64,000 bases of DNA from an uncultured bacterium (GCA_963744715.1 CAVUUR010000006.1:177558-241557); one strand, 5' to 3'; counted from the stretch's first letter, positions 1 to 64,000 are shown. Notes: a model not told the origin generated them from the letters alone. Translations and numbers: made by a program.

Positions 1-2
1 TA

Positions 3-797
3 TACAATTTACTTCCTGTTGCATTGTATTATGGGTCTGGAAATCCGACTTCATTAACTTTTTTCCAATGTTGCCACGGCGGCATGGAGCTTGGCTACTT
101 ACCGGAACAATTATTAGCCACTAAAGAATTAATTACATTTCAATGGTTAGGAACGTTAAACAGACCCGAAAATTTAAAAACGATTCTTGAAAACAAGTAT
201 AGGAAACTTGCCAACCAACAAAAAAATGTAAATTCTGTAGTAACAGGGTTTATTCAACAAACAGTTCCGCGACAAATTCAACAATTAAAAGATTATACTA
301 CTGCAGATATTGGTTTTATGTGGAATGATTTTGTAATTCAACCAAATACTTATATTCATGCAAGCTCTCGAGGAAACATGATAGCCGAATATGGAGAACG
401 CCTCACTTCCCTCATCCTCGAAGGCAGCATTAGCGAAAAATATAATCATACCGTTAAAGGTGTTTTTAGAGCACATCAACATAGTAACGAATTCACTAAC
501 CCATATGGCGAAAAAACTATGATGAGCGTTATTTTAGATGATACGTATCCTAACAGCTTGGGGGTAGGAAAATTATGGAGAACAACAAAACGTTCCCAAA
601 ATCCTGCTACGCAATTATGGGATAATATAGTATGCACCTTTAATGTTTCTCCAGACACTGCCTATAGTAGGCCTAGGGGAACGTATCCTGGCTTTGATTT
701 CGATACGTATGCTATGGTAAAAACAGGAAATAAGTATCCGGATGATTGGAACTTTGATGTACATCGAAAAACCATATTACCAGCATTATTAAAATAA
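3..797 (+). CDS. Ser/Thr protein phosphatase (PPP/calcineurin-like metallophosphoesterase), C-terminal part; 5' end lies outside the window
   Basis: Frame is open from base 3: YNLLPVAL...FQCCHGG, FMWND, SSRG...YG and FRAHQ match in order the PP1-type motifs FNCLPIAA..FCCHGG, LLWSD, RG..FG, RAHQ. Confidence 0.7.
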   Translation, partial: YNLLPVALYYGSGNPTSLTFFQCCHGGMELGYLPEQLLATKELITFQWLGTLNRPENLKTILENKYRKLANQQKNVNSVVTGFIQQTVPRQIQQLKDYTTADIGFMWNDFVIQPNTYIHASSRGNMIAEYGERLTSLILEGSISEKYNHTVKGVFRAHQHSNEFTNPYGEKTMMSVILDDTYPNSLGVGKLWRTTKRSQNPATQLWDNIVCTFNVSPDTAYSRPRGTYPGFDFDTYAMVKTGNKYPDDWNFDVHRKTILPALLK

Positions 798-816
798 CGT
801 TGTTATTATAAGAATG

Positions 817-2249
817 TTATGCAAGTTCCATAATAATTTTTGCTTCACTAAAGTAGGTTTTTGTACCTTTTGTCAGCTGATATTCATCATGCCCTTTACC
901 TAATAAGGCAATAATGGAACCAGCTTGCGAACACGCGTATGCTTTTTTGATTGCCTGTTCTCTATCCAATTCATATATGATAGTTGCTTTTGTATCTTTT
1001 GGAATTCCCTGCAAGATCTCCTGAGCAATAGATTCAGGATTTTCAGAACGAGGATTATCTGAAGTAATGATAACAATGTCCGCTAATTGAGCGGCAATTG
1101 AACCCATGATAGGTCTTTTTATGCGATCACGATCCCCACCTGCACCAAAAACAACAATAAGATGTGGTGTTAATGCTCGTAATGTACTAAGAACTGCTCT
1201 GTATGAAGAAGGATTGTGTGCATTATCGATAAAACAATATGCACCATTATCTAAGGTATATTTATTTAATCGTCCGGGCACTGAAGTAAATGAAATAAAT
1301 GCCCGCACAACGTCCTTATGAGAAATACCACACTGCAATGCCAACGTAGCGGCAGCTAATGCATTATACGCATTAAATATTCCCATTAAGGTAGGAATTT
1401 CATAATCATAGGTATGATTATTTTTTGTTATCGATAGTAACAATCCATGCAATTGCTTATCAACAACACTACCCCGCACCATCGCTTGCGTATTGGCAAA
1501 TCCTATACTGATAACATTATCGCCGGAAAGTAATTTTTGACACCAACTATCGTCGGCATTAACAATTACCTGTCCTCCCGGTTGTAATTGTTTAAGCAAC
1601 GTGCATTTTGCATTAAAATAATCATCAATGGTGGGATAAAATTCAGAATGTTCGAGATCAAAATTAGTAAAAATGGCCCCCGCAAATTCAATCCCCCATG
1701 TTCGATAGAGCGAAAAAGCTTGTGCGGCGGTTTCCATAATAACATAATCAATATCAAACATAACGCACTCATTAAAAAAAGCATGTAAATAATCAGGATG
1801 CTGCGTGGTCAAATTGGTATGAAAATCATGCCCGAGAATACTATTTTTTACACTGCTTAATAATGCTGTTTTAAATCCGGCAGAACGCATAATATGTTCA
1901 AGAAGAAAGCAGGTAGTAGTTTTCCCTTTAGTGCCTGTTACGCCGAAAATGCGCAGTTTTTTTGCTGGAAAATTAAATGCTTGTGCACTTAACTGGGCGA
2001 GCGCATGCCGCGCATTATCTACACGCATAAGGTAACGTTATGTTGTTTGATGGCATATTCTGCATCCTCAGGAATATTAACGCCGTTTTCTATTACAATC
2101 GTGCAAGCACCTTTTTGTATAGCCAGTGCAATATAGTTCACCCCATCAGTTTGCATTCCTTTAATAGCAACAAAGGTCGACCCCTTGCTAAGGTAATCGG
2201 TATGACAGGTAACGGGGAAATATGGTGGTAACGATGGAATATTTTTCAT
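817..2249 (-). CDS. murE: UDP-N-acetylmuramoyl-tripeptide synthetase MurE (one apparent frameshift near 2025)
   Basis: N-terminal ORF 2019..2249 (FVAIKGMQTDG) plus 817..2028 (GVTGTKGKTTT, GAGGDRD, DNPR, GKGH.Y); one added base joins the two frames. Confidence 0.9.
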
Positions 2250-2376
2250 GTGGATAATTTGTTATTTAGATATAACCTTACGATTAAAACTGAGTGAACG
2301 TACAAAAATAATGCTTTTAAGTATATTAAAAAAAATAGTATGTTGAAATAAGATAAAAAAATTATAGGAAGAAACT

Positions 2377-2792
2377 ATGAAATTATTGGCTCTCGATCTT
2401 GGTGATCAATGGACGGGATCAGCGCTTTCAGATTCATTACAGATGTTTGCAAAACCGTATAAAACAATAGCAACTTCCTCAGCTTTAATGAATTTTTATC
2501 GACTACTATTGCTACTGAAAAAATTAGCACCATTGTTGTTGGACTCCCTATAACGTTAAAAGGAAAGGAAAGTGCACAAACAAAAAAAGTAATCAGCACA
2601 AAGCAACATTTAGAACAATGTTTTCCTACTATCACCTGGGTTTTATGGGATGAACGCTTGACCAGTCACTATGCTCAACAGTTAAAAAAGGCCGTAACAA
2701 AAGAAGAAAAACTGCTCACGCATTCACGAGCAGCGGCTTTTATTTTACAAACGTACCTCGATTATCTTAATTTAAAAAAAAAGGCTTTATAA
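2377..2792 (+). CDS. ruvX: Holliday-junction-resolvase-like pre-16S rRNA nuclease RuvX/YqgF (apparent frameshift ~2480-2490; absent from ORF track)
   Basis: Manual translation: [19 protein letters not shown], then in a shifted frame IVVGLP...WDERLTS...[11 protein letters not shown]. Confidence 0.85.
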
Positions 2793-2921
2793 TAGACAAT
2801 TATTAATAAAAAAGGAAATCATTGCTCTATAACTACCTAAAGTAATCACATTGCTATAATAAAATGATATACTCTTATTAAAGAGAAGAGTTTGTAGGCA
2901 TATACTATTATAGGAGATAGT

Positions 2922-3104
2922 ATGAAGTGTAAAAAATGTTCAGGCCTTATGGTATTACAATCATTTTTTGATCATTTTTTAAATTTTGAGGGTTGGAAAT
3001 GTTTAAATTGCGGTAAAGTTATTGCAAAAAAAGAAAAAACCCTTGAATATGATGCTTTTAGTTTATTTTATCAACAACAAAAATGTAAGAATAGAAATAA
3101 GTAA
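2922..3104 (+). CDS. small zinc-ribbon protein
   Basis: CKKC and CLNCG pairs; AGGAG RBS; stop overlaps tsaB start (TAATG). Confidence 0.7.
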   Translation: MKCKKCSGLMVLQSFFDHFLNFEGWKCLNCGKVIAKKEKTLEYDAFSLFYQQQKCKNRNK

Positions 3105-3775
3105 TGCTATTTTTTTTGGCAATTCAGTGTACGTATGAAAGCCTTGAAATAGGTCTCTATCAAGGCACTACTGCACTTGATTATATGGTAGAACCTAAAA
3201 TAACAGCAAGCAAATACATCATTGTACATATTAATACTATTTTGACGCGCAATAACATAACCATCAAAGACCTTTCTTTTATAGCGGCAAGTCAAGGACC
3301 AGCACCGTTTACTTCTTTACGTGTTGTTTTAGCGACCGTCAATGGATTACAGTATGCCACGAACCTGCCCTTAATAGGCATTGACGGCCTTGCAGTATTC
3401 ATAAATACCTATTATCAACCACCATGTACCCTTGCTTTATTAAATGCCTACAATAATGATTGTTATTATGCATTACGTTGTAATGATTCAATAAAAATCG
3501 GATGCAAAAATATTGATACATTATTGGAAGAAATGAGGCCTTGTATACAACAACATGTACAGTATTGCATTGGCAATGCTGCTTTACTATTTGCCCAGAA
3601 AATCAAAACAATAAATTCTTCCATTGAAATTCCGGAACATATTCCCTTATATCCCCCCTTAGATGCGATAGCGCAAACGGCTTTAACACAATATCGGTCA
3701 ACTACTAATGTACATAAGCAATTATTCCCTCTTTATCTAAAAGGAATTATGTATACCAAATCAATCAATAGCTAA
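3104..3775 (+). CDS. tsaB: tRNA threonylcarbamoyladenosine biosynthesis protein TsaB
   Basis: GPAPFTSLRV (GPGSFTGLR-like) motif and C-terminal PLYL. Confidence 0.85.
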   Translation: MLFFLAIQCTYESLEIGLYQGTTALDYMVEPKITASKYIIVHINTILTRNNITIKDLSFIAASQGPAPFTSLRVVLATVNGLQYATNLPLIGIDGLAVFINTYYQPPCTLALLNAYNNDCYYALRCNDSIKIGCKNIDTLLEEMRPCIQQHVQYCIGNAALLFAQKIKTINSSIEIPEHIPLYPPLDAIAQTALTQYRSTTNVHKQLFPLYLKGIMYTKSINS

Positions 3776-3799
3776 AAAATAACGTCGGTTATTGTTCAT

Positions 3800-4576
3800 T
3801 TATAATAATGATCGCAATAATACCGCAGCACATACTGCTGCTTGCTGTGCACGTAAAACAGTGGGCGTTAATGTTAGAAATTCTATGTGATACTGACGCA
3901 AGATTGTTTTTTCTTGAAACGTTAAATCACCCTCTGGGCCAATGATGAAAACAAGATCAGTCGGTTTATTCATTCTTGCTTGTTGTACAAAAGAAAAACA
4001 ATCAGTTCCTTGAGGATCAAAAAAAATATTTATTTTTTTTTCTTTTTTTTGTGCACTATGCATTTCAATAAGTTCTTGTAATGATACAGGATTGCGAATA
4101 GATGGAAATGAAAAATTTTTAGATTGTTCTGCCGCAGCAATAGTTACATTGTGCAATCTCATCAATTCCTTATCGCCACCCCACGAGCGTTGTTGTTTTT
4201 CCGTATGCAACAATTGTATTTCAGAAACTCCTGCTTCCACTAATCCATATACTGCCTCAGTTAACCCTTCCCGTTTCAACATCGGCAATACGCAGGTAAT
4301 ATGCGGTTTATGTACAACATTGTTATGCTGTTCTAAAAGAATTACATGGCAAGATTTTTTTTCAGAAGTTTTAACTAATTGCAAAACTCCATATGATTGT
4401 TGATCAAAAAGAATAATATGCTCGCCTGCGCTTAAGCGGAGAACACGAGTTATACGATGACACAATAATTGATCATCAATAATTATTTCTTGATTAATCA
4501 TTACTGATGCAACGTACGAAGAAAACTGCGGCCAATATAATGAAAATTGATGTTTATTATTTGCTAAATCGTTCAT
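3800..4576 (-). CDS. rsmE: 16S rRNA m3U1498 methyltransferase RsmE
   Basis: H.TRVLRL, E.GV, AAEQS, IGPEGD, VLRA motifs; start taken at MNDLAN (ORF track start 4597). Confidence 0.9.
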   Translation of the reverse strand: MNDLANNKHQFSLYWPQFSSYVASVMINQEIIIDDQLLCHRITRVLRLSAGEHIILFDQQSYGVLQLVKTSEKKSCHVILLEQHNNVVHKPHITCVLPMLKREGLTEAVYGLVEAGVSEIQLLHTEKQQRSWGGDKELMRLHNVTIAAAEQSKNFSFPSIRNPVSLQELIEMHSAQKKEKKINIFFDPQGTDCFSFVQQARMNKPTDLVFIIGPEGDLTFQEKTILRQYHIEFLTLTPTVLRAQQAAVCAAVLLRSLL

Positions 4577-5261
4577 AGATTCTTGAATATAATACATGTT
4601 TTAATTGTTTATATGACTCAGCACAATATTCTCTTAGATCAATGTAACGCATTAATAATGCAATACCAACCTGACGAATCATTATTTCTAATCTAGAAAG
4701 TTCTTCTGGTTGATAATCTAAATCGGGCAACTCATTAAATAATTCTTGATCAAAATTTACTTGAGGATGAGCTTCTTTTTCTGGCATCATAGCAACCAGA
4801 TTAAACTCCATCAAAAGATCCTGCGGAATAAGAATCCCATGAGCGTACGTAAGATTTTTTTCAAAGATAACAGTACCAAGTGTTGTTTTCGTTTTTTGTA
4901 ATTGTATAAAAGGAACATCAACCTCGAGCATTATTTTTTGTTGATTTTGTCTATCCACCAATGCTTTAACGAAGTAACAACCGATATCATGAGCGTTAAG
5001 ACCATCATGCCATAATGATGAAATACTATCCCAAACAACGCGTCGATACACACATTTAGTTTTCTTAATATACAATACATCTCCATGCAGTAGATGTTTA
5101 GCAGAAACTACGCCGATATATTCGTTATGTTCTTGGTCGGATAAAATCATCAATAGTGAATAATGTTTTTCAAGTATATCAAAAGAAAGTGGCATTGAAA
5201 TAATAGTGTTCGATGCAATGAACATAGTAATAATGACACACCATATTTTCTTTATATCCAT
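4557..5261 (-). CDS. hypothetical protein with signal peptide
   Basis: Long ORF; hydrophobic N-terminus MDIKKIWCVIITMFIAS after an AAGGA RBS. Confidence 0.6.
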   Translation of the reverse strand: MDIKKIWCVIITMFIASNTIISMPLSFDILEKHYSLLMILSDQEHNEYIGVVSAKHLLHGDVLYIKKTKCVYRRVVWDSISSLWHDGLNAHDIGCYFVKALVDRQNQQKIMLEVDVPFIQLQKTKTTLGTVIFEKNLTYAHGILIPQDLLMEFNLVAMMPEKEAHPQVNFDQELFNELPDLDYQPEELSRLEIMIRQVGIALLMRYIDLREYCAESYKQLKHVLYSRIYERFSK

Positions 5262-5353
5262 ATATCCATCCTTTTCCGTTGTATTATTGCAGATATTATA
5301 ATCATTATGCAATGATAATGTTTAGTATAGCATCTTTTATCAAAGGATACATT

Positions 5354-6889
5354 ATGCATGGCAATATTTATGCATCACATCCTACACTTCTTATCATTCT
5401 TGATGGCTTTGGCTATTCACCGTCTGCTCATTATAACGCAATACTGAATGCATATAAACCAACCTTTGATTATTTACTGGAAACCTTTCCTCACACCTTA
5501 TTAACGGCTTCAGGAACTGCTGTCGGCCTCTTGGACAATCAACAAGGAAACTCTGAAGTTGGACATTTAACCATTGGAAGTGGCCGCGTCATTGAACAAA
5601 ATAGCACACGCATTGAAAAATCCATTGATGATGGCTCATTTTTTTCTAACAAAATACTCCGCAATAATCTTGATTATCTTCACAAAACAGGCAAAAAACT
5701 TCATATAATGGGACTGCTTTCGGATGGTGGCATTCATAGCAATACAAAAACACTGTATGCACTATTAAAGGCCGCACATCAACACCACATAAGCGCAGTT
5801 GTTATTCATGCATTTTTGGATGGGCGCGATGTTCCTCCCCAATCCGCGACTCGTTACCTAGAACAATTAGATAAAGAATGTACCCAGTACCATAATGTAC
5901 ACCTAGGAACTATTCACGGGCGTTTTTATGCAATGGATCGAGATGATAATTGGCTACGAACAGAACAAACGTATCGTGTTATTACAGAAAAACAAACTAT
6001 TACTTTTGCTCACTGGCGTGACGCATTAACTTATTATTATCATGAACACATTACTGACGAATTTATTCCACCAACACAATTAGATAGTAAAGGCATAGTG
6101 CAGGAAGGTGATGCTGTTATTTTTTTTAATTATAGGGCAGATAGAACGAGACAATTAACCGATAGTTTTGTTGATCCTCATTTTCAACATTTTCAAAGAA
6201 AAAAAATTGCATTGGCACGGTTCATAACCTTAACCGATTATGATCTACATTCAACATCAATCGATATTGCATTTCCTTCTATGCCCGTTGCTAATACGTT
6301 AAAAGATGTATTAGCTCATGCAGGAAAAACTATTTTTTCAATAGCGGAAACAGAGAAATATATTCCCATAACCTATTTTTTTAACGGTTATAAAAATTCA
6401 CCCATTGCCCATGAAACCTGCATATTGATACCATCGTTACCACGCAGTACGTATGTACAATTTCCTTGCATGTCCGCTCAAAAAATAACGGAAACGGTTG
6501 CCCATTCTCTGCGTACTCAACCGTCTGATTTTTATCTTATTAATTATGCAAATGCTGATATGGTGGGCCATTCAGGAAATTTTAACGCAACCGTAAAAGC
6601 AATTGAATGTCTTGATAAACAACTACAAATACTCGTTCAAGCAGTACGGCAATGCAATGGTACGTTATACATAACCGCTGATCATGGCAATGCGGAAGAT
6701 AAATATGATCCTATCACACGAGGGCCAAAAACGTCGCATACTAGCAACCCCGTTTATTTTATTATGATGAACAATGATACTGCTCACAAAAAAATCTCAT
6801 TACCATTAAAAGGATTAGCCGACATTGCTCCTTTTATTTTAAAAAATATGCACCTTGCAATACCACCTGAAATGAATCACGTACCATAA
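5354..6889 (+). CDS. gpmI: 2,3-bisphosphoglycerate-independent phosphoglycerate mutase
   Basis: ILDGFG, GNSEVGH, DGRD, GRFYAMDRD, AETEKY, NADMVGH, TADHGN. Confidence 0.97.
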   Translation: MHGNIYASHPTLLIILDGFGYSPSAHYNAILNAYKPTFDYLLETFPHTLLTASGTAVGLLDNQQGNSEVGHLTIGSGRVIEQNSTRIEKSIDDGSFFSNKILRNNLDYLHKTGKKLHIMGLLSDGGIHSNTKTLYALLKAAHQHHISAVVIHAFLDGRDVPPQSATRYLEQLDKECTQYHNVHLGTIHGRFYAMDRDDNWLRTEQTYRVITEKQTITFAHWRDALTYYYHEHITDEFIPPTQLDSKGIVQEGDAVIFFNYRADRTRQLTDSFVDPHFQHFQRKKIALARFITLTDYDLHSTSIDIAFPSMPVANTLKDVLAHAGKTIFSIAETEKYIPITYFFNGYKNSPIAHETCILIPSLPRSTYVQFPCMSAQKITETVAHSLRTQPSDFYLINYANADMVGHSGNFNATVKAIECLDKQLQILVQAVRQCNGTLYITADHGNAEDKYDPITRGPKTSHTSNPVYFIMMNNDTAHKKISLPLKGLADIAPFILKNMHLAIPPEMNHVP

Positions 6890-6922
6890 TTTTCATAGTT
6901 CAAAAAAAAGCTCGGGGGGGAA

Positions 6923-8215
6923 ATGGGTATGAAAAAAATATTTTACATATTATATGTAATCGGTAATTATTCTTTATGTATGGATTATAATGATCAAACT
7001 ATTCCTTCTTTGCGCACACTAGCAGCACAGATGTATACCACGCATAATAATAACCCCTATGAATTTAGCAAAAAAAAGATACCTGACGATTGTCAAAATC
7101 TGCTAGCTCAAGCATGGTGTAATAATAATCCGGAAAAAGTTCCTCACTACGTATATCAATGCAATACCTTATCTGAGCAGGCATCTAAACAAACTATACT
7201 ATGGGGGGATTGTGATACTCTTTTGATGGCTGATAACAATAATTTTACTATTTTTGATATTTGCTCCGACACGGTAATTAAAAAAATTCCTCTTGATCAA
7301 GGATTTCACAATAACTACGCACAACTATCAACCACTATGATTGCCACTGCTCACAAAGACAATAAAATAATAAAACTCTATGATATAAAACATGATACCG
7401 AATCTCTCAATGCATATAACCATAGTTTTTCTCTTGTTCCGTTATTTCTTGATGAAAAAAACATCATGTTAACTGAATATAACTTTCCCAATATTGCATA
7501 TTTTTGCTATCAACTTGAACCATGGCAAGAAAAATATGTTATTGATACGCAAACTTTCGTAAAAAATACTTGTTGCGCCGTAGGGATAGCGAATAATACC
7601 TTTATTGTTAATAATCCCCCTCTTGGCATTCATATATTTGATCTGAACGACGGGCGACTACAAGAAATATTGCCAGAAAGCAGCCGAATAAAATCGGCAC
7701 TACTTTCAGGAGATAAAACAATAGTTGGTGGCTACCAAACACAAGAAGGTTCATTAGATGCTCTTACGTTATGGAACCTCGTAACTAAAAAAAAATCCGT
7801 GGCTCATTATCTGCAATCGCCATTTTTTCTTACCGATAATAAAGTTTTTTATTACACCAATAATGAGGTATTAGATTTGCAGAAAAATGTGTTCTATAAA
7901 CCTTATTACATCGCATCAAAAAAGATCAAAGACAAACTTTTTATTCCTCAAAAAGTTTGTAATGCTCATAATATTATGCTTCTTACTACCAATAATGTAT
8001 CACCAGAATTTTTTGTAACTAACAACAACGAACCATCAACGTTACATGAACTGCTTGGCGCATTAGATGTTGCATCATTACTGGAACAAACAACTACCCT
8101 AACGACTGCGCAACAACGAATTAATGAACTAGAGGAACAACTACAAAATTTGCCTCATGATAGTGATAAAAAATCTATCGCACAAATATTGCATTCATTA
8201 ACAGATAATTATTAA
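6923..8215 (+). CDS. exported protein with WD40-like beta-propeller and BC/SOCS-box-like N-terminal motif
   Basis: Signal peptide; PSLRTLAA; repeated beta-strand endings FTIFDI, IKLYDI, IHIFDL, LTLWNL. Confidence 0.55.
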   Translation: MGMKKIFYILYVIGNYSLCMDYNDQTIPSLRTLAAQMYTTHNNNPYEFSKKKIPDDCQNLLAQAWCNNNPEKVPHYVYQCNTLSEQASKQTILWGDCDTLLMADNNNFTIFDICSDTVIKKIPLDQGFHNNYAQLSTTMIATAHKDNKIIKLYDIKHDTESLNAYNHSFSLVPLFLDEKNIMLTEYNFPNIAYFCYQLEPWQEKYVIDTQTFVKNTCCAVGIANNTFIVNNPPLGIHIFDLNDGRLQEILPESSRIKSALLSGDKTIVGGYQTQEGSLDALTLWNLVTKKKSVAHYLQSPFFLTDNKVFYYTNNEVLDLQKNVFYKPYYIASKKIKDKLFIPQKVCNAHNIMLLTTNNVSPEFFVTNNNEPSTLHELLGALDVASLLEQTTTLTTAQQRINELEEQLQNLPHDSDKKSIAQILHSLTDNY

Positions 8216-9872
8216 TTAAGATACACTATTATAATCCTCAATAGATAGTTCATTATCCCTTTTAGGGTTATATTCACCATTCGATACTTCTTTGAATGTA
8301 CTATCAATAGAAACAATTGCTTCAAGCATTTCTATTATTTTGGGTAAATCATACTTTGCTTGGGATAAACCATAATACGTTGCTATGGATAACGCATCCC
8401 TTCCTTGATTATCCGTCAAAGCTGTTTTAATACTAGAGCCATATAAAAACAAGACTCTGAACATTGTAAGCGCATTGGCAATTCTCTTCTCTCTGTCTTT
8501 CTTCTTACCCATATACTCGATTAGCGTAATTAATGGCGTAGCATTATCAATAGCTCTTTGCACATTACGATCCGCGCCACGATTAAGTGCTTTTTTAAAC
8601 TCACTAACGTTATTATTTTGTATCGCGTCAAAAAGGTTTCCATTTAGTATTTTTTGTTCAATACCAGCTCTTGTTTTCAAATCATCTAAAAATTGCTGAC
8701 TATCTTCTGATGAATCGGGTGATGTTGCATGATTACGACATAAAAATTCTATTTGCTTTTGCAGCGTAACTGGTTGAGAAATAATTTTTTTTCCTTCCTC
8801 CCGCTCCTCTAGCGATGCCAGAAGAGTTGCCATCCCATTATCCGATATTTTATTCTCACTTTGATACATCTTTTCCATCTCCAGCAGCAACGAATCGGGT
8901 CTCGGGAAACTTTCTAATAGCATTACTAGTCGGATTCATTTCCCCTCCAATCTTTGCTATCATATCTTCTTCTATTTTTGATAAATTATAATACTGAGCT
9001 ATAGATAACGCATTCTTACCCTGATTATCCGTCAAATGTATGTCAATATTGGATCCGGGTGCGAGCAAGGCATTAAACATTTCAACCGCCTTGTTAATTT
9101 TTGTCTCACTTCCTTGATGAGTACTCATATACTCGATCAGTTCAATTAATGGCGTTTTTCCATCTTTATCTCTTTGTACATTACGATCTGCGCCACCATT
9201 AAGTGCCTTTTGAAAATCATCAATATTATTATTTTCTATTGCTTTAAAAAGATTTTTATTCACTGCTATTTGCTCAACAAGGATTTTACCTTTCAAAGCA
9301 TCAAAAAATCCCTGCTCACATTTTTTGGGCATATCATTTGTTGGTTTTTCATATTGCTCGCGTAAGCGGTCTATTTGTTCCACGAGGGTAACTGGTTGAG
9401 AAATAGTTTTTTTTCTTTTTTCCCGTTCTCGGAGTAATAACACAAGAACTTTTAAACCATCATCTGATATTTTACTTTTTTCTCTATACAATTTATCAAG
9501 ATTTTCCATTGCTAACATCAGCGGATTAGTATTAGTAGGAAGAATATCGCAAGACTTACTCATGCCACCACTTTTTAATACTTTTTTTATCTTACTCGGA
9601 TTCTTATTGCCTTTAATCGCATCATTAAGAGCATCTAGTCTTTCTTGAGCATTATCGCCAATTGGATTTTTATAATTCGGTGTCGACGCGCTTCTTCCAT
9701 ATGCTTTGGGATTAGTATCTTCAATATTTTCTTGCCTCGTTTTTCTTCCAAAAAGACTACTTCTAGATTTAGCTCTTGCTATTTTTTCCTTCGACGAATT
9801 TTTGTAATCCATGCATAAACTGAACTGAAAAAGAAATAGCAAACACCCTAACGTTTTTACGCTACCAATCAT
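8216..9872 (-). CDS. exported ankyrin-like protein with an internal tandem duplication (ORFs 8856..9872 and 8216..8923 joined by one apparent frameshift ~8930)
   Basis: Both halves contain KISD.G...ISQPVTL..QI, GADRNVQR..D..TPLI.LIEYM and LTDNQG..ALSIA.YY.LS; removing one A gives MNPLVMLLES, matching TNPLMLAMEN of the first copy. Confidence 0.75.
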
Positions 9873-9973
9873 AGCAAACCCCTTTACCGCAAAAAATATC
9901 AGTAATTTGTAAAAAATACAAAAATCAAATGTCCCGACATTTTAGGGTAAAAAAGCGTAAAAAGCAATAGTAT

Positions 9974-10552
9974 TTATTTAATTTGATATTCAAAATCAAC
10001 GAAGCCATCGTCTCGTTTTATTTCTTTAAAGCCTGCCCGTGTATACACTTTCATAGCCGGATAATTAGTGGTTCGTGTAACTAAGGTAATTTTTGTGCAT
10101 CCTTGTGCAATTAAATCATTCATAGCATATTTAAACAATTGATATCCGTAACCTTTTGATCTGTATTGATCAAGGACTCCCAAAAACAAAATGCGTCCTT
10201 CATAAAATTTCTTTTTATAATAGCTAACAAATCCAGCAGGAGATCTACCTTGATATAAAACTTTAATGGTCATAGCTCCTTTTTGCTGAAAATCTCTTGA
10301 AGTTCTATTATGCAACATGTGCGTAACATAATCTGGTGCAAAGGTAGGTGAAACGCCGGCAATTAACCACTCCCAATTGTGTTTAAAAATATCAAGAACA
10401 AAAGGAGTATCTCTACGATCATTAAAATCATAAATCCCTACTTTTTGATACAGGTTATAATAAACACCAAAGCCAGCTGCGATGCATACGCTTGAAAAAA
10501 TAAGCGCTAAACTTAATTTTTTAGTTAAAAAATTTATTCTTTTTTTTATCAT
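9974..10552 (-). CDS. GNAT-family N-acetyltransferase with N-terminal membrane anchor
   Basis: V...YRSKGYG acetyl-CoA motif, N.PA.KVY.RAGF. Confidence 0.85.
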   Translation of the reverse strand: MIKKRINFLTKKLSLALIFSSVCIAAGFGVYYNLYQKVGIYDFNDRRDTPFVLDIFKHNWEWLIAGVSPTFAPDYVTHMLHNRTSRDFQQKGAMTIKVLYQGRSPAGFVSYYKKKFYEGRILFLGVLDQYRSKGYGYQLFKYAMNDLIAQGCTKITLVTRTTNYPAMKVYTRAGFKEIKRDDGFVDFEYQIK

Positions 10553-10655
10553 GAAAACCCTATAATTTTGGAAGCAAAAATTTTTTAAAATAATATCGGA
10601 AAAAACTACTTTTTAGTTTTTCAAGTATTATTCATTTTTAGCAATAATTGCATAG

Positions 10656-11417
10656 TTACATTTCACTCTTACAGTTATTATATATAATTTTAGCAAGCAT
10701 TAATCCTTGTGCCGGTGCATTAGGTAAAGAATGTTCAGGATTTTTTGCTTCTAAAATAGTGCGCACGTAATCGATTGATAATGAACGTCGCGAAGCAACT
10801 TCAACTGATGCTCCAACAATGCGTCTGATCATGTAACGCAAAAAACCTGGCCCTTGTACTTCAATGCGGCATGCATTAAATCGTTTAAAAAAATGTATAG
10901 TGATAGCATCAATGCGCCGAGTGGTGGTTATTTGCTCGTCACCGGTACAAAAAGATCGAAAATCATGTTCTCCCACAAATATTTGTAATGCTTCATATAG
11001 TTTTTTGTCATCACATGGTCGTTGTAGTGCATATCCATAACGCGCTAAAAATGGTAATGGCCTTTGATTAAAAATATGATACCAATATATTTTTTGTTTA
11101 ACGGCGCGTTGTGGATGAAATGTTTCATCACTACTGCATAATGATCTAATGACGATATCTCCCGGCAATGCATTATTCCATGCACGCATCATAGTAGCAG
11201 GATCAAGATGTAAATCAGTAATAACTAAAGCAACTTGCCCCAATGCATGTACGCCGGCATCAGTACGCGAAGCGCCAATAATTTTTACTGGCTTGCTAAA
11301 AACATGCAAAAACGTAGATTCTAAAATATTAGCAACAGCTACCGCATGTGGTTGTACTTGCCAACCAGCATAACGAGTGCCGTCATACGCAACGAGTAAC
11401 TTATAATAAAAAGGCAT
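10656..11417 (-). CDS. truA: tRNA pseudouridine(38-40) synthase TruA
   Basis: YDGT.Y.GWQ.Q, SRTDAGVHA, G.HDF.SF, FLRYMIRRIVG, APAQGL. Confidence 0.97.
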   Translation of the reverse strand: MPFYYKLLVAYDGTRYAGWQVQPHAVAVANILESTFLHVFSKPVKIIGASRTDAGVHALGQVALVITDLHLDPATMMRAWNNALPGDIVIRSLCSSDETFHPQRAVKQKIYWYHIFNQRPLPFLARYGYALQRPCDDKKLYEALQIFVGEHDFRSFCTGDEQITTTRRIDAITIHFFKRFNACRIEVQGPGFLRYMIRRIVGASVEVASRRSLSIDYVRTILEAKNPEHSLPNAPAQGLMLAKIIYNNCKSEM

Positions 11418-11428
11418 AGATAAAAAAC

Positions 11429-13227
11429 TTATTTACGCAGCGATGAACGTAAGACTTTTTTACGCAAACGGATATGATGCGGAGTAACTTCAATAAGTTC
11501 ATCAGGTTGAATCCATTCCATACAACGTTTCAAGTTCCATAATACGTGGTGGTTCTAATTTAATAGATCATCAGTACCTGATGCACGCATATTAGTTAAC
11601 TTTTTTTCTTTACATGGATTAACATCCATATCATCTTCACGGCTATTTTCACCAATAATCATACCTTCATAAATCTTGTCGCCGGGTTCAACAAAAAGAA
11701 TTCCACGTTCTTGAAGATTATCTAAAGCATAAGCTGTAGCAGTGCCATTTTCCATAGAAACAAGGCACCCTTAGTACGCATAGTGATATCGCCTTTATAT
11801 GGTTGATACCCATAAAAATTAAAGTTGAAAATACCGGTTCCACGAGTATCGGTTAAAAATTGGCTTCTAAAACCAAATAAGTCCTCGTGAAGGAATTTGA
11901 AATTCCATACGAATTCGTCCATTGGCATAGAGGAACTAAATTTTTCATTTCAGCTTTTTTCGTCCCAATCGTTCCATAACAATTCCTTGATATTCTTCAT
12001 GAATATCAATAACCAAATATTCAATTGGTTCACATTTAACACCATCAATCGTTTTATAAATAACTTCAGGTGCTGAAACTTGAAATTCAAATCCTTCACG
12101 ACGCATATTTTCAAATAAAATACCTAAATGTAGTTGACCTCTTCCAGAAACTTTAAACATTTCAGGGGAATCAGTAGGCTCAACTCGTAATGCGACGTTT
12201 GTTTTTAATTCTTTTTCTAAACGATCTTTAATTTGTCGTGACGTTAATAACGATCCTTCTTGACCATTAAAAGGAGAATCGTTCACCGATACATATATCG
12301 ACATGGTCGGTTCATCGATAGCAACATACGGATAGTGGTAATGGATTGATCAACCTCACAAATGGTAGTACCAATAGTAACCGGCTCATAAAACCAGTAA
12401 CGGCAACAATATCACCATAACGAACTGTCTTTGCCTCTCTATTTTCTCAAGGCCCATGAAGTATATAATTTGGTAACTTTAAATGGTCGGCTTACCTTTG
12501 ATCATCTTTAGCACAAACCACATGCTTGACCAACACTTAAAGAACCACTAAACATTCTTCCAATGGCAATGGTGCCAAGAAAATCAGAATAATCTAAGTT
12601 AGTCATTAAAATCTGTAAATGATCCGCCGTGGTGTCGGAGCAGGAATATACTTTATAATTGCTTCAAAAAGTGGTTTCATATCACCAGTTTTTGCATTAG
12701 GATCATGTGCTAACAAAACCAAGCTTTGAAGAACCATATAAAATAGGAAAATCAAGCTGATTATCATTGTGTTGCAAGATCTAAAAAAAGATCATGAATT
12801 GATGATTCAGTTCGTGCAATATCAGCATCCGGTCGATCAATTTTATTAATAAGAACAATTGGTCTTAAATTAAGCTCAAGCGCTTTGCGTAACACAAAAC
12901 GTGTTCCAGGCAAAACACCTTCAGCCGCATCGACTAATAGTAAAAATCCTTCTACCATTTGCAAGGTACGTTCCACTTCACCACCAAAATCAGTGTGACC
13001 AGGAGTATCGACAATATTAATATTATAACCATTATAAGAAATACCGGTATTTTTTGCTAAAATCGTAATTCCACGTTCTTTTTCTAGATCATTTGAGTCC
13101 ATTACACGTTCAGTATCAGTAGCATATGATGCGTACCAGATTGGCGCAATAATTTATCAACCAGGGTTGTTTTTCCATGGTCAACGTGGGCAATAATAGC
13201 AATATTTCTTATATTTGGCTGTTCCAT
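11429..13227 (-). pseudogene. typA: translational GTPase TypA/BipA, broken by many indels as sequenced (probably read errors)
   Basis: Fragments [90 protein letters not shown]. Confidence 0.93.
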
Positions 13228-13310
13228 TGTCTCTATTTTCGTTATCTGCAAAATCAAAGGGTCATTAATATAAAATACTTATTCTTATTGTAAATAATTT
13301 TTTACAAAAT

Positions 13311-13348
13311 GTCTAAGGGTAAAAAATAGCCGTTTTTTACCCTTAGAC
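13311..13348. terminator. perfect 16-bp inverted repeat, probable intrinsic terminator of the 13374..14036 gene
   Basis: GTCTAAGGGTAAAAAA-tagccg-TTTTTTACCCTTAGAC. Confidence 0.65.
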
Positions 13349-13373
13349 CCTTAAAATTTTTAAAAAATCGTCT

Positions 13374-14036
13374 TTATGACTCGCCGAGTAAACTATTACT
13401 TCTTTTACAGCCTTGATTTGATCCCATTTGCATAAGGGCTGTTTTTGCATTATCTGTTATCACAGACTCTACAACACTAACTTTATTCCAATCAGTTGTG
13501 ACGGCTTTGCATCGATTTGAAAATTTTGTATCAACTTTCGGAGAAGATGTGCCACAATTTTTTTTAGGCGTTGTGAACAGTTCTTTATTGGCGCAGACTA
13601 TACCACATAATTTTTCTAGTGTTTCAGTAGCTATTTTTTCTTTTTCCGCTTCGCTAACATTTAAAGCTCTATAAGAAGTTACTAATTCTTTAGCAATATC
13701 TAACGATAAGCTCTTTAATTTTTTGTTTTGATCTTTCTTAATTTTTAATTCATCCGTCATTTTTGCAACATACTTCGCAACTCTTTTTTCGCGCTCCTTG
13801 ATTTCTTCCCTCAGCATAGCATTTTCTTGCGTAATTTTTTCCAATTGACCTTTTAGTTGATTTTCCGTTTTGCTACTAGGAAACCAAAGAACGATATTTG
13901 GATTAACACTACTTGGATTATCCAACGCAGTCTTAACAAACGTGCTCCAACCTAAAGTGGATTCTGCTGTCCCGTTTGTCTTTATACTTTGCGCAGAAAA
14001 AAGAGTTAACGTTAATAAAAAAATTTGTTGTTTCAT
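13374..14036 (-). CDS. exported coiled-coil hypothetical protein
   Basis: Signal-peptide-like N-terminus; K/E-rich heptad central region; AAGGA RBS. Confidence 0.65.
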   Translation of the reverse strand: MKQQIFLLTLTLFSAQSIKTNGTAESTLGWSTFVKTALDNPSSVNPNIVLWFPSSKTENQLKGQLEKITQENAMLREEIKEREKRVAKYVAKMTDELKIKKDQNKKLKSLSLDIAKELVTSYRALNVSEAEKEKIATETLEKLCGIVCANKELFTTPKKNCGTSSPKVDTKFSNRCKAVTTDWNKVSVVESVITDNAKTALMQMGSNQGCKRSNSLLGES

Positions 14037-14169
14037 AAAAAGATTTCCTTATAAAAAAATTTAAGAATACAAATACAGGGTTTTATCAGATTTAATTATT
14101 TTTGTCAAATATTTTTCCAAGAACTATCCTATCTTGCACGATACAATTCAAAAATATCATCCTAAAAAC

Positions 14170-14203
14170 AAAAAAAGACAAGATAAAAAACCTTGTCTTT
14201 TTT
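14170..14203 (-). terminator. intrinsic terminator after rpsR
   Basis: AAAAAAGACAAG...CTTGTCTTTTTT hairpin with flanking A/T tracts. Confidence 0.7.
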
Positions 14204-14229
14204 ATGAAAAATTATGTATTACTTATCTA

Positions 14230-14526
14230 CTAAAATTCGGGAGCGTAATAAGGAATAAGCGCCATCACTCGTGATTTTTTGATCATGCATGATAACACGC
14301 GTTGATGATGTGCGCACGTACCAGAAATACGAGAAGGAAGAATTTTTCCTCGCTCGGTTAAAAAACTTCTCAAAAGCGGTGCATTTTTATAATCAAGCAT
14401 CGGAACTTGATTTTCTTTTACATTACAGAAACGACAATTTTTACGCGGAGCAAACGCAAGTCTTCGCGCTTTTTTGCGCAATAAACGACCACTTACTTTT
14501 AATTTTGCCAATTTTTTCTTAGCCAC
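14230..14526 (-). CDS. rpsR: 30S ribosomal protein S18 (Zn-binding type)
   Basis: [36 protein letters not shown] start with GAGG RBS. Confidence 0.97.
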
Positions 14527-14542
14527 AGCTTTACCTCAATTA

Positions 14543-15043
14543 TTAATCAGATTCACTATCTTCATCTAAATCATCTTCATCCAACACGCTATCAGAAATT
14601 CGGTCAACATGCTTATCATGTGACGAGGCATTATTATTTAGTAATCCCTTCATCTTGTTATCACGCAAGAAGGTATCAACGTCTTGCGTTGGCATGTCTT
14701 CCAATGATTCCGGTTTAAAGTAGGCTATCGGCTGTTTTGATGATAATTTACTGGTTAAATGACGCATAATAATTGAGCCATGTTTAACCATAAAAAATGA
14801 ATCAATATCTTTAAAAAGAGAACCAAGATTTACTTCTTGCTTTGCCTGAAAGCGAACTAGAAAATATACCCCGTAATCATTATTTCTTACAGGATATGCA
14901 AGTCTATACTTGCCCCATCGCTCAAAGGAGTTGATCAACCCTTGTTCTTTTTTAATAATTTGTTCAAATTGTTTTTCTAATGAAGCAGATTCATCGGCAG
15001 TAATTTCAGGAACTGCGAGAACCAGCGTTTCATATTGTAGCAT
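14543..15043 (-). CDS. rpsF: 30S ribosomal protein S6 with long acidic C-terminal extension
   Basis: YETLVL..P, WGKYRLAYPV, GVYFL, IMRH. Confidence 0.93.
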   Translation of the reverse strand: MLQYETLVLAVPEITADESASLEKQFEQIIKKEQGLINSFERWGKYRLAYPVRNNDYGVYFLVRFQAKQEVNLGSLFKDIDSFFMVKHGSIIMRHLTSKLSSKQPIAYFKPESLEDMPTQDVDTFLRDNKMKGLLNNNASSHDKHVDRISDSVLDEDDLDEDSESD

Positions 15044-15153
15044 AATAAAAATCCTTTAAAAAAAAGTACACCAACTGGAAGCGCTTCTAGGAAGCACTAT
15101 AAAACAACCATTGTTTTATTTAGCATAACGTTACTGCCATAGTAACCTTAAAA

Positions 15154-15191
15154 AAGCAAAAAAAGCCAGAACAATCTAGCTTTTTTTGCTT
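15154..15191 (-). terminator. intrinsic terminator after the LexA-like gene
   Basis: AAGCAAAAAAAGC...GCTTTTTTTGCTT inverted repeat. Confidence 0.6.
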
Positions 15192-15223
15192 AAAAGTTAT
15201 AGAAAAGCAATCTTATAAACTGC

Positions 15224-15898
15224 TTATACTAATTTTTGATTACGTTGAATAACGCGACCAATAATTCTAAAATGGTCTTTACCACGAATAAGCGCAACCG
15301 GCGCTTGCTTGTGGTTAACCGATTCAAGAACAATAAAATCTTCAGTATACGTTACCTGCATAATAGCTTTTAATGGGGTGTCATTACCATATTCAACAGC
15401 CGCGATATCCCCTGAACGAGTCCATACTTCTGGAGAAATGATTAATAAATCACCTTTTACAAACATTGGTGCCATTAAGTTATTATCGATTGCAAAGTGC
15501 AAACATTGCATTGTCCGTTGTATTTAATACAGGAACAAATTCATCTTTGTGACCACTGGTAATTTGCATTAATTGATTATTATATGGTGATGGATTTGAA
15601 GGAATTTCCCCAACAACAGGTACTATTTGAACCTTTAAGTTAACATCAGACTTGTTCAGGCATGCTCACATTGCTATCGATATTATCGGTACGTTGACGG
15701 CGTTGTGCAAAAAGGTCGACAGGGCTAATTTCAAAAGCATTTGCTAATTTTTTTAAAGAGTCTTCATTCCAACGTCTGTGTACCATTTTTTATATGAGTT
15801 AGATAACTTTCAGACATACCAGTTTTTTCAGCTAAAATCTTAGTAGTCCAGCCTTTTTCTCTGAGCAGCTCTTTTACGCGTAACTCAGTTGATGACAT
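15224..15898 (-). CDS. XRE-family HTH plus S24-peptidase-like (LexA/CI-type) transcriptional regulator, with apparent frameshifts
   Basis: Manual translation MSSTELRVKELLREKGWTTKILAEKTGMSESYLTHIKNG (HTH), VPVVGEI, FALAIDNNLMAPMFVKGDLLII, GDIAAV, LESVN, IIGRVI; GAGGAG RBS. Confidence 0.8.
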
Positions 15899-16010
15899 AA
15901 TAAACTCCTCTTGGTATATTTTTGATTAAAATATGATAGTATGGTTATACAACTGCATTAATTCTAATTGTACTCTCTTTATTATTCTTGTCAAATGGAA
16001 AAGATTACTC

Positions 16011-16706
16011 ATGGTAACTAAAGCATATAAAGACCGATTCAATAAAAATTTTTTTGAATCGTCCGCCTGGCAGCTTAATAACCTGGTATGCGGCATTGAT
16101 GAGGTTGGCCGAGGTTGCCTGGCAGGGCCTGTTGTTACCGGGGCAGTTATTCTCTATCCGCATAAAAAAAGTCGTTTAATTAAAGATTCCAAACTACTCA
16201 CCCAGGAAGAATTGGCAGTAGCCTATTCATGGGTGGTCAAAAATTCATGGTTTAGCTTTGCCATTATCAGCGCTCGAGATATTGATAAATATAACATTTA
16301 TCATGCCACCCTACGGGCTATGAAACGGGCAGTTATGCAATTATTGAGTAATTGCCCACAAGCACCTTCACAAATAGTTATTGATGCCATGCCTCTTAAC
16401 CTGATGGGCACCCCGTATGAGCATATTGATGTTTTTCATTTTCCTTTTGGTGAAAGTAAATCGATATCCATTGCCGCCGCCTCAATTGTAGCCAAAGTAA
16501 AGCGGGATCAATTAATGCGCACTATCGCCCCTTCATTTCCCCCCTATCATTTTGCTCGCCATAAAGGATATAGTACAAAACTTCATCAAGAAGCGGTCAA
16601 AAAGCATGGGCGAATCATTATTCATCGAATTAAATTTTTAGAAAATAAGCATTTCACCCAACCAGAAATAGGTAATCCTGATGGAGACCAGCAAACCCTT
16701 TGCTGA
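16011..16706 (+). CDS. rnhB: ribonuclease HII
   Basis: GIDEVGRGCLAGPV, DSKLL, IAAASIVAKV.RD, HKGY.T..H. Confidence 0.97.
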   Translation: MVTKAYKDRFNKNFFESSAWQLNNLVCGIDEVGRGCLAGPVVTGAVILYPHKKSRLIKDSKLLTQEELAVAYSWVVKNSWFSFAIISARDIDKYNIYHATLRAMKRAVMQLLSNCPQAPSQIVIDAMPLNLMGTPYEHIDVFHFPFGESKSISIAAASIVAKVKRDQLMRTIAPSFPPYHFARHKGYSTKLHQEAVKKHGRIIIHRIKFLENKHFTQPEIGNPDGDQQTLC

Positions 16707-17277
16707 AATTATAGAAAGTTCATTAACCGGCTGGCTTGCCCAAAGTTGGCAATGGGATCAATTTCCTTCATTCGGCTCTGTTATTACTATTGAAACAAAA
16801 AAACGGATACTTTTTGGTATTGTACATCAAATTGAAACAGGCTCTATGGATCCTGTACGTTATCCATTTGCCTATCAAAAAACAGAAGAAGAACTGCTAC
16901 AGGAACAACCTCAAATTTTCGAATTCCTCAAAACAACCTTTCATTGTTTGACTATCGGCTACCAAGAACAGGGAGCACCTATTACCTATCAATTAGCTCC
17001 GGAACCCCCCAAAATTCATGCATTTGCTGCTTGCGCATCACGCCAACTATATAAAAATTTTTTTGCAAACAATCAGTACCTCCACATTCTTTTTGGCCTT
17101 TCAAATAGTATATTTAATCTTGACGAACTATTGCTTGCCATTTTAAAACAACTGAAAGATCAGGATATCCTTACTGAAGTTACCGTTGCCAATTTCATCG
17201 ATACTTTTTCCTTATTGACCGGCAATGATTACAAACGGTTAAAATTATTCTTGCAACGAGCAGAACAAATTATATAG
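16681..17277 (+). CDS. HAS-barrel domain-containing protein
   Basis: AEIIESS....AQ, P.FGS, G.V..IETGS.DP, EEL..EQPQIFE.L.T.F, P.PP.IH resemble stand-alone HAS-barrel proteins usually linked to HerA/NurA. Confidence 0.65.
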   Translation: METSKPFAEIIESSLTGWLAQSWQWDQFPSFGSVITIETKKRILFGIVHQIETGSMDPVRYPFAYQKTEEELLQEQPQIFEFLKTTFHCLTIGYQEQGAPITYQLAPEPPKIHAFAACASRQLYKNFFANNQYLHILFGLSNSIFNLDELLLAILKQLKDQDILTEVTVANFIDTFSLLTGNDYKRLKLFLQRAEQII

Positions 17278-17310
17278 CTTTTCACTAATTCTTCATAAAA
17301 AAGGAAAATA

Positions 17311-17823
17311 GTGAATAATTATGTAGTACTATGCAGTGCCTTATTTACAATCTTTTCGACACTTGCAGCAATGGAATTAACAGAAGATAACCCTGTTGCA
17401 TTATTTATAACCAAGATTGTTCAAGCCCATCCTAATAATAATTCCTATGTATGGCATAATACTATTGACCATACCAGAAAAGGTTCTGGCACGTTATACG
17501 ATTATTTTGAGCTAGGCAGTTCTGTTAACGTAATTTCCAGCATAAGGCTACCAGAAGAAAAACAGCATGATTACGTTGATCAAATGCTCAAAGGAATATC
17601 GACTTTCGATTACAACGATAACACTATACTCATATTAACTGGCGCAGAAGAAACCATTAAAGAGGTCGTCCAACAAAAAGAACGTAAAAAAGCTACACGG
17701 TTAGCAAATACCAACAAATCCTCATTACTGTTATTTGGAAGTTTTGTTGCTGCCTGTACTATTATGGCAACCTTAACTACGCAACGTTTAATGCGCACCT
17801 ATATACCTAAACTATACCAATAA
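17311..17823 (+). CDS. hypothetical protein with signal peptide and C-terminal membrane helix
   Basis: GTG start with AAGGA RBS; hydrophobic N- and C-terminal segments. Confidence 0.6.
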   Translation: MNNYVVLCSALFTIFSTLAAMELTEDNPVALFITKIVQAHPNNNSYVWHNTIDHTRKGSGTLYDYFELGSSVNVISSIRLPEEKQHDYVDQMLKGISTFDYNDNTILILTGAEETIKEVVQQKERKKATRLANTNKSSLLLFGSFVAACTIMATLTTQRLMRTYIPKLYQ

Positions 17824-17909
17824 TTCTCATTCAACCCCCTGCTTACATTTATTTATAATTCAGATATACTAATAAATTAAGAATATCTTATTAAAAAATT
17901 GTTTAATAG

Positions 17910-18896
17910 ATGAGAGATTGTTTCATGCGTTCTTTTTTTACTGTTATATTGTTTTTTCCCCTCTATACCTGGTGTAGTGATACTATTGTTTCACCTGCAC
18001 AGAATGTAAGTATGAACCAAACAAAACCTATCACTCACGAACGCATTCACCCTAAAAATATTCTTCTTTCATGGTTGTATACCAGTGTATTGAGTAAACC
18101 ATTACGATTATTACTCACACAGCGTTGGGTAAGTATAGGAGTTGGCTGGCTGGCTAATCGATCATTGAGTAAATATTTAATACCGGCATTTATACAAGCA
18201 CAACATATAAATACGCAAGAGATACTTCCGGAAGAATATGCAACGTTTAATGAATTTTTCTATAGAAAACTAAAACCGGATGCTCGCCCCATTGATAATG
18301 ACCCTGCATCATTCATATCCCCTTGTGATGGCAATTTGATGATTGTTCCTGATATTACGCCGACGACTGAATTTTTAGTAAAAAATAAATCTTTCAATCT
18401 TGAATGTTTTTTGCATGATAAAAATCTTGCTGAAAAATTCTACCACGGCACTATGGTGGTTATTTATCTTGCTCCTTCCGATTATCACCGTTTCCATGCG
18501 CCACTTGATTGTATCCCAGAACAAGCAATTCGCATTAATGGAAAATATGAATCAGTTAATACCATTGTGTACCAAGCAGGCATTCAACCATTAACGGAAA
18601 ATGAACGCCAGTTAACGATATTAAAAACATCCTCCGCAGGTGACATTGCTTATGTTTCTGTGGGAGCACTTTTCGTTGGCGGCATTACCCATACTTATCA
18701 AGCAGGACAACTATCAACAAAAGGTGATGATTTTGGTTATTTCTCTTTCGGCGGATCTACTGTAGTATTATTATTACAACCAAATACGTTTAATATTAAT
18801 CCTGCATTAGAACAAGAACTCAAAAAACATGGAAATGCATCAATAAAAATGGGTATGCCTTTAGGAACTATTATTCAAAACAATCAGTTCGAATAA
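17910..18896 (+). CDS. psd: phosphatidylserine decarboxylase proenzyme
   Basis: FNEFFYRKLKPDARPI, SPCDG, YLAPSDYHRFH, NER, FGGST autocleavage motif. Confidence 0.95.
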   Translation: MRDCFMRSFFTVILFFPLYTWCSDTIVSPAQNVSMNQTKPITHERIHPKNILLSWLYTSVLSKPLRLLLTQRWVSIGVGWLANRSLSKYLIPAFIQAQHINTQEILPEEYATFNEFFYRKLKPDARPIDNDPASFISPCDGNLMIVPDITPTTEFLVKNKSFNLECFLHDKNLAEKFYHGTMVVIYLAPSDYHRFHAPLDCIPEQAIRINGKYESVNTIVYQAGIQPLTENERQLTILKTSSAGDIAYVSVGALFVGGITHTYQAGQLSTKGDDFGYFSFGGSTVVLLLQPNTFNINPALEQELKKHGNASIKMGMPLGTIIQNNQFE

Positions 18897-18931
18897 AAAA
18901 TTGTTTTTGCGGTTTTGTATAAGGAAAATAT

Positions 18932-19825
18932 ATGTTTAATATCATCAAAAGTACGCTACATACCTTATATGCCTCATTCACTACTAAAATTAATACCTTG
19001 TTTGCACAAACTTCTGTTGACGATAAAACGCTACAAGAACTTGAACAACTCTTAATACAAGCCGATACTGGTTTTGCCGTCAGCAAAGAAATCATAAACG
19101 CCATTAAAATTACTCGTAAAAAACAACCAATGAATGATGGCGCCATGTTAAAAAATATTCTTGAACAGGAATTAATAAAACGATTAACGCCGTATACTAT
19201 TCCCCAAACTGCCAAAACAGTATATTTATTAGTGGGAGTAAATGGAAGCGGCAAAACAACCTTTGCCGGTAGATTTGCACAACAATATACCCAACAAGGA
19301 AAAAAAGTTTTACTTGCAGCGGGGGATACCTTTCGGGCAGCAGCAACGGAACAACTCACTCTCTGGGCGCAAAAAAGTAACGCTGATATTGTTAAAGGCG
19401 CAGAAGATCAAGATCCTGGATCGGTGGTTTTTTCTGCATGCCAACAATTCATCACCGGAAACTACGATATCTTAATTATTGATACGGCAGGTCGCTTACA
19501 AACAAAAATTAATCTTATGCATGAATTGGCAAAAATAAAACGAATTATCGAACGCCAACTTCCTACTCACACGGTAGTAACCTTACTAACCATCGATGCA
19601 ATGCTCGGCCAAAATTCATTGGAGCAAGCCCGCTTATTTAATGAAAGTACAACAATTAATGGTATCGTTTTGACAAAAATGGACGGAACCGGAAAAGGCG
19701 GCATCGTCTTTGCCATAAATCATGCCCTTACCATTCCTGTTGCCTATATTTCTGCAGGTGAACAGGTAGATATGTTACAACGTTTTGATCCAACTGCTTA
19801 CGTTAAGCATCTTTTAAACGCATAA
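18932..19825 (+). CDS. ftsY: SRP receptor FtsY (NG domain only)
   Basis: GVNGSGKTT, DTFRAAA.EQL, DTAGR, TKMDGTGKGG. Confidence 0.97.
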   Translation: MFNIIKSTLHTLYASFTTKINTLFAQTSVDDKTLQELEQLLIQADTGFAVSKEIINAIKITRKKQPMNDGAMLKNILEQELIKRLTPYTIPQTAKTVYLLVGVNGSGKTTFAGRFAQQYTQQGKKVLLAAGDTFRAAATEQLTLWAQKSNADIVKGAEDQDPGSVVFSACQQFITGNYDILIIDTAGRLQTKINLMHELAKIKRIIERQLPTHTVVTLLTIDAMLGQNSLEQARLFNESTTINGIVLTKMDGTGKGGIVFAINHALTIPVAYISAGEQVDMLQRFDPTAYVKHLLNA

Positions 19826-19900
19826 CATTACTCAATTTATTTCCCCCATAAAATAACTATCTAGTACATATACTTAACTTTTCTAGCAAATCTTAGTATA

Positions 19901-19925
19901 ACCAACAATAAATGTTATTGTTGGT
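19901..19925. promoter_or_regulatory. perfect 11-bp inverted repeat abutting the prmC RBS
   Basis: ACCAACAATAA-atg-TTATTGTTGGT directly followed by AAAGGA. Confidence 0.4.
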
Positions 19926-19937
19926 AAAGGAATAATC

Positions 19938-20831
19938 ATGGAACGCATCGTAATACCTTTTATTAATCAAATAGCCAAACAGTTAGCACCAATTTATCAA
20001 CATACCAATGAACAAGAGCAAGTTACATGGTGGCTGATACAAAAACTTACTGGTATTGAGCAAGCAACCTTATTAGCTCACAGTACTATTGAATTAACTG
20101 AACAACAAGAACAAACACTGGCCACATGGATTAACAATCATGTAGTTAATCATATGCCATTACAATATATATTGGGCACCGTCCCTTTTAATGATCTTGA
20201 AATAATCGTTGAGCCTCCGGTATTAATACCTCGCCCTGAAACAGAAGAATGGTGTCTAACCTTATGCTCACAACTCAAACCACTTACTTCCAAAAAAATT
20301 CATCTTACTATTCTTGATCTCTGCACAGGAACTGGCTGTATAGCATTAACGTTAGCAAAGGAATTATCATATGCACAGGTATATGCAACGGATATAGCTG
20401 ACTTCGCTCTTGCTTTAGCCAAAAAAAACGCTGCTCACAATACTATTAACAATGTTACGTTCATACAATCTGATATCTATGAAAACATTCCTACTGATCT
20501 TACCTTTGATTTGATCGTTGCGAATCCTCCTTATATTACCGCTAAAGAGTGGAAAAAAATGGATCCAATGGTAACCGAATGGGAAGATAAACAGGCACTC
20601 GTTGCAGAACATGAAGGTTTGGCAATAATAGAAAAAATTATTAAAGGTGCGCAGCAACGGCTCAAAGAAAATCTTGCAATGAAAATGCTTAATATTCCGC
20701 AACTTGTTATTGAAATAGGATACCGACAAGGAGAGCGCGTTAAAGAACTTATGCATAACAATGTTTTTAACCATATTGCTCTACATAAAGACCTTGAAGG
20801 AAAGGATCGTTTAGTAACGGGAAGGATGTAA
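19938..20831 (+). CDS. prmC: release factor glutamine methyltransferase
   Basis: PLQYILG, VLIPRPETE, LDLCTGTGCIA, NPPY, EIGY.QG. Confidence 0.96.
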   Translation: MERIVIPFINQIAKQLAPIYQHTNEQEQVTWWLIQKLTGIEQATLLAHSTIELTEQQEQTLATWINNHVVNHMPLQYILGTVPFNDLEIIVEPPVLIPRPETEEWCLTLCSQLKPLTSKKIHLTILDLCTGTGCIALTLAKELSYAQVYATDIADFALALAKKNAAHNTINNVTFIQSDIYENIPTDLTFDLIVANPPYITAKEWKKMDPMVTEWEDKQALVAEHEGLAIIEKIIKGAQQRLKENLAMKMLNIPQLVIEIGYRQGERVKELMHNNVFNHIALHKDLEGKDRLVTGRM

Positions 20832-20835
20832 AATA

Positions 20836-21513
20836 ATGTGGCCATTACCTACACCTCAATATACTATCGTGAGCATAAATATTGATCCGGAAGGAGTAGC
20901 GTGTTACGCATTTTCCCTACAGAAAAAAAAGATATTATTACGCCATTATGCGCATTTTGATACTGCAAAAATAATGATCATTAATGGCATTATTTTTAAC
21001 AGCACTGCACTTCATTCGCATATAAATAAATTTATCATTGATAACGATCTTGCCTATAGTTACGGCGTATTAGCAATTACCCAACCCAGCGTTACACAAG
21101 AATTATGTACCACGAACGCAGTTCAAGATATATACCACCAACATGCTTACAACGTTACTAACCGCCCTATACTATCATTGCTCTCCGATCGCTGGTATTA
21201 CCTAAGTACTATTTCAGAACAGTATCTTTTTCATTACAAATTATTTTTAACACGACTCAAGTTACATTGTTTACAAATAACCACACCTATACTTGCATTG
21301 TTAACCATATATGAATTGCTCTATCCAAAAAATATCATTACCTATGATAAACAAACTATTTGCTCATTGTACGATCACTGCATGAATGCAATAACTATCA
21401 ATGATCTAGAAAATTGTGTAACGATAGCTTCAAATATTACGCTCAACAAAACAGAACTTGCTCGAGGCGTTGGATTATTTTTACTTGGAAAAAAAACATA
21501 TGAACAATCATAA
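20836..21513 (+). CDS. divergent PilM-like protein
   Basis: Precedes a PilN-like gene; N-terminal beta pattern with I.NGII and C-terminal ARGVGL resemble the ends of PilM. Confidence 0.35.
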   Translation: MWPLPTPQYTIVSINIDPEGVACYAFSLQKKKILLRHYAHFDTAKIMIINGIIFNSTALHSHINKFIIDNDLAYSYGVLAITQPSVTQELCTTNAVQDIYHQHAYNVTNRPILSLLSDRWYYLSTISEQYLFHYKLFLTRLKLHCLQITTPILALLTIYELLYPKNIITYDKQTICSLYDHCMNAITINDLENCVTIASNITLNKTELARGVGLFLLGKKTYEQS

Positions 21514-22051
21514 TTTTATTGTACCCATTGCTCCTAAAAAACAACGTGAAATACGTAGATGGTATATTATTTCATGCTATAGCGCTATTATCGTTATATG
21601 CTTGATAAGTGCGCTCACCATACAACAAGTATATGACCTCTGGCATCTTAAAAAAGATTATCAACTGCTATCAAGACAAGAACAAGAATATGAAACTTTT
21701 TTAAAAACCGTTGAACAACTTGAGATACAGGAAACGGCGCTTGCTAAAAAATTGAAAAAATTAACGCAATTTTGTAAAAATCCAATAATGCCATCAACGC
21801 TCTTTGAACATCTTACAACAATGTTACCCAACGATGTTGCATTTTCTAAGGTTATTTTAAATGATCATCGCACCGTTGAATTACAAGGCCATGCCATGAA
21901 TACACAAGGCATAACTACCTTATTGCAACGATTAGATTCATCACCCTTACTTACACAGATTCATGTAACTTCTTTACATCATCAATCGCAACAAGCAACA
22001 GCAAATGCTCCATGCTTGCAGTTTGTTATGCAAGGAACTATAAAAAAATAA
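21500..22051 (+). CDS. PilN domain protein
   Basis: TM helix, coiled coil, then L...LP.DV.F..V....VELQG.A.....I..L..L..SP.L. Confidence 0.7.
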   Translation: MNNHNFIVPIAPKKQREIRRWYIISCYSAIIVICLISALTIQQVYDLWHLKKDYQLLSRQEQEYETFLKTVEQLEIQETALAKKLKKLTQFCKNPIMPSTLFEHLTTMLPNDVAFSKVILNDHRTVELQGHAMNTQGITTLLQRLDSSPLLTQIHVTSLHHQSQQATANAPCLQFVMQGTIKK

Positions 22052-22135
22052 ACAAACTAGGTATTATTTTTTTGCTTGTTATACTTGATTATGCGTAATA
22101 CAACATAGTTTAGTTTTTTATCTGTTTTCATTGTC

Positions 22136-23977
22136 ATGGGAAAAATAAAACAATTACCACCGCACGAAGCCCACAAAATTGCAGCAGGAGAAGTAGTAGA
22201 TCGCCCTGCCAACGTAGTAAAAGAATTAATAGAAAATTCAATTGATGCAGGCGCTCAATCTATTTGCCTGTATCTTGAACGTTCCGGGCACAATAGCATT
22301 AGAGTTGTCGATAATGGTTACGGCATGGATCAAGAAGATGCCGAACTGTGTTTTGCACATCATGCAACAAGTAAAATTAGTTCCGTTGAACAACTGTATT
22401 CATTACAAAGTTTCGGATTCCGCGGCGAAGCATTAACCAGCATTGCTGCAGTAAGTAAAGTAACCCTTATCACCAAAGAACAGCATGCGCATACTGGTAT
22501 TAAGCTTGAGCGAACTAATAATATCATAACCAGTTGCCAAGAAGTTTCGTGCACATCAGGCACCGATATTACCGTTCAAGATCTTTTTTATAATGTTCCC
22601 GCTCGAAAAAAATTTCTTAAAAAAGAACAAACAGAATTGCGCAACATTGTGCAACTATTTCATGCATTCTGCTTTGATTATCCGAAGATACAATTTAAAT
22701 TGTATTCTGATGGTAACCTTATTTCTAACGTTCCATCAGTTGAAAATCTTGAACAACGCGTACAACAATTGTGGCAAGCAATACCAATGATGAGCATTGA
22801 GCAAACAACAAATAATACTATCAAAATACAGGGTATTATTTCATCTCATCAGCATTATCGGTATGATCGCAGCAACATTTTCTTTTTTGTTAATCAACGA
22901 TGGGTAAAAAATAACGCACTTATAAAGGCATTATTAAAAAGTTATCTTAACGTATTGCCCGAAGGGCGCTATCCGAGTGCTATCGTATCATTAACGATTG
23001 ATCCGCAGGAAATTGATATTAATATTCACCCGCGCAAAGAAGAAGTGCAATTTCTTCATGAACGCATCGTTGAACAGGTTGTTTACAATGCAGTAAAAAG
23101 TACTCTTGAGAAACATCTGTCGCATCACGTTGTTTTACCAAGAGCAACAGAACCTTCTTACGCCACCACCTTTGCACCATTAAAAACTACCGTAGATCAT
23201 ACTAACACATTCCCTAAAAACTTCTCTTTAACAGCGCATACTGCATCTGAACAGAAATTTGAAGAAAAATTTCATTATACAAAACCTTATGCTAATTCTT
23301 TTGCACAACAACCAATAGCAACAGCACCTGCGCCTATTGAGCGGCACAACAATACACTACAAAATGCACAACAACAAGAATCTTTTGTGCACGCTGAACC
23401 CTATCAATTTATTGGCATGTATAATAACACGTATATTCTTGCCGAATCGCCAGAGGGATTAGTATTAATTGATCAACATGCGGCGCATGAAAGAATTTTA
23501 TACGAGCAGTTTAAGAGCCGTTTTGACACCATGCAAACAATACCGCTCTTATTCCCTGCCATTATTACATTTTCTGCTGATGAATATGCGTTGATCACCG
23601 AATATACGGATATCCTAAAAACTCATGGCTTAATTATTGAATCGTTTGGGCACAATAGTATTATCGTTCAATCAGCACCGGCGCATTTAAAAAATATTTC
23701 ATTTACAGACCTACTTAAGGAATTATTAGGTTTGCTCATTGAACATAAAAATCTTGATCGCGATACCTTTTTGACTACCATTCATGAAAAAATTCATGCA
23801 CAAATGGCCTGCAAAGCCGCAGTAAAGGCGGGTGATGAACTGACGCAAGAACAGATTAAACGATTGCTTAATGATCTTTATGCAACCAGTAATCGATTTG
23901 CATGTCCTCACGGAAGACCAACCCTATGGACGCTGCATCAAGAAGAAATTGAACGAAAATTTAAGCGAAAAAAATAA
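22136..23977 (+). CDS. mutL: DNA mismatch repair endonuclease MutL
   Basis: IAAGEVV.RPA.VVKELIENS.DAGA, HATSK, GFRGEAL, DQHAAHER, ACK, CPHGRP. Confidence 0.98.
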   Translation: MGKIKQLPPHEAHKIAAGEVVDRPANVVKELIENSIDAGAQSICLYLERSGHNSIRVVDNGYGMDQEDAELCFAHHATSKISSVEQLYSLQSFGFRGEALTSIAAVSKVTLITKEQHAHTGIKLERTNNIITSCQEVSCTSGTDITVQDLFYNVPARKKFLKKEQTELRNIVQLFHAFCFDYPKIQFKLYSDGNLISNVPSVENLEQRVQQLWQAIPMMSIEQTTNNTIKIQGIISSHQHYRYDRSNIFFFVNQRWVKNNALIKALLKSYLNVLPEGRYPSAIVSLTIDPQEIDINIHPRKEEVQFLHERIVEQVVYNAVKSTLEKHLSHHVVLPRATEPSYATTFAPLKTTVDHTNTFPKNFSLTAHTASEQKFEEKFHYTKPYANSFAQQPIATAPAPIERHNNTLQNAQQQESFVHAEPYQFIGMYNNTYILAESPEGLVLIDQHAAHERILYEQFKSRFDTMQTIPLLFPAIITFSADEYALITEYTDILKTHGLIIESFGHNSIIVQSAPAHLKNISFTDLLKELLGLLIEHKNLDRDTFLTTIHEKIHAQMACKAAVKAGDELTQEQIKRLLNDLYATSNRFACPHGRPTLWTLHQEEIERKFKRKK

Positions 23978-24751
23978 TTAGCGCATAGTATTACTATTAA
24001 AAGCGTTAGTTCGTTCTTCCAATAACGTTCTATACACATGTGCATACACTAATATACTCGCCGGCCATATAATAAATAAGGTTATGCCAAAAAAGACCGT
24101 TGCTATTGAATTCATCAAAACAAACAAAATATTTAATGCTAAAAGTTTCCATTTCGAACCGTACGTTACTTCCGCACTGTGATGAAATGCTTCAAAAACA
24201 CCAAGATTTTCATACACGATACCATGATGCACAAAAGCGTATCTAATGCTTAAATAAATACCTGGAACAATAAAACAAGCAAAACCAAGCCCGCACATAA
24301 GCCAATATAATAATGAAGCAACCAGATCACGTAACACTAAATGCCCACAAGAAAATAATCTTTTGATATAACTTTCTCCTCGATCATAAAAATCAAAAGC
24401 AATTCTAATATTACCTAGAGCAAAAAAGCGAATCATCGGGTAAAATCCTAGAATCAACAATGCAATAATGCCAAACATGGCATACCAATTTAAATGATGA
24501 ATGACAGACTTTAATTGTACTTTGACCATTTCCATAGCACTCGAAGAAGATGCAACATCAAGCATACTAATAGTTGGAACTACATTATTGAAAAACAATA
24601 CATAGGCTAATAATAAAACTACCAGTCCCACTATAAAAGCAATGCCATATTGCACAAAAATAAGCCCGAGAAAAAAAGCAAAATGCTCAAACAGCGTAAA
24701 AAATCCAAATTTTAATGATTCAGTTATTGAAAAACCTTTTTTTTGATCCAT
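23978..24751 (-). CDS. integral membrane protein
   Basis: Several TM helices; FIVPGIYL..RY.F and S..VT.G.KWKL motif. Confidence 0.7.
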   Translation of the reverse strand: MDQKKGFSITESLKFGFFTLFEHFAFFLGLIFVQYGIAFIVGLVVLLLAYVLFFNNVVPTISMLDVASSSSAMEMVKVQLKSVIHHLNWYAMFGIIALLILGFYPMIRFFALGNIRIAFDFYDRGESYIKRLFSCGHLVLRDLVASLLYWLMCGLGFACFIVPGIYLSIRYAFVHHGIVYENLGVFEAFHHSAEVTYGSKWKLLALNILFVLMNSIATVFFGITLFIIWPASILVYAHVYRTLLEERTNAFNSNTMR

Positions 24752-24872
24752 GGTTAATATTCCTTTATTTTTTCATCTATTGAACAACCTATAGTTGTAA
24801 GAATAAAAAGAACAAACAGATAATACAAGAATTTTTTAAGATTTATACTACTTATGAAGTCACCATTACACA

Positions 24873-24910
24873 ATAATAGAGAGGAGAAATAATATTCTTC
24901 TCTCTATTAT
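24873..24910 (-). terminator. hairpin downstream of ankyrin gene 24949..26886
   Basis: ATAATAGAGAGGAGAA / TTCTTCTCTCTATTAT imperfect inverted repeat. Confidence 0.55.
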
Positions 24911-24948
24911 GCCATATCAAAATTGAACATCTACTCTTTAATGCATCA

Positions 24949-26886
24949 TTACAGCGCTCTATGCAAATTGCGCAACGTCATATTTAACGTTTGCAGCTGT
25001 TGGTATACTACGCCAAGATCTACCCGCGTTGGTTGTTGTTTTCTCTGCGCTTCTTGAAGTAATGCTTTTGCTTGTTCGTTACCAGATAAATCTAAAGCGG
25101 TTTGCCCTACTGCATTTTTTAATGTAATATTTGCTCCCTCATTAAGCAAGGCTGGTATGAGCTCATATCTAGTACCCTCCGCTGCCATCATTAATGCACT
25201 AAAGCCTTCTCGATTTTGTAAATTAACGTTGATATTTTTAATTCTTAAAAGCAATGTTATTATCGGTTCCTCATCATCAGAAATCGCTGCCATAAGCGCA
25301 GTATCTCCATTGTCATTCTGTCCATTAATATCCGCACCCGCATCAATCAGCGCTTGAACGATACCGGGATTACGATGTTCTACTGCTTCTATGAGAAGTG
25401 TTGTTGCATGACCAGCTGCGTCTTTTATCACGTCATTAATATGATCTTTAATTTCTTGATCACCCAGGAAATCTTTTATTTGGGTTACCTGAACCTTTTT
25501 AATCATTTCTTGTAACTTTTTCAATTTTTGCTCAGTAGTTAGTGCTGGTTTTTTAATCAACTTTTCAAGATAAGTTACAATGTTATTGTTATGCGCGCCT
25601 TTAGCAACGTCAAGAGCTGTCTGAGGCTTCTTTTCATTTATTCCAAATATTACAGCTTTGTTAAGATCTGCGCCCTTATCAACGAGTAATTGTATTATCT
25701 GATTTGCCATATCTTCTGCGTCATTCATAACTACATGAAAAATAGGTGTTAATCCATTCTCATCTTCCAAATTTGAATTTGCACCTTTATTTAAAAGAGA
25801 ACTAACTACCTTACGCGCATCGTCAGTAAAAGCAAGATCTCGTTGCGTTGCATAAAAAAGAGCGCTTTCTCCTTTACTGTCTCGTGCATTAACATTAGCC
25901 CCTTTATCAAGCAAAAATGCAACGATGCCTGGTTGCCAATTAGATGCTGCCTCCATTAAAGCAGTTCTACCATTATTATCCGCTTTATTAACTAACTCAT
26001 GATTCTTGGTATATAGACTCAATACTTTAGAATAATCTTTACCCGCGGCATCAATAAATTCCTTGATTTCTTGTTGTTCTTTAGTCGGCTGTTCTCTTGC
26101 AGCGCCACGTATTAATGATCTAATAAAGTCATTCTTGGCATAGTTCACGGCCGTGTCCCCTTTGGAATCCTTTGCCGAAACATCTGCTCCTGCCCGAAGC
26201 AATGCCCCTACTATTTCCCTATTTCCTTTCTTAGCTGCAAACATAAGTGGTGTTTTACCTGCATTTGTTTTCACATTTACATCGGCATCGTTCTCTATCA
26301 GAAATTTAATAGCAGGTAACTGTGACCCTTCTATAGATGCAATCAATGGATTCATTTCTTCACCCCGATATTGCATCATCGCATCAATATTGGGTAGCAT
26401 ATTTGGCAAAATTGTTTTTAAAGTTCCAACTAATCCTTTATAAGCAGTATCAACAAAATTTTTTAATTGTTCTTCTTTTTTCTTAGGTAATGCTGGCGGA
26501 TTTTTTAATAATTTAACAATTGCTTCAAATTCTGGTTTGCTCTCTGCTAAAGACAATGGCGTTTTTTTATCTGAAGTGTGCGGATACTTAGGATTTGCAC
26601 CTTTGTTCAAAAGCTCCCTTATAAGCGAGAAATACCTTGCTCGATCTAATGTATCTTGTGGTATTTCTGTCACATCAATTGCAAGCCACAGGGGAGTTTC
26701 TCCAGTCTTATAAGGATCTGCATTTGGCGCAAGTATATTCATAGTTATCATGTTTGCTGCAAGGCCATAAGTTTTATCGGTAATATATGATTTAAATTCA
26801 CCGTAATTAAGCTTTTCTTGCTCCATAGCAAAAGCAGTATGCATTCCTATCATAGTAAAAGTTAATAATAACATCTTTTTGTTCAT
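24949..26886 (-). CDS. exported multi-module ankyrin repeat protein
   Basis: Signal peptide; repeated G.T(P/A)L..A and GA(D/N)(V/I)N ankyrin motifs; C-terminal DLG.V.QQL tail. Confidence 0.92.
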   Translation of the reverse strand: MNKKMLLLTFTMIGMHTAFAMEQEKLNYGEFKSYITDKTYGLAANMITMNILAPNADPYKTGETPLWLAIDVTEIPQDTLDRARYFSLIRELLNKGANPKYPHTSDKKTPLSLAESKPEFEAIVKLLKNPPALPKKKEEQLKNFVDTAYKGLVGTLKTILPNMLPNIDAMMQYRGEEMNPLIASIEGSQLPAIKFLIENDADVNVKTNAGKTPLMFAAKKGNREIVGALLRAGADVSAKDSKGDTAVNYAKNDFIRSLIRGAAREQPTKEQQEIKEFIDAAGKDYSKVLSLYTKNHELVNKADNNGRTALMEAASNWQPGIVAFLLDKGANVNARDSKGESALFYATQRDLAFTDDARKVVSSLLNKGANSNLEDENGLTPIFHVVMNDAEDMANQIIQLLVDKGADLNKAVIFGINEKKPQTALDVAKGAHNNNIVTYLEKLIKKPALTTEQKLKKLQEMIKKVQVTQIKDFLGDQEIKDHINDVIKDAAGHATTLLIEAVEHRNPGIVQALIDAGADINGQNDNGDTALMAAISDDEEPIITLLLRIKNINVNLQNREGFSALMMAAEGTRYELIPALLNEGANITLKNAVGQTALDLSGNEQAKALLQEAQRKQQPTRVDLGVVYQQLQTLNMTLRNLHRAL

Positions 26887-26887
26887 A

Positions 26888-26964
26888 TCAAATCTCCCTT
26901 TTTATAGTATTTTTACCTAACATTACTGCTCGTGGCATGTATAATGCAATAGTTTTTTTGATAA
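26888..26964 (-). promoter_or_regulatory. duplicated promoter/RBS unit, copy 1 (TTGCAT-N18-TAATGT)
   Basis: Very similar to 28099-28172 and 28192-28268. Confidence 0.55.
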
Positions 26965-26994
26965 CTTCATCATGTTGGCTCTATACAAATACAA

Positions 26995-27023
26995 AAGGGG
27001 AAGAAATAAAACTTCTTCCCCTT
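26995..27023 (-). terminator. hairpin downstream of ankyrin gene 27072..28097
   Basis: AAGGGGAAGAA / TTCTTCCCCTT. Confidence 0.6.
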
Positions 27024-27071
27024 GACACTTATATTATTTTAAAATGCACACTTATTTTCTTTATGCATCAA

Positions 27072-28097
27072 TTAAAATGCTGCACGCAAATTCTGTAATG
27101 AAGTTTGAAGCTTCATTAATTGTTGATGTACTATGCCAAGATCTGCCGGTTGCGATGGTTGTTTATTCAAACTTTCAAGGTAGTTTATGATTTCTTGTTT
27201 TTTCCGGCCTCTGGCAATATCAAGAACAGTTATTGATTTTCCATTTTGGGCTAATACAGTTTTACCAAGATCTGCACCTTCTTGCACCAACACCTTTATG
27301 ATTGCAAGAGCATGGTCTTCATCACCATTTTCCACAGCATAAAAAATGGGTGTTACTCCCGATTGATCTGCAATATTTGGATTTGCATGGTGAGCTAAAA
27401 GGGTCGTAACGATATCAACAGCACTTACATCAAATTCTCCAGGACTTCTGGTTACCCATATTAATGCCGTATGTTTATTACCATCCTGTGCATTAGGATT
27501 AGCACCTTCAGTGAGCAAAAAATTAACATTAGCTAATTTTCTGGCTGCTGCGGCATTCATTAAAGCTGTCATACCAAGGTTATCCTTAGCATCAAGTAGG
27601 CCTTTGTTTTTGTCATATAATGCTCTTAACTGCGCAACGTCAGCCCTACCTGCTGTGCCAATAAAATTTACAATTTGTTCTTTTGTTGGCTGAACTGGTT
27701 GCGGGCCAACGGGTTGCTCTCCCTTTAATTTTCCTTTTAACAAATCAATAGTCTCTGGAGTAGTAAATCCTTTTCTCTCTGCCAAAGATACTAATCCCGT
27801 ATTAACTTGTGCACCTTTATCTAACAATCTTTTTATAAGATATTCATAAGGCTGCTTATCGATCTCTTCCATTTTTATTGGTGTATTAATTGTAAGGAAA
27901 AGGGGAGTTTCTCCATTAGAGTAGGGATCAGCATCTGCCCTGACTGTCCCAGAATCTATCATCGTTGCTGCGAGAGAATATTTTCTCAATGAAATTAATT
28001 TAGAAAATTGATCATACTTAAGATCTCTTTGTAGTGCCCCAAAAACTGTATTTATCGCTAAAATACTAAAAACTAATAACAATATCTTTTTTTTCAT
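27072..28097 (-). CDS. exported ankyrin repeat protein, paralog of 24949..26886
   Basis: Start MKKKILLL after AAGGAG; ADPY..GETPL, GMTALM.AA, G.TPIF; DLGIVHQQL tail. Confidence 0.9.
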   Translation of the reverse strand: MKKKILLLVFSILAINTVFGALQRDLKYDQFSKLISLRKYSLAATMIDSGTVRADADPYSNGETPLFLTINTPIKMEEIDKQPYEYLIKRLLDKGAQVNTGLVSLAERKGFTTPETIDLLKGKLKGEQPVGPQPVQPTKEQIVNFIGTAGRADVAQLRALYDKNKGLLDAKDNLGMTALMNAAAARKLANVNFLLTEGANPNAQDGNKHTALIWVTRSPGEFDVSAVDIVTTLLAHHANPNIADQSGVTPIFYAVENGDEDHALAIIKVLVQEGADLGKTVLAQNGKSITVLDIARGRKKQEIINYLESLNKQPSQPADLGIVHQQLMKLQTSLQNLRAAF

Positions 28098-28098
28098 A

Positions 28099-28268
28099 CC
28101 TATCTCCTTATTAATAGTATTTTTACCTAACCTTACTGCGCGTGGCATTGATAATGCAATAGTTTTTTAATAACAATATCTTTTTTGTCATAGAAATCTC
28201 GCTTTATTACAATATTTTACATAACATTACTGTTCGCACTGACGACAATGCAATATTTTTTTGATAAA
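28099..28268 (-). repeat. two tandem copies of the ankyrin-gene promoter/RBS unit; the upstream copy heads a 22-codon remnant ORF (MTKKILLL..., start 28191)
   Basis: ATTGCATT...CAGTAA.GTTA.GTAAAA motif repeated; remnant matches the MKKKILLL/MNKKMLLL starts. Confidence 0.6.
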
Positions 28269-28344
28269 TAGTCCCCTAATAGTTCTTTGTGAGTTGCTTC
28301 ATAACCCTACATGCACCAAAAAATAATCAGCAATACATTATTTT

Positions 28345-29361
28345 TTATAAATATTGTTCTTTATTATTTTTTTTAAGCATTTGCACAATTTCTTTGATAT
28401 GTTCGGTATTATCCGATTGTGCAATAAGTAATGCATCTTCTGTTTGAACAACACAAAGATTATTAACACCAATAAGAGCGACCAATTTGCCGGGAACGTC
28501 AATTTTATTGTTATGCGCATTCAATGCGATAACGTTTTGCTCAGATTTTTTAAGCGTAAGAAAGGTATCTAAATTGCCAACATCTGACCAATCAAATAGT
28601 GCAGGAACCACCCAAACATTATTGCTATGCTCCAAAACGGCATGATCAAATGAGATTGAAGAAATTTTTTGATAATCATAACCCTGGTCAACGTACGCAT
28701 GTACCATTTGATATAGCGTTAATGCATGCATACGAAATTCACGTAAAAAAGTATCTACTTTGCCACAAAATATGCCACTATTCCATAGCATATTTTCTTG
28801 CTGAACATATTGTTGCGCAGATTGCAATGTTGGTTTTTCATGAAAAGAATGTACTGGATATGCATCTTTATCAACATGCTCTGTATCGGCTTGAATATAC
28901 CCGTAACCAGTTGCCGGATGGGTAGGTTTAATACCAAGTAAGGTAATAGAATCCTGTTTTTCAGAAACCTGTATTGCTTGCATTAATGTTTTTTGAAAAG
29001 CATCAGTATCTTTAATATAATGATCGGCTGGCACAAAAACAATTAACGCTTCTGGATTGAGAGCATATATTTTTAAACATGCCAATAAAACTGCAGGCCC
29101 AGTATTACGCGTGGCCGGCTCTGTAGCGATAACACCCACGCGTGAACCAACCGCCTGTTGAATGGAAGCTTTTTGTTCATCTGTAGTAAAAATCCAAAGA
29201 TTACTTTTGTCCACTAATGAATCTACACGATCGATAGTTTGCGCAAGCAGTGATGAACCATTAAGAGAAAGCAGTTGCTTGGGGTGCAGTTGCCTACTTA
29301 ACGGCCACAGTCGCTCCCCTTTTCCTCCGGCAAGAATAACAACGACGACGTTTTTGTTCAT
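28345..29361 (-). CDS. manC: mannose-1-phosphate guanylyltransferase
   Basis: ILAGGKGERLWPLSR...PKQ, EP..RNT.PA, PADH, TGYGYI, F.EKP, WNSG.F, WSDVG. Confidence 0.95.
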   Translation of the reverse strand: MNKNVVVVILAGGKGERLWPLSRQLHPKQLLSLNGSSLLAQTIDRVDSLVDKSNLWIFTTDEQKASIQQAVGSRVGVIATEPATRNTGPAVLLACLKIYALNPEALIVFVPADHYIKDTDAFQKTLMQAIQVSEKQDSITLLGIKPTHPATGYGYIQADTEHVDKDAYPVHSFHEKPTLQSAQQYVQQENMLWNSGIFCGKVDTFLREFRMHALTLYQMVHAYVDQGYDYQKISSISFDHAVLEHSNNVWVVPALFDWSDVGNLDTFLTLKKSEQNVIALNAHNNKIDVPGKLVALIGVNNLCVVQTEDALLIAQSDNTEHIKEIVQMLKKNNKEQYL

Positions 29362-30098
29362 TACTTTTCTCTTTTTGCTGGCCTCACCGTTGAATATATT
29401 CGATTACCTAATAATTTAAAGAACATGCCTGCAACTTCAGCCATAATGGAAACTGATAATTTTGATTTTCCATAAATACGATTTTGTGCTTGTATAGGAA
29501 CTTCAATAATAGTCGCACCTGCTTTTTTAGCATGATACAATGATTCCATGCAAAATGAAAAACCATGAGAAGTAAAATGTTTGTACATTTCAGGCTTTAA
29601 AATGGAAATATTATATAATCTAAAAGCACCGGTGCAGTCATACGGCATACCTAAACCATATTTGATCATGCCGCGCCAAAAATAGGTAAATGGTAATCGA
29701 ATTTTACCCCACCCGGACATGCCACCACCATACGTATAACGAGACCCAATGACAATATCTGCCTTATCGCGCTTTTCAAGCATCGTTGGAATATACAATG
29801 GGTTGTGCGTAAAATCAGCATCCATGGTCAGCAAATAGGAGTAATTTCGATTCCGCGCAAAATTAAATGCCTGTACATGAGCAGTGCCTAACCCCATTTT
29901 TTTTGGTCTATGCAGAACATGCACCGTGGAATCTTTTTTTTTAATAGTATCAATAACCGCCCCCGTTCCATCGGGTGAATTATCATCGATGAATAATATA
30001 TCAACCGGTATACTTAATTCTTTGAGGGCTTTATATAAAAGAGGAACATTTTGACATTCATTATAGGTCGGTATCGCTACTAATATTGTATTTTGCAT
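29361..30098 (-). CDS. polyprenol monophosphomannose synthase-like glycosyltransferase (GT2)
   Basis: IPTYNE, DDNSPDGT, GLGTA, MDADFTH, IGSRY, DCTGAFR, R..GKSK. Confidence 0.9.
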   Translation of the reverse strand: MQNTILVAIPTYNECQNVPLLYKALKELSIPVDILFIDDNSPDGTGAVIDTIKKKDSTVHVLHRPKKMGLGTAHVQAFNFARNRNYSYLLTMDADFTHNPLYIPTMLEKRDKADIVIGSRYTYGGGMSGWGKIRLPFTYFWRGMIKYGLGMPYDCTGAFRLYNISILKPEMYKHFTSHGFSFCMESLYHAKKAGATIIEVPIQAQNRIYGKSKLSVSIMAEVAGMFFKLLGNRIYSTVRPAKREK

Positions 30099-30269
30099 AC
30101 TATATTTCCTTATCATAATTCTATACTTATTCATGTATAGTACCTGTTTGCATAACTATACATATCCTTAAGTATACCACGTACTGCAAGAATAATTAGT
30201 ATCAGTTAAAATATTCTGCATAGCCCAAGCAACCACCGCTCGCAATAATTTTCAGATAGTATATTTACA

Positions 30270-32453
30270 CTACAGTTCTTTAATACCTCCTCCTTGACAA
30301 GCAAGTTGATCAATAATCAGCGTAAGCTTTGCTACGCGATAAAGATGATCATACGAAATCGGCGGAGTAAATGAACTGTCCTTAAGATTATTAAAAAATG
30401 TTGTTATTAATGATTCATGACCTTTATCGGAAACGTGTTTCGACTCATTAAATGATGATGCCAATCCAAAACCTTGTAAGGTTTTGTAATCATCCATCAC
30501 AATTGATTTTGAATCAAAAAATAATTCCATCCGCTCTTTGCCAAGCCCAGCATGACCTAAAGCTGTATAGAGTAATGTGCATACTGAACCATCGGCAAAA
30601 CTAAGTTGTACTGAAAAATTATCGGTAGGGAAAAGATCATCGTGACTCGGTTTGAGTGATTCAACTGACACAGCAGTAGCATACGAATCAGTTAAAAAAT
30701 AAAAAAGATCAATAATATGGCACGCTTCTCCGATAATTCTGCCAGCACCAATTTCTGTTTGTATCCAATGATCTCGTGATATAAATCCCGCATTCATTCG
30801 ATAAAAAATCATTAACGGTGACGTTCTTTGTGTAATGACTGTTTTAATCTTTTTAATACAGGGAGCAAAAGATCTATTATAATCAACGCAAAATGGAATC
30901 ATCGGATGTTGTTGCAAAAATGCATACAAACGATCCAATTGTTCAAAATCGGTAACCATCGGTTTTTCTAAAAAAACAGCCTTCCCATGCTTTAATGCGG
31001 TCAGTGCTTGATCACAATGATATTTATGAGGAGATGAAATAATAACCGCATCAACCAAATTTTCATTAAATAACGCATCATCTTCCGTTAGTGCCCTACT
31101 CGCTTGATATAATTTTGAAATAGTTAAGGATGTGGCAACGTTAGCATCAACAATTGCATTAATTTTAACGTTATCAATGCGAGAAACGATCGGCATTAAT
31201 TTAACTTTTGCAAAACCACCGGCACCAATAACGCCAACTCGAATCGTACCACCATGCATTGCCGGAATAAAACGAGGTGGTGTTTCTTCATCATTTTGAT
31301 GGGCATCATTATGCTGTACCGCACCAATTTTTGGTTTTTCGATATGTTCTTGATAAGAGATAAGTGCCGCTAATGCTTGTTGTTCTTTAATAGCAGCGTA
31401 TGCAGATTCCACATTATCAACGTCAAAACAATCTGGAATTAGGGTATCAACAATAATCTTTTTTTGTTCAAGCAATGTTACAAATGCCTGCATGTTACGA
31501 TTTTCTGTCCAACGAACATATGCATAAGGATAATCAATTCCTTGTTGTTCATAAGAACTATCATAGCGGCCGGGGCCATACGAACAAGAAATGAGCAGAT
31601 CGATCTCTTTTTGATACAAAGGACTCCGCTCAAGTCCCAATCCTACATCACCAACTACCACAACCTTGCCTTTTTTGCGCGTTATTTCCATTGCTTGTTG
31701 CATAATATCATTAGTTTTTGATGCAGCAGTAACGATAGTAACATCGACACCGTAATGATTAGTGTGGGTTGCTAGTTGCTCAATTACTGAACTCGTTTTA
31801 GCATTAATAACAAAATCAGCACCATGCTGTTTTGCTAGAGTTAAACGATCTTCTAATAGATCAATGCCTATTACGGTTGCTCCTGATAATTTTGCAAGTT
31901 GTACGGTAAGTTGCCCAAGTAATCCTAATCCTAAAACACATACCGTTTCGCCCAATTGCACAGAAGCTCGGCGTAATCCTTGTAATGCAATAGCGCCTAA
32001 GGTCGATACACTTGCATGCTTAAGTAACGATTCATCACGTACGTGAGCAACCAAATTTTCTGGCACACACACCATTGACGCATGGTTGGCAAATCCAGCA
32101 CCGGCGCAAGCCACAAAATCACCCGGTCTAAAACGATTTACTTTACTACCCACTGCAATAACTTTGCCCGAACAAGAATAACCGAGCATCTGCAAAGAGC
32201 CTTGCATTTTTTCTCGTATTAATGCTCTTGTTCCTTCAAGGCCGTTATGCGTAAGCGATTCTAATACTTTGGCTATTTTTTCTGGTATTTTATGCAATAA
32301 AGAACCTGATTGCGCATTATTAATGGTCGCCTGTTCCGTTCCCGGACTAATACATGAATAATGAACAGCAACGAGAACCATCTGCTTATCCAATATTGGT
32401 TGACAAACTTCTTTTATGCGCACTAAACCGTTTTCTAAAAATACTTGTCTCAT
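30270..32453 (-). CDS. bi-domain oxidoreductase (Zn-ADH-like plus Gfo/Idh/MocA)
   Basis: ISPGTE, LGYS..G, GLGLLG, SYGPGRYD..YE..G.DYP..YVRWTE.RN, GAGGF, EKP, GEACH..D. Confidence 0.93.
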   Translation of the reverse strand: MRQVFLENGLVRIKEVCQPILDKQMVLVAVHYSCISPGTEQATINNAQSGSLLHKIPEKIAKVLESLTHNGLEGTRALIREKMQGSLQMLGYSCSGKVIAVGSKVNRFRPGDFVACAGAGFANHASMVCVPENLVAHVRDESLLKHASVSTLGAIALQGLRRASVQLGETVCVLGLGLLGQLTVQLAKLSGATVIGIDLLEDRLTLAKQHGADFVINAKTSSVIEQLATHTNHYGVDVTIVTAASKTNDIMQQAMEITRKKGKVVVVGDVGLGLERSPLYQKEIDLLISCSYGPGRYDSSYEQQGIDYPYAYVRWTENRNMQAFVTLLEQKKIIVDTLIPDCFDVDNVESAYAAIKEQQALAALISYQEHIEKPKIGAVQHNDAHQNDEETPPRFIPAMHGGTIRVGVIGAGGFAKVKLMPIVSRIDNVKINAIVDANVATSLTISKLYQASRALTEDDALFNENLVDAVIISSPHKYHCDQALTALKHGKAVFLEKPMVTDFEQLDRLYAFLQQHPMIPFCVDYNRSFAPCIKKIKTVITQRTSPLMIFYRMNAGFISRDHWIQTEIGAGRIIGEACHIIDLFYFLTDSYATAVSVESLKPSHDDLFPTDNFSVQLSFADGSVCTLLYTALGHAGLGKERMELFFDSKSIVMDDYKTLQGFGLASSFNESKHVSDKGHESLITTFFNNLKDSSFTPPISYDHLYRVAKLTLIIDQLACQGGGIKEL

Positions 32454-32464
32454 GCATACTCCTT

Positions 32465-33778
32465 TTAATCTTGATTTATGGTAGGCATATGATAATAAGC
32501 ATTGCTCGCTGGCCAGAACACATGTTCTTGTTCTTCTTGATGTTTATGTTGTTCATATAAAAGTCCGCACACATCAATAACAATTTTATCATTAATCTCA
32601 TACGTATTAAGAGTTTTAAATAGGCGATGATTAACTAAACACACAATAATATCTGCTTGCTCCACTGCGTAGGCAAAAGGAACGGTTTGTTTATTAAGTT
32701 TGGAAATAATTATTTTTTCATCAACGTGCGGTTCGCAGAGTAAAAGGTCTATTGCATTATTTTTTAATAATTGCTCGGCAATTTCTAATGCAGGAGATTC
32801 TCGAATATCATCGATATCAGGTTTATAGGCCAGACCAAGTAAACTTACTTTACATACGCCAGCATGTTGTTGTTGCCATTTTTTAACATGTTCGTATATC
32901 GATGCTACAACCTGTTGGGGTTTTTCATCGTTAATTATGCGAGCTGCTTTTAATAACACCGTTTGCTCAGGAAATGTTTCAATTAAAAACCAAGGATCAA
33001 CCGCAATGCAATGCCCTCCAACGCCTGCTGAAGGTTGCAAAATATTCACGCGAGGATGTTTATTTGCTAATTCTATAATTTCAAAAGGATTTAAATGTAA
33101 TTGATATGCCATTGCTGCAACTTGATGCGCAAAAGCAATATTAACATCACGAAAACTATTTTCTACTAATTTGATCATTTCTGCTGTTGCTGCATTGGTT
33201 AAATAAAGAGGTCCTTTAACAAAATATTTGTATAATATTTTTGCTCGTTGCATCGATTCTTGATTAATTCCTCCTATAATGCGCGCATTATAGGTTAATT
33301 CTCTAAAGATATTTCCCGGCAAAACTCGCTCAGGGCAATGTGCAACAAAAAAATCTTCACCGGCTTTGAATCCAGTTTTTTCTTCAATGCGCTCAGAAAG
33401 TTTTTGTGTTGTACCAACGGGCACCGTTGACTCGAGAATAACAACGTTGCCTTGGGTAATTACCTGCGTTATTAAATCTACCGCATGCCAAACATAAGAA
33501 AGATCCGCCGTTTTATCATTATTAAATGGGGTCGGAACAGCAATAAGAAAATAATCGGCAGGCTCTATGGTATTAGTGGCATAGAATTTTTTTGTTGAAA
33601 GAACCTGTTGTAATTTGTCAAAAATTTCAGGCTCTTGAATTACCGGATCCGATTGATTAATCCGGTCAACCCTTTGCTTATCGATGTCAAAACCAATAAC
33701 GTCAAGACCTTGCTGTGCTGCAACAATAGCCGTAGGCAATCCTATATATCCTAACCCTAAAATACATACTTTTTTCAT
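32465..33778 (-). CDS. wecC: UDP-N-acetyl-D-mannosamine dehydrogenase
   Basis: GLGYIGLP, VPTP, ESTVPVGTT, PERVLPG, KLVEN..RDVNIAF, GVGGHC, GLAYKPD.DD.RESP. Confidence 0.9.
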   Translation of the reverse strand: MKKVCILGLGYIGLPTAIVAAQQGLDVIGFDIDKQRVDRINQSDPVIQEPEIFDKLQQVLSTKKFYATNTIEPADYFLIAVPTPFNNDKTADLSYVWHAVDLITQVITQGNVVILESTVPVGTTQKLSERIEEKTGFKAGEDFFVAHCPERVLPGNIFRELTYNARIIGGINQESMQRAKILYKYFVKGPLYLTNAATAEMIKLVENSFRDVNIAFAHQVAAMAYQLHLNPFEIIELANKHPRVNILQPSAGVGGHCIAVDPWFLIETFPEQTVLLKAARIINDEKPQQVVASIYEHVKKWQQQHAGVCKVSLLGLAYKPDIDDIRESPALEIAEQLLKNNAIDLLLCEPHVDEKIIISKLNKQTVPFAYAVEQADIIVCLVNHRLFKTLNTYEINDKIVIDVCGLLYEQHKHQEEQEHVFWPASNAYYHMPTINQD

Positions 33779-33799
33779 TACAAACCCTTTTTTTATGTA

Positions 33800-34981
33800 T
33801 CATCTCATTATTTCTTTAGCTGGTTTTACGGATATCATGTGCTGATACTGATCATTTAAATAATTATCGATATGGCAAACAATTTTATCAGCAGCATAAC
33901 CATCACCATACACTGAATTTTTTTTTCTTGTTGCATGATCTTTATTGTATAATGTTTCCATAGCATCCAAAATAACAGCACTATCGGTTCCGGCTAAATG
34001 GCCAAGCCCTTCCCATATTCCCTCAGCGCGTTCTGTTTCATTACGTAAAATTAATACATGCTTTCCTATGCTGATTGCTTCTTCATAAATACCTCCTGAA
34101 TCAGTTGCAACCCACTCGGCATTGAGTAGTAGATAAATAAGATTTTTATATAACAATGGTTTAAACATTATAATATTTTTTGTTGCACCTATATTTATTT
34201 GTTCGATTACCTGCACAACGTGAGGATTGGGATGATAAGGATAAACAATTACAACATCATCATGCTGTTGTGCAAATTTTTGCATTGCCGTCAGAATATT
34301 AGCAATGCCACCATTGAATGATTCGCGTCGATGTGCTGTTAAAAGAATTAATTTTTTCTTATTAATCATACATTCTTGAACTAATGAATAAATATCATGA
34401 TCTATTGCTATATCCCGCGTAGCAATTTTTTCTTGCATAATACGAAGCATGTCAACCACCGTGTTGCCACTATGTATAATACTATTGCGGTCAATATTTT
34501 CCGATAATAAATTACCAATTGCTAACGCAGTTGGCGCATAATGGAAAGAACTAATCATACTTACAAAACGCCTATTCATTTCTTCAGGAAATGGTCTTTT
34601 AATAGTTTCCGTACGCAATCCGGCCTCAACATGACCAATCGGAATATTTAAATAAAATGCAGCTAACGCACCGGCCATGGTCGAGGTTGTATCTCCTTGC
34701 ACTAAAACAAGTGATGGTTCTATTGTTACAAAAATATTTTTTATTTTTTCAAGAATTGTCGTTGTTACATGAAATAAATCCTGACCATGTTGCATAATGT
34801 TAAGTTCTATGTCCGGATTTACATTAAACAAATCAAATACATCAGAAAGTAATTGCTTGTGTTGCGTAGTGGAACAGATGAGAACAGGAATATGTGCCAT
34901 TTTTAAGCAAAAATAGATAGGCAACATCTTAATGCCCTCGGGGCGCGTTCCAATAATCAGAATAACTGGTTTTTTAATCAT
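33800..34981 (-). CDS. wecB: UDP-N-acetylglucosamine 2-epimerase (non-hydrolysing)
   Basis: GTRPE.IK, QGDT, HVEAGLR, PFPEE.NR, TAHRRES, TDSGG..EE, YGDG. Confidence 0.95.
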   Translation of the reverse strand: MIKKPVILIIGTRPEGIKMLPIYFCLKMAHIPVLICSTTQHKQLLSDVFDLFNVNPDIELNIMQHGQDLFHVTTTILEKIKNIFVTIEPSLVLVQGDTTSTMAGALAAFYLNIPIGHVEAGLRTETIKRPFPEEMNRRFVSMISSFHYAPTALAIGNLLSENIDRNSIIHSGNTVVDMLRIMQEKIATRDIAIDHDIYSLVQECMINKKKLILLTAHRRESFNGGIANILTAMQKFAQQHDDVVIVYPYHPNPHVVQVIEQINIGATKNIIMFKPLLYKNLIYLLLNAEWVATDSGGIYEEAISIGKHVLILRNETERAEGIWEGLGHLAGTDSAVILDAMETLYNKDHATRKKNSVYGDGYAADKIVCHIDNYLNDQYQHMISVKPAKEIMR

Positions 34982-35324
34982 ACACTCTCCGCTTATAATA
35001 CATTACAAGCAATGAGTAAGAAGATATCAGATATGATAGCCTTGGCAAGAACGTTTCATTTTTTTCTAAAATAATAGTATAATTAATTATTAGTTTTCTG
35101 ATATATAGTAAAAATATGCAATAATAAAAAAATTGATCTAAAAAAAGTTAAAAATAACGCTCTATTTTGCTTTTCTAAAAAAACTTGTAATACTCTGATA
35201 ATACTTTAGGATAAAATAGTATACTTATACTGTTCTCTTAATCAGTAAAATATTACAATTTGAGACAATAAATGTTACTATATAATAGAAATCAATATTC
35301 ATTAGAATTGTTTTATGGAAAAAA

Positions 35325-36473
35325 ATGACAAAAGTTTTAATTTTTACGAGTTATGGTGGCGGTGGGCACATTTCTGCTTCGAATGCCATTGCTGATTACC
35401 TTAAGGAATCTTACGAAGTAACCATAGTACCCATTTTCGCAACTCCTTTTAAGCAATTAGACCCTGTGCGTTTTATTACCTTTAAAAAATACAATGCAGA
35501 GGATGCCTATAATTATTTTCTTAGGAAACGTTGGATTCGCCTTTTAAATCTTACGTGCACGTTGGCATTAAAATCTGTTCCCTTTATAACAAATACCTTA
35601 GAAAAGGTTCTTATCGATCATATAAAAAAACATAATCCGGATTTAATCATTTCGGTAATTCCTATTGTTAACAATGTTGTGGCACAAGCCGCTAAACAGT
35701 GTAATATACCCTTTTTAATTATTCCAACTGATCTTGATACAACAACATTTATTAAGGGGCTTACTATCAAAGAACATGATGATTTTTTTATAGGATTTGC
35801 ATTTGACGATCCCGATTTGTTGCAAATCGCAAACAATGTTAAAATACCTCGATCAAAAGTTGGCATTACCGGATTTCCTTTACGAAGGTCTTTTTTTGAA
35901 CCAAAAAATAAACAGGCCATTAAAGAACATTTTTCTATCCCTTCAAACAAACCGGTAATTCTACTATTAATGGGAGCCGTCGGTTCTCAGGCAATTTATC
36001 GTTATGTAAAAGCAATGGCAACTATTGATATGTCTTTTCATCTCATTGTCTGCTTGGGAAGAAATGAGGGATTGCGTAAAAGGATTGAAGCAATTCCATT
36101 AAAATCTACCGCTTCTCTATCAATTTTTGGTTTTACCGAACATATTGCAGATCTTATGGCCGTATCCGATTTTTGCATTGCAAAACCTGGTTCAGTAAGT
36201 GTTTGTGAAGCAATTTACATGAACTTACCGTTAATTTTAGATGCAACGTCAAAAAGTTTATTGTGGGAAAATTTTAATTTACTGTTCATACAACGACACT
36301 CTTTTGGTAACATTGTTAAAAAAAATAATCAAATACAATCAATGATTGTTAAGTATTTAAAAGATCCTTCCTATGTCGCTGAGTTAAAAACCAATTTAAA
36401 AGCATTCAGAAAAGAACGCTTTAATAATCATATAAAATCGTTAGTTGAAACAATGCTAAAAAGGGATATGTAA
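35325..36473 (+). CDS. diacylglycerol glycosyltransferase (MGDG synthase/UgtP-like, GT28)
   Basis: S.GGGH.SA, TD, TG.P.R..F, MGAVG, GFT....LM..SD..I.KPG..S..EA. Confidence 0.8.
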   Translation: MTKVLIFTSYGGGGHISASNAIADYLKESYEVTIVPIFATPFKQLDPVRFITFKKYNAEDAYNYFLRKRWIRLLNLTCTLALKSVPFITNTLEKVLIDHIKKHNPDLIISVIPIVNNVVAQAAKQCNIPFLIIPTDLDTTTFIKGLTIKEHDDFFIGFAFDDPDLLQIANNVKIPRSKVGITGFPLRRSFFEPKNKQAIKEHFSIPSNKPVILLLMGAVGSQAIYRYVKAMATIDMSFHLIVCLGRNEGLRKRIEAIPLKSTASLSIFGFTEHIADLMAVSDFCIAKPGSVSVCEAIYMNLPLILDATSKSLLWENFNLLFIQRHSFGNIVKKNNQIQSMIVKYLKDPSYVAELKTNLKAFRKERFNNHIKSLVETMLKRDM

Positions 36474-36475
36474 CT

Positions 36476-36799
36476 ATGCAAAAAAGCATTGCTATGTTCT
36501 ATGTGCCAACTGGATCATTGCAAGAAGCAGAAGTTATTGTTCAACAATTGTTGCAAAAAAGATTGATAGCCTGCGCTCAAATTATGCCGGCAACTAGTTT
36601 TTATTGGTGGCAAGGAACTATCAATCAATCACCAGAGCAGATTATTATTGCGAAAACTATTCCTGAAAAAAATGTATTAGTAACGGAACACATTAAAAAA
36701 ATACACTCATATACAACGCCATGCATCGCAACGTTTGTGGTGATGGTTAATGATGATTATTATCAATGGGTTATACATGAACTTGAGCAATCCCAATAG
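36476..36799 (+). CDS. cutA: divalent-cation tolerance protein CutA
   Basis: LIACAQI, S.YWWQG, KT, HSY.TPCI, Y..W. Confidence 0.92.
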   Translation: MQKSIAMFYVPTGSLQEAEVIVQQLLQKRLIACAQIMPATSFYWWQGTINQSPEQIIIAKTIPEKNVLVTEHIKKIHSYTTPCIATFVVMVNDDYYQWVIHELEQSQ

Positions 36800-37631
36800 T
36801 ATTTCAAATAACCATTCATTAGATAGTCCAACAATAGAAGGCTTTCAAAAAACAATTTGGCATTATTTTAATACTCATGGCCGCGTTTTTGATTGGCGAA
36901 AAACTAGCGATCCGTATCATATCGTTGTTTCAGAAATTATGTTACAACAAACACAAACGTTTCGCGTTGCAGAAAAATTTTCAGCATTTATTGCTCGATT
37001 TCCCGATTTTAAAACGTTAGCGCATGCTCATTTTCGTGATGTGCTCTTTTATTGGCAGGGCTTAGGATATAACCGACGTTGTTTGGCTTTACATGCATTG
37101 GCACAAAAAGTAGTTAATCAATATAATAGTACACTTCCCGATAATCCGGACATATTAATTACCTTTCCCGGCATAGGTAAAGCAACGGCCGCCTCAGTTT
37201 GCGCATTCGCATTTAATCAACCAACTATTTTTATTGAAACCAATATTCGTAGCGTGTATATTCATTTCTTTTTTCAACACAAAAACGCCGTAACCGATAA
37301 AGAATTATATCCACTCGTTGCGCAAACAGTGGATCATACTAACCCAAGAAACTGGTATTATGCACTTATGGATTATGGCGTAATGCTCAAAAAAAAATAT
37401 CCTAACCCCAGCAGAAAAAGTGCCCACCATAATCAACAAAGTAAATTTGAAGGATCGGATAGACAAATTCGTGGGCAGATTCTCAAAGCATTAACCCATT
37501 ACCCTGCATTAACGTGCGAACAATTATTGGATATTACTCAACGCGAACCGGATCGTGTAACAAAAATTATCGATGATTTATGCAAAGAAGGTTTTATCAA
37601 ACAACGTGATAATCACTATTCGCTGACATAA
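36777..37631 (+). CDS. mutY: A/G-specific adenine glycosylase (short MutY-like, no Fe-S cysteines)
   Basis: WR.T.DPY.I.VSEIMLQQTQ, WQGLGYNRR, HhH PGIG..TA, ALMDYG, QSKFEGSDRQIRG. Confidence 0.88.
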   Translation: MNLSNPNSISNNHSLDSPTIEGFQKTIWHYFNTHGRVFDWRKTSDPYHIVVSEIMLQQTQTFRVAEKFSAFIARFPDFKTLAHAHFRDVLFYWQGLGYNRRCLALHALAQKVVNQYNSTLPDNPDILITFPGIGKATAASVCAFAFNQPTIFIETNIRSVYIHFFFQHKNAVTDKELYPLVAQTVDHTNPRNWYYALMDYGVMLKKKYPNPSRKSAHHNQQSKFEGSDRQIRGQILKALTHYPALTCEQLLDITQREPDRVTKIIDDLCKEGFIKQRDNHYSLT

Positions 37632-37637
37632 TTATGA

Positions 37638-39409
37638 TTATTCTTTACTAAAGCCCTCAAGAGGTGGAAATTCAACATCAAAATATCCTTTGGCCATATA
37701 ATTTTCAACCAATTCTTTTCCCGATCTTGCAACAAACCCTCGATGATACCATTGTCCGTTAGTAGAATCTATGATATAAGTAAAAAGACCGGTATCAAAT
37801 GAATTATCTTGATAAATAATCGCACCAGGAAGGGTAATAAGATGATCCTTTTTCCCCCCATTTGCCTACTTGGTGTTGTTGCTTGCTTACCCCATTGCTG
37901 TACATAGGTATCAACATCTGGCGAAAATCCATGAACGAGAATAGTTTTTGTGCGTTCACTATCAATGGTATATTTTTTATTTTCTGGGTCAGTATAACCT
38001 TGCTTTTGCAATGCTGATAGTGGATCGGTTAACCACCGAGTAACCCATGGAGTATAGGAAGGTTTGCCGGAAATAGTTAGTTGATTTTCCGTATCGGTCT
38101 TAAAAAGTTTGATAACAACGTTATTCTTAACGTCATTAATAGTTATATAATCTTCAGTTTCTTTATTACTTTCATCGACAAACTCTTGTTCCTCTTCCTC
38201 GCAAACATTATCAATCAAATCTTCTTTCTGATGAAATTTTTCCTTACTCTCTTGTAATGGCAAGAATTGTTTTTTATTTTTTTTCTTTTGCTTTGCGCTG
38301 CTAGTTTTTTGTTTTAATAAATCGGGAAGCCATTCTTGATTTTCACCCCTTGCAAGCGCATTAGATTCGTCCCGCAATAATGATTCTGGTAAGACTGCTG
38401 TGTCAGGAGAACCAGTTTCAACGTTAAATTTTTTTAAATAAGCGAGAACCTTAACATTTTTGTTATCTGCTTTACGTTCAATATCTATGGTACTCTTAAT
38501 TTCTTTATAGAGCTCTCCATAATATTTATTAAATTTATCTTTATTTTCCTGATATTTTTGTACTAAAACTTTGAGATTTCTAATGTACGTATGAAGATTT
38601 TCATCGTCTGCAACATTAAAGCCTTCACGTGATGACTCCTCTAATAGATTAGCAGTATACTGATTTATGCATTCTACGCCACACTTGAGACCTATCAAAA
38701 ATTCATTTAATTTTGTATTCTGTTTTGAAAAAATACTATTATACGATTTACCAATTTCACGCATAGAATTGAATAAATTTGATACGTTCGTTTCATTAAT
38801 TTTAGTAGCTTGCTTCATATTCATATTGTACTGAAAAGTTTGTGCCATTCTTTTGATTTCTTTGTTTGCACTGTACTTATACTGCTCAATAAATCTCTGT
38901 GTATGTTCATTATTTTGCGCCGTCAAATTGCTATGTGCAAGTTCATAAACACTCTCATTTTCAGGTTGTGAAGGGGGTTTTACATTTGAAAACACTGACA
39001 TAAAAAGAGAAGAATTTCTTATGACAGCCGCAACAGCCTCTGGCGTTTTCATAGATAAATAGCAAAAATCTAAAGGTTCTTTAAACCCACTTACTACAGT
39101 CTCTCCTTTCAAAATAAAAGATGATTTACTTATTTTTTGACAATGTTCTTCGCTTTGAACATATCCTTGTATCTGATTAATAAATGTATCTTGTATCAAA
39201 AAACCATTAGCAGCTTTTTGTAAGGTTTTTAAATATTCTTCAGATTTCATTGATGGAGAATATCCACATAATGTTTTAATATCAACCGGAACACTTTTCT
39301 TCTTTTTATTTTTCGCTTGCACGGTTTTTGGTGTAATTTCTGAAAGTTCCATCGAAAATAATAAAGGTTGCAATAAAAAAGTACTCAGTAATAATAATGA
39401 TAATTTCAT
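37638..39409 (-). CDS. large exported hypothetical protein; apparent frameshift ~37850 hides a C-terminal GLFTYIIDSTNGQWYHR segment
   Basis: Signal peptide MKLSLLLL; track ORF ends 37769 but the shifted frame continues to TAA at 37638-37640. Confidence 0.65.
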
Positions 39410-39700
39410 AATTAAATAACTTTCATAGAAAAAATAATATTGATAAATTAGCCCTATAATCAATATTAATACAAAAATGAAAAATTACAAATGCATTGGG
39501 TATGCTTGCGAAAATCACTCAATTATAAATTTAACAAGCATATCACTGTGTCAAAAAAATCATAATTGAATCATATTTTAATTTTTAACCTATCTTAATA
39601 AAATTTATTTACCAAGATATTAACCTATTTTTGTTGTATACTTTTTATTATTCTGGTTTAAAAAAATATCAATAATAGCCAAGCCCCAATAGGATTATGT

Positions 39701-40936
39701 ATGAATACATTACAACATATTGATCATGAATTATGGCTCATTATAGAACAGGAAAAAATTCGAGAACAAACAACCATAAATTTAATTGCGTCAGAAAATT
39801 ACGTTCATCCCGCTGTGTTAGAAGCTACTGGCTCAATTTTGACTAATAAGTATGCCGAAGGCTATCCAAATAAACGATATTATGCCGGATGCCAAATAGT
39901 TGATAAAGCAGAATTGCTAGCGCAACAACGTTGCCAACAATTATTTAATGCAGAACATGTTAATGTACAACCACATGCCGGATCACAAGCAAATTTTGCC
40001 GTGTATTATGCTGCACTTAATCCAGGCGACACTATTATGGGCATGAGCTTATCAGAAGGAGGACATTTAACACATGGTCATGCGGTTAATGCCTCCGGTA
40101 CATTTTTCAAAAGCATTCAATATGCGGTGGATAAAAATACTGAGCAACTTGATTATGATGCTATTGAACAGTTAGCCCATCAACATAAACCAAAATTAAT
40201 TATTGCAGGAGCCTCCGCATATTCGCGCACGATTGATTTTAATCGATTTTCAAGCATTGCTAAAAATGTAGGTGCTTTTTTTATGGCAGATATAGCACAC
40301 ATTGCAGGCCTTGTTGCTACAAATCTACATCCCTCGCCAGTACCGGTTGCTGATTTTGTCACGAGTACTACCCATAAAACATTGCGTGGGCCACGAGGCG
40401 GTTTGATTATGTGTAAAAAACAACATGCATCAATAATTGATCGTGCAATTATGCCGGGAACGCAAGGCGGACCCTTTATGCACATCATCGCTGCAAAAGC
40501 TGTTGCCTTTAAATTAGCACAAGAACCTGCATTTATAGAATATCAAAAACAGGTTATTGAGAATGCTCAAACAATGGTACAAGAATTTAAAAATCTTGGT
40601 TATCGCATCGTTGCTGATGGTACCGATACCCATTTATTTGTCATTGATTTACGTTCAAAACAATTAAACGGTAAAATAGCACAAGAAGTGCTTGACACTA
40701 TTGGTATTACAGCCAGTAGAAGCTGTGTTCCTTTTGATACGCAACCGCCATGGATAACCAGTGGCATACGATTCGGAACACCAGCCATAACAACGCGCGG
40801 CATGAAAAAAGATGCTGTTATTGCTATCGCTCACGTTATTCATGAAGCATTACACAATATTGAGAATTCAAAAAAATTAGCGGTACTAAAACATGAAGTA
40901 GAACAATTGGCTAAAAAATTTCCAATCTATGCATAA
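39701..40936 (+). CDS. glyA: serine hydroxymethyltransferase
   Basis: LIASEN, NKYAEGYP, GGHLTHG, TTHKTLRGPRGG, SGIRFGTPA.TTRG. Confidence 0.98.
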   Translation: MNTLQHIDHELWLIIEQEKIREQTTINLIASENYVHPAVLEATGSILTNKYAEGYPNKRYYAGCQIVDKAELLAQQRCQQLFNAEHVNVQPHAGSQANFAVYYAALNPGDTIMGMSLSEGGHLTHGHAVNASGTFFKSIQYAVDKNTEQLDYDAIEQLAHQHKPKLIIAGASAYSRTIDFNRFSSIAKNVGAFFMADIAHIAGLVATNLHPSPVPVADFVTSTTHKTLRGPRGGLIMCKKQHASIIDRAIMPGTQGGPFMHIIAAKAVAFKLAQEPAFIEYQKQVIENAQTMVQEFKNLGYRIVADGTDTHLFVIDLRSKQLNGKIAQEVLDTIGITASRSCVPFDTQPPWITSGIRFGTPAITTRGMKKDAVIAIAHVIHEALHNIENSKKLAVLKHEVEQLAKKFPIYA

Positions 40937-41018
40937 TTGTTGCGACACATTTTTTCTTTTTTTGCTATATACTTGATCACAACATATACTACCTACCTTT
41001 ATAATCATCTGGAAATGT

Positions 41019-42347
41019 ATGCATAATTTTTATACTGATGGCTGGCTTAAAAAAAAAGTCGGCAACAGCCTTGAAGAAATTCATAAATCAATCAACATTC
41101 CTCATAATGGCTCATTTATACAAAAAATGCTTTCATTCGCTGGGCCTGGCTACTTGGTAGCTGTCGGCTACATGGATCCTGGTAATTGGGCAACTGATTT
41201 GGCCGGAGGTTCCGCATTTGGTTACACCTTATTATCAGTTATCATGCTATCAAATATTATGGCAATTATTTTACAATACCTTTCTATTAAATTAGGTATT
41301 GTGAGTGGCCGAGATTTAGCACAAGCATGCCGCGATCATTATTCACGCAGCACTACTATATTTTTATGGATATTGGCCGAAATTGCGATTATTGCCTGCG
41401 ATTTGGCAGAAGTAATTGGTTCCGCTATTGCGCTGTATCTTTTATTTCATATCCCATTAGCAGTCGGTGTAATTATCACCGCTGGTAATGTAGCATTAAT
41501 TTTTATGCTCCAACATTATAACTTTCGTTACGTCGAATCATTAGTTATCATGCTGATTACTATTATTATGATCTGTTTTATCACGATCATTATAATGGCT
41601 CAACCATCACTCACACAATTGCTAAAAGGATTTATTCCAACAACAGAACTGTTTACTAATACCGAAATGCTCTATATTGCGGTTGGTATTTTAGGAGCAA
41701 CCGTAATGCCACACAATCTTTATTTGCATTCTGCTATAGTGCAAACACGCAATAATGAAGAAACAGAAAAAGGCAAGCGCGAAGCATTATGGTTTTTTAC
41801 GCTTGATTCAACGATCGCTCTTTCATTAGCATTTTTTGTGAACGCTGCAATTTTAATTGTTGCCGCCGCCGTATTTCATGTGAACAGTATGTACCATGTA
41901 GCGCAATTAGGAGATGCCTATTTATTATTGTCACCATTATTGGGCACCGGTGCGGCCAGCATTATATTTGCTTTAGCACTTTTGCTCTCTGGGCAAAATG
42001 CAACGTTGACCGGAACATTGGCAGGGCAAATAATTATGGAAGGTTTTATTGATATCAAAATTCCACCATGGGCACGCAGGCTCATTAGTAGATCATTAGC
42101 AATTATTCCTGCAATGATAGTAATTGTATTATTTGGTGAACAAAAACTTTCACAATTATTATTATTGAGTCAGGTTATTTTAAGTCTGCAATTGCCCTTT
42201 GCTGTATTTCCCCTCGTGCGTTTTACCAGCCAAAAAGATAAAATGCACAATTTTGTAAATAGTTTGCTTATGCAAATCATTGCTTATGGCATCGCTTTTC
42301 TTATAGCATTGCTCAATATATGGCTTATCTATAAAGCTATCATATAA
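41019..42347 (+). CDS. mntH: Nramp-family divalent metal (Mn2+) transporter
   Basis: YMDPGNWATD, GATVMPHNLYLHS, GTLAGQIIMEGF, SQVILS.QLPFA. Confidence 0.96.
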   Translation: MHNFYTDGWLKKKVGNSLEEIHKSINIPHNGSFIQKMLSFAGPGYLVAVGYMDPGNWATDLAGGSAFGYTLLSVIMLSNIMAIILQYLSIKLGIVSGRDLAQACRDHYSRSTTIFLWILAEIAIIACDLAEVIGSAIALYLLFHIPLAVGVIITAGNVALIFMLQHYNFRYVESLVIMLITIIMICFITIIIMAQPSLTQLLKGFIPTTELFTNTEMLYIAVGILGATVMPHNLYLHSAIVQTRNNEETEKGKREALWFFTLDSTIALSLAFFVNAAILIVAAAVFHVNSMYHVAQLGDAYLLLSPLLGTGAASIIFALALLLSGQNATLTGTLAGQIIMEGFIDIKIPPWARRLISRSLAIIPAMIVIVLFGEQKLSQLLLLSQVILSLQLPFAVFPLVRFTSQKDKMHNFVNSLLMQIIAYGIAFLIALLNIWLIYKAII

Positions 42348-42444
42348 ATAACTAACCTATGTAAAAAAGACTTTGCTTAAATATTGCAATGCGTGCAGCA
42401 AGGGCAGTAGTATAAAAGCAAAATAATTCAAAAAAGGAGCATGA

Positions 42445-44616
42445 ATGAATAAAAAAATAGTTGTATGCATCAGCATATTATCACTTTATAGCACAGCCAC
42501 ATTTGGCATGAGCGATCAAGCAAAACTACAAGACATATTAACAAAGTTTAAGAGCCCAGGCATCGCCGGTACTAAATATACAAATTTATTGACAGCAATA
42601 AATGCATTCACGGGTGATGTAAATACCAAATTTACTAATGGTTCAAGGCTGCTTATAGAACTTGCAAAAGATTCCAGCCCATCAATAATAGAACCTATAA
42701 AGGCACTGCTAGGTAAAGGGGCCGATCCTGCATTAAAAGATGGTAACGACTGGAAGGCTATTGATTATGCATCCAATGCCAATAAGGATGTATTTAATTT
42801 ATTGCTAGAAACACAGAACAACTTACAAGATTTTGTGGAGGCTGCAAAAAAAGGTGATATGAAAATTGTACGCGATTTCCTTGCAAAATCACCTGAAAAA
42901 ATTAATAATTTTGCACCGACAAGAATCGGCGGCCAGCAATTAAATGCTCTCATGGCAGCAGCCGCTAATAGTAGACTTCCTATGATCAACGAATTGTTAT
43001 CAAACCAATACAAAGCGGATGTAAATATACAAAATGAAAATGGCTATACGGCACTCATTCTTGCTTGCATTACTCCTGATAATAGACAAGTAATAGAGGC
43101 GCTTCTTAAGGCTGGCGCCGATGCCACAATAGCTGATAAAAATGGGCAAACCGCATTAATGCATGCAATTTTAAGTAAAAATATCAGCGTTGTAGATGGC
43201 TTAGTCAAAAAATCAGATATTAATGCTCTCGATAAAAACGATAAAACAGTATTGGATTTAGCCAATGATGCAAACATGTCTAAGATAGCTGCGAGCTTAA
43301 AAAAATTGTACGGTGCAAAAACGTATACAGAACTTCAGGCACAACCACCGGCTCCCGCCCAAATAACAGTTAAAGAATTTGTGCAAGCTGCTCACGATGG
43401 CGATCTTGCAAAAGTACAACAATTTCTCGCAAATCCGGAGAGCGTTAAAAAAATTAATGAGTTTGCAGACATACGAGAAGAGGGCATACAACCAATTACA
43501 TCTAATGCTTTATTTGCAGCCGTAAAAGAATCAAAAGAAGCTATTATAAATGAACTAGTTAAACATAGAGAGCTTGCTATAAACACGCAAGATCAAAATA
43601 AAAATACTGCGCTCCACGTTGCAGTTTTCAAGGAAAACCAGAATATTATTACAACATTATTAAATAACGGTGCAAATCCAAATATTCGAGACTCCTTCGG
43701 CATGACTCCCCTAATGCGTGCCGTTCAGATGAACAATACCGATAGCGTAAATGCATTATTAAATAACCAAAAAACCGATGCTAACCTGAAATCGAACAAG
43801 GATTTCCCACAAACTTGGGAAACTGCTTTATGGATTGCTCTTAATAAGGGAAACCCGAATAAGGATATTATTAAAGCATTAGTAGATAAAGGTGCAGATA
43901 TTACTATTAAAAATCGTCAAGGCAAACTGCCCCTGCAATTTGCTCGAGATAACAACCTCACGGAAATTGAGACAATTTTAGAACAAAAATCACCCTCTAT
44001 TGAAACAAAGCTCAAGGCTCTTGAACAAGCAATTGAAAAAAATTTGCCTGCTGAAGTAAAGGATCTTTTACGAGATGCAGATATCAAGAATCATATTAAT
44101 GATTTGACAACAATAAATAACGAGAAGAGAACATTTCTTACCTATGCTGCAGGTCAAAGAAATATAGATCATACTATTATTCAAGCATTACTTGGTGCCG
44201 GGGCAAATATTAATGGAACGGATCATATGGGCGATACAGCTCTTATGCAAGCAGTCTTAGCGAATAATCAAAGCTTGGTAACGCTATTATTAGATAATAA
44301 TGCTAACGTTAATGCGCAATCTGAGGCTGGAGATAAAGCTACAGCATTAATGTTAGCCGCAGAATGGGCGCCGCACCTAATATCATTGTTACTTGCGCGT
44401 GGAGCAAGGATTGATTTGAAAAACAAATATGAGGAGACTGCTTTGGATATAGCCAAACGGAATAATAATGGGGATTCTATAAAATTTCTTGAAGAAGCAG
44501 CGAAAAAACAACAACCTTCACAACAAGTGGATCTTGGCACGGTATATCAAAATCTAATGCAACTTAATACTGCATTGCGAACATTACAACAAACATTGCG
44601 ACCCAGCTTTCGCTAA
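42445..44616 (+). CDS. exported multi-module ankyrin repeat protein
   Basis: Signal peptide; many ankyrin repeats; DLGTVYQNL tail; AAGGAG RBS. Confidence 0.92.
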   Translation: MNKKIVVCISILSLYSTATFGMSDQAKLQDILTKFKSPGIAGTKYTNLLTAINAFTGDVNTKFTNGSRLLIELAKDSSPSIIEPIKALLGKGADPALKDGNDWKAIDYASNANKDVFNLLLETQNNLQDFVEAAKKGDMKIVRDFLAKSPEKINNFAPTRIGGQQLNALMAAAANSRLPMINELLSNQYKADVNIQNENGYTALILACITPDNRQVIEALLKAGADATIADKNGQTALMHAILSKNISVVDGLVKKSDINALDKNDKTVLDLANDANMSKIAASLKKLYGAKTYTELQAQPPAPAQITVKEFVQAAHDGDLAKVQQFLANPESVKKINEFADIREEGIQPITSNALFAAVKESKEAIINELVKHRELAINTQDQNKNTALHVAVFKENQNIITTLLNNGANPNIRDSFGMTPLMRAVQMNNTDSVNALLNNQKTDANLKSNKDFPQTWETALWIALNKGNPNKDIIKALVDKGADITIKNRQGKLPLQFARDNNLTEIETILEQKSPSIETKLKALEQAIEKNLPAEVKDLLRDADIKNHINDLTTINNEKRTFLTYAAGQRNIDHTIIQALLGAGANINGTDHMGDTALMQAVLANNQSLVTLLLDNNANVNAQSEAGDKATALMLAAEWAPHLISLLLARGARIDLKNKYEETALDIAKRNNNGDSIKFLEEAAKKQQPSQQVDLGTVYQNLMQLNTALRTLQQTLRPSFR

Positions 44617-44639
44617 CGCATAATTAATTAATACCTATC

Positions 44640-44672
44640 AGGCCTCGTGGAAAAAATTCACGAGGCCTTTTT
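44640..44672 (+). terminator. intrinsic terminator
   Basis: AGGCCTCGTG...CACGAGGCCT followed by a T-tract. Confidence 0.8.
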
Positions 44673-44810
44673 GTCTCTAACGATAAAGATACCTTAAAAT
44701 CAATGAATAATTGTTGAGATTAATAAAAAACATTGTGAATTATTGCAATTAATATACAAAAAATGCTATTATAAAATATAAAGTAAACAACCCGAAGTGA
44801 GGAGAACTCA

Positions 44811-45527
44811 ATGAATAAGAAAATATTCTCATGTATAAGCATATTATTTTTTTATAGCAGTATAGCACTTGGGGGTGAAATACAAGAATTTGTACAAGCT
44901 GCTTACGACGGCAATCTTGCAAAAGTACAAGAATTTCTTAAAAAATCCCCCAATAAAATCAATGATTTTACAATACAAAATGAATCATGGGGTTGGGTGG
45001 TGGAGAATCAGAAGGGAGAGAAAGATAAAGTAAATGCTTTACTAGTAGCCGCTCAAAATAATCAGGAAGCTATTGTAAATGAATTACTTAAATATAAAAA
45101 TCTTAACCTCAATGCTAAAACATCAATATCAGGAAAAACTGCCCTTCATTATACAGGTAATCAAAATGTGATTAATGCATTAATAAATAAAGGCGCAGAT
45201 CCAAATATACAAGATGATCTTGGAACGACCCCGCTTATGAAAGCTGTTGAAAGTGGTGATACGAATGCTGTAAAAAGTTTATTAAAATCTCCAAAGATAA
45301 ACGTTAATACAGCCATGCCCAATACTCATGAAACTGCTTTGTCGATTGCTATTGAGTCCGTGAGCCCGGATATGGACATCGTTAAAGCATTGGTAGCTAA
45401 AGGTGCAAATATTAATGCTCCTACTGAAAAAGGTAAAACAGCCCTCGAGTATGCCAAAGAGCACAAATTAACCGAAATCGTAAAACTGTTTGAACAGCAA
45501 AAATCAACCCAATCAACCAAACATTAA
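44811..45527 (+). CDS. exported single-module ankyrin repeat protein, paralog of part of 42445..44616
   Basis: Near-identical signal peptide; EFVQAA.DG.LAKVQ.FL module; lacks the C-terminal tail. Confidence 0.9.
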   Translation: MNKKIFSCISILFFYSSIALGGEIQEFVQAAYDGNLAKVQEFLKKSPNKINDFTIQNESWGWVVENQKGEKDKVNALLVAAQNNQEAIVNELLKYKNLNLNAKTSISGKTALHYTGNQNVINALINKGADPNIQDDLGTTPLMKAVESGDTNAVKSLLKSPKINVNTAMPNTHETALSIAIESVSPDMDIVKALVAKGANINAPTEKGKTALEYAKEHKLTEIVKLFEQQKSTQSTKH

Positions 45528-45580
45528 AAATTTGAACATATTGCAACCTAATTTTTATTAACACCATACAATAAATTATC

Positions 45581-45612
45581 AGACCTCGTTGAACAATTCA
45601 CGGGGTCTTTTT
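45581..45612 (+). terminator. intrinsic terminator, homolog of 44640-44672
   Basis: AGACCTCGT...ACGGGGTCT-TTTTGTC. Confidence 0.7.
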
Positions 45613-45760
45613 GTCTTTTAACAGCAACCTTCAAAAATTAGTTAGTAGTAATTGAAATTAATAAAAATTTTAATATAAATAATAACAATAAACTTTATTG
45701 CGTTAGTTTTACTGTTATACTAAAAAATAGAATTTTTAGTACGTATAAAAAAATGCACCC

Positions 45761-46900
45761 GTGATGATCATCAATACCATTAATACAGCTTTTTTGCCAT
45801 GGAATAGTCCGCCATTGCTACCATTAACCATCTCATTAATTATGGGCATTATATGGCAATCATGTGGATACCCGCTTTATTACACCGGCATTATTACATT
45901 ATTGATAAGTTTTATCACCTATTGGCACTGCAAACAATATGCGCAATGGCTTTTTGTCCTCATAGGGCCTTTATTTTTGACAGGAGCATTTCTTTATCAG
46001 AAACAACAAACGGATTATGCAAATTTGCATGCACAGCTCATAAAAAACCCACTTACTGCAACGGTTACTATAACCGATATTGCAAAGATGGATCATGAAC
46101 GATTTAAATATCATGTTACGGGAATAATCAATCATGCGACGATCAATAATCATCCGGTAAATGACAGCATTAACAAAATAATTATGATCCATACCAACAC
46201 CAACCCATCTTTTTTTGTTGGTGATCAAATAAGCTTACCGCCACTCACCATAAAAGAACCAAGCAATAGTTCTTTAAAAAATTATTTTATTAAAGAAAAT
46301 ATTTTGACCTACAGCACTATTCATCCCTTTACCTACAAACTCATTGAAAGACCTTATCATTCTTTTTGGCGATGGATTTTTGAGCAAAAACAGAAAATCT
46401 TCTTGAATCTAAAAGAAAAAATGTCCCCAACAACCTTCACTTTTTTTTCAGCGATTTTTTTGGGAAACAGAAAAATAAATAAATTTGAATACGCAACCTT
46501 AAAACAATATTGTAAATACTGGGGAATATCACATTATTTGGCTCGATCGGGATTGCATTTAGTAATGATTATTGCCTCCTGGCATATGGCCCTAAGGTAT
46601 ATACCATTATACTTACCTTATAAACACATCCTCATTATTATATTGATAGCATTGTATAGTATATTGAGTTGGTCCAGCATATCATTTTATAGGGCATTAC
46701 TTACCTTCATTATAACAAGCATCATGGTTATCGGTAATCAACAACGCAATACACTGCATATTGTTATATTAGTTACCTTTCTTACGCTACTTCATAATCC
46801 TATGAATCTTTTTTTTCTCGATTTTCAATTAAGTTTTGGCATCACATTTTTTTTAACATGGTTTAATCATATTAATTCACACAGAAAATTAAAACATTAA
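45761..46900 (+). CDS. comEC: ComEC/Rec2 competence protein (membrane part, no metallo-beta-lactamase domain)
   Basis: GISHYLARSGLHL, S..RA, L.HNP.....LDFQLSF. Confidence 0.8.
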   Translation: MMIINTINTAFLPWNSPPLLPLTISLIMGIIWQSCGYPLYYTGIITLLISFITYWHCKQYAQWLFVLIGPLFLTGAFLYQKQQTDYANLHAQLIKNPLTATVTITDIAKMDHERFKYHVTGIINHATINNHPVNDSINKIIMIHTNTNPSFFVGDQISLPPLTIKEPSNSSLKNYFIKENILTYSTIHPFTYKLIERPYHSFWRWIFEQKQKIFLNLKEKMSPTTFTFFSAIFLGNRKINKFEYATLKQYCKYWGISHYLARSGLHLVMIIASWHMALRYIPLYLPYKHILIIILIALYSILSWSSISFYRALLTFIITSIMVIGNQQRNTLHIVILVTFLTLLHNPMNLFFLDFQLSFGITFFLTWFNHINSHRKLKH

Positions 46901-46968
46901 TAAAATTATTGATATTTCCTCTTTAGATTTATTACGATATCAATAGATTACCAATAAAAAAAGGGGAT

Positions 46969-48531
46969 GTGATGAAATATGCACTTATTCGTACTAACAT
47001 TTTTTTTCTAGTATGTATCTTCTGGTCATTTTCGACAGAATCTAATAACGATAGTGCCCCAATAATTTTTTCAGAAAATACGATTCGAGATACTCCAACA
47101 CCTAAATCATTAGCTATTGATAACGCATCAACCAACATTATCACCCATGATACCATAATGACCATTTCCTCTTTGCAAGAGGCAATGCAATCAGAAAATT
47201 TTATGCATTCAATTACAACGACATCTGCGTTATCAAATAATACAACATCAACTGATTCAATGACCAAAAATCAACGGCAACCAGCTATAAAAGATTGGAC
47301 CATTATTACTTATATGGCAGCCGATAATGATTTAGCTCCTTTTGCGCGAAGAAATCTTAAACAGCAGGCAGACGTTGGCTCTAATGATCGCGTAAATATT
47401 GTTACACAACTTGATACACGCATTAATGGCAACATCAAAGTAACAAAACGCTACTACATTGAGCCCAATAAGCTTATTGTTATGAATCAACATGATCCAA
47501 TATCACAAAAAATGGATAGTGGCGCGCCGGAAACACTTATTGATTGTTGCCGATGGGCAATTCAAAATTTCCCTGCGCACAATTATGCTTTAATATTATG
47601 GAACCATGGGACTGGCGTTATTGATATTGGCAAACTGCGCAGCATTAATCCATTGCAACTGTTTTCTTTCAATCCTAGCACAAATTTAATTGAGCTCGAC
47701 CGCAATATTCCTTTTCTTGAATTTATTCAAAGCATTCCGGAACGCGGAATTTGCTTTGACGATTCAACGGGACATTATCTAACTAATCAAGATCTGGATA
47801 TGGCCCTTAAAGAGATTTGTACCAACTTTTTACACGGGAAAAAATTTAGCTGCATTTGCTTCGATGCCTGCTTAATGGCCATGCTCGAAATAGCAAATGT
47901 TATTAAAAATTATTCTGATTTTATGATAGCTTCTCAAGAAATTGAATTAGGGGCTGGTTATGATTATAAGAGAATGCTCACGCCACTCTTAACTGAACCG
48001 ATGAATAAAGCTACTTTTGCCAAACATATTGTAGCATCCTATGAAAATGTATATAGCCAAATAACCAATGATTTTACACAATCGGCCATTAATTTACTTC
48101 ACATCCCTGCACTTGAACAAAATATTAACACCGTAGCGACATTACTCATTGATAGTTTGAAATACCAACAAGGGACAACCATTAAAGATGCAATTAAAGC
48201 AAGCAGGCACAAATTATTATGTACCCATTTTGATGAACCGAGCTATTTAGATTTGCATCATTTTTATAGCAATGTTTTACAAAATCTTAAAAATTTTCAG
48301 TATCAACATGAAACGCATAGATACTTAAAAGATGTCCTTGCCAAGACGCTACAAGAGGGAATGTCGCTCATAAAAAGAACCGTTATTGCTAACGCCACGG
48401 GCAAAAACTTAAAATTGGCTCATGGAATTTCAATTTATTTTCCAGAGCGGGGCATCCACAATTCATATCACAACACCTCATTTGCCTTGTCAAATCAATG
48501 GATAAAGTTTTTAATAACCTACCTACAATAG
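46969..48531 (+). CDS. exported clostripain-family (C11) cysteine peptidase
   Basis: WTII.YMAADNDL, LILWNHG, FDACLMA.LE, ASQE.E, GISIYFP. Confidence 0.92.
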   Translation: MMKYALIRTNIFFLVCIFWSFSTESNNDSAPIIFSENTIRDTPTPKSLAIDNASTNIITHDTIMTISSLQEAMQSENFMHSITTTSALSNNTTSTDSMTKNQRQPAIKDWTIITYMAADNDLAPFARRNLKQQADVGSNDRVNIVTQLDTRINGNIKVTKRYYIEPNKLIVMNQHDPISQKMDSGAPETLIDCCRWAIQNFPAHNYALILWNHGTGVIDIGKLRSINPLQLFSFNPSTNLIELDRNIPFLEFIQSIPERGICFDDSTGHYLTNQDLDMALKEICTNFLHGKKFSCICFDACLMAMLEIANVIKNYSDFMIASQEIELGAGYDYKRMLTPLLTEPMNKATFAKHIVASYENVYSQITNDFTQSAINLLHIPALEQNINTVATLLIDSLKYQQGTTIKDAIKASRHKLLCTHFDEPSYLDLHHFYSNVLQNLKNFQYQHETHRYLKDVLAKTLQEGMSLIKRTVIANATGKNLKLAHGISIYFPERGIHNSYHNTSFALSNQWIKFLITYLQ

Positions 48532-48626
48532 GTTATCATTTTTGGCATAAATCAACGCAATACACATAATAGCCAATATTTATTTGACCAAAAGAAATAA
48601 TAAATCCACATTGAAGCCAAAAAAGA

Positions 48627-48681
48627 TGTGGATAACTTGTGGATAACTTGTGGATAACTTGTGGATAACTTGTGGATAACT
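48627..48681. repeat. 5 x 11-bp tandem repeat, each unit a DnaA box (TGTGGATAA) plus CT
   Basis: Read directly from the sequence. Confidence 0.95.
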
Positions 48682-48920
48682 CTCTAAAACCACCATTAAA
48701 TCAATTAATGGCAATAACAACATGTTAGAAATGTACATCAAGAAATAGTTTGCCGTATAAGAAAATTATAAAACATCACAATGCCCACAAGTTATCCACA
48801 GGTTATCCACAATAAAAATAATTTTTAATAAATCGACCCAGTAATCATTCCCGAAAGGCAACACCCAAGTTATCCACAATTTTCTTCTTGCTTATTACTA
48901 TATTTATATAAAAGATATTA
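48627..48920. other. probable chromosomal replication origin (oriC)
   Basis: Five tandem TGTGGATAACT (48627-48681); TTATCCACA at 48792, 48803 and 48870; AT-rich tract after the last box; visible C-rich to G-rich switch on the + strand. Confidence 0.85.
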
Positions 48921-49053
48921 AACTATAAATAACATCCCCAAAGATCCTCTTCTTAATAACTTTTGGCACCGGACTTGTTTTCTTTCATTTTTTTAAATTT
49001 TTGCTACACTGATAATACATTGTCTAATTTTGAATAGAAAAACAAAGGACCCC

Positions 49054-50109
49054 GTGAAACTCGCTCATGTAATAGACGAACTCGTTGAGGAAAGAGGGCT
49101 TGATCGTACTCTTTTAGCCTCCATTATTTCTGAAGGCATCACCGCTGCTTATGCAAAAAAATTCCCTGAGTCCACGTTCCAGGTTAGCTATAATAAAAAA
49201 ACCGACGAGCTTGAGATTCAGGCAAAAAAAAGAGTTGTTTCTGCGGTGCAAGATGAAGAAAAAGAAATTAGCCTAAGAAAGGCTCGGGCTCTTTTTCCTA
49301 AAGCCGAAATAGATGAAGAATTATGGGTTCCATTTGAGGGGAAAATTGGTCGCATCGAAATTTTAAGGGCAAAGCAAGTCATTGCAAGCAAAATTCGTGG
49401 CGTTGAGGCTGCGGCAATTTTTAACGAGTATAAAGATAAAAAAGATACTATTGTCCACGCTGTTATTCACAAATGTGAAAGCGGAGGCATGACCTTAAAG
49501 CTTGGTGAGACGGTAGCTTTTTTGCCCAAGTCATTGTCGTCGCCCCTTGATAAGTGCGTGGTCGGATATTCCATTAGAGCTGTTTTAAAAGATGTTCTGG
49601 TTGAACCGCGCAATGATTGCCAATTAATCTTAGATAGGTCTTCGGCTGATTTTGTTCGTAAATTGTTCGAGCTTGAGATTCCTGAAATTTATGAAGAGTT
49701 GGTTGAGATAAAGAATATTGCTAGGATACCTGGCTATAAAACAAAAATAGCAGTGCGATCCAATGATAAAAATATTGACCCTGTGGGAACTTGTGTTGGT
49801 TTGAGGGGTGTCCGTATTCAGCCCATTATAAAAGAGCTTGGCGGAGAAAAAATTGATGTTATTGCATGGTCTGATTCTATGGAGTCTTTAGTTGCCGATG
49901 CCCTGAAGCCTGCAATTATTAATCGTGTCGAGTTGATTGATAAGTCATCGGCCAATGTTTGGCTTGATGAAGATCAGCGTTCTCTTGCTATAGGCAGAAT
50001 GGGGCAGAATATTGCTTTGGCCTCTCAGTTGACGGGGGTTAATATTAACTTGATCCAAAGTGAAAAAAGAGAAAATGATGAAGATATAAGTGATGAATTT
50101 ATTGAGTAA
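49054..50109 (+). CDS. nusA: transcription termination factor NusA
   Basis: GTG start after AAGGA; AKQVI, LFELEIPEI, AR.PG..TKIAV, DPVGTCVG.RG.RI, EKIDVI.W, LAIGRMGQNI.LA. Confidence 0.97.
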   Translation: MKLAHVIDELVEERGLDRTLLASIISEGITAAYAKKFPESTFQVSYNKKTDELEIQAKKRVVSAVQDEEKEISLRKARALFPKAEIDEELWVPFEGKIGRIEILRAKQVIASKIRGVEAAAIFNEYKDKKDTIVHAVIHKCESGGMTLKLGETVAFLPKSLSSPLDKCVVGYSIRAVLKDVLVEPRNDCQLILDRSSADFVRKLFELEIPEIYEELVEIKNIARIPGYKTKIAVRSNDKNIDPVGTCVGLRGVRIQPIIKELGGEKIDVIAWSDSMESLVADALKPAIINRVELIDKSSANVWLDEDQRSLAIGRMGQNIALASQLTGVNINLIQSEKRENDEDISDEFIE

Positions 50110-50177
50110 ATACTTATTTTTTTAATGATATTATTAAGAATTAATTAAATAATCTTTAACCAAATGATAAAGAATCA

Positions 50178-52188
50178 ATGCGCGTATATGAATTTGCTAA
50201 ATTGTTAAATATCTCAAATAAAGAATTGATTGAACTTTTAACAAAGGAGGGCTTTGAAGTAAAAAGCCACATGTCAGCTCTTTCCGAAGAAGCAGTTAAT
50301 TTTTTAAATAAACAAATGCAAGCGCGTTCTGATGCAGAAAAACAGTTACAAGTTACCAAAAAGTCAATAATCGAGCCCACACAGATGCATGTTTCTAAGC
50401 AAAAAGTACCTATTGTTCCCAAGCAAGATTCCCATGTTCAGGTTGTTCAACCAGAAAAAATTATTGTAAAACCTGAGATCAAAGAAGTTCCTCAGGAATT
50501 TATTGTAGAACCTATGAGCATAGGCGATGCTGCTCAAAAAATGAATAAGCCCGTAAATGAGCTTATTCTAATTCTTTTAAAGCAAGGTATTGTATCTGCC
50601 AAAAATCAAATACTTCCTGCTTCTACTATCGAGCAATTAGCTAGGCATTACCAGTTTGTAATCAAGCATGCAACAAAGGAGAAAAAACAGGAAGTGAAGA
50701 GAGTGGTCGTTTCTTCTCGAGAAGCAATTCGCCGTCTCCCTGTTGTTGTCGTTGTTGGACATGTTGATCATGGAAAAACTACGTTGCTTGATTTTATTAG
50801 AAGTACGCGTTTAGCAGCTAAGGAGAAGGGCGGTATTACTCAGCATTTGGGTGCCTATGAAGTAAGTACTTCGCATGGTAATTTAATTTTTTTAGATACT
50901 CCCGGCCATGAAGCTTTTTCTAATATTAGGGGCCGTGGATTAAAAGTTGCAGATATAGCTATCCTTGTTATTGCAGCCGATGATGGTATTATGCCTCAAA
51001 CAATAGAAGCTATCAAACGTGCTCAGGCGACAGAAGTTCCTGTAATTGTTGCAATAAATAAAATTGATAAAGTTGATGCATCGCGGATTGAAGTTGTTAG
51101 GCGAGAGCTTGCTCGTTACAATTTAATGCCAGAAGAATGGGGCGGAACTACGGTTTGCGTTCCTATTTCTGCCAAAACAGGCAAAGGTGTTGATCATTTA
51201 CTTGAAATGCTCGTTCTTCAAACAGAACTCATGGACCTGAAGGCCGATCCGGCTAAATCTGCAGTTGGATTTGTTTTGGAATCAAGGCTCGAAAAAAGGC
51301 AGAGGTCCTGTTGCTACCATTATTTGTCAAGAAGGAACTTTGAAAATTGGTGAATATTTTGCTGCGGGGCATAGTATTGGAAAAGTTAATTCACTTATGA
51401 ACTCTTCTGGAAAAATGATTAAAGAGGCTGGTCCTTCTATACCCGTTCAAGTAGCAGGGTTCTCCGAGCTTCCTATAGCGGGTGAAGAATTTGAGGTTGT
51501 TTCCCAGGAAAAGTATTCAGCATTAAAATCAGTTAAAATAACAAGTTCTGGCGCTTTGCCTCGACAAATTTTTTCTGGAGAGGCGTTTAATCTGATTGTT
51601 AAAACCGATGCGAGTTCCAGCAAAGAAGCATTATTAGAATCGCTTTCTAAAATAGCTGAAAAAATAACAAGTAAAAAAATTAATATTATTTATAGCGGAA
51701 TTGGCAATATAACTGAAAGTGATATTACCCTTGCTACGGATACTGGATCTGAAGTTATTGGTCTTCATGTTAAAGTTGAAACAAATGCCGCCGTTGTTGC
51801 ACAACGTAATATGATTTCAATTCGTTTATATGACATTATTTATAAACTACTTGAAGACATTGAAAAACAAGTAAAAGAACCAGAAAAAGTAAAGCTTGTA
51901 AGTAAAAAAGTTGGCGAAGCAATTGTGCGAAAGATTTTTGACATAAAAAATATTGGTATTATCGCAGGTTGTTATCTTAAAGAGGGCCGCTTTCCTCGTG
52001 AAGGTCGCATTGTTGTGTGGCGTGGCAAGAAAAGAATTGGCGAGGGTTCAGTTAAAGAATTAGAACGCGACAGAAAACCGGTTAAAGAAGTACATGCCGG
52101 GTTTGAGTTTGCATTTCTTGCTCATGGATTTGATCAATGGGAAATTGATGATCGCATTGAATGCTTCTTGGATGTTCCCGAAAAATAA
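50178..52188 (+). CDS. infB: translation initiation factor IF-2 (one apparent extra A in the run 51292-51297)
   Basis: [38 protein letters not shown]; removing one A restores LEKGRGPVAT. Confidence 0.96.
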
Positions 52189-52344
52189 TATTATTTTTCA
52201 GCCGCAAAAATAGTTTACTATAAAAAATACCGCAGTATTAACTTAGCGGCATCTGTTTTTTTGAATAATTCTTCCAAATTATACGTATCGGCTTATACTA
52301 AGCAATGTTTTTTTAGCATAAATGTTAAATAAAAAAGGAAAAAC

Positions 52345-53352
52345 ATGCTATATGTATCTATTGAACTGATTTGTGCCATTCTCATTTCATTTTTATTAAC
52401 ACTTTATTTAGTTCCATTATGTTCTACGATTGCGTACAGGATTGGTGTACTTGATATCCCTGATGGCAAAATTAAAAAACATGAAAAATCTATCCCATAT
52501 TTGGGAGGCGTTGCTGTTTACTTAGGATTTATAATAACGTTAGCGTTGCTATATCCATTTGAGAATCAGATTTTTTTATTTTTAATAGGCATCACTCTTT
52601 TGTTATTTTTGGGACTGGTTGACGATATTATTTGCATGCAGCCGTATCAAAAATTTTTTGGACAAATGATTGTTGCTTTTTGTTTTTTTAAATCCGGTAT
52701 ATACCTTAAGGAAAGCTTTTTTTTAAATAATTACTGGGGTATGCCACTTTCAATGTTCTGGACTGTGCTCATTATTAATTCCTTTAATCTGGTTGACGTC
52801 ATGGATGGGCTAGCGACAACTATTGCCTTATGCGTAACAGGTTCATTTTTGATTCTTGCGCTTAGTTTCCGGGAATATCAGCTTAGTCTATTGTTAGGAT
52901 CATTTTTGGGGCCATTGTTAGCATTTTTCTATTATAATAAACCTCCTGCAACTATTTACTTGGGTGATGCTGGTTCGTTATTTATAGGTGGTTTTTTAGC
53001 CGCAATCCCCTTTTTATTTTCCTGGGGACACTATAATTATTATGGCTTTTTTGTACCAATAATAATTTTAACGATACCGCTTTTGGAAGTAGGCACTCTC
53101 GTTTTATTACGTTCATATAAGCGAATTCCTTTTTATAAAGCAAGTCCTGATCATTTTTGCATTTATTTACGGGAATCAAATTGGAGTAAAAATCAGATAT
53201 TGTTATATATTTTTGTACTGTCTTTATTCCTGTTGGGCTTAGCATTATTAGTGGCATTTAATAGAATTGAAATATTCCATTTGATATTACTAATACTGGT
53301 TTTTTTATTTAACTGGTTTTTTATTTTAAGTAAAAATTATTTATTGCCGTAA
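52345..53352 (+). CDS. MraY/WecA-family polyprenyl-phosphate N-acetylhexosamine-1-phosphate transferase
   Basis: D.P..KIKKH...P.LGG, GLVDD, N..NLVD.MDGL, N.PPA.IYLGDAGS, DH. Confidence 0.9.
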   Translation: MLYVSIELICAILISFLLTLYLVPLCSTIAYRIGVLDIPDGKIKKHEKSIPYLGGVAVYLGFIITLALLYPFENQIFLFLIGITLLLFLGLVDDIICMQPYQKFFGQMIVAFCFFKSGIYLKESFFLNNYWGMPLSMFWTVLIINSFNLVDVMDGLATTIALCVTGSFLILALSFREYQLSLLLGSFLGPLLAFFYYNKPPATIYLGDAGSLFIGGFLAAIPFLFSWGHYNYYGFFVPIIILTIPLLEVGTLVLLRSYKRIPFYKASPDHFCIYLRESNWSKNQILLYIFVLSLFLLGLALLVAFNRIEIFHLILLILVFLFNWFFILSKNYLLP

Positions 53353-53667
53353 TACCTTTAATAATCACTCAATATATCAAAGTTGTTGCTTTTTTCGTTT
53401 TTTTCTTTAAAAAATCACCTCGATTTTTTGAAAAAACGTATTATATACCCACTTTTTTGTTGTTGCGTTTTTTTTAAATTAAATTTTATTGTTTTTGTTA
53501 TCAGATGTATGACAATAGAGCTAATTGACATGCAAAATTTTGACTTCCTATGGCAGTTTGATTCTAAGATAGTATGGTTGGGAAAAACTGCTATGTGAGA
53601 AAGTGATAGCTCATGATATACTACAATTCCTTCTTGGCTGTAAAAAATGGGCTATTACTTTCTCATT

Positions 53668-54567
53668 CTATATAACTTTTACCCCTAATATTGTTCTTGT
53701 TTTTTCAGTTAATAAGCCGTGTAATGTGTTCATATTTTCGATATCTTTTTTTAAATCGTTATCCTTAGGTGTTTCTAGGATTTTTGGTATATCAAAAAAT
53801 CGCTTATCGTTGCATATAAGACGAAATGCTTCAATGCCTAACTTTCCTTTACCAATATCAGCATGTCGGTCGAGATGCGAATTAATATCACCTTTGGAAT
53901 CATTCATATGTAAAACTTTGAGGTGGTCTAATCCAATAATTTTATCAAAAGAGTTCCACAGTGCTTCATAGGTTGTTGGCGTTCTAAAATCGTATCCTGC
54001 GGCAAAGGCATGGCACGTATCGAAGCATATGCCAACTTTACTTGGATGGGAGACATGATTCCTTATAAATGCAAGTTGTTCAAAGGTATTGCCTACCGCT
54101 GTTCCCTGGCCTGCTGTATTTTCTAGAAGAATCATGGTTTTGCCCGGATTCTTTTCTATAATAGTACTTAGGTTATGAGCAATTCGTTTCATGCAATCAG
54201 TTGCTGTTGATGTTCCATATGATCCCGGATGGAGGACAAGATAAGGAATATCTAATTCTTGGCATCGTTGAAGCTCTTCTGTCAGTGCATGTACTGATTT
54301 TTTATTTAACGCTTCATCGTTTGATCCTAGATTTATCAGATAGCTAGCATGAACAACGACCGAGCGTATGGTTGATGCCTTTAATGTTTTTTTAAATAAA
54401 TCGGCTGAGGCTTGGTCAATTTCTTTTGCTTTCCATTGCTGATTGCTTTTGGTAAATATTTGCATACAGGTGCAACCAATGGAAGTTGCTCTTTCGATAG
54501 ATTTTTCCAGGCCGCCTGCAATTGACATATGTGCACCGACTAAAAAAGTATGAGCTGTTGTTTTCAT
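53668..54567 (-). CDS. nfo: endonuclease IV
   Basis: GAHMSIAGG, QIF, HASYLINL, HPG, ENTAGQG, DTCH.FAAGYD, H.NDSK, DRH, ILETP. Confidence 0.97.
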   Translation of the reverse strand: MKTTAHTFLVGAHMSIAGGLEKSIERATSIGCTCMQIFTKSNQQWKAKEIDQASADLFKKTLKASTIRSVVVHASYLINLGSNDEALNKKSVHALTEELQRCQELDIPYLVLHPGSYGTSTATDCMKRIAHNLSTIIEKNPGKTMILLENTAGQGTAVGNTFEQLAFIRNHVSHPSKVGICFDTCHAFAAGYDFRTPTTYEALWNSFDKIIGLDHLKVLHMNDSKGDINSHLDRHADIGKGKLGIEAFRLICNDKRFFDIPKILETPKDNDLKKDIENMNTLHGLLTEKTRTILGVKVI

Positions 54568-54827
54568 AAAAAATCCTAATAGATATAAAATAATTGTTAA
54601 ATCTTTTTAAAATAGCAAAATAATATTTGCGAAGTACATGGTGGAATGAGAAATTAGCATGTAATACTTATTATATCCCATTTTTTTATTTGACAAAATC
54701 ATGTAAAAAGATACTATAAAAAAATCCCATTTATGGCTTTTCTGCCATAATATTTTAAAAAAAAAGATTCAGTAGTTGTGAAGTAAGCCGCATTAAGTAT
54801 TTTATTCTCGCTATTCGAGGTTTTTTT

Positions 54828-56786
54828 ATGTTATCTAAGTGTAAAAGCTTACTTTATTGTTTTCTTGCCAGTGTAATTTTTATTGCTAGTAATGCTGAGG
54901 ATGTAGTGTCAGAGCAATCTGGTACAGAATTTTCTTTAGGAAAAGCAAAAGCCACCCTTCAGCTTAAATTCAAACCGGAAACTTTTGCTACAAATAGTAG
55001 CAATCTGCTCAATAATGCCGTAAGAAGTGATAGGCTTTTTTTTAATCGTGGCACTGTTGACCTTAATGGAAATATTAATTATGCCGATTTGGCAGAATTT
55101 TTCGTTACTCTTCGTAATCAAGCAACGTGGGGTAATGCAGAAACAATAGCGACAACAACCGAAACAGAATTAAAATTACTTGATGCCGTTTTTGGTGGGC
55201 ATAGACATTATATCACGCGGCATGTTGTTTGGATTCGTGAAATATGGTTGAAATTTCTTATTAACGAAGCGCTCGGACTGCATTTTGATAATAAACATTT
55301 TTTTACGCTAGGTGCTTTTCCTTTTGAATTAGGTCGCGGTATTGCGTTAGGTTCTGCATACGCAGTGAATCCAAAGTTTTTAGGTTTTTATTCTGATAAC
55401 ACTATTAATCAATACGCGTATGGATTTAAAATTTCGGGCGATGTTGTGCCATCAAAATTGCAATATGATATTTATGGTGCAATTTTAGAAAATAGAAATG
55501 ATTCATTTACTAATAGTTCATTGCGCATTCTTGGACAGCAGTTTGGAAGAAGAACGACGCCAGAACGTGGACCAGGGAAAATTAATTTTCTTGTGGCAGG
55601 TCGGTTAAAATGGGTGCCGAAGAAAACTGATTGTGCTCTTGCTGCATTTGAGCCTTATGTATTATTAGATCATATACCCGAGCAAATAGTTGAAGTGCCG
55701 GCCGATTCAAGTGCAAAATTAGCGACAATAGGGTTAGCGGGGGAATTTGTTTTAGGTAACTTCGAATGGGGATTTGATTCTGCCTTTAACTTAGGTAGAC
55801 AAAAAGTAGCGGGATTAGATCGCAATAAAGTTGAGTTTGAAAATAGCAATGGTTTTGCTGTGCTCGTTAATAGTCGTGTTGTTTCAGCAGATCCAACTAC
55901 TACACCAAAACCGCCAAAAGTGTTATTTGATCCCAATAGTGTTACTGGAAAACAAGTGCAAGCCATTATAAATACTTCACCACAAGATGCCTCACAAAAT
56001 GGCAAACAAATAGGTGAAGTAAATGGAATGCCACTTTTTAATGCTTTACATCGTTTTAGAAATCCGCATACCAATATATTTAAAGGTTGGATGTTTGTCG
56101 CTGATGCTGCATATTGGATTTTAAAGCCAACGTTAAAAGTTGCAGCAACGGTTGGCGCTGCATCTGGTGGTGAAAATCCAAATCAAAATTTCGATCACCC
56201 AAAAGATGAGGTTAACAGAACTTTTGCAGGGTTTATAGGTTTGCAGGAACTATATTCTGGTTTTCGTGTTCAAAGCGCATTCTTTTTAGGTGGCGCTGGC
56301 CGTGTACCTCGTCCATTAAGCGTGCCCGATCCGACTGAAGGAATCGATGAATTACCATCGCAAATTTCCGGATTTACTAACTTAATATTTACGGGTCTTG
56401 GTTTGCATTGGTACCCACAAAATTGCAAAAGAGTATTTTCGGTACGACCAAACGTTCTTTTCTATTGGCAAGAACATGCTAGCAAAAAATTTGATATATT
56501 TAATGGCATGAGTTCTCGCCATGAATTTGCGCGCAATTATCTTGGATGCGAAGGTAACGCATTCATTGATGTAGCATTACTCAAAGATCTCAAGTTATTT
56601 ATTGTGGCTTCATTTTTTGTTCCCGGATCACACTTTAAGGATATTAAAGGAACTCCGCTCAATAAAGATCAAATAAAAATATTGGATAGTCTCGATGTTA
56701 CTGGCGCAGAGGATATTGAAAAGCTTCCGTTATTAGGAAACGACGTTGCATACACACTTAATATTGGATTAGAATATCGCTATTAA
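54828..56786 (+). CDS. putative outer-membrane beta-barrel protein
   Basis: Signal peptide, alternating aromatic/hydrophobic strands, C-terminal beta-signal LNIGLEYRY. Confidence 0.65.
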   Translation: MLSKCKSLLYCFLASVIFIASNAEDVVSEQSGTEFSLGKAKATLQLKFKPETFATNSSNLLNNAVRSDRLFFNRGTVDLNGNINYADLAEFFVTLRNQATWGNAETIATTTETELKLLDAVFGGHRHYITRHVVWIREIWLKFLINEALGLHFDNKHFFTLGAFPFELGRGIALGSAYAVNPKFLGFYSDNTINQYAYGFKISGDVVPSKLQYDIYGAILENRNDSFTNSSLRILGQQFGRRTTPERGPGKINFLVAGRLKWVPKKTDCALAAFEPYVLLDHIPEQIVEVPADSSAKLATIGLAGEFVLGNFEWGFDSAFNLGRQKVAGLDRNKVEFENSNGFAVLVNSRVVSADPTTTPKPPKVLFDPNSVTGKQVQAIINTSPQDASQNGKQIGEVNGMPLFNALHRFRNPHTNIFKGWMFVADAAYWILKPTLKVAATVGAASGGENPNQNFDHPKDEVNRTFAGFIGLQELYSGFRVQSAFFLGGAGRVPRPLSVPDPTEGIDELPSQISGFTNLIFTGLGLHWYPQNCKRVFSVRPNVLFYWQEHASKKFDIFNGMSSRHEFARNYLGCEGNAFIDVALLKDLKLFIVASFFVPGSHFKDIKGTPLNKDQIKILDSLDVTGAEDIEKLPLLGNDVAYTLNIGLEYRY

Positions 56787-56877
56787 AAATAAAATGGTTT
56801 TCTAGTATACTATAAGATAGAAAATTTTAGCGTGACTTTTCGCAAATTAATGAGTATCTGGTTAAGGATAAAAACAA

Positions 56878-58644
56878 ATGCATTATTTCAATCGAACTAC
56901 TGGTTGTGGATTAGTTAATGAAACATTCCTAAATAAGGTTGTTACTTTATCTGGTTGGGTCCATAGAAGAAGAGATCATGGTGGATTAATTTTTATTGAT
57001 CTGCGTGACCGAAGTGGTTTAGTTCAATTAGTTTTTAATCCTGATTTTTCTCAATTGGCACATAAGTTAGCGCATTCTCTTCGTTCAGAATTTGTTATTT
57101 CAATTCAGGGAACGGTGGTTAAGCGGTCACCTGAAACTATTAATAAAGAATTAGCAACAGGAAGCATTGAGATTCAGATCACTGAGTTAATTATTTTAAA
57201 CAAAGCAAAAATGCTGCCGTTTTCTTTGGAAGATGAACATGTCGAAGAAGAACTTCGTCTCAAATATCGATATATAGATTTGCGCCGCTCGAATATGCAA
57301 TATAATTTAGCACTGCGCAACGATATTATTTTTGCTATGCGTGAATTTTTTCATAAAGAAGGTTTTTATGATATCGAAACGCCGATTTTAACTAAGGATA
57401 CTCCTGAAGGGGCCCGAGGTTTTTTGGTTCCCTCGCGTATTAATAAAGGTACTTTTTATGCACTAGCGCAGTCTCCTCAATTATATAAACAACTATTAAT
57501 GGCTGGCGGCATGGAGCGATATTATCAAATTGCCCGATGTTTTAGAGATGAAGATTTGAGAGCAGACCGACAACCGGAATTTACGCAATTGGACTTGGAA
57601 ATGTCTTTTATTAATGAAAGTAACATTCAGTCTGTTATTGAAAACTTCTTTTGCCATATGATGAAGAAAATCTTCAATATTGAGCTCACATTACCTTTGC
57701 CGCGCATGACCTATCATGAAGCTTTTTCCGCTTACGGATCAGATAAACCCGATTTACGATTTGATTTGAAAATTAGTGATTTTACTTCCGCTTTTGCGAC
57801 CACAGAATTAAAATTTTTAAAAACCGTGCTTGATGCTGGGGGTAAAATTGGCGGATTACATATTCAAAATAAGAAATTTTCTCGCTCTGAACTTGATGGA
57901 TGGGTTGATAAAGCGCAGCAACTAGGTGCACGCGGTTTATTGTGGATTAAAATTACCGAAGAAAATACGTTAGAAGCGCCGGTAGCAAAATTTTTACCTC
58001 CCGATTTTATTAAGGAATTGAAAAAAGTAACGCCTTTATTATCTCCTGGTGATACATTATTTTTAGTTGCCGGTGAATATGAAGAGGCGTGGGAAAATCT
58101 TGGTAGACTTCGTTTGCAACTTGCTCGCGAATTGGCAATCATTCCGGAAGGGTTATTGCATTTTTCTTGGATTACTGATTTTCCAATGTTTGAATTTAAT
58201 AAAGAAACAAAACAATGGGTTGCTAAACATCATCCATTTACATCACCTCAAGAAGGTTGGGAAAATCAGGCAATTGGTGATATCAAAGCACGTGCTTATG
58301 ATATTGTACTTAATGGCGTAGAGCTTGGTGGTGGATCAATTCGAATTTATAATTCTGAACACCAAGCACAGGTATTTAAAATGTTAGGTTTAAGTACCGA
58401 ACAGGCACAAGAAAAATTTGGTTTTTTACTTGAAGCATTAGAACTAGGATTTCCACCTCATGGAGGTATTGCTTTGGGTATTGATCGGTTGGTAATGTTA
58501 CTAACTAACACTCATTCAATCCGTGAAGTAATTGCATTTCCTAAAACAGCGCGTGGACACGATCCATTAATGAATGCCCCAACACCTGTTGATGAGAAAC
58601 GATTACGTGAATATGGGTTACGTAATAATCAACTACTTAAATAA
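56878..58644 (+). CDS. aspS: aspartate--tRNA ligase
   Basis: GWVHRRRDHGG..FIDLRD, QSPQLYKQ.LM, FRDEDLRADRQPEFTQ.D.E, HHPFT, PPHGGIALG.DR. Confidence 0.98.
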   Translation: MHYFNRTTGCGLVNETFLNKVVTLSGWVHRRRDHGGLIFIDLRDRSGLVQLVFNPDFSQLAHKLAHSLRSEFVISIQGTVVKRSPETINKELATGSIEIQITELIILNKAKMLPFSLEDEHVEEELRLKYRYIDLRRSNMQYNLALRNDIIFAMREFFHKEGFYDIETPILTKDTPEGARGFLVPSRINKGTFYALAQSPQLYKQLLMAGGMERYYQIARCFRDEDLRADRQPEFTQLDLEMSFINESNIQSVIENFFCHMMKKIFNIELTLPLPRMTYHEAFSAYGSDKPDLRFDLKISDFTSAFATTELKFLKTVLDAGGKIGGLHIQNKKFSRSELDGWVDKAQQLGARGLLWIKITEENTLEAPVAKFLPPDFIKELKKVTPLLSPGDTLFLVAGEYEEAWENLGRLRLQLARELAIIPEGLLHFSWITDFPMFEFNKETKQWVAKHHPFTSPQEGWENQAIGDIKARAYDIVLNGVELGGGSIRIYNSEHQAQVFKMLGLSTEQAQEKFGFLLEALELGFPPHGGIALGIDRLVMLLTNTHSIREVIAFPKTARGHDPLMNAPTPVDEKRLREYGLRNNQLLK

Positions 58645-58665
58645 TGAGCAAATTTTTTATGAACA

Positions 58666-59136
58666 TTATTTAGCAAGATGAGAACGCAGCATCCATGCTA
58701 TTTTTTCATGTTTTTCCATCAAGTCAGTCAAAAAATTGCTTGTTCCAGCATCACCCAAATTTAACGTTGAATCAACAGCAAGTCGCAATTGTTTAATAAT
58801 TGTTTCATGATCCGCTAGTAAAATAGAAATCATGCTAAGTGCTTCCGGATAATCACCGGGTCCTTCGGGAAGTGTGGTATGTTTACTAAACTCAGAAAGT
58901 GTGCCAAAAGATTTGAACCCTATTGAGCGAACCCGTTCTGCAACATCATCATTGATATCAAGTAATTGCTCATAAAGATGTTCAAAAAATTTGTGAAGGT
59001 CATGAAACTGACGGCCTTCAATATTCCAATGAAAATTTAATGTTTTTGTATAAAGTACATATTCATTAGCAAGTATTTTGTTTAATATTTCAGCTACTTG
59101 CTTGCAGTTGTTTTTATCAATACCTATATCAATCAT
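58666..59136 (-). CDS. dps: Dps DNA starvation/stationary-phase protection protein
   Basis: KT.NFHWN..G..F..LH..FE..Y, D.VAER, HEK.AWML. Confidence 0.95.
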   Translation of the reverse strand: MIDIGIDKNNCKQVAEILNKILANEYVLYTKTLNFHWNIEGRQFHDLHKFFEHLYEQLLDINDDVAERVRSIGFKSFGTLSEFSKHTTLPEGPGDYPEALSMISILLADHETIIKQLRLAVDSTLNLGDAGTSNFLTDLMEKHEKIAWMLRSHLAK

Positions 59137-59349
59137 ATAATCCCTCATTCTAGTAGTTAATATTTTTTTATTTATTATAGCAAATTTAATTAATAATAAT
59201 CAATACATTGTACTGTGGTTCGTATCTAACTACCAACGTTGCATAGTAATTTTATTGTTTTGATTTTTTTGATGCAATTAACGTTCCTAGGTTAAGTTTG
59301 TTTAGTATTAGTAAAAAAGCAAGATTAAGATGACTATTTTTTATTAAAA

Positions 59350-59412
59350 AATTTGCAGATTCTTGCCCAACAAAAATAAATAAATATATGCTGGGTCAAG
59401 AATCTGCAAATT
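59350..59412. promoter_or_regulatory. long inverted repeat between divergent dps and delta-60 genes
   Basis: AATTTGCAGATTCTTG (59350-59365) / CAAGAATCTGCAAATT (59397-59412), with an imperfect inner CCCA..CA/TG.TGGG stem. Confidence 0.55.
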
Positions 59413-59474
59413 GTCTATTTTTAAAAAAGGAATCATATAAATTGTATTAGTTTCGCCATAGAAGGGAGTGAGTT

Positions 59475-61038
59475 ATGAAGAAGATTAGTTTATCATTTTT
59501 GGCAATTTTTGGATTTTTGTATGCAGCAGATGGTAATTTAGATAATTCATTTGGAACGAATGGATTATCAACAATTCCACAAATTACCTATCCATCAGTA
59601 GGTGCGTATGCTCTTGGAACATTTATACAAGCTGATGGGAAGATTGTCCTCGGGGGAACTCTTATATCGTTAGGCCAAGGATATGTTACTCGCACAACTT
59701 CGAATGGCGATCTTGATACCACCTTTAATAGTGCTGGGCCAACCCCGGGAGTTTTAACACTGAATATAACTGGAGGTAGTGATGTTAATAATGTACTAGT
59801 GCAACCAGATGGGAAAATAGTTGCTGTCGGTGGTGCATCAGGAAATTCAATACTCATTACCCGTTTAAATTCTAATGGTTCATTTGATACAACATTTAAT
59901 GGCGGTAATCCTGTTCTCACGCCAACTCCCATTTCTGGATTAACACCTGATGCCGTTGCTGTCGCCCTTGATAAAACAGGGGGGCTTACGGTGGTTGGAT
60001 TTTTATTCAATAATACAGGGAGTGCAGCGGATCTATTATTGTGCGCTATAATGCAGATGGTACACTCAATACGAATTTTAATGGATCGGGATTTGGTGTT
60101 TTGAATGTAATCGTGAGTGGCATACCTCTTCTTACTATTGGCACAAGTGTGGCTATACAAGCTGATCAAAAAATTCTTGTTGCTGGTTATGTTGTTCTTA
60201 GCAGTGGAGCAACACCATTCTTTGTAGCTCGTTATAATACCAATGGAACCCTAGATACTACCTTTCAAGATGGATCTGCGCAGCCGGGAGTTATTGTTGA
60301 TGCTAGTTCAGATAGCACAAGCGGACCATTTTTAATAATTCAGCCAGATCAAAAGATACTTGTGGGCATTGCAAACTTAGATGGTGTAAGTAATCAAAAC
60401 TATCCTCAAATTATTCGCTATAACCATGACGCAACCGTTGATCTCTCTTTCAATGGATCGGGAAGAACGAGTGCATTTTTTGATGGCACTAATTCAATAA
60501 CGAATAGCCTTATCGGTTTGCAAAGTGATGGTAAAATTGTGAGCGCTGGAGGAGTTAGTCCTATCAGTTTTAACCCATTTGGTTTTGCCGTCGTTCGATT
60601 TACCATACTGGCTTACTCGATACAACGTTTGGTGCGCCAAATGGCTACGTATTAACGCCATTTCCCGGAGAAAGTAATGCTTTCGCTAGTGGTTTAGCTT
60701 TGCAACGAAATGGATTTATTATTGCAACAGGTTTTAGTGGAAATTCAACGCAACTATTATCTTTAGCGCGCTATCAAGTTGAAACTCAATTATTTCCTAC
60801 AACACTTTTCTGGGTTGGGGGATTGAGTCTTGGAACTGCTCAACCAAAAAGTATCGTTGAACTTAATCATAATACAACATCAGTGGCTAAGGTAGATGAT
60901 ATAGATGGTTTTTGGATTTCTCCAATAAGCACGCCGAAGTTAGGTCTTTCGGCAGTAGCCCATTATCCCGGTGGATATGTTAATATTCCTACTGCATCAG
61001 CATGTTTTCTTAGTTTTTGTTTCAATGAGCATGACTAA
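59475..61038 (+). CDS. exported delta-60-repeat beta-propeller protein (apparent frameshifts ~60040 and ~60605)
   Basis: Repeats Q.DGKI...G and R.N.DG.LD.TF..G across ORFs 59475, 60041 and 60700. Confidence 0.85.
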
Positions 61039-61134
61039 TTTTTATGAATTATGAGTCATTGAGATTTTGTTATTGCATAGTATGTGCTTAAACACAATTT
61101 TATTAATGAGATAGATTTTATGCAGGAATTTACT

Positions 61135-62329
61135 ATGAAAAAACTAGTTTTATTATTATTGATAACGTTTTGCAAATCGTATGCAAGCGATGGAACTCTC
61201 GACCATTCCTTTGGTGTTAATGGCTTGATGACTTTTCCACAAATTTCTGAAACAGTGGGATTTCCCGGGTTTGGAACCTTTATACAAACCAATGGAGCAA
61301 TTGTTATTGCAGGAACAATGCCAAGTATAGGGCAAGGATTTTTACGCGCGTAGTTCCAAATGGCTCAGCATTGGATACTACGTTTAATAGTTCTGGCGTT
61401 ACTCCTGGTCTTCTTATATTAAATATAGCGGGTGGTAGTGCAATTAATTTTATTACTATACAACGACGGGAAGATAATAGGTGTCGGCACGGCATCGGGG
61501 AATTCATTACTGATACGTTTAGATACTGATCCTCCATAGATACAACATTTAATGGCGGTAATCCTGTTATTCCACCAATCCGGTTGCAGGGCTTGTAGAA
61601 CTTTTTGATGTATACTATAAAACAGGAAAAATTACGGTTGTTTGGAGTACTTTTTACCATTATCGAGACAAATCCTCACGCTCCCATGACTACCACAACA
61701 TGTTAATTGCACTATAATTCAGATGGGACGTTTGATACTACTTTTAATGGATCAGGACAAGCAAACATGAAGTTCTCATCGGTGGCACAGATGCGGTGGT
61801 TACTGTGGGATCAAGTATTGATATTCAAAGTGCATCAAAAATTAATCTGTTTGCGGTTATTTAAATAGCGGCGACTTACCATTTTTTAGCCCGTTACAAT
61901 CCAGATGGTACGCTAGATACTAATTCCAGAATGGATCAGCACAACCTGGAGTCATTGCCAATACAATTACCGATACTACGAGTGGACCATTTGTTATCGT
62001 GCAACCTGATGGAGAAATACTGGTTGGTTTCGCAAATTCCGTGATATCTCTCTCCCAAGTTGCACATTTTCACATCGATCACACCCCGATTAGTTTCAAC
62101 GAGCACCGGAAGGACGACACCATTATCTATTCCTGGAGACTTATTCACTAAAGTAGTACGTCGTTACAAAATGATGGCGAAATTGTAACTATTGGAGGAC
62201 TTTTTCCAATAGGTGTCCCTGCTGCAAATGCCTTTGCACTTGCTCGTTTTTACCGCTAGTGGATTGCTTGATACAGCAACATTTCGGGGCGCCTAATGGT
62301 TATGTACTTACTAGCTTTCCCATCAGCAA
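61135..62329 (+). pseudogene. second delta-60-repeat paralog, indel-ridden and cut by the fold-back
   Basis: MKKLVLLLL..SDGTLDHSFG; the cleaner mirror copy (62787..63449, minus strand) shows QPDGKI and RYNSDGTLDTTF repeats. Confidence 0.75.
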
Positions 62330-62340
62330 CGTTTGCAACT

Positions 62341-64000
62341 TTGCTGATGGAAAGCTCGTAGAGTACATAACCATTAGGCGACCCAAATGTTGCTGTATCA
62401 AGCAATCCACTAGCGGTAAAACGAGCAAGTGCAAAGGCATTTGCAGCAGCAGGGACACCTATTGGAAAAAGTCCTCCAATAGTTACAATTTTGCCATCAT
62501 TTTGTAACAACGTACTACTGTTAGTGAATGAGTCTCCCGGAATAAAAAATGGTGTCGTCTTTCCGGTGCCGTTGAAGTAAGATCGGGGGTGCCATCGATG
62601 TTAAAACGTGCAACTTGGGAGAGATAGCACCAGTTATATTATCTAAATTTGCGAAACCAACCAGTATTTCTCCATCAGGTTGCACGATAACAAATGGTCC
62701 ACTCGTAGTATCGGTAATTGTATCGGCAATAACTCCAGGTTGTGCTGATCCATTCTGGAATGTAGTATCTAGCGTACCATCTGGATTTAACGGGCTAAAA
62801 AGAATGGTAATTCGCCACTATTTAAAATAACATAACCGCCAACGATTAATTTTTGATCAGCTTGAATATCAATACTTGATCCCACAGTAACCACCGCATC
62901 TGTGCCACCGATGAGAACTTCAAGTTCTGCTTGTCCTGATCCATTAAAAGTAGTATCAAGCGTCCCATCTGAATTATAACGTGCAATTAACATGTCTGCG
63001 GTAGTCATGGGCGCGTGAGGATTTGTCTCGATAATCGTAGAAAGCACTCCAACAACCGTAATTTTTCCTGTTTTATCAAGTACTACATCAAAAAGTTCTG
63101 CTAAAAGCCCTGCAACCGGACTTGGTGTAAGAACAGGATTACCGCCATTAAATGTTGTATCAAATGAGCCGTCAGTATTTAAACGTATCAGTAATGAATT
63201 CCCCGATGCCGTGCCGACACCTATTATCTTCCCGTCTGGTTGTATAGTAATAAAATTAATTGCACTACCACCCGCTATATTTAATATAAGAAGACCAGGA
63301 GTAACGCCAGAACTATTAAACGTAGTATCCAATGCTGAGCCATTTGGAACTACGCGCGTAAAAAATCCTTGCCCTATACTTGGCATTGTTCCTGCAATAA
63401 CAATTGCTCCATTGGTTTGTATAAAGGTTCCAAACCCAGGAAATCCCACTGTTTCGAAATTTGTGGAAAAGTCATCAAGCCATTAACACCAAAGGAATGG
63501 TCGAGAGTTCCATCGCTTGCATACGAATTGCAAAACATTATCAATAATAATAAAACTAGTTTTTTCATAGTAAATTCCTGCATAAAATATCTCATTAATA
63601 AAATTGTGTTTAAGCACATACTATGCAATAACAAAAATCTCAATGACTCATAATTCATAAAAATTAGTCATGCTCATTCAAACAAAAACTAAGAAAACAT
63701 GCTGATGCAGTAGGAATATTAACATATCCACGGGATAATGGGCTACTGCCAAAGACCTAACTTCGGCGTGCTTATTGGAGAAATCCGAAATTCATCTGCA
63801 CACCTTCGCCACTGATGTTGTCTTATGATTAGTTCAAACAATTTTTTTTGCGTTAACAGTCCAAAACAATCCCCCAACCCAAAAGTGTTGTAGGAAATAA
63901 TAGATTTTCAACTTGATAGCGCGCTGAAGTTGATCCGTTGCGTTGATTTTTCCACTAAAACCTGTTGCAATAATAAATACGTTTTTGGTAAAGCTCCAAA
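62341..64000 (-). repeat. fold-back reverse-complement copy of ~60690-62329
   Basis: CTAGCTTTCCCATCAGCAA-cgtttgcaact-TTGCTGATGGAAAGCT centre; the intergenic region and the end of the first delta-60 gene are mirrored up to the window end. Confidence 0.92.

Follow-up and report, generated by a model that had tools for sequence, protein, structure and literature searches.

In the genome of a bacterium of Candidatus Babeliales (Dependentiae; 1.26 Mb), about one Sec-type signal peptide in three directly precedes a Met, which is then usually followed by Glu or Asp. No prior description of such a Met-acidic rule was found in the literature searched. In the following, class II denotes a signal peptide (SP) followed by Met, class I denotes a signal peptide without Met at the +1 position, and the window is the whole 64,000-nucleotide stretch of DNA that was analyzed.

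An earlier note on the window had listed seven junctions at which a signal peptide is directly followed by Met, and all seven exist as described, at the given open reading frame (ORF) starts (Table 1). The +2 residue was Asp or Glu in five of them, and Ser and Pro in the two weaker ones. The phosphatidylserine decarboxylase, beta-barrel, clostripain and delta-60 proteins, which were said to lack the Met, indeed do so at their junctions. A crude predictor blind to the +1 residue found six of the seven window junctions; it missed that of ORF 17311 because the n-region of this protein contains neither Lys nor Arg. With this one exception, the junctions show the features of Sec export and signal peptidase I (SPase I) cleavage, namely a positively charged n-region, a hydrophobic h-region of about 8–15 residues and small or aliphatic −3/−1 residues; the charged n-region, hydrophobic core and −3/−1 residues are at the same time the selection criteria of the heuristic itself. 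Inspection by eye found no twin-arginine (Tat) motif RR in any of the seven signal peptides of the window. A lipoprotein (SPase II) signal was also rejected by eye: the lipobox is [LVI][ASTVI][GAS]C with Cys at +1, the sequences YSLC and FSLC that precede MDY do not fit it, and Cys is absent from the other five junctions.

Table 1. Junctions of exported proteins in the window. Positions are counted from the first letter of the window; a slash marks the predicted cleavage site.
Feature	Position	Strand	Signal peptide	Met and +2 residue	Met codon	Junction	ORF and remarks
Class II junction, weaker	5190..5261	-	aa 1-22 (5261-5196)	Met-Pro 5195-5190	5195-5193	...SNTIIS/MPLS	4557-5261; 234 aa; without Pfam family
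Class II junction	6923..6985	+	aa 1-19 (6923-6979)	Met-Asp 6980-6985	6980-6982	MGMKKIFYILYVIGNYSLC/MDYN	6923-8215; 430 aa; without Pfam family
Class II junction	9807..9872	-	aa 1-20 (9872-9813)	Met-Asp 9812-9807	9812-9810	...FQFSLC/MDYK	8856-9872; 338 aa; Ank matches weak
Class II junction	17311..17376	+	aa 1-20 (17311-17370)	Met-Glu 17371-17376	17371-17373	...FSTLAA/MELT	17311-17823; GTG start; orphan, 170 aa; C-terminus hydrophobic
Class II junction	26821..26886	-	aa 1-20 (26886-26827)	Met-Glu 26826-26821	26826-26824	...MHTAFA/MEQE	24949-26886; ankyrin-repeat protein, 645 aa
Class II junction	39347..39409	-	aa 1-19 (39409-39353)	Met-Glu 39352-39347	39352-39350	...QPLLFS/MELS	37769-39409; orphan, 546 aa; in variable interval adjoining SHMT
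Class II junction, weaker	42445..42513	+	aa 1-21 (42445-42507)	Met-Ser 42508-42513	42508-42510	...STATFG/MSDQ	42445-44616; ankyrin-repeat protein, 723 aa
Phosphatidylserine decarboxylase (psd)	17910..18896	+				...LYTWC/SDT	Hydrophobic N-terminus
Ankyrin paralogue of 24949-26886	27072..28097	-				...NTVFG/ALQRD	Ala where the homologous position has Met
Ankyrin protein	44811..45527	+				...SSIALG/GEIQ	Without Met
Clostripain-family (Peptidase_C11) protein	46969..48531	+				...FWSFS/TESN	
Exported protein, putative beta-barrel	54828..56786	+				...IASNA/EDVV	652 aa; no Pfam match
Delta-60 protein	59475					AADG/NLD	Without Met

Cleavage sites were predicted throughout the genome by a heuristic based on a hydrophobic core, a net-positive n-region and the −3/−1 rule, which returned 531 SP-like ORFs, many of them membrane proteins and some of them false positives from the cytosol. 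At the best-scoring −3/−1 site, Met was the commonest predicted +1 residue (86/531), about 6-fold above its background frequency of 2.5% (binomial p = 4e-42), and Gln occupied this position in 30/531; the same script, applied to E. coli K-12 (250 kb), placed Met at +1 in 0/69. The predicted site falls directly before the Met, as had been proposed, and the excess over background was also present in four other lineages. Without the −3/−1 constraint, M[DEQN] lay no more than 14 residues from the hydrophobic core in 120 SP-like ORFs, whereas the frequency of M[DEQN] in the proteome (0.0035 per residue) predicts about 26. The −1 residue at these unconstrained junctions was Ala, Ser, Gly or Cys in 98 of the 120 (A41, S35, G14 and only C8), and the −3 residue was L, I, C, V, A, S or T in 104 (L30, I19, C14, V14 and others). 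High-confidence sets comprised 116 class II and 241 class I proteins. Asp, Glu, Gln or Asn stood at +2 in 75/116 class II proteins (E33, D26, Q10, N6), giving the NatB-type N-terminus that the earlier note had recognized, and in 69/241 of class I; Glu and Asp alone accounted for 59/116 (51%). Hydrophobic +2 residues (11/116 in class II vs 75/241 in class I) and small residues permissive for MetAP (16/116 vs 74/241) were scarce in class II largely because of the Asp/Glu excess, and their scarcity is not independent support.

Could the Met simply be the true start codon? A Shine–Dalgarno (SD)-like motif was found 5′ of the junction Met in 3/149 genes, compared with 79/149 (53%) 5′ of the signal-peptide start, as in the G-rich stretch that precedes position 6923, and 274/3864 (7.1%) 5′ of internal ATG controls. 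I, N and K predominated at the second position of 457 non-SP ORFs, where E made up 4% and D 3%. On the basis of the SD-like 4-mer counts and of a +2 position rich in Glu and Asp, unlike native second residues, we rejected the junction Met as a true or alternative start. None of the three outcomes that the earlier note had listed as refuting was observed, and its interpretation is supported in part. A dual-initiation scheme, in which the internal ATG acts as a second start and each gene yields an exported and a cytosolic form, would account for the 149 genes in which an in-frame ATG coincides exactly with the signal-peptide boundary, but the SD-like motif is rarer there than before internal ATGs and far rarer than before signal-peptide starts, and the −1 and −3 residues obey the peptidase rule. 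Considering also that a cytosolic copy of an ankyrin or WD40 effector would have no obvious use in the bacterium, we regard dual initiation as highly improbable. The codons at −1 and +2 matched genome usage and no nucleotide motif was present; the Met-acidic rule operates at the protein level.

The 357 signal-peptide proteins formed 263 families, 69 of which were exclusively class II (60 singletons), and the class II fraction at the family level was 29%. The rule is independent of protein family, being carried by at least 69 unrelated families, and in the window the mature parts of ORFs 6923 and 9872, which the earlier note had called non-homologous, were indeed unrelated. Signal peptides common to unrelated proteins were not found beyond chance. 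Ank, WD40, LRR or C2H2 zinc-finger domains occurred in 19/86 class II proteins vs 10/150 class I proteins (p = 8e-4), and other Pfam domains, mostly of envelope proteins or enzymes, in 7/86 vs 52/150 (p = 4e-6). These data bear out the suggestion that repeat or hypothetical proteins would differ from those of the envelope: the rule favors eukaryote-like (ankyrin, WD40, LRR) and orphan proteins and is depleted on envelope enzymes. Conserved envelope proteins without it include TamB, HtrA, YidC, DD-carboxypeptidase, amidases, FKBP and thioredoxin. A lineage-variable hotspot bears differing orphans in which the signal peptide is followed by Met-Glu.

ORF 17311 has seven positional orthologues in one family (f1), with pairwise identities of 18–35% and of 56% in one pair. 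Met was kept in 7/7 and Glu or Asp in 7/7, after otherwise different signal peptides, which suggests that the Met-acidic junction is under purifying selection. Among reciprocal-best-hit pairs from positive partial genomes, mostly paralogues of repeat families, class II was not seen to be heritable (3 II–II vs 20 II–I pairs).

In related genomes the pattern was restricted to some lineages: among 12 Babeliales families sampled, the rule was strong in four and weak or not seen in eight. M[D/E] junctions were found in 67/376 SP-like ORFs of four positive relatives vs 5/451 of eight others, and the rule-negative sister lineages are equally AT-rich, with signal peptides as numerous. This distribution bears on a historical explanation, according to which the Met is the functionless former initiator of once-cytosolic or acquired genes to which a 5′ extension added a signal peptide. 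Eukaryote-like and orphan genes, in which the rule is enriched, might be recent acquisitions, the hotspot orphans would fit such an origin, and AT-rich 5′ DNA could easily encode Lys-rich, hydrophobic peptides. Furthermore, a predicted +1 Leu followed by D/E/Q/N was encoded by TTG in 5/11 cases vs 18% genome-wide, but this hint was not repeated in the genomes of eight relatives, where the single Leu-D/E case is not TTG. We nevertheless consider a historical footprint very improbable: Glu and Asp together make up only 7% of native second residues, where N, S and A occur more often; the seven orthologues of ORF 17311 all retain Met and an acidic residue between flanks that have diverged; sister lineages with the same base composition lack the rule; and unrelated genes share no signal-peptide module.

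No lineage-specific machinery was found to accompany the rule. The single SPase I of the genome (Peptidase_S26 match at G000:C11:21214-21924, E = 1e-36) serves class I and class II alike, and two secretins together with a single SPase I are also present in lineages without the rule. Two tandem secretins occurred in 61/61 genomes searched, a third, short secretin was confined to families that lack the rule or were not typed for it, and a neighboring exported GNAT occurred in families with and without the rule, showing no co-variation. The undescribed effector-delivery system that had been suggested was not found, and no bacterial “reader” of the Met-acidic N-terminus emerged among the few candidates tested. 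These observations weigh on the possibility that the Met-acidic N-terminus is a sorting tag, read in the periplasm after SPase I cleavage and steering cargo, apart from envelope residents, to a further stage of export, by type II secretion or in vesicles. Such a tag would agree with the enrichment on Ank, WD40, LRR and orphan proteins and the depletion on envelope proteins, with the junction kept in ORF 17311 orthologues and, given a lineage-specific receptor, with the lineage restriction; type II secretion is the only secretion system detected according to the available part of the Babela paper. However, besides the uniform machinery, the paralogues 26886 and 28097 differ only by Met vs Ala, and in ten Ank, WD40 or LRR proteins the signal peptide is not followed by Met; therefore, Met is not needed for export, and the putative tag cannot be obligatory. 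We judge the sorting tag to be unlikely.

Sorting by the residue just past a cleaved signal peptide is familiar from lipoproteins, in which Asp at +2 brings about Lol avoidance; that rule depends on a lipobox and on lipidation of a Cys at +1, whereas the +1 residue here is Met, and the SLC/MDY junctions do not fit the lipobox. Plasmodium, a eukaryotic parasite, uses the PEXEL motif RxLxE/Q/D, which is cut by an ER aspartic protease to leave xE/Q/D. The two systems resemble each other in that a short motif by the signal sequence leaves, after cleavage, an acidic or amide-bearing N-terminus on host-targeted proteins, but no Arg/Leu motif precedes the Met-acidic cut, which obeys the bacterial −3/−1 rule.

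The closest known analogue is the Q-rule of Bacteroidetes, in which SPase I substrates carry a +1 Gln that glutaminyl cyclase converts to pyroglutamate, as described in the available parts of PMC5837995 and PMC10653852. In both cases, a strongly non-random residue is exposed by SPase I as the new N-terminus in a lineage-specific manner; the Q-rule belongs to a single bacterial group, and the same parts of these papers tie it to the stability of exported proteins. The Met-acidic rule differs in that Met with Glu/Asp at +2, not Gln, is the dominant choice, in that there is no known modifying enzyme and none turned up here, and in its presence in only 4 of the 12 families. In addition, the Q-rule, as presented there, covers most SPase I substrates, including periplasmic ones, whereas the Met-acidic rule applies to about a third of signal-peptide proteins and skips conserved envelope proteins. 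The precedent of a lineage-wide +1 preference linked to protein stability (PMC5837995, PMC10653852, in the parts available) raises the possibility that the Met-acidic pair adjusts how SPase I processes its substrates, or shields exported proteins from peptidases that the bacterium itself has in its periplasm or on its surface, without any host role. The unconstrained −1 and −3 residues fit an SPase I site, as this would predict, but the rule covers only about a third of signal-peptide proteins, TamB, HtrA, YidC and others do without it, and one SPase I processes both classes. Moreover, an exported peptidase specific for Met did not come to light: the SP-like ORFs included neither of the M24 peptidases, the larger of which, by eye, has no signal peptide. 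An effect confined to the envelope therefore also seems unlikely, slightly more so than a sorting tag.

We tentatively favor, at a probability somewhat short of even, a device that acts on the host side, by which the Met-acidic N-terminus of host-delivered proteins would evade eukaryotic N-degron pathways. Since Met and Glu/Asp directly follow the signal peptide, SPase I is predicted to cut just before the Met and expose a Met-acidic N-terminus; the proteins would then reach the host cytosol, where the N-degron pathways would fail to recognize them. In the available part of PMC11735805, degron N-termini comprise non-acetylated G/A/S/T/C, R/K/H, F/W/Y/L/I, D/E/N/Q/C and Met-hydrophobic, and signal peptidases are named as producers of Arg/N-degrons. 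The NatB-type class (Met-Asp/Glu/Asn/Gln) is described there as keeping its Met and as the least reliant on shielding by acetylation for stability; from these lists, Met-D/E/N/Q would be nearly the sole SPase-made N-terminus expected to be stable (PMC11735805). Most class II proteins resemble this class in their predicted mature N-termini, but these would be made post-translationally by a bacterial signal peptidase rather than at the host ribosome, and acetylation of an imported protein is doubtful because NatB acts mainly at the ribosome. As a counterpoint, the +1 residues predicted for eukaryote-like proteins without Met (Y, Q, L, N and W, at uncertain sites) would destabilize them. Because eight lineages rich in signal peptides lack the rule, the stability hypothesis must invoke differences in host or compartment; N-degron rules derive from yeast, plants and mammals, and those of a protist host may differ. 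As a whole, the Met-acidic pattern extends far beyond the window, throughout the genome and into several Babeliales lineages, and if the host-side explanation is true, the N-termini of the secreted proteins would go unrecognized by the degradation systems of the host.

Translation of the window, which is the final 64 kb of contig C6 in a source genome (G000) of 12 contigs, 1.26 Mb and about 35% G+C, with an AspRS sharing 65% identity with that of a Candidatus Babeliales MAG, confirmed all seven junctions of the earlier note, which had claimed that a signal peptide directly followed by Met-(Glu/Asp) recurs on unrelated exported proteins as a candidate effector export or host-mimicry signal. Each ORF opens with a hydrophobic, signal peptide-like N-terminus followed by an ATG, and by eye six of the seven signal-peptide starts have a purine-rich, Shine-Dalgarno (SD)-like stretch upstream. 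The proteins named as Met-free (psd, a 652-aa exported protein, clostripain and the delta-60 protein) indeed lacked the Met. Pfam upheld the domain assignments in the window, and the Met carriers were ankyrin proteins or had no family. The neighbouring ORFs 6923 and 9872, said to be non-homologous, proved unrelated beyond the first 26 residues; their sole shared sequence consists of about 19 nearly identical nt where the signal peptide meets the mature part, TTTATG[T/C]ATGGATTA[T/C]AA.

Positions of features in the window (a slash marks the predicted signal peptidase I cleavage site)
Feature	Position	Strand	Junction	Remark
ORF 5261	5261 (start)	-	...NTIIS/MPLS
ORF 6923	6923 (start)	+	...NYSLC/MDYN
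Shared stretch in ORF 6923	6965-6990	+
ORF downstream of ORF 9872	8216-8923	-		235 aa
ORF 9872	8856-9872	-	...QFSLC/MDYK
Shared stretch in ORF 9872	9827-9802	-
GNAT gene	9974-10552	-
Gene upstream of ORF 17311	16681-17277
ORF 17311	17311 (start)	+	...STLAA/MELT	GTG start
ORF 26886	24949-26886	-	...HTAFA/MEQE	Ankyrin
Ankyrin paralogue	27072-28148 (or 27072-28097)	-		Ala at the site of Met in ORF 26886
ORF 39409	39409 (start)	-	...PLLFS/MELS	546 aa
SHMT/EF-P interval	39409-39700 region			Loci L174-L181
ORF 42445	42445-44616	+	...TATFG/MSDQ	Ankyrin
IF-2, first frame	50178-51353	+
IF-2, second frame	51265-52188	+
DUF5122, first ORF	59475-60104	+
DUF5122, second ORF	60041-60655	+		Different frame
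DUF5122, further piece	62787-63449	-		Opposite strand

Several other features of the window were recorded. The three ankyrin paralogues share a motif, roughly DLG.V(Y/H)QQL..L...L.NL, at the extreme C-terminus, with or without Met at +1. The 235-aa ORF overlaps ORF 9872 by 68 nt, has no signal peptide of its own and repeats an internal segment of ORF 9872 (...ISQPVTL..QI..L... plus an Ank-like part); the two may represent a tandem domain duplication or one frameshifted gene. Translation initiation factor IF-2 is split between two overlapping frames, which suggests a frameshift near 51265-51353; misassembly, pseudogene formation and recoding are all candidate causes. DUF5122 (delta-60 repeat, beta-propeller) also lies in overlapping ORFs of different frames, with a further piece on the opposite strand.

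Genome-wide, ORF calling in G000 gave 1222 non-overlapping frames of 90 aa or longer (84% of the genome). The N-terminal score took no account of the +1 residue; it required a net positive charge in the n-region and a core of 8 uncharged residues averaging 2.0 or more on the Kyte-Doolittle scale, and took the best -3/-1 site no more than 10 residues away. Met occupied +1 in 86 of 531 lax candidates (16%; next Leu, 63), compared with a background of 2.5% in residues 16-45 of all ORFs (binomial p = 4e-42), which bears out the excess that the earlier note had predicted. When every -3/-1 site up to 14 residues from the core was admitted, Met was again the commonest following residue (149 proteins; Leu 141, Ile 126, Ser 116). 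Without a -3/-1 condition, Met followed by Asp, Glu, Gln or Asn occurred within 14 residues of the core in 120 candidates, with about 26 expected (0.0035 per residue elsewhere); the preceding residue was Ala, Ser, Gly or Cys in 98 of these 120, while Ala, Ser and Gly together make up about 21% of the residues preceding such pairs elsewhere in proteins. The identical script applied to 250 kb of E. coli K-12 found Met at +1 in 0 of 69, with Ala as the top residue. After membrane-protein filters, 116 proteins had a signal peptide followed by Met (class II) and 241 a signal peptide without it (class I), so that the rule applies to about one exported protein in three and to some 10% of the ORFs called. 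The +2 residue of class II was Glu in 33, Asp in 26, Gln in 10 and Asn in 6 of the 116, whereas in class I Glu and Asp together accounted for 25 of 241 residues at +1 and 39 of 241 at +2. Met at +1 is coupled to the residue at +2.

The earlier note had allowed that the Met might simply be the true start codon; the SD-like motif and the second-residue profile both show that it is not. In 79 of 149 class II genes an SD-like 4-mer preceded the signal-peptide start by 4-18 nt; one preceded the junction Met in only 3 of 149, compared with 274 of 3864 internal ATG controls (7.1%). The second residue of the 457 ORFs lacking a signal peptide was mainly Ile, Asn or Lys (Glu 4.2%, Asp 3.1%), unlike the Glu/Asp-rich +2 position of class II. 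Next to these profiles, it is improbable that the Met is a fossil initiator codon, and initiation at both the signal-peptide start and the junction Met is more improbable still. A DNA-level motif or unusual codons at the junction were ruled out: codons at -1 and +2 followed genome-wide synonymous usage, and no nucleotide motif was found there beyond the amino-acid requirement. TTG encoded 5 of the 11 Leu residues at predicted +1 followed by Asp, Glu, Gln or Asn in G000, against 18% genome-wide, a hint of a start-codon origin that was not repeated in eight pooled relatives, where the lone Leu-Asp/Glu case was not TTG.

The Met is carried by many independent families. Single linkage of the mature parts (E < 1e-5) grouped the 357 high-confidence proteins into 263 families, of which 69 were class II only (60 singletons), 181 class I only and 13 mixed; with one random member per family, 29% were class II. 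A common signal-peptide cassette on unrelated genes was rejected: of some 62,000 pairs drawn from different families, only 14 reached 8 of 16 identities, a likeness that is the tail of chance. In anchored alignments of homologous pairs within G000, of which only 12 were usable, identity was 0.92 at +1 and 0.83 at +2, and 0.25-0.75, mostly 0.4-0.7, at other positions. Across genomes the anchored alignment left only 2 usable pairs, and reciprocal best hits between partial genomes were mostly repeat-family paralogues and uninformative. Direct sequence search with the orphan ORF 17311 was nearly empty (1 marginal match in 30 relatives), and synteny was therefore used instead. The gene upstream of ORF 17311 is conserved in 31 of 31 genomes searched, and the gene that follows it in seven f1 genomes is an orthologue of ORF 17311 by position, with weak sequence similarity. 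Pairwise identity among the seven is 18-35% (one pair, 56%), and their signal peptides and later residues differ; all seven have Met after the signal peptide, and all seven have Glu or Asp next. This synteny is the clearest evidence for selection. The SHMT/EF-P interval is a variable hotspot: at this site G000 carries ORF 39409, the related genome G004 a 171-aa orphan with a signal peptide followed by Met-Glu, and G007 three small ORFs with a signal peptide followed by Met-Asp or Met-Glu. The orphans of G004 and G007 are unrelated to ORF 39409, and no such orphan was found in the interval in G001, G002, G003, G005 or G006.

Twelve other Babeliales genomes, 88-200 kb of each, were then put through the same script; the 60 other genomes drawn from the phylum were all labelled "same order" or "same family".

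Met after a -3/-1 site in other Babeliales genomes
Genome (family)	Met / signal peptide-like ORFs	Asp or Glu next
G005 (f1)	35/91	21
G023 (f15)	36/98	18
G027 (f19)	24/85	8
G025 (f17)	44/102	20
G058 (f11)	8/80	0
G063 (f3)	7/34	0
G020 (f12)	3/79	0
G057 (f6)	17/103	1
G010 (f2)	4/40	1
G013 (f5)	6/46	2
G029 (f21)	0/34	0
G015 (f7)	4/35	1

The first four genomes (f1, f15, f17 and f19) follow the rule, with 67 Met-Asp/Glu junctions in 376 ORFs, and the other eight do not (5 of 451; p = 4e-19, with kin non-independent), so that the rule is restricted to 4 of the 12 families sampled. FastTree trees from one or two short proteins were unresolved, not even family f1 being monophyletic, and for this reason we describe the rule as lineage-restricted rather than as the property of one clade.

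A Pfam scan (E <= 1e-4) was confined to fetched loci, which contained 86 of the 116 class II proteins and 158 of the 241 class I proteins; of the latter, the 8 shortest were dropped and 150 were scanned.

Pfam content of proteins with (class II) and without (class I) Met at +1
Category	Class II (n = 86)	Class I (n = 150)
No Pfam family	60	88
Ank	8	7
WD40	8	2
LRR	2	1
C2H2 zinc finger	1	0
Other domains	7	52

As the earlier note had anticipated in contrasting repeat with envelope proteins, eukaryote-like repeats were more frequent in class II (19 of 86, against 10 of 150; p = 8e-4) and other domains were depleted there (p = 4e-6), both p values being overstated because paralogues are non-independent. 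The seven other matches in class II were Peptidase_M3, SpoIID, thioredoxin, PAP2, PEBP and two weak OMP barrels, several with junctions that look doubtful by eye. Those in class I include TamB, HtrA, YidC, DD-carboxypeptidase, two amidases, M48, FKBP, thioredoxin, fasciclin, PD40 and the secreted hydrolases GH18, GH1, C11, PLA2_B and PLD, and also a few cytosolic false positives. The Met mark is not obligatory, because one ankyrin paralogue in the window has Ala at this site and class I repeat proteins have varied predicted +1 residues. A C-terminal membrane anchor was rejected as a class II trait (5 of 116, against 4 of 241 in class I). Signal peptide-bearing proteins with eukaryote-type or nucleic-acid-related domains were also seen in G000, outside the window, at L046:14184-14834, L044:4312-4962, L053:10838-11509 and L054:16384-18723; the domains at these loci are DOT1 histone methyltransferase, LigD 3'-phosphoesterase, a C2H2 zinc finger (signal peptide followed by METEE) and a DnaJ-ankyrin fusion (signal peptide followed by MQPK).

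The pair could act within the bacterium as a sorting tag, which we consider unlikely; no partner co-varying with the rule was found among GNAT, secretins, signal peptidase I and M24 peptidases. The GNAT encoded beside the two SLC/MDY genes was rejected as reader or modifier for lack of co-variation: of the 61 Dependentiae genomes searched, 51 have homologues, which belong both to rule-following families (f1, f19) and to families lacking the rule (f2, f12, f6, f5, f3); none was found in f4, f16, f11, f18 or f7. Its strongly positive n-region and 20-residue hydrophobic segment form a signal anchor or signal peptide, which would place the predicted catalytic domain outside the cytoplasm. A rule-specific secretin was rejected, since two tandem secretins (G000:C3:2225-7484) are present in 61 of 61 genomes searched; a third, short one (open frame of about 450-620 aa) occurs in f2, f4, f5, f7, f11 and f18, each of which either lacks the rule or was not typed for it. 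A second signal peptidase I was discarded, G000 having one and the copy number (1-3 matches) not tracking the rule, as was an exported Met aminopeptidase, neither of the two G000 M24 peptidases being among the signal peptide-like ORFs (by eye, that of 448 aa lacks a signal peptide).

These data demonstrate that a predicted signal peptide is coupled to Met and an acidic residue; the coupling is lineage-restricted, selected and at the protein level, and orphan and eukaryote-like proteins are where it is concentrated. Among known phenomena the Bacteroidetes Q-rule comes closest, and the Met rule differs from it in its residue, its coupled second position, its cargo-selective scope and its narrower lineage range. 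A Q-rule-like effect on stability or processing at the level of the envelope is slightly less likely than a sorting tag. The Q-rule paper (PMC5837995) does not contain "methionine", "TM6" or "Dependentiae". Signal peptides have been reported on nearly half of Dependentiae genes (PMC6561590), and a Met preference after them is not described in the available parts of the Chromulinavorax (PMC6561590) and Babela (PMC4378268) papers, nor was a description found elsewhere in the literature searched.

The most economical functional reading gives the residue pair a role only once cleavage has made it the new N-terminus. Dependentiae are widespread, almost uncultured parasites of protists. According to PMC11735805, N-terminal Asp, Glu, Asn, Gln and Cys are turned into degrons, Met-hydrophobic N-termini are degrons as well, signal peptidases are among the proteases creating them, and only a subset of NatB substrates is shielded by NatB. 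By elimination, Met followed by Asp, Glu, Asn or Gln would be about the only signal peptidase-made N-terminus expected to be stable in eukaryotic cytosol. We tentatively propose, at somewhat less than an even chance, that the predicted Met-acidic N-terminus escapes host N-degron pathways. Such escape would account for Met instead of the usual Ala or Ser, for the acidic next residue and for the lack of any need for Met on envelope proteins. Its weak points are that it leans on N-degron rules of model eukaryotes, does not fit the class I repeat proteins and has to face eight lineages without the rule. The fuller proposal, which we advance with still more reserve, is that an "M-rule" evolved in several Babeliales lineages, in which Met-Glu/Asp follows the Sec signal peptide on proteins destined for the host cytosol and signal peptidase thereby makes the sole N-terminus escaping every eukaryotic N-degron pathway.

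After the Bacteroidetes Q-rule, this is a second example of lineage-wide selection on the residue exposed by signal peptidase I. A two-residue mark held by selection on about 10% of the proteome offers a way to nominate, from sequence only, the host-directed protein set, and the lineages with and without the rule offer a natural comparison that could help to find any reader of the mark. If the fuller proposal is true, the mark would identify the effector set delivered to the cytosol without recourse to anything beyond sequence, and would provide the first instance in which a bacterium fits its signal-peptidase products to host N-end rules. If escape from N-degrons holds, the degradation rules of the host would shape bacterial signal-peptide cleavage sites.
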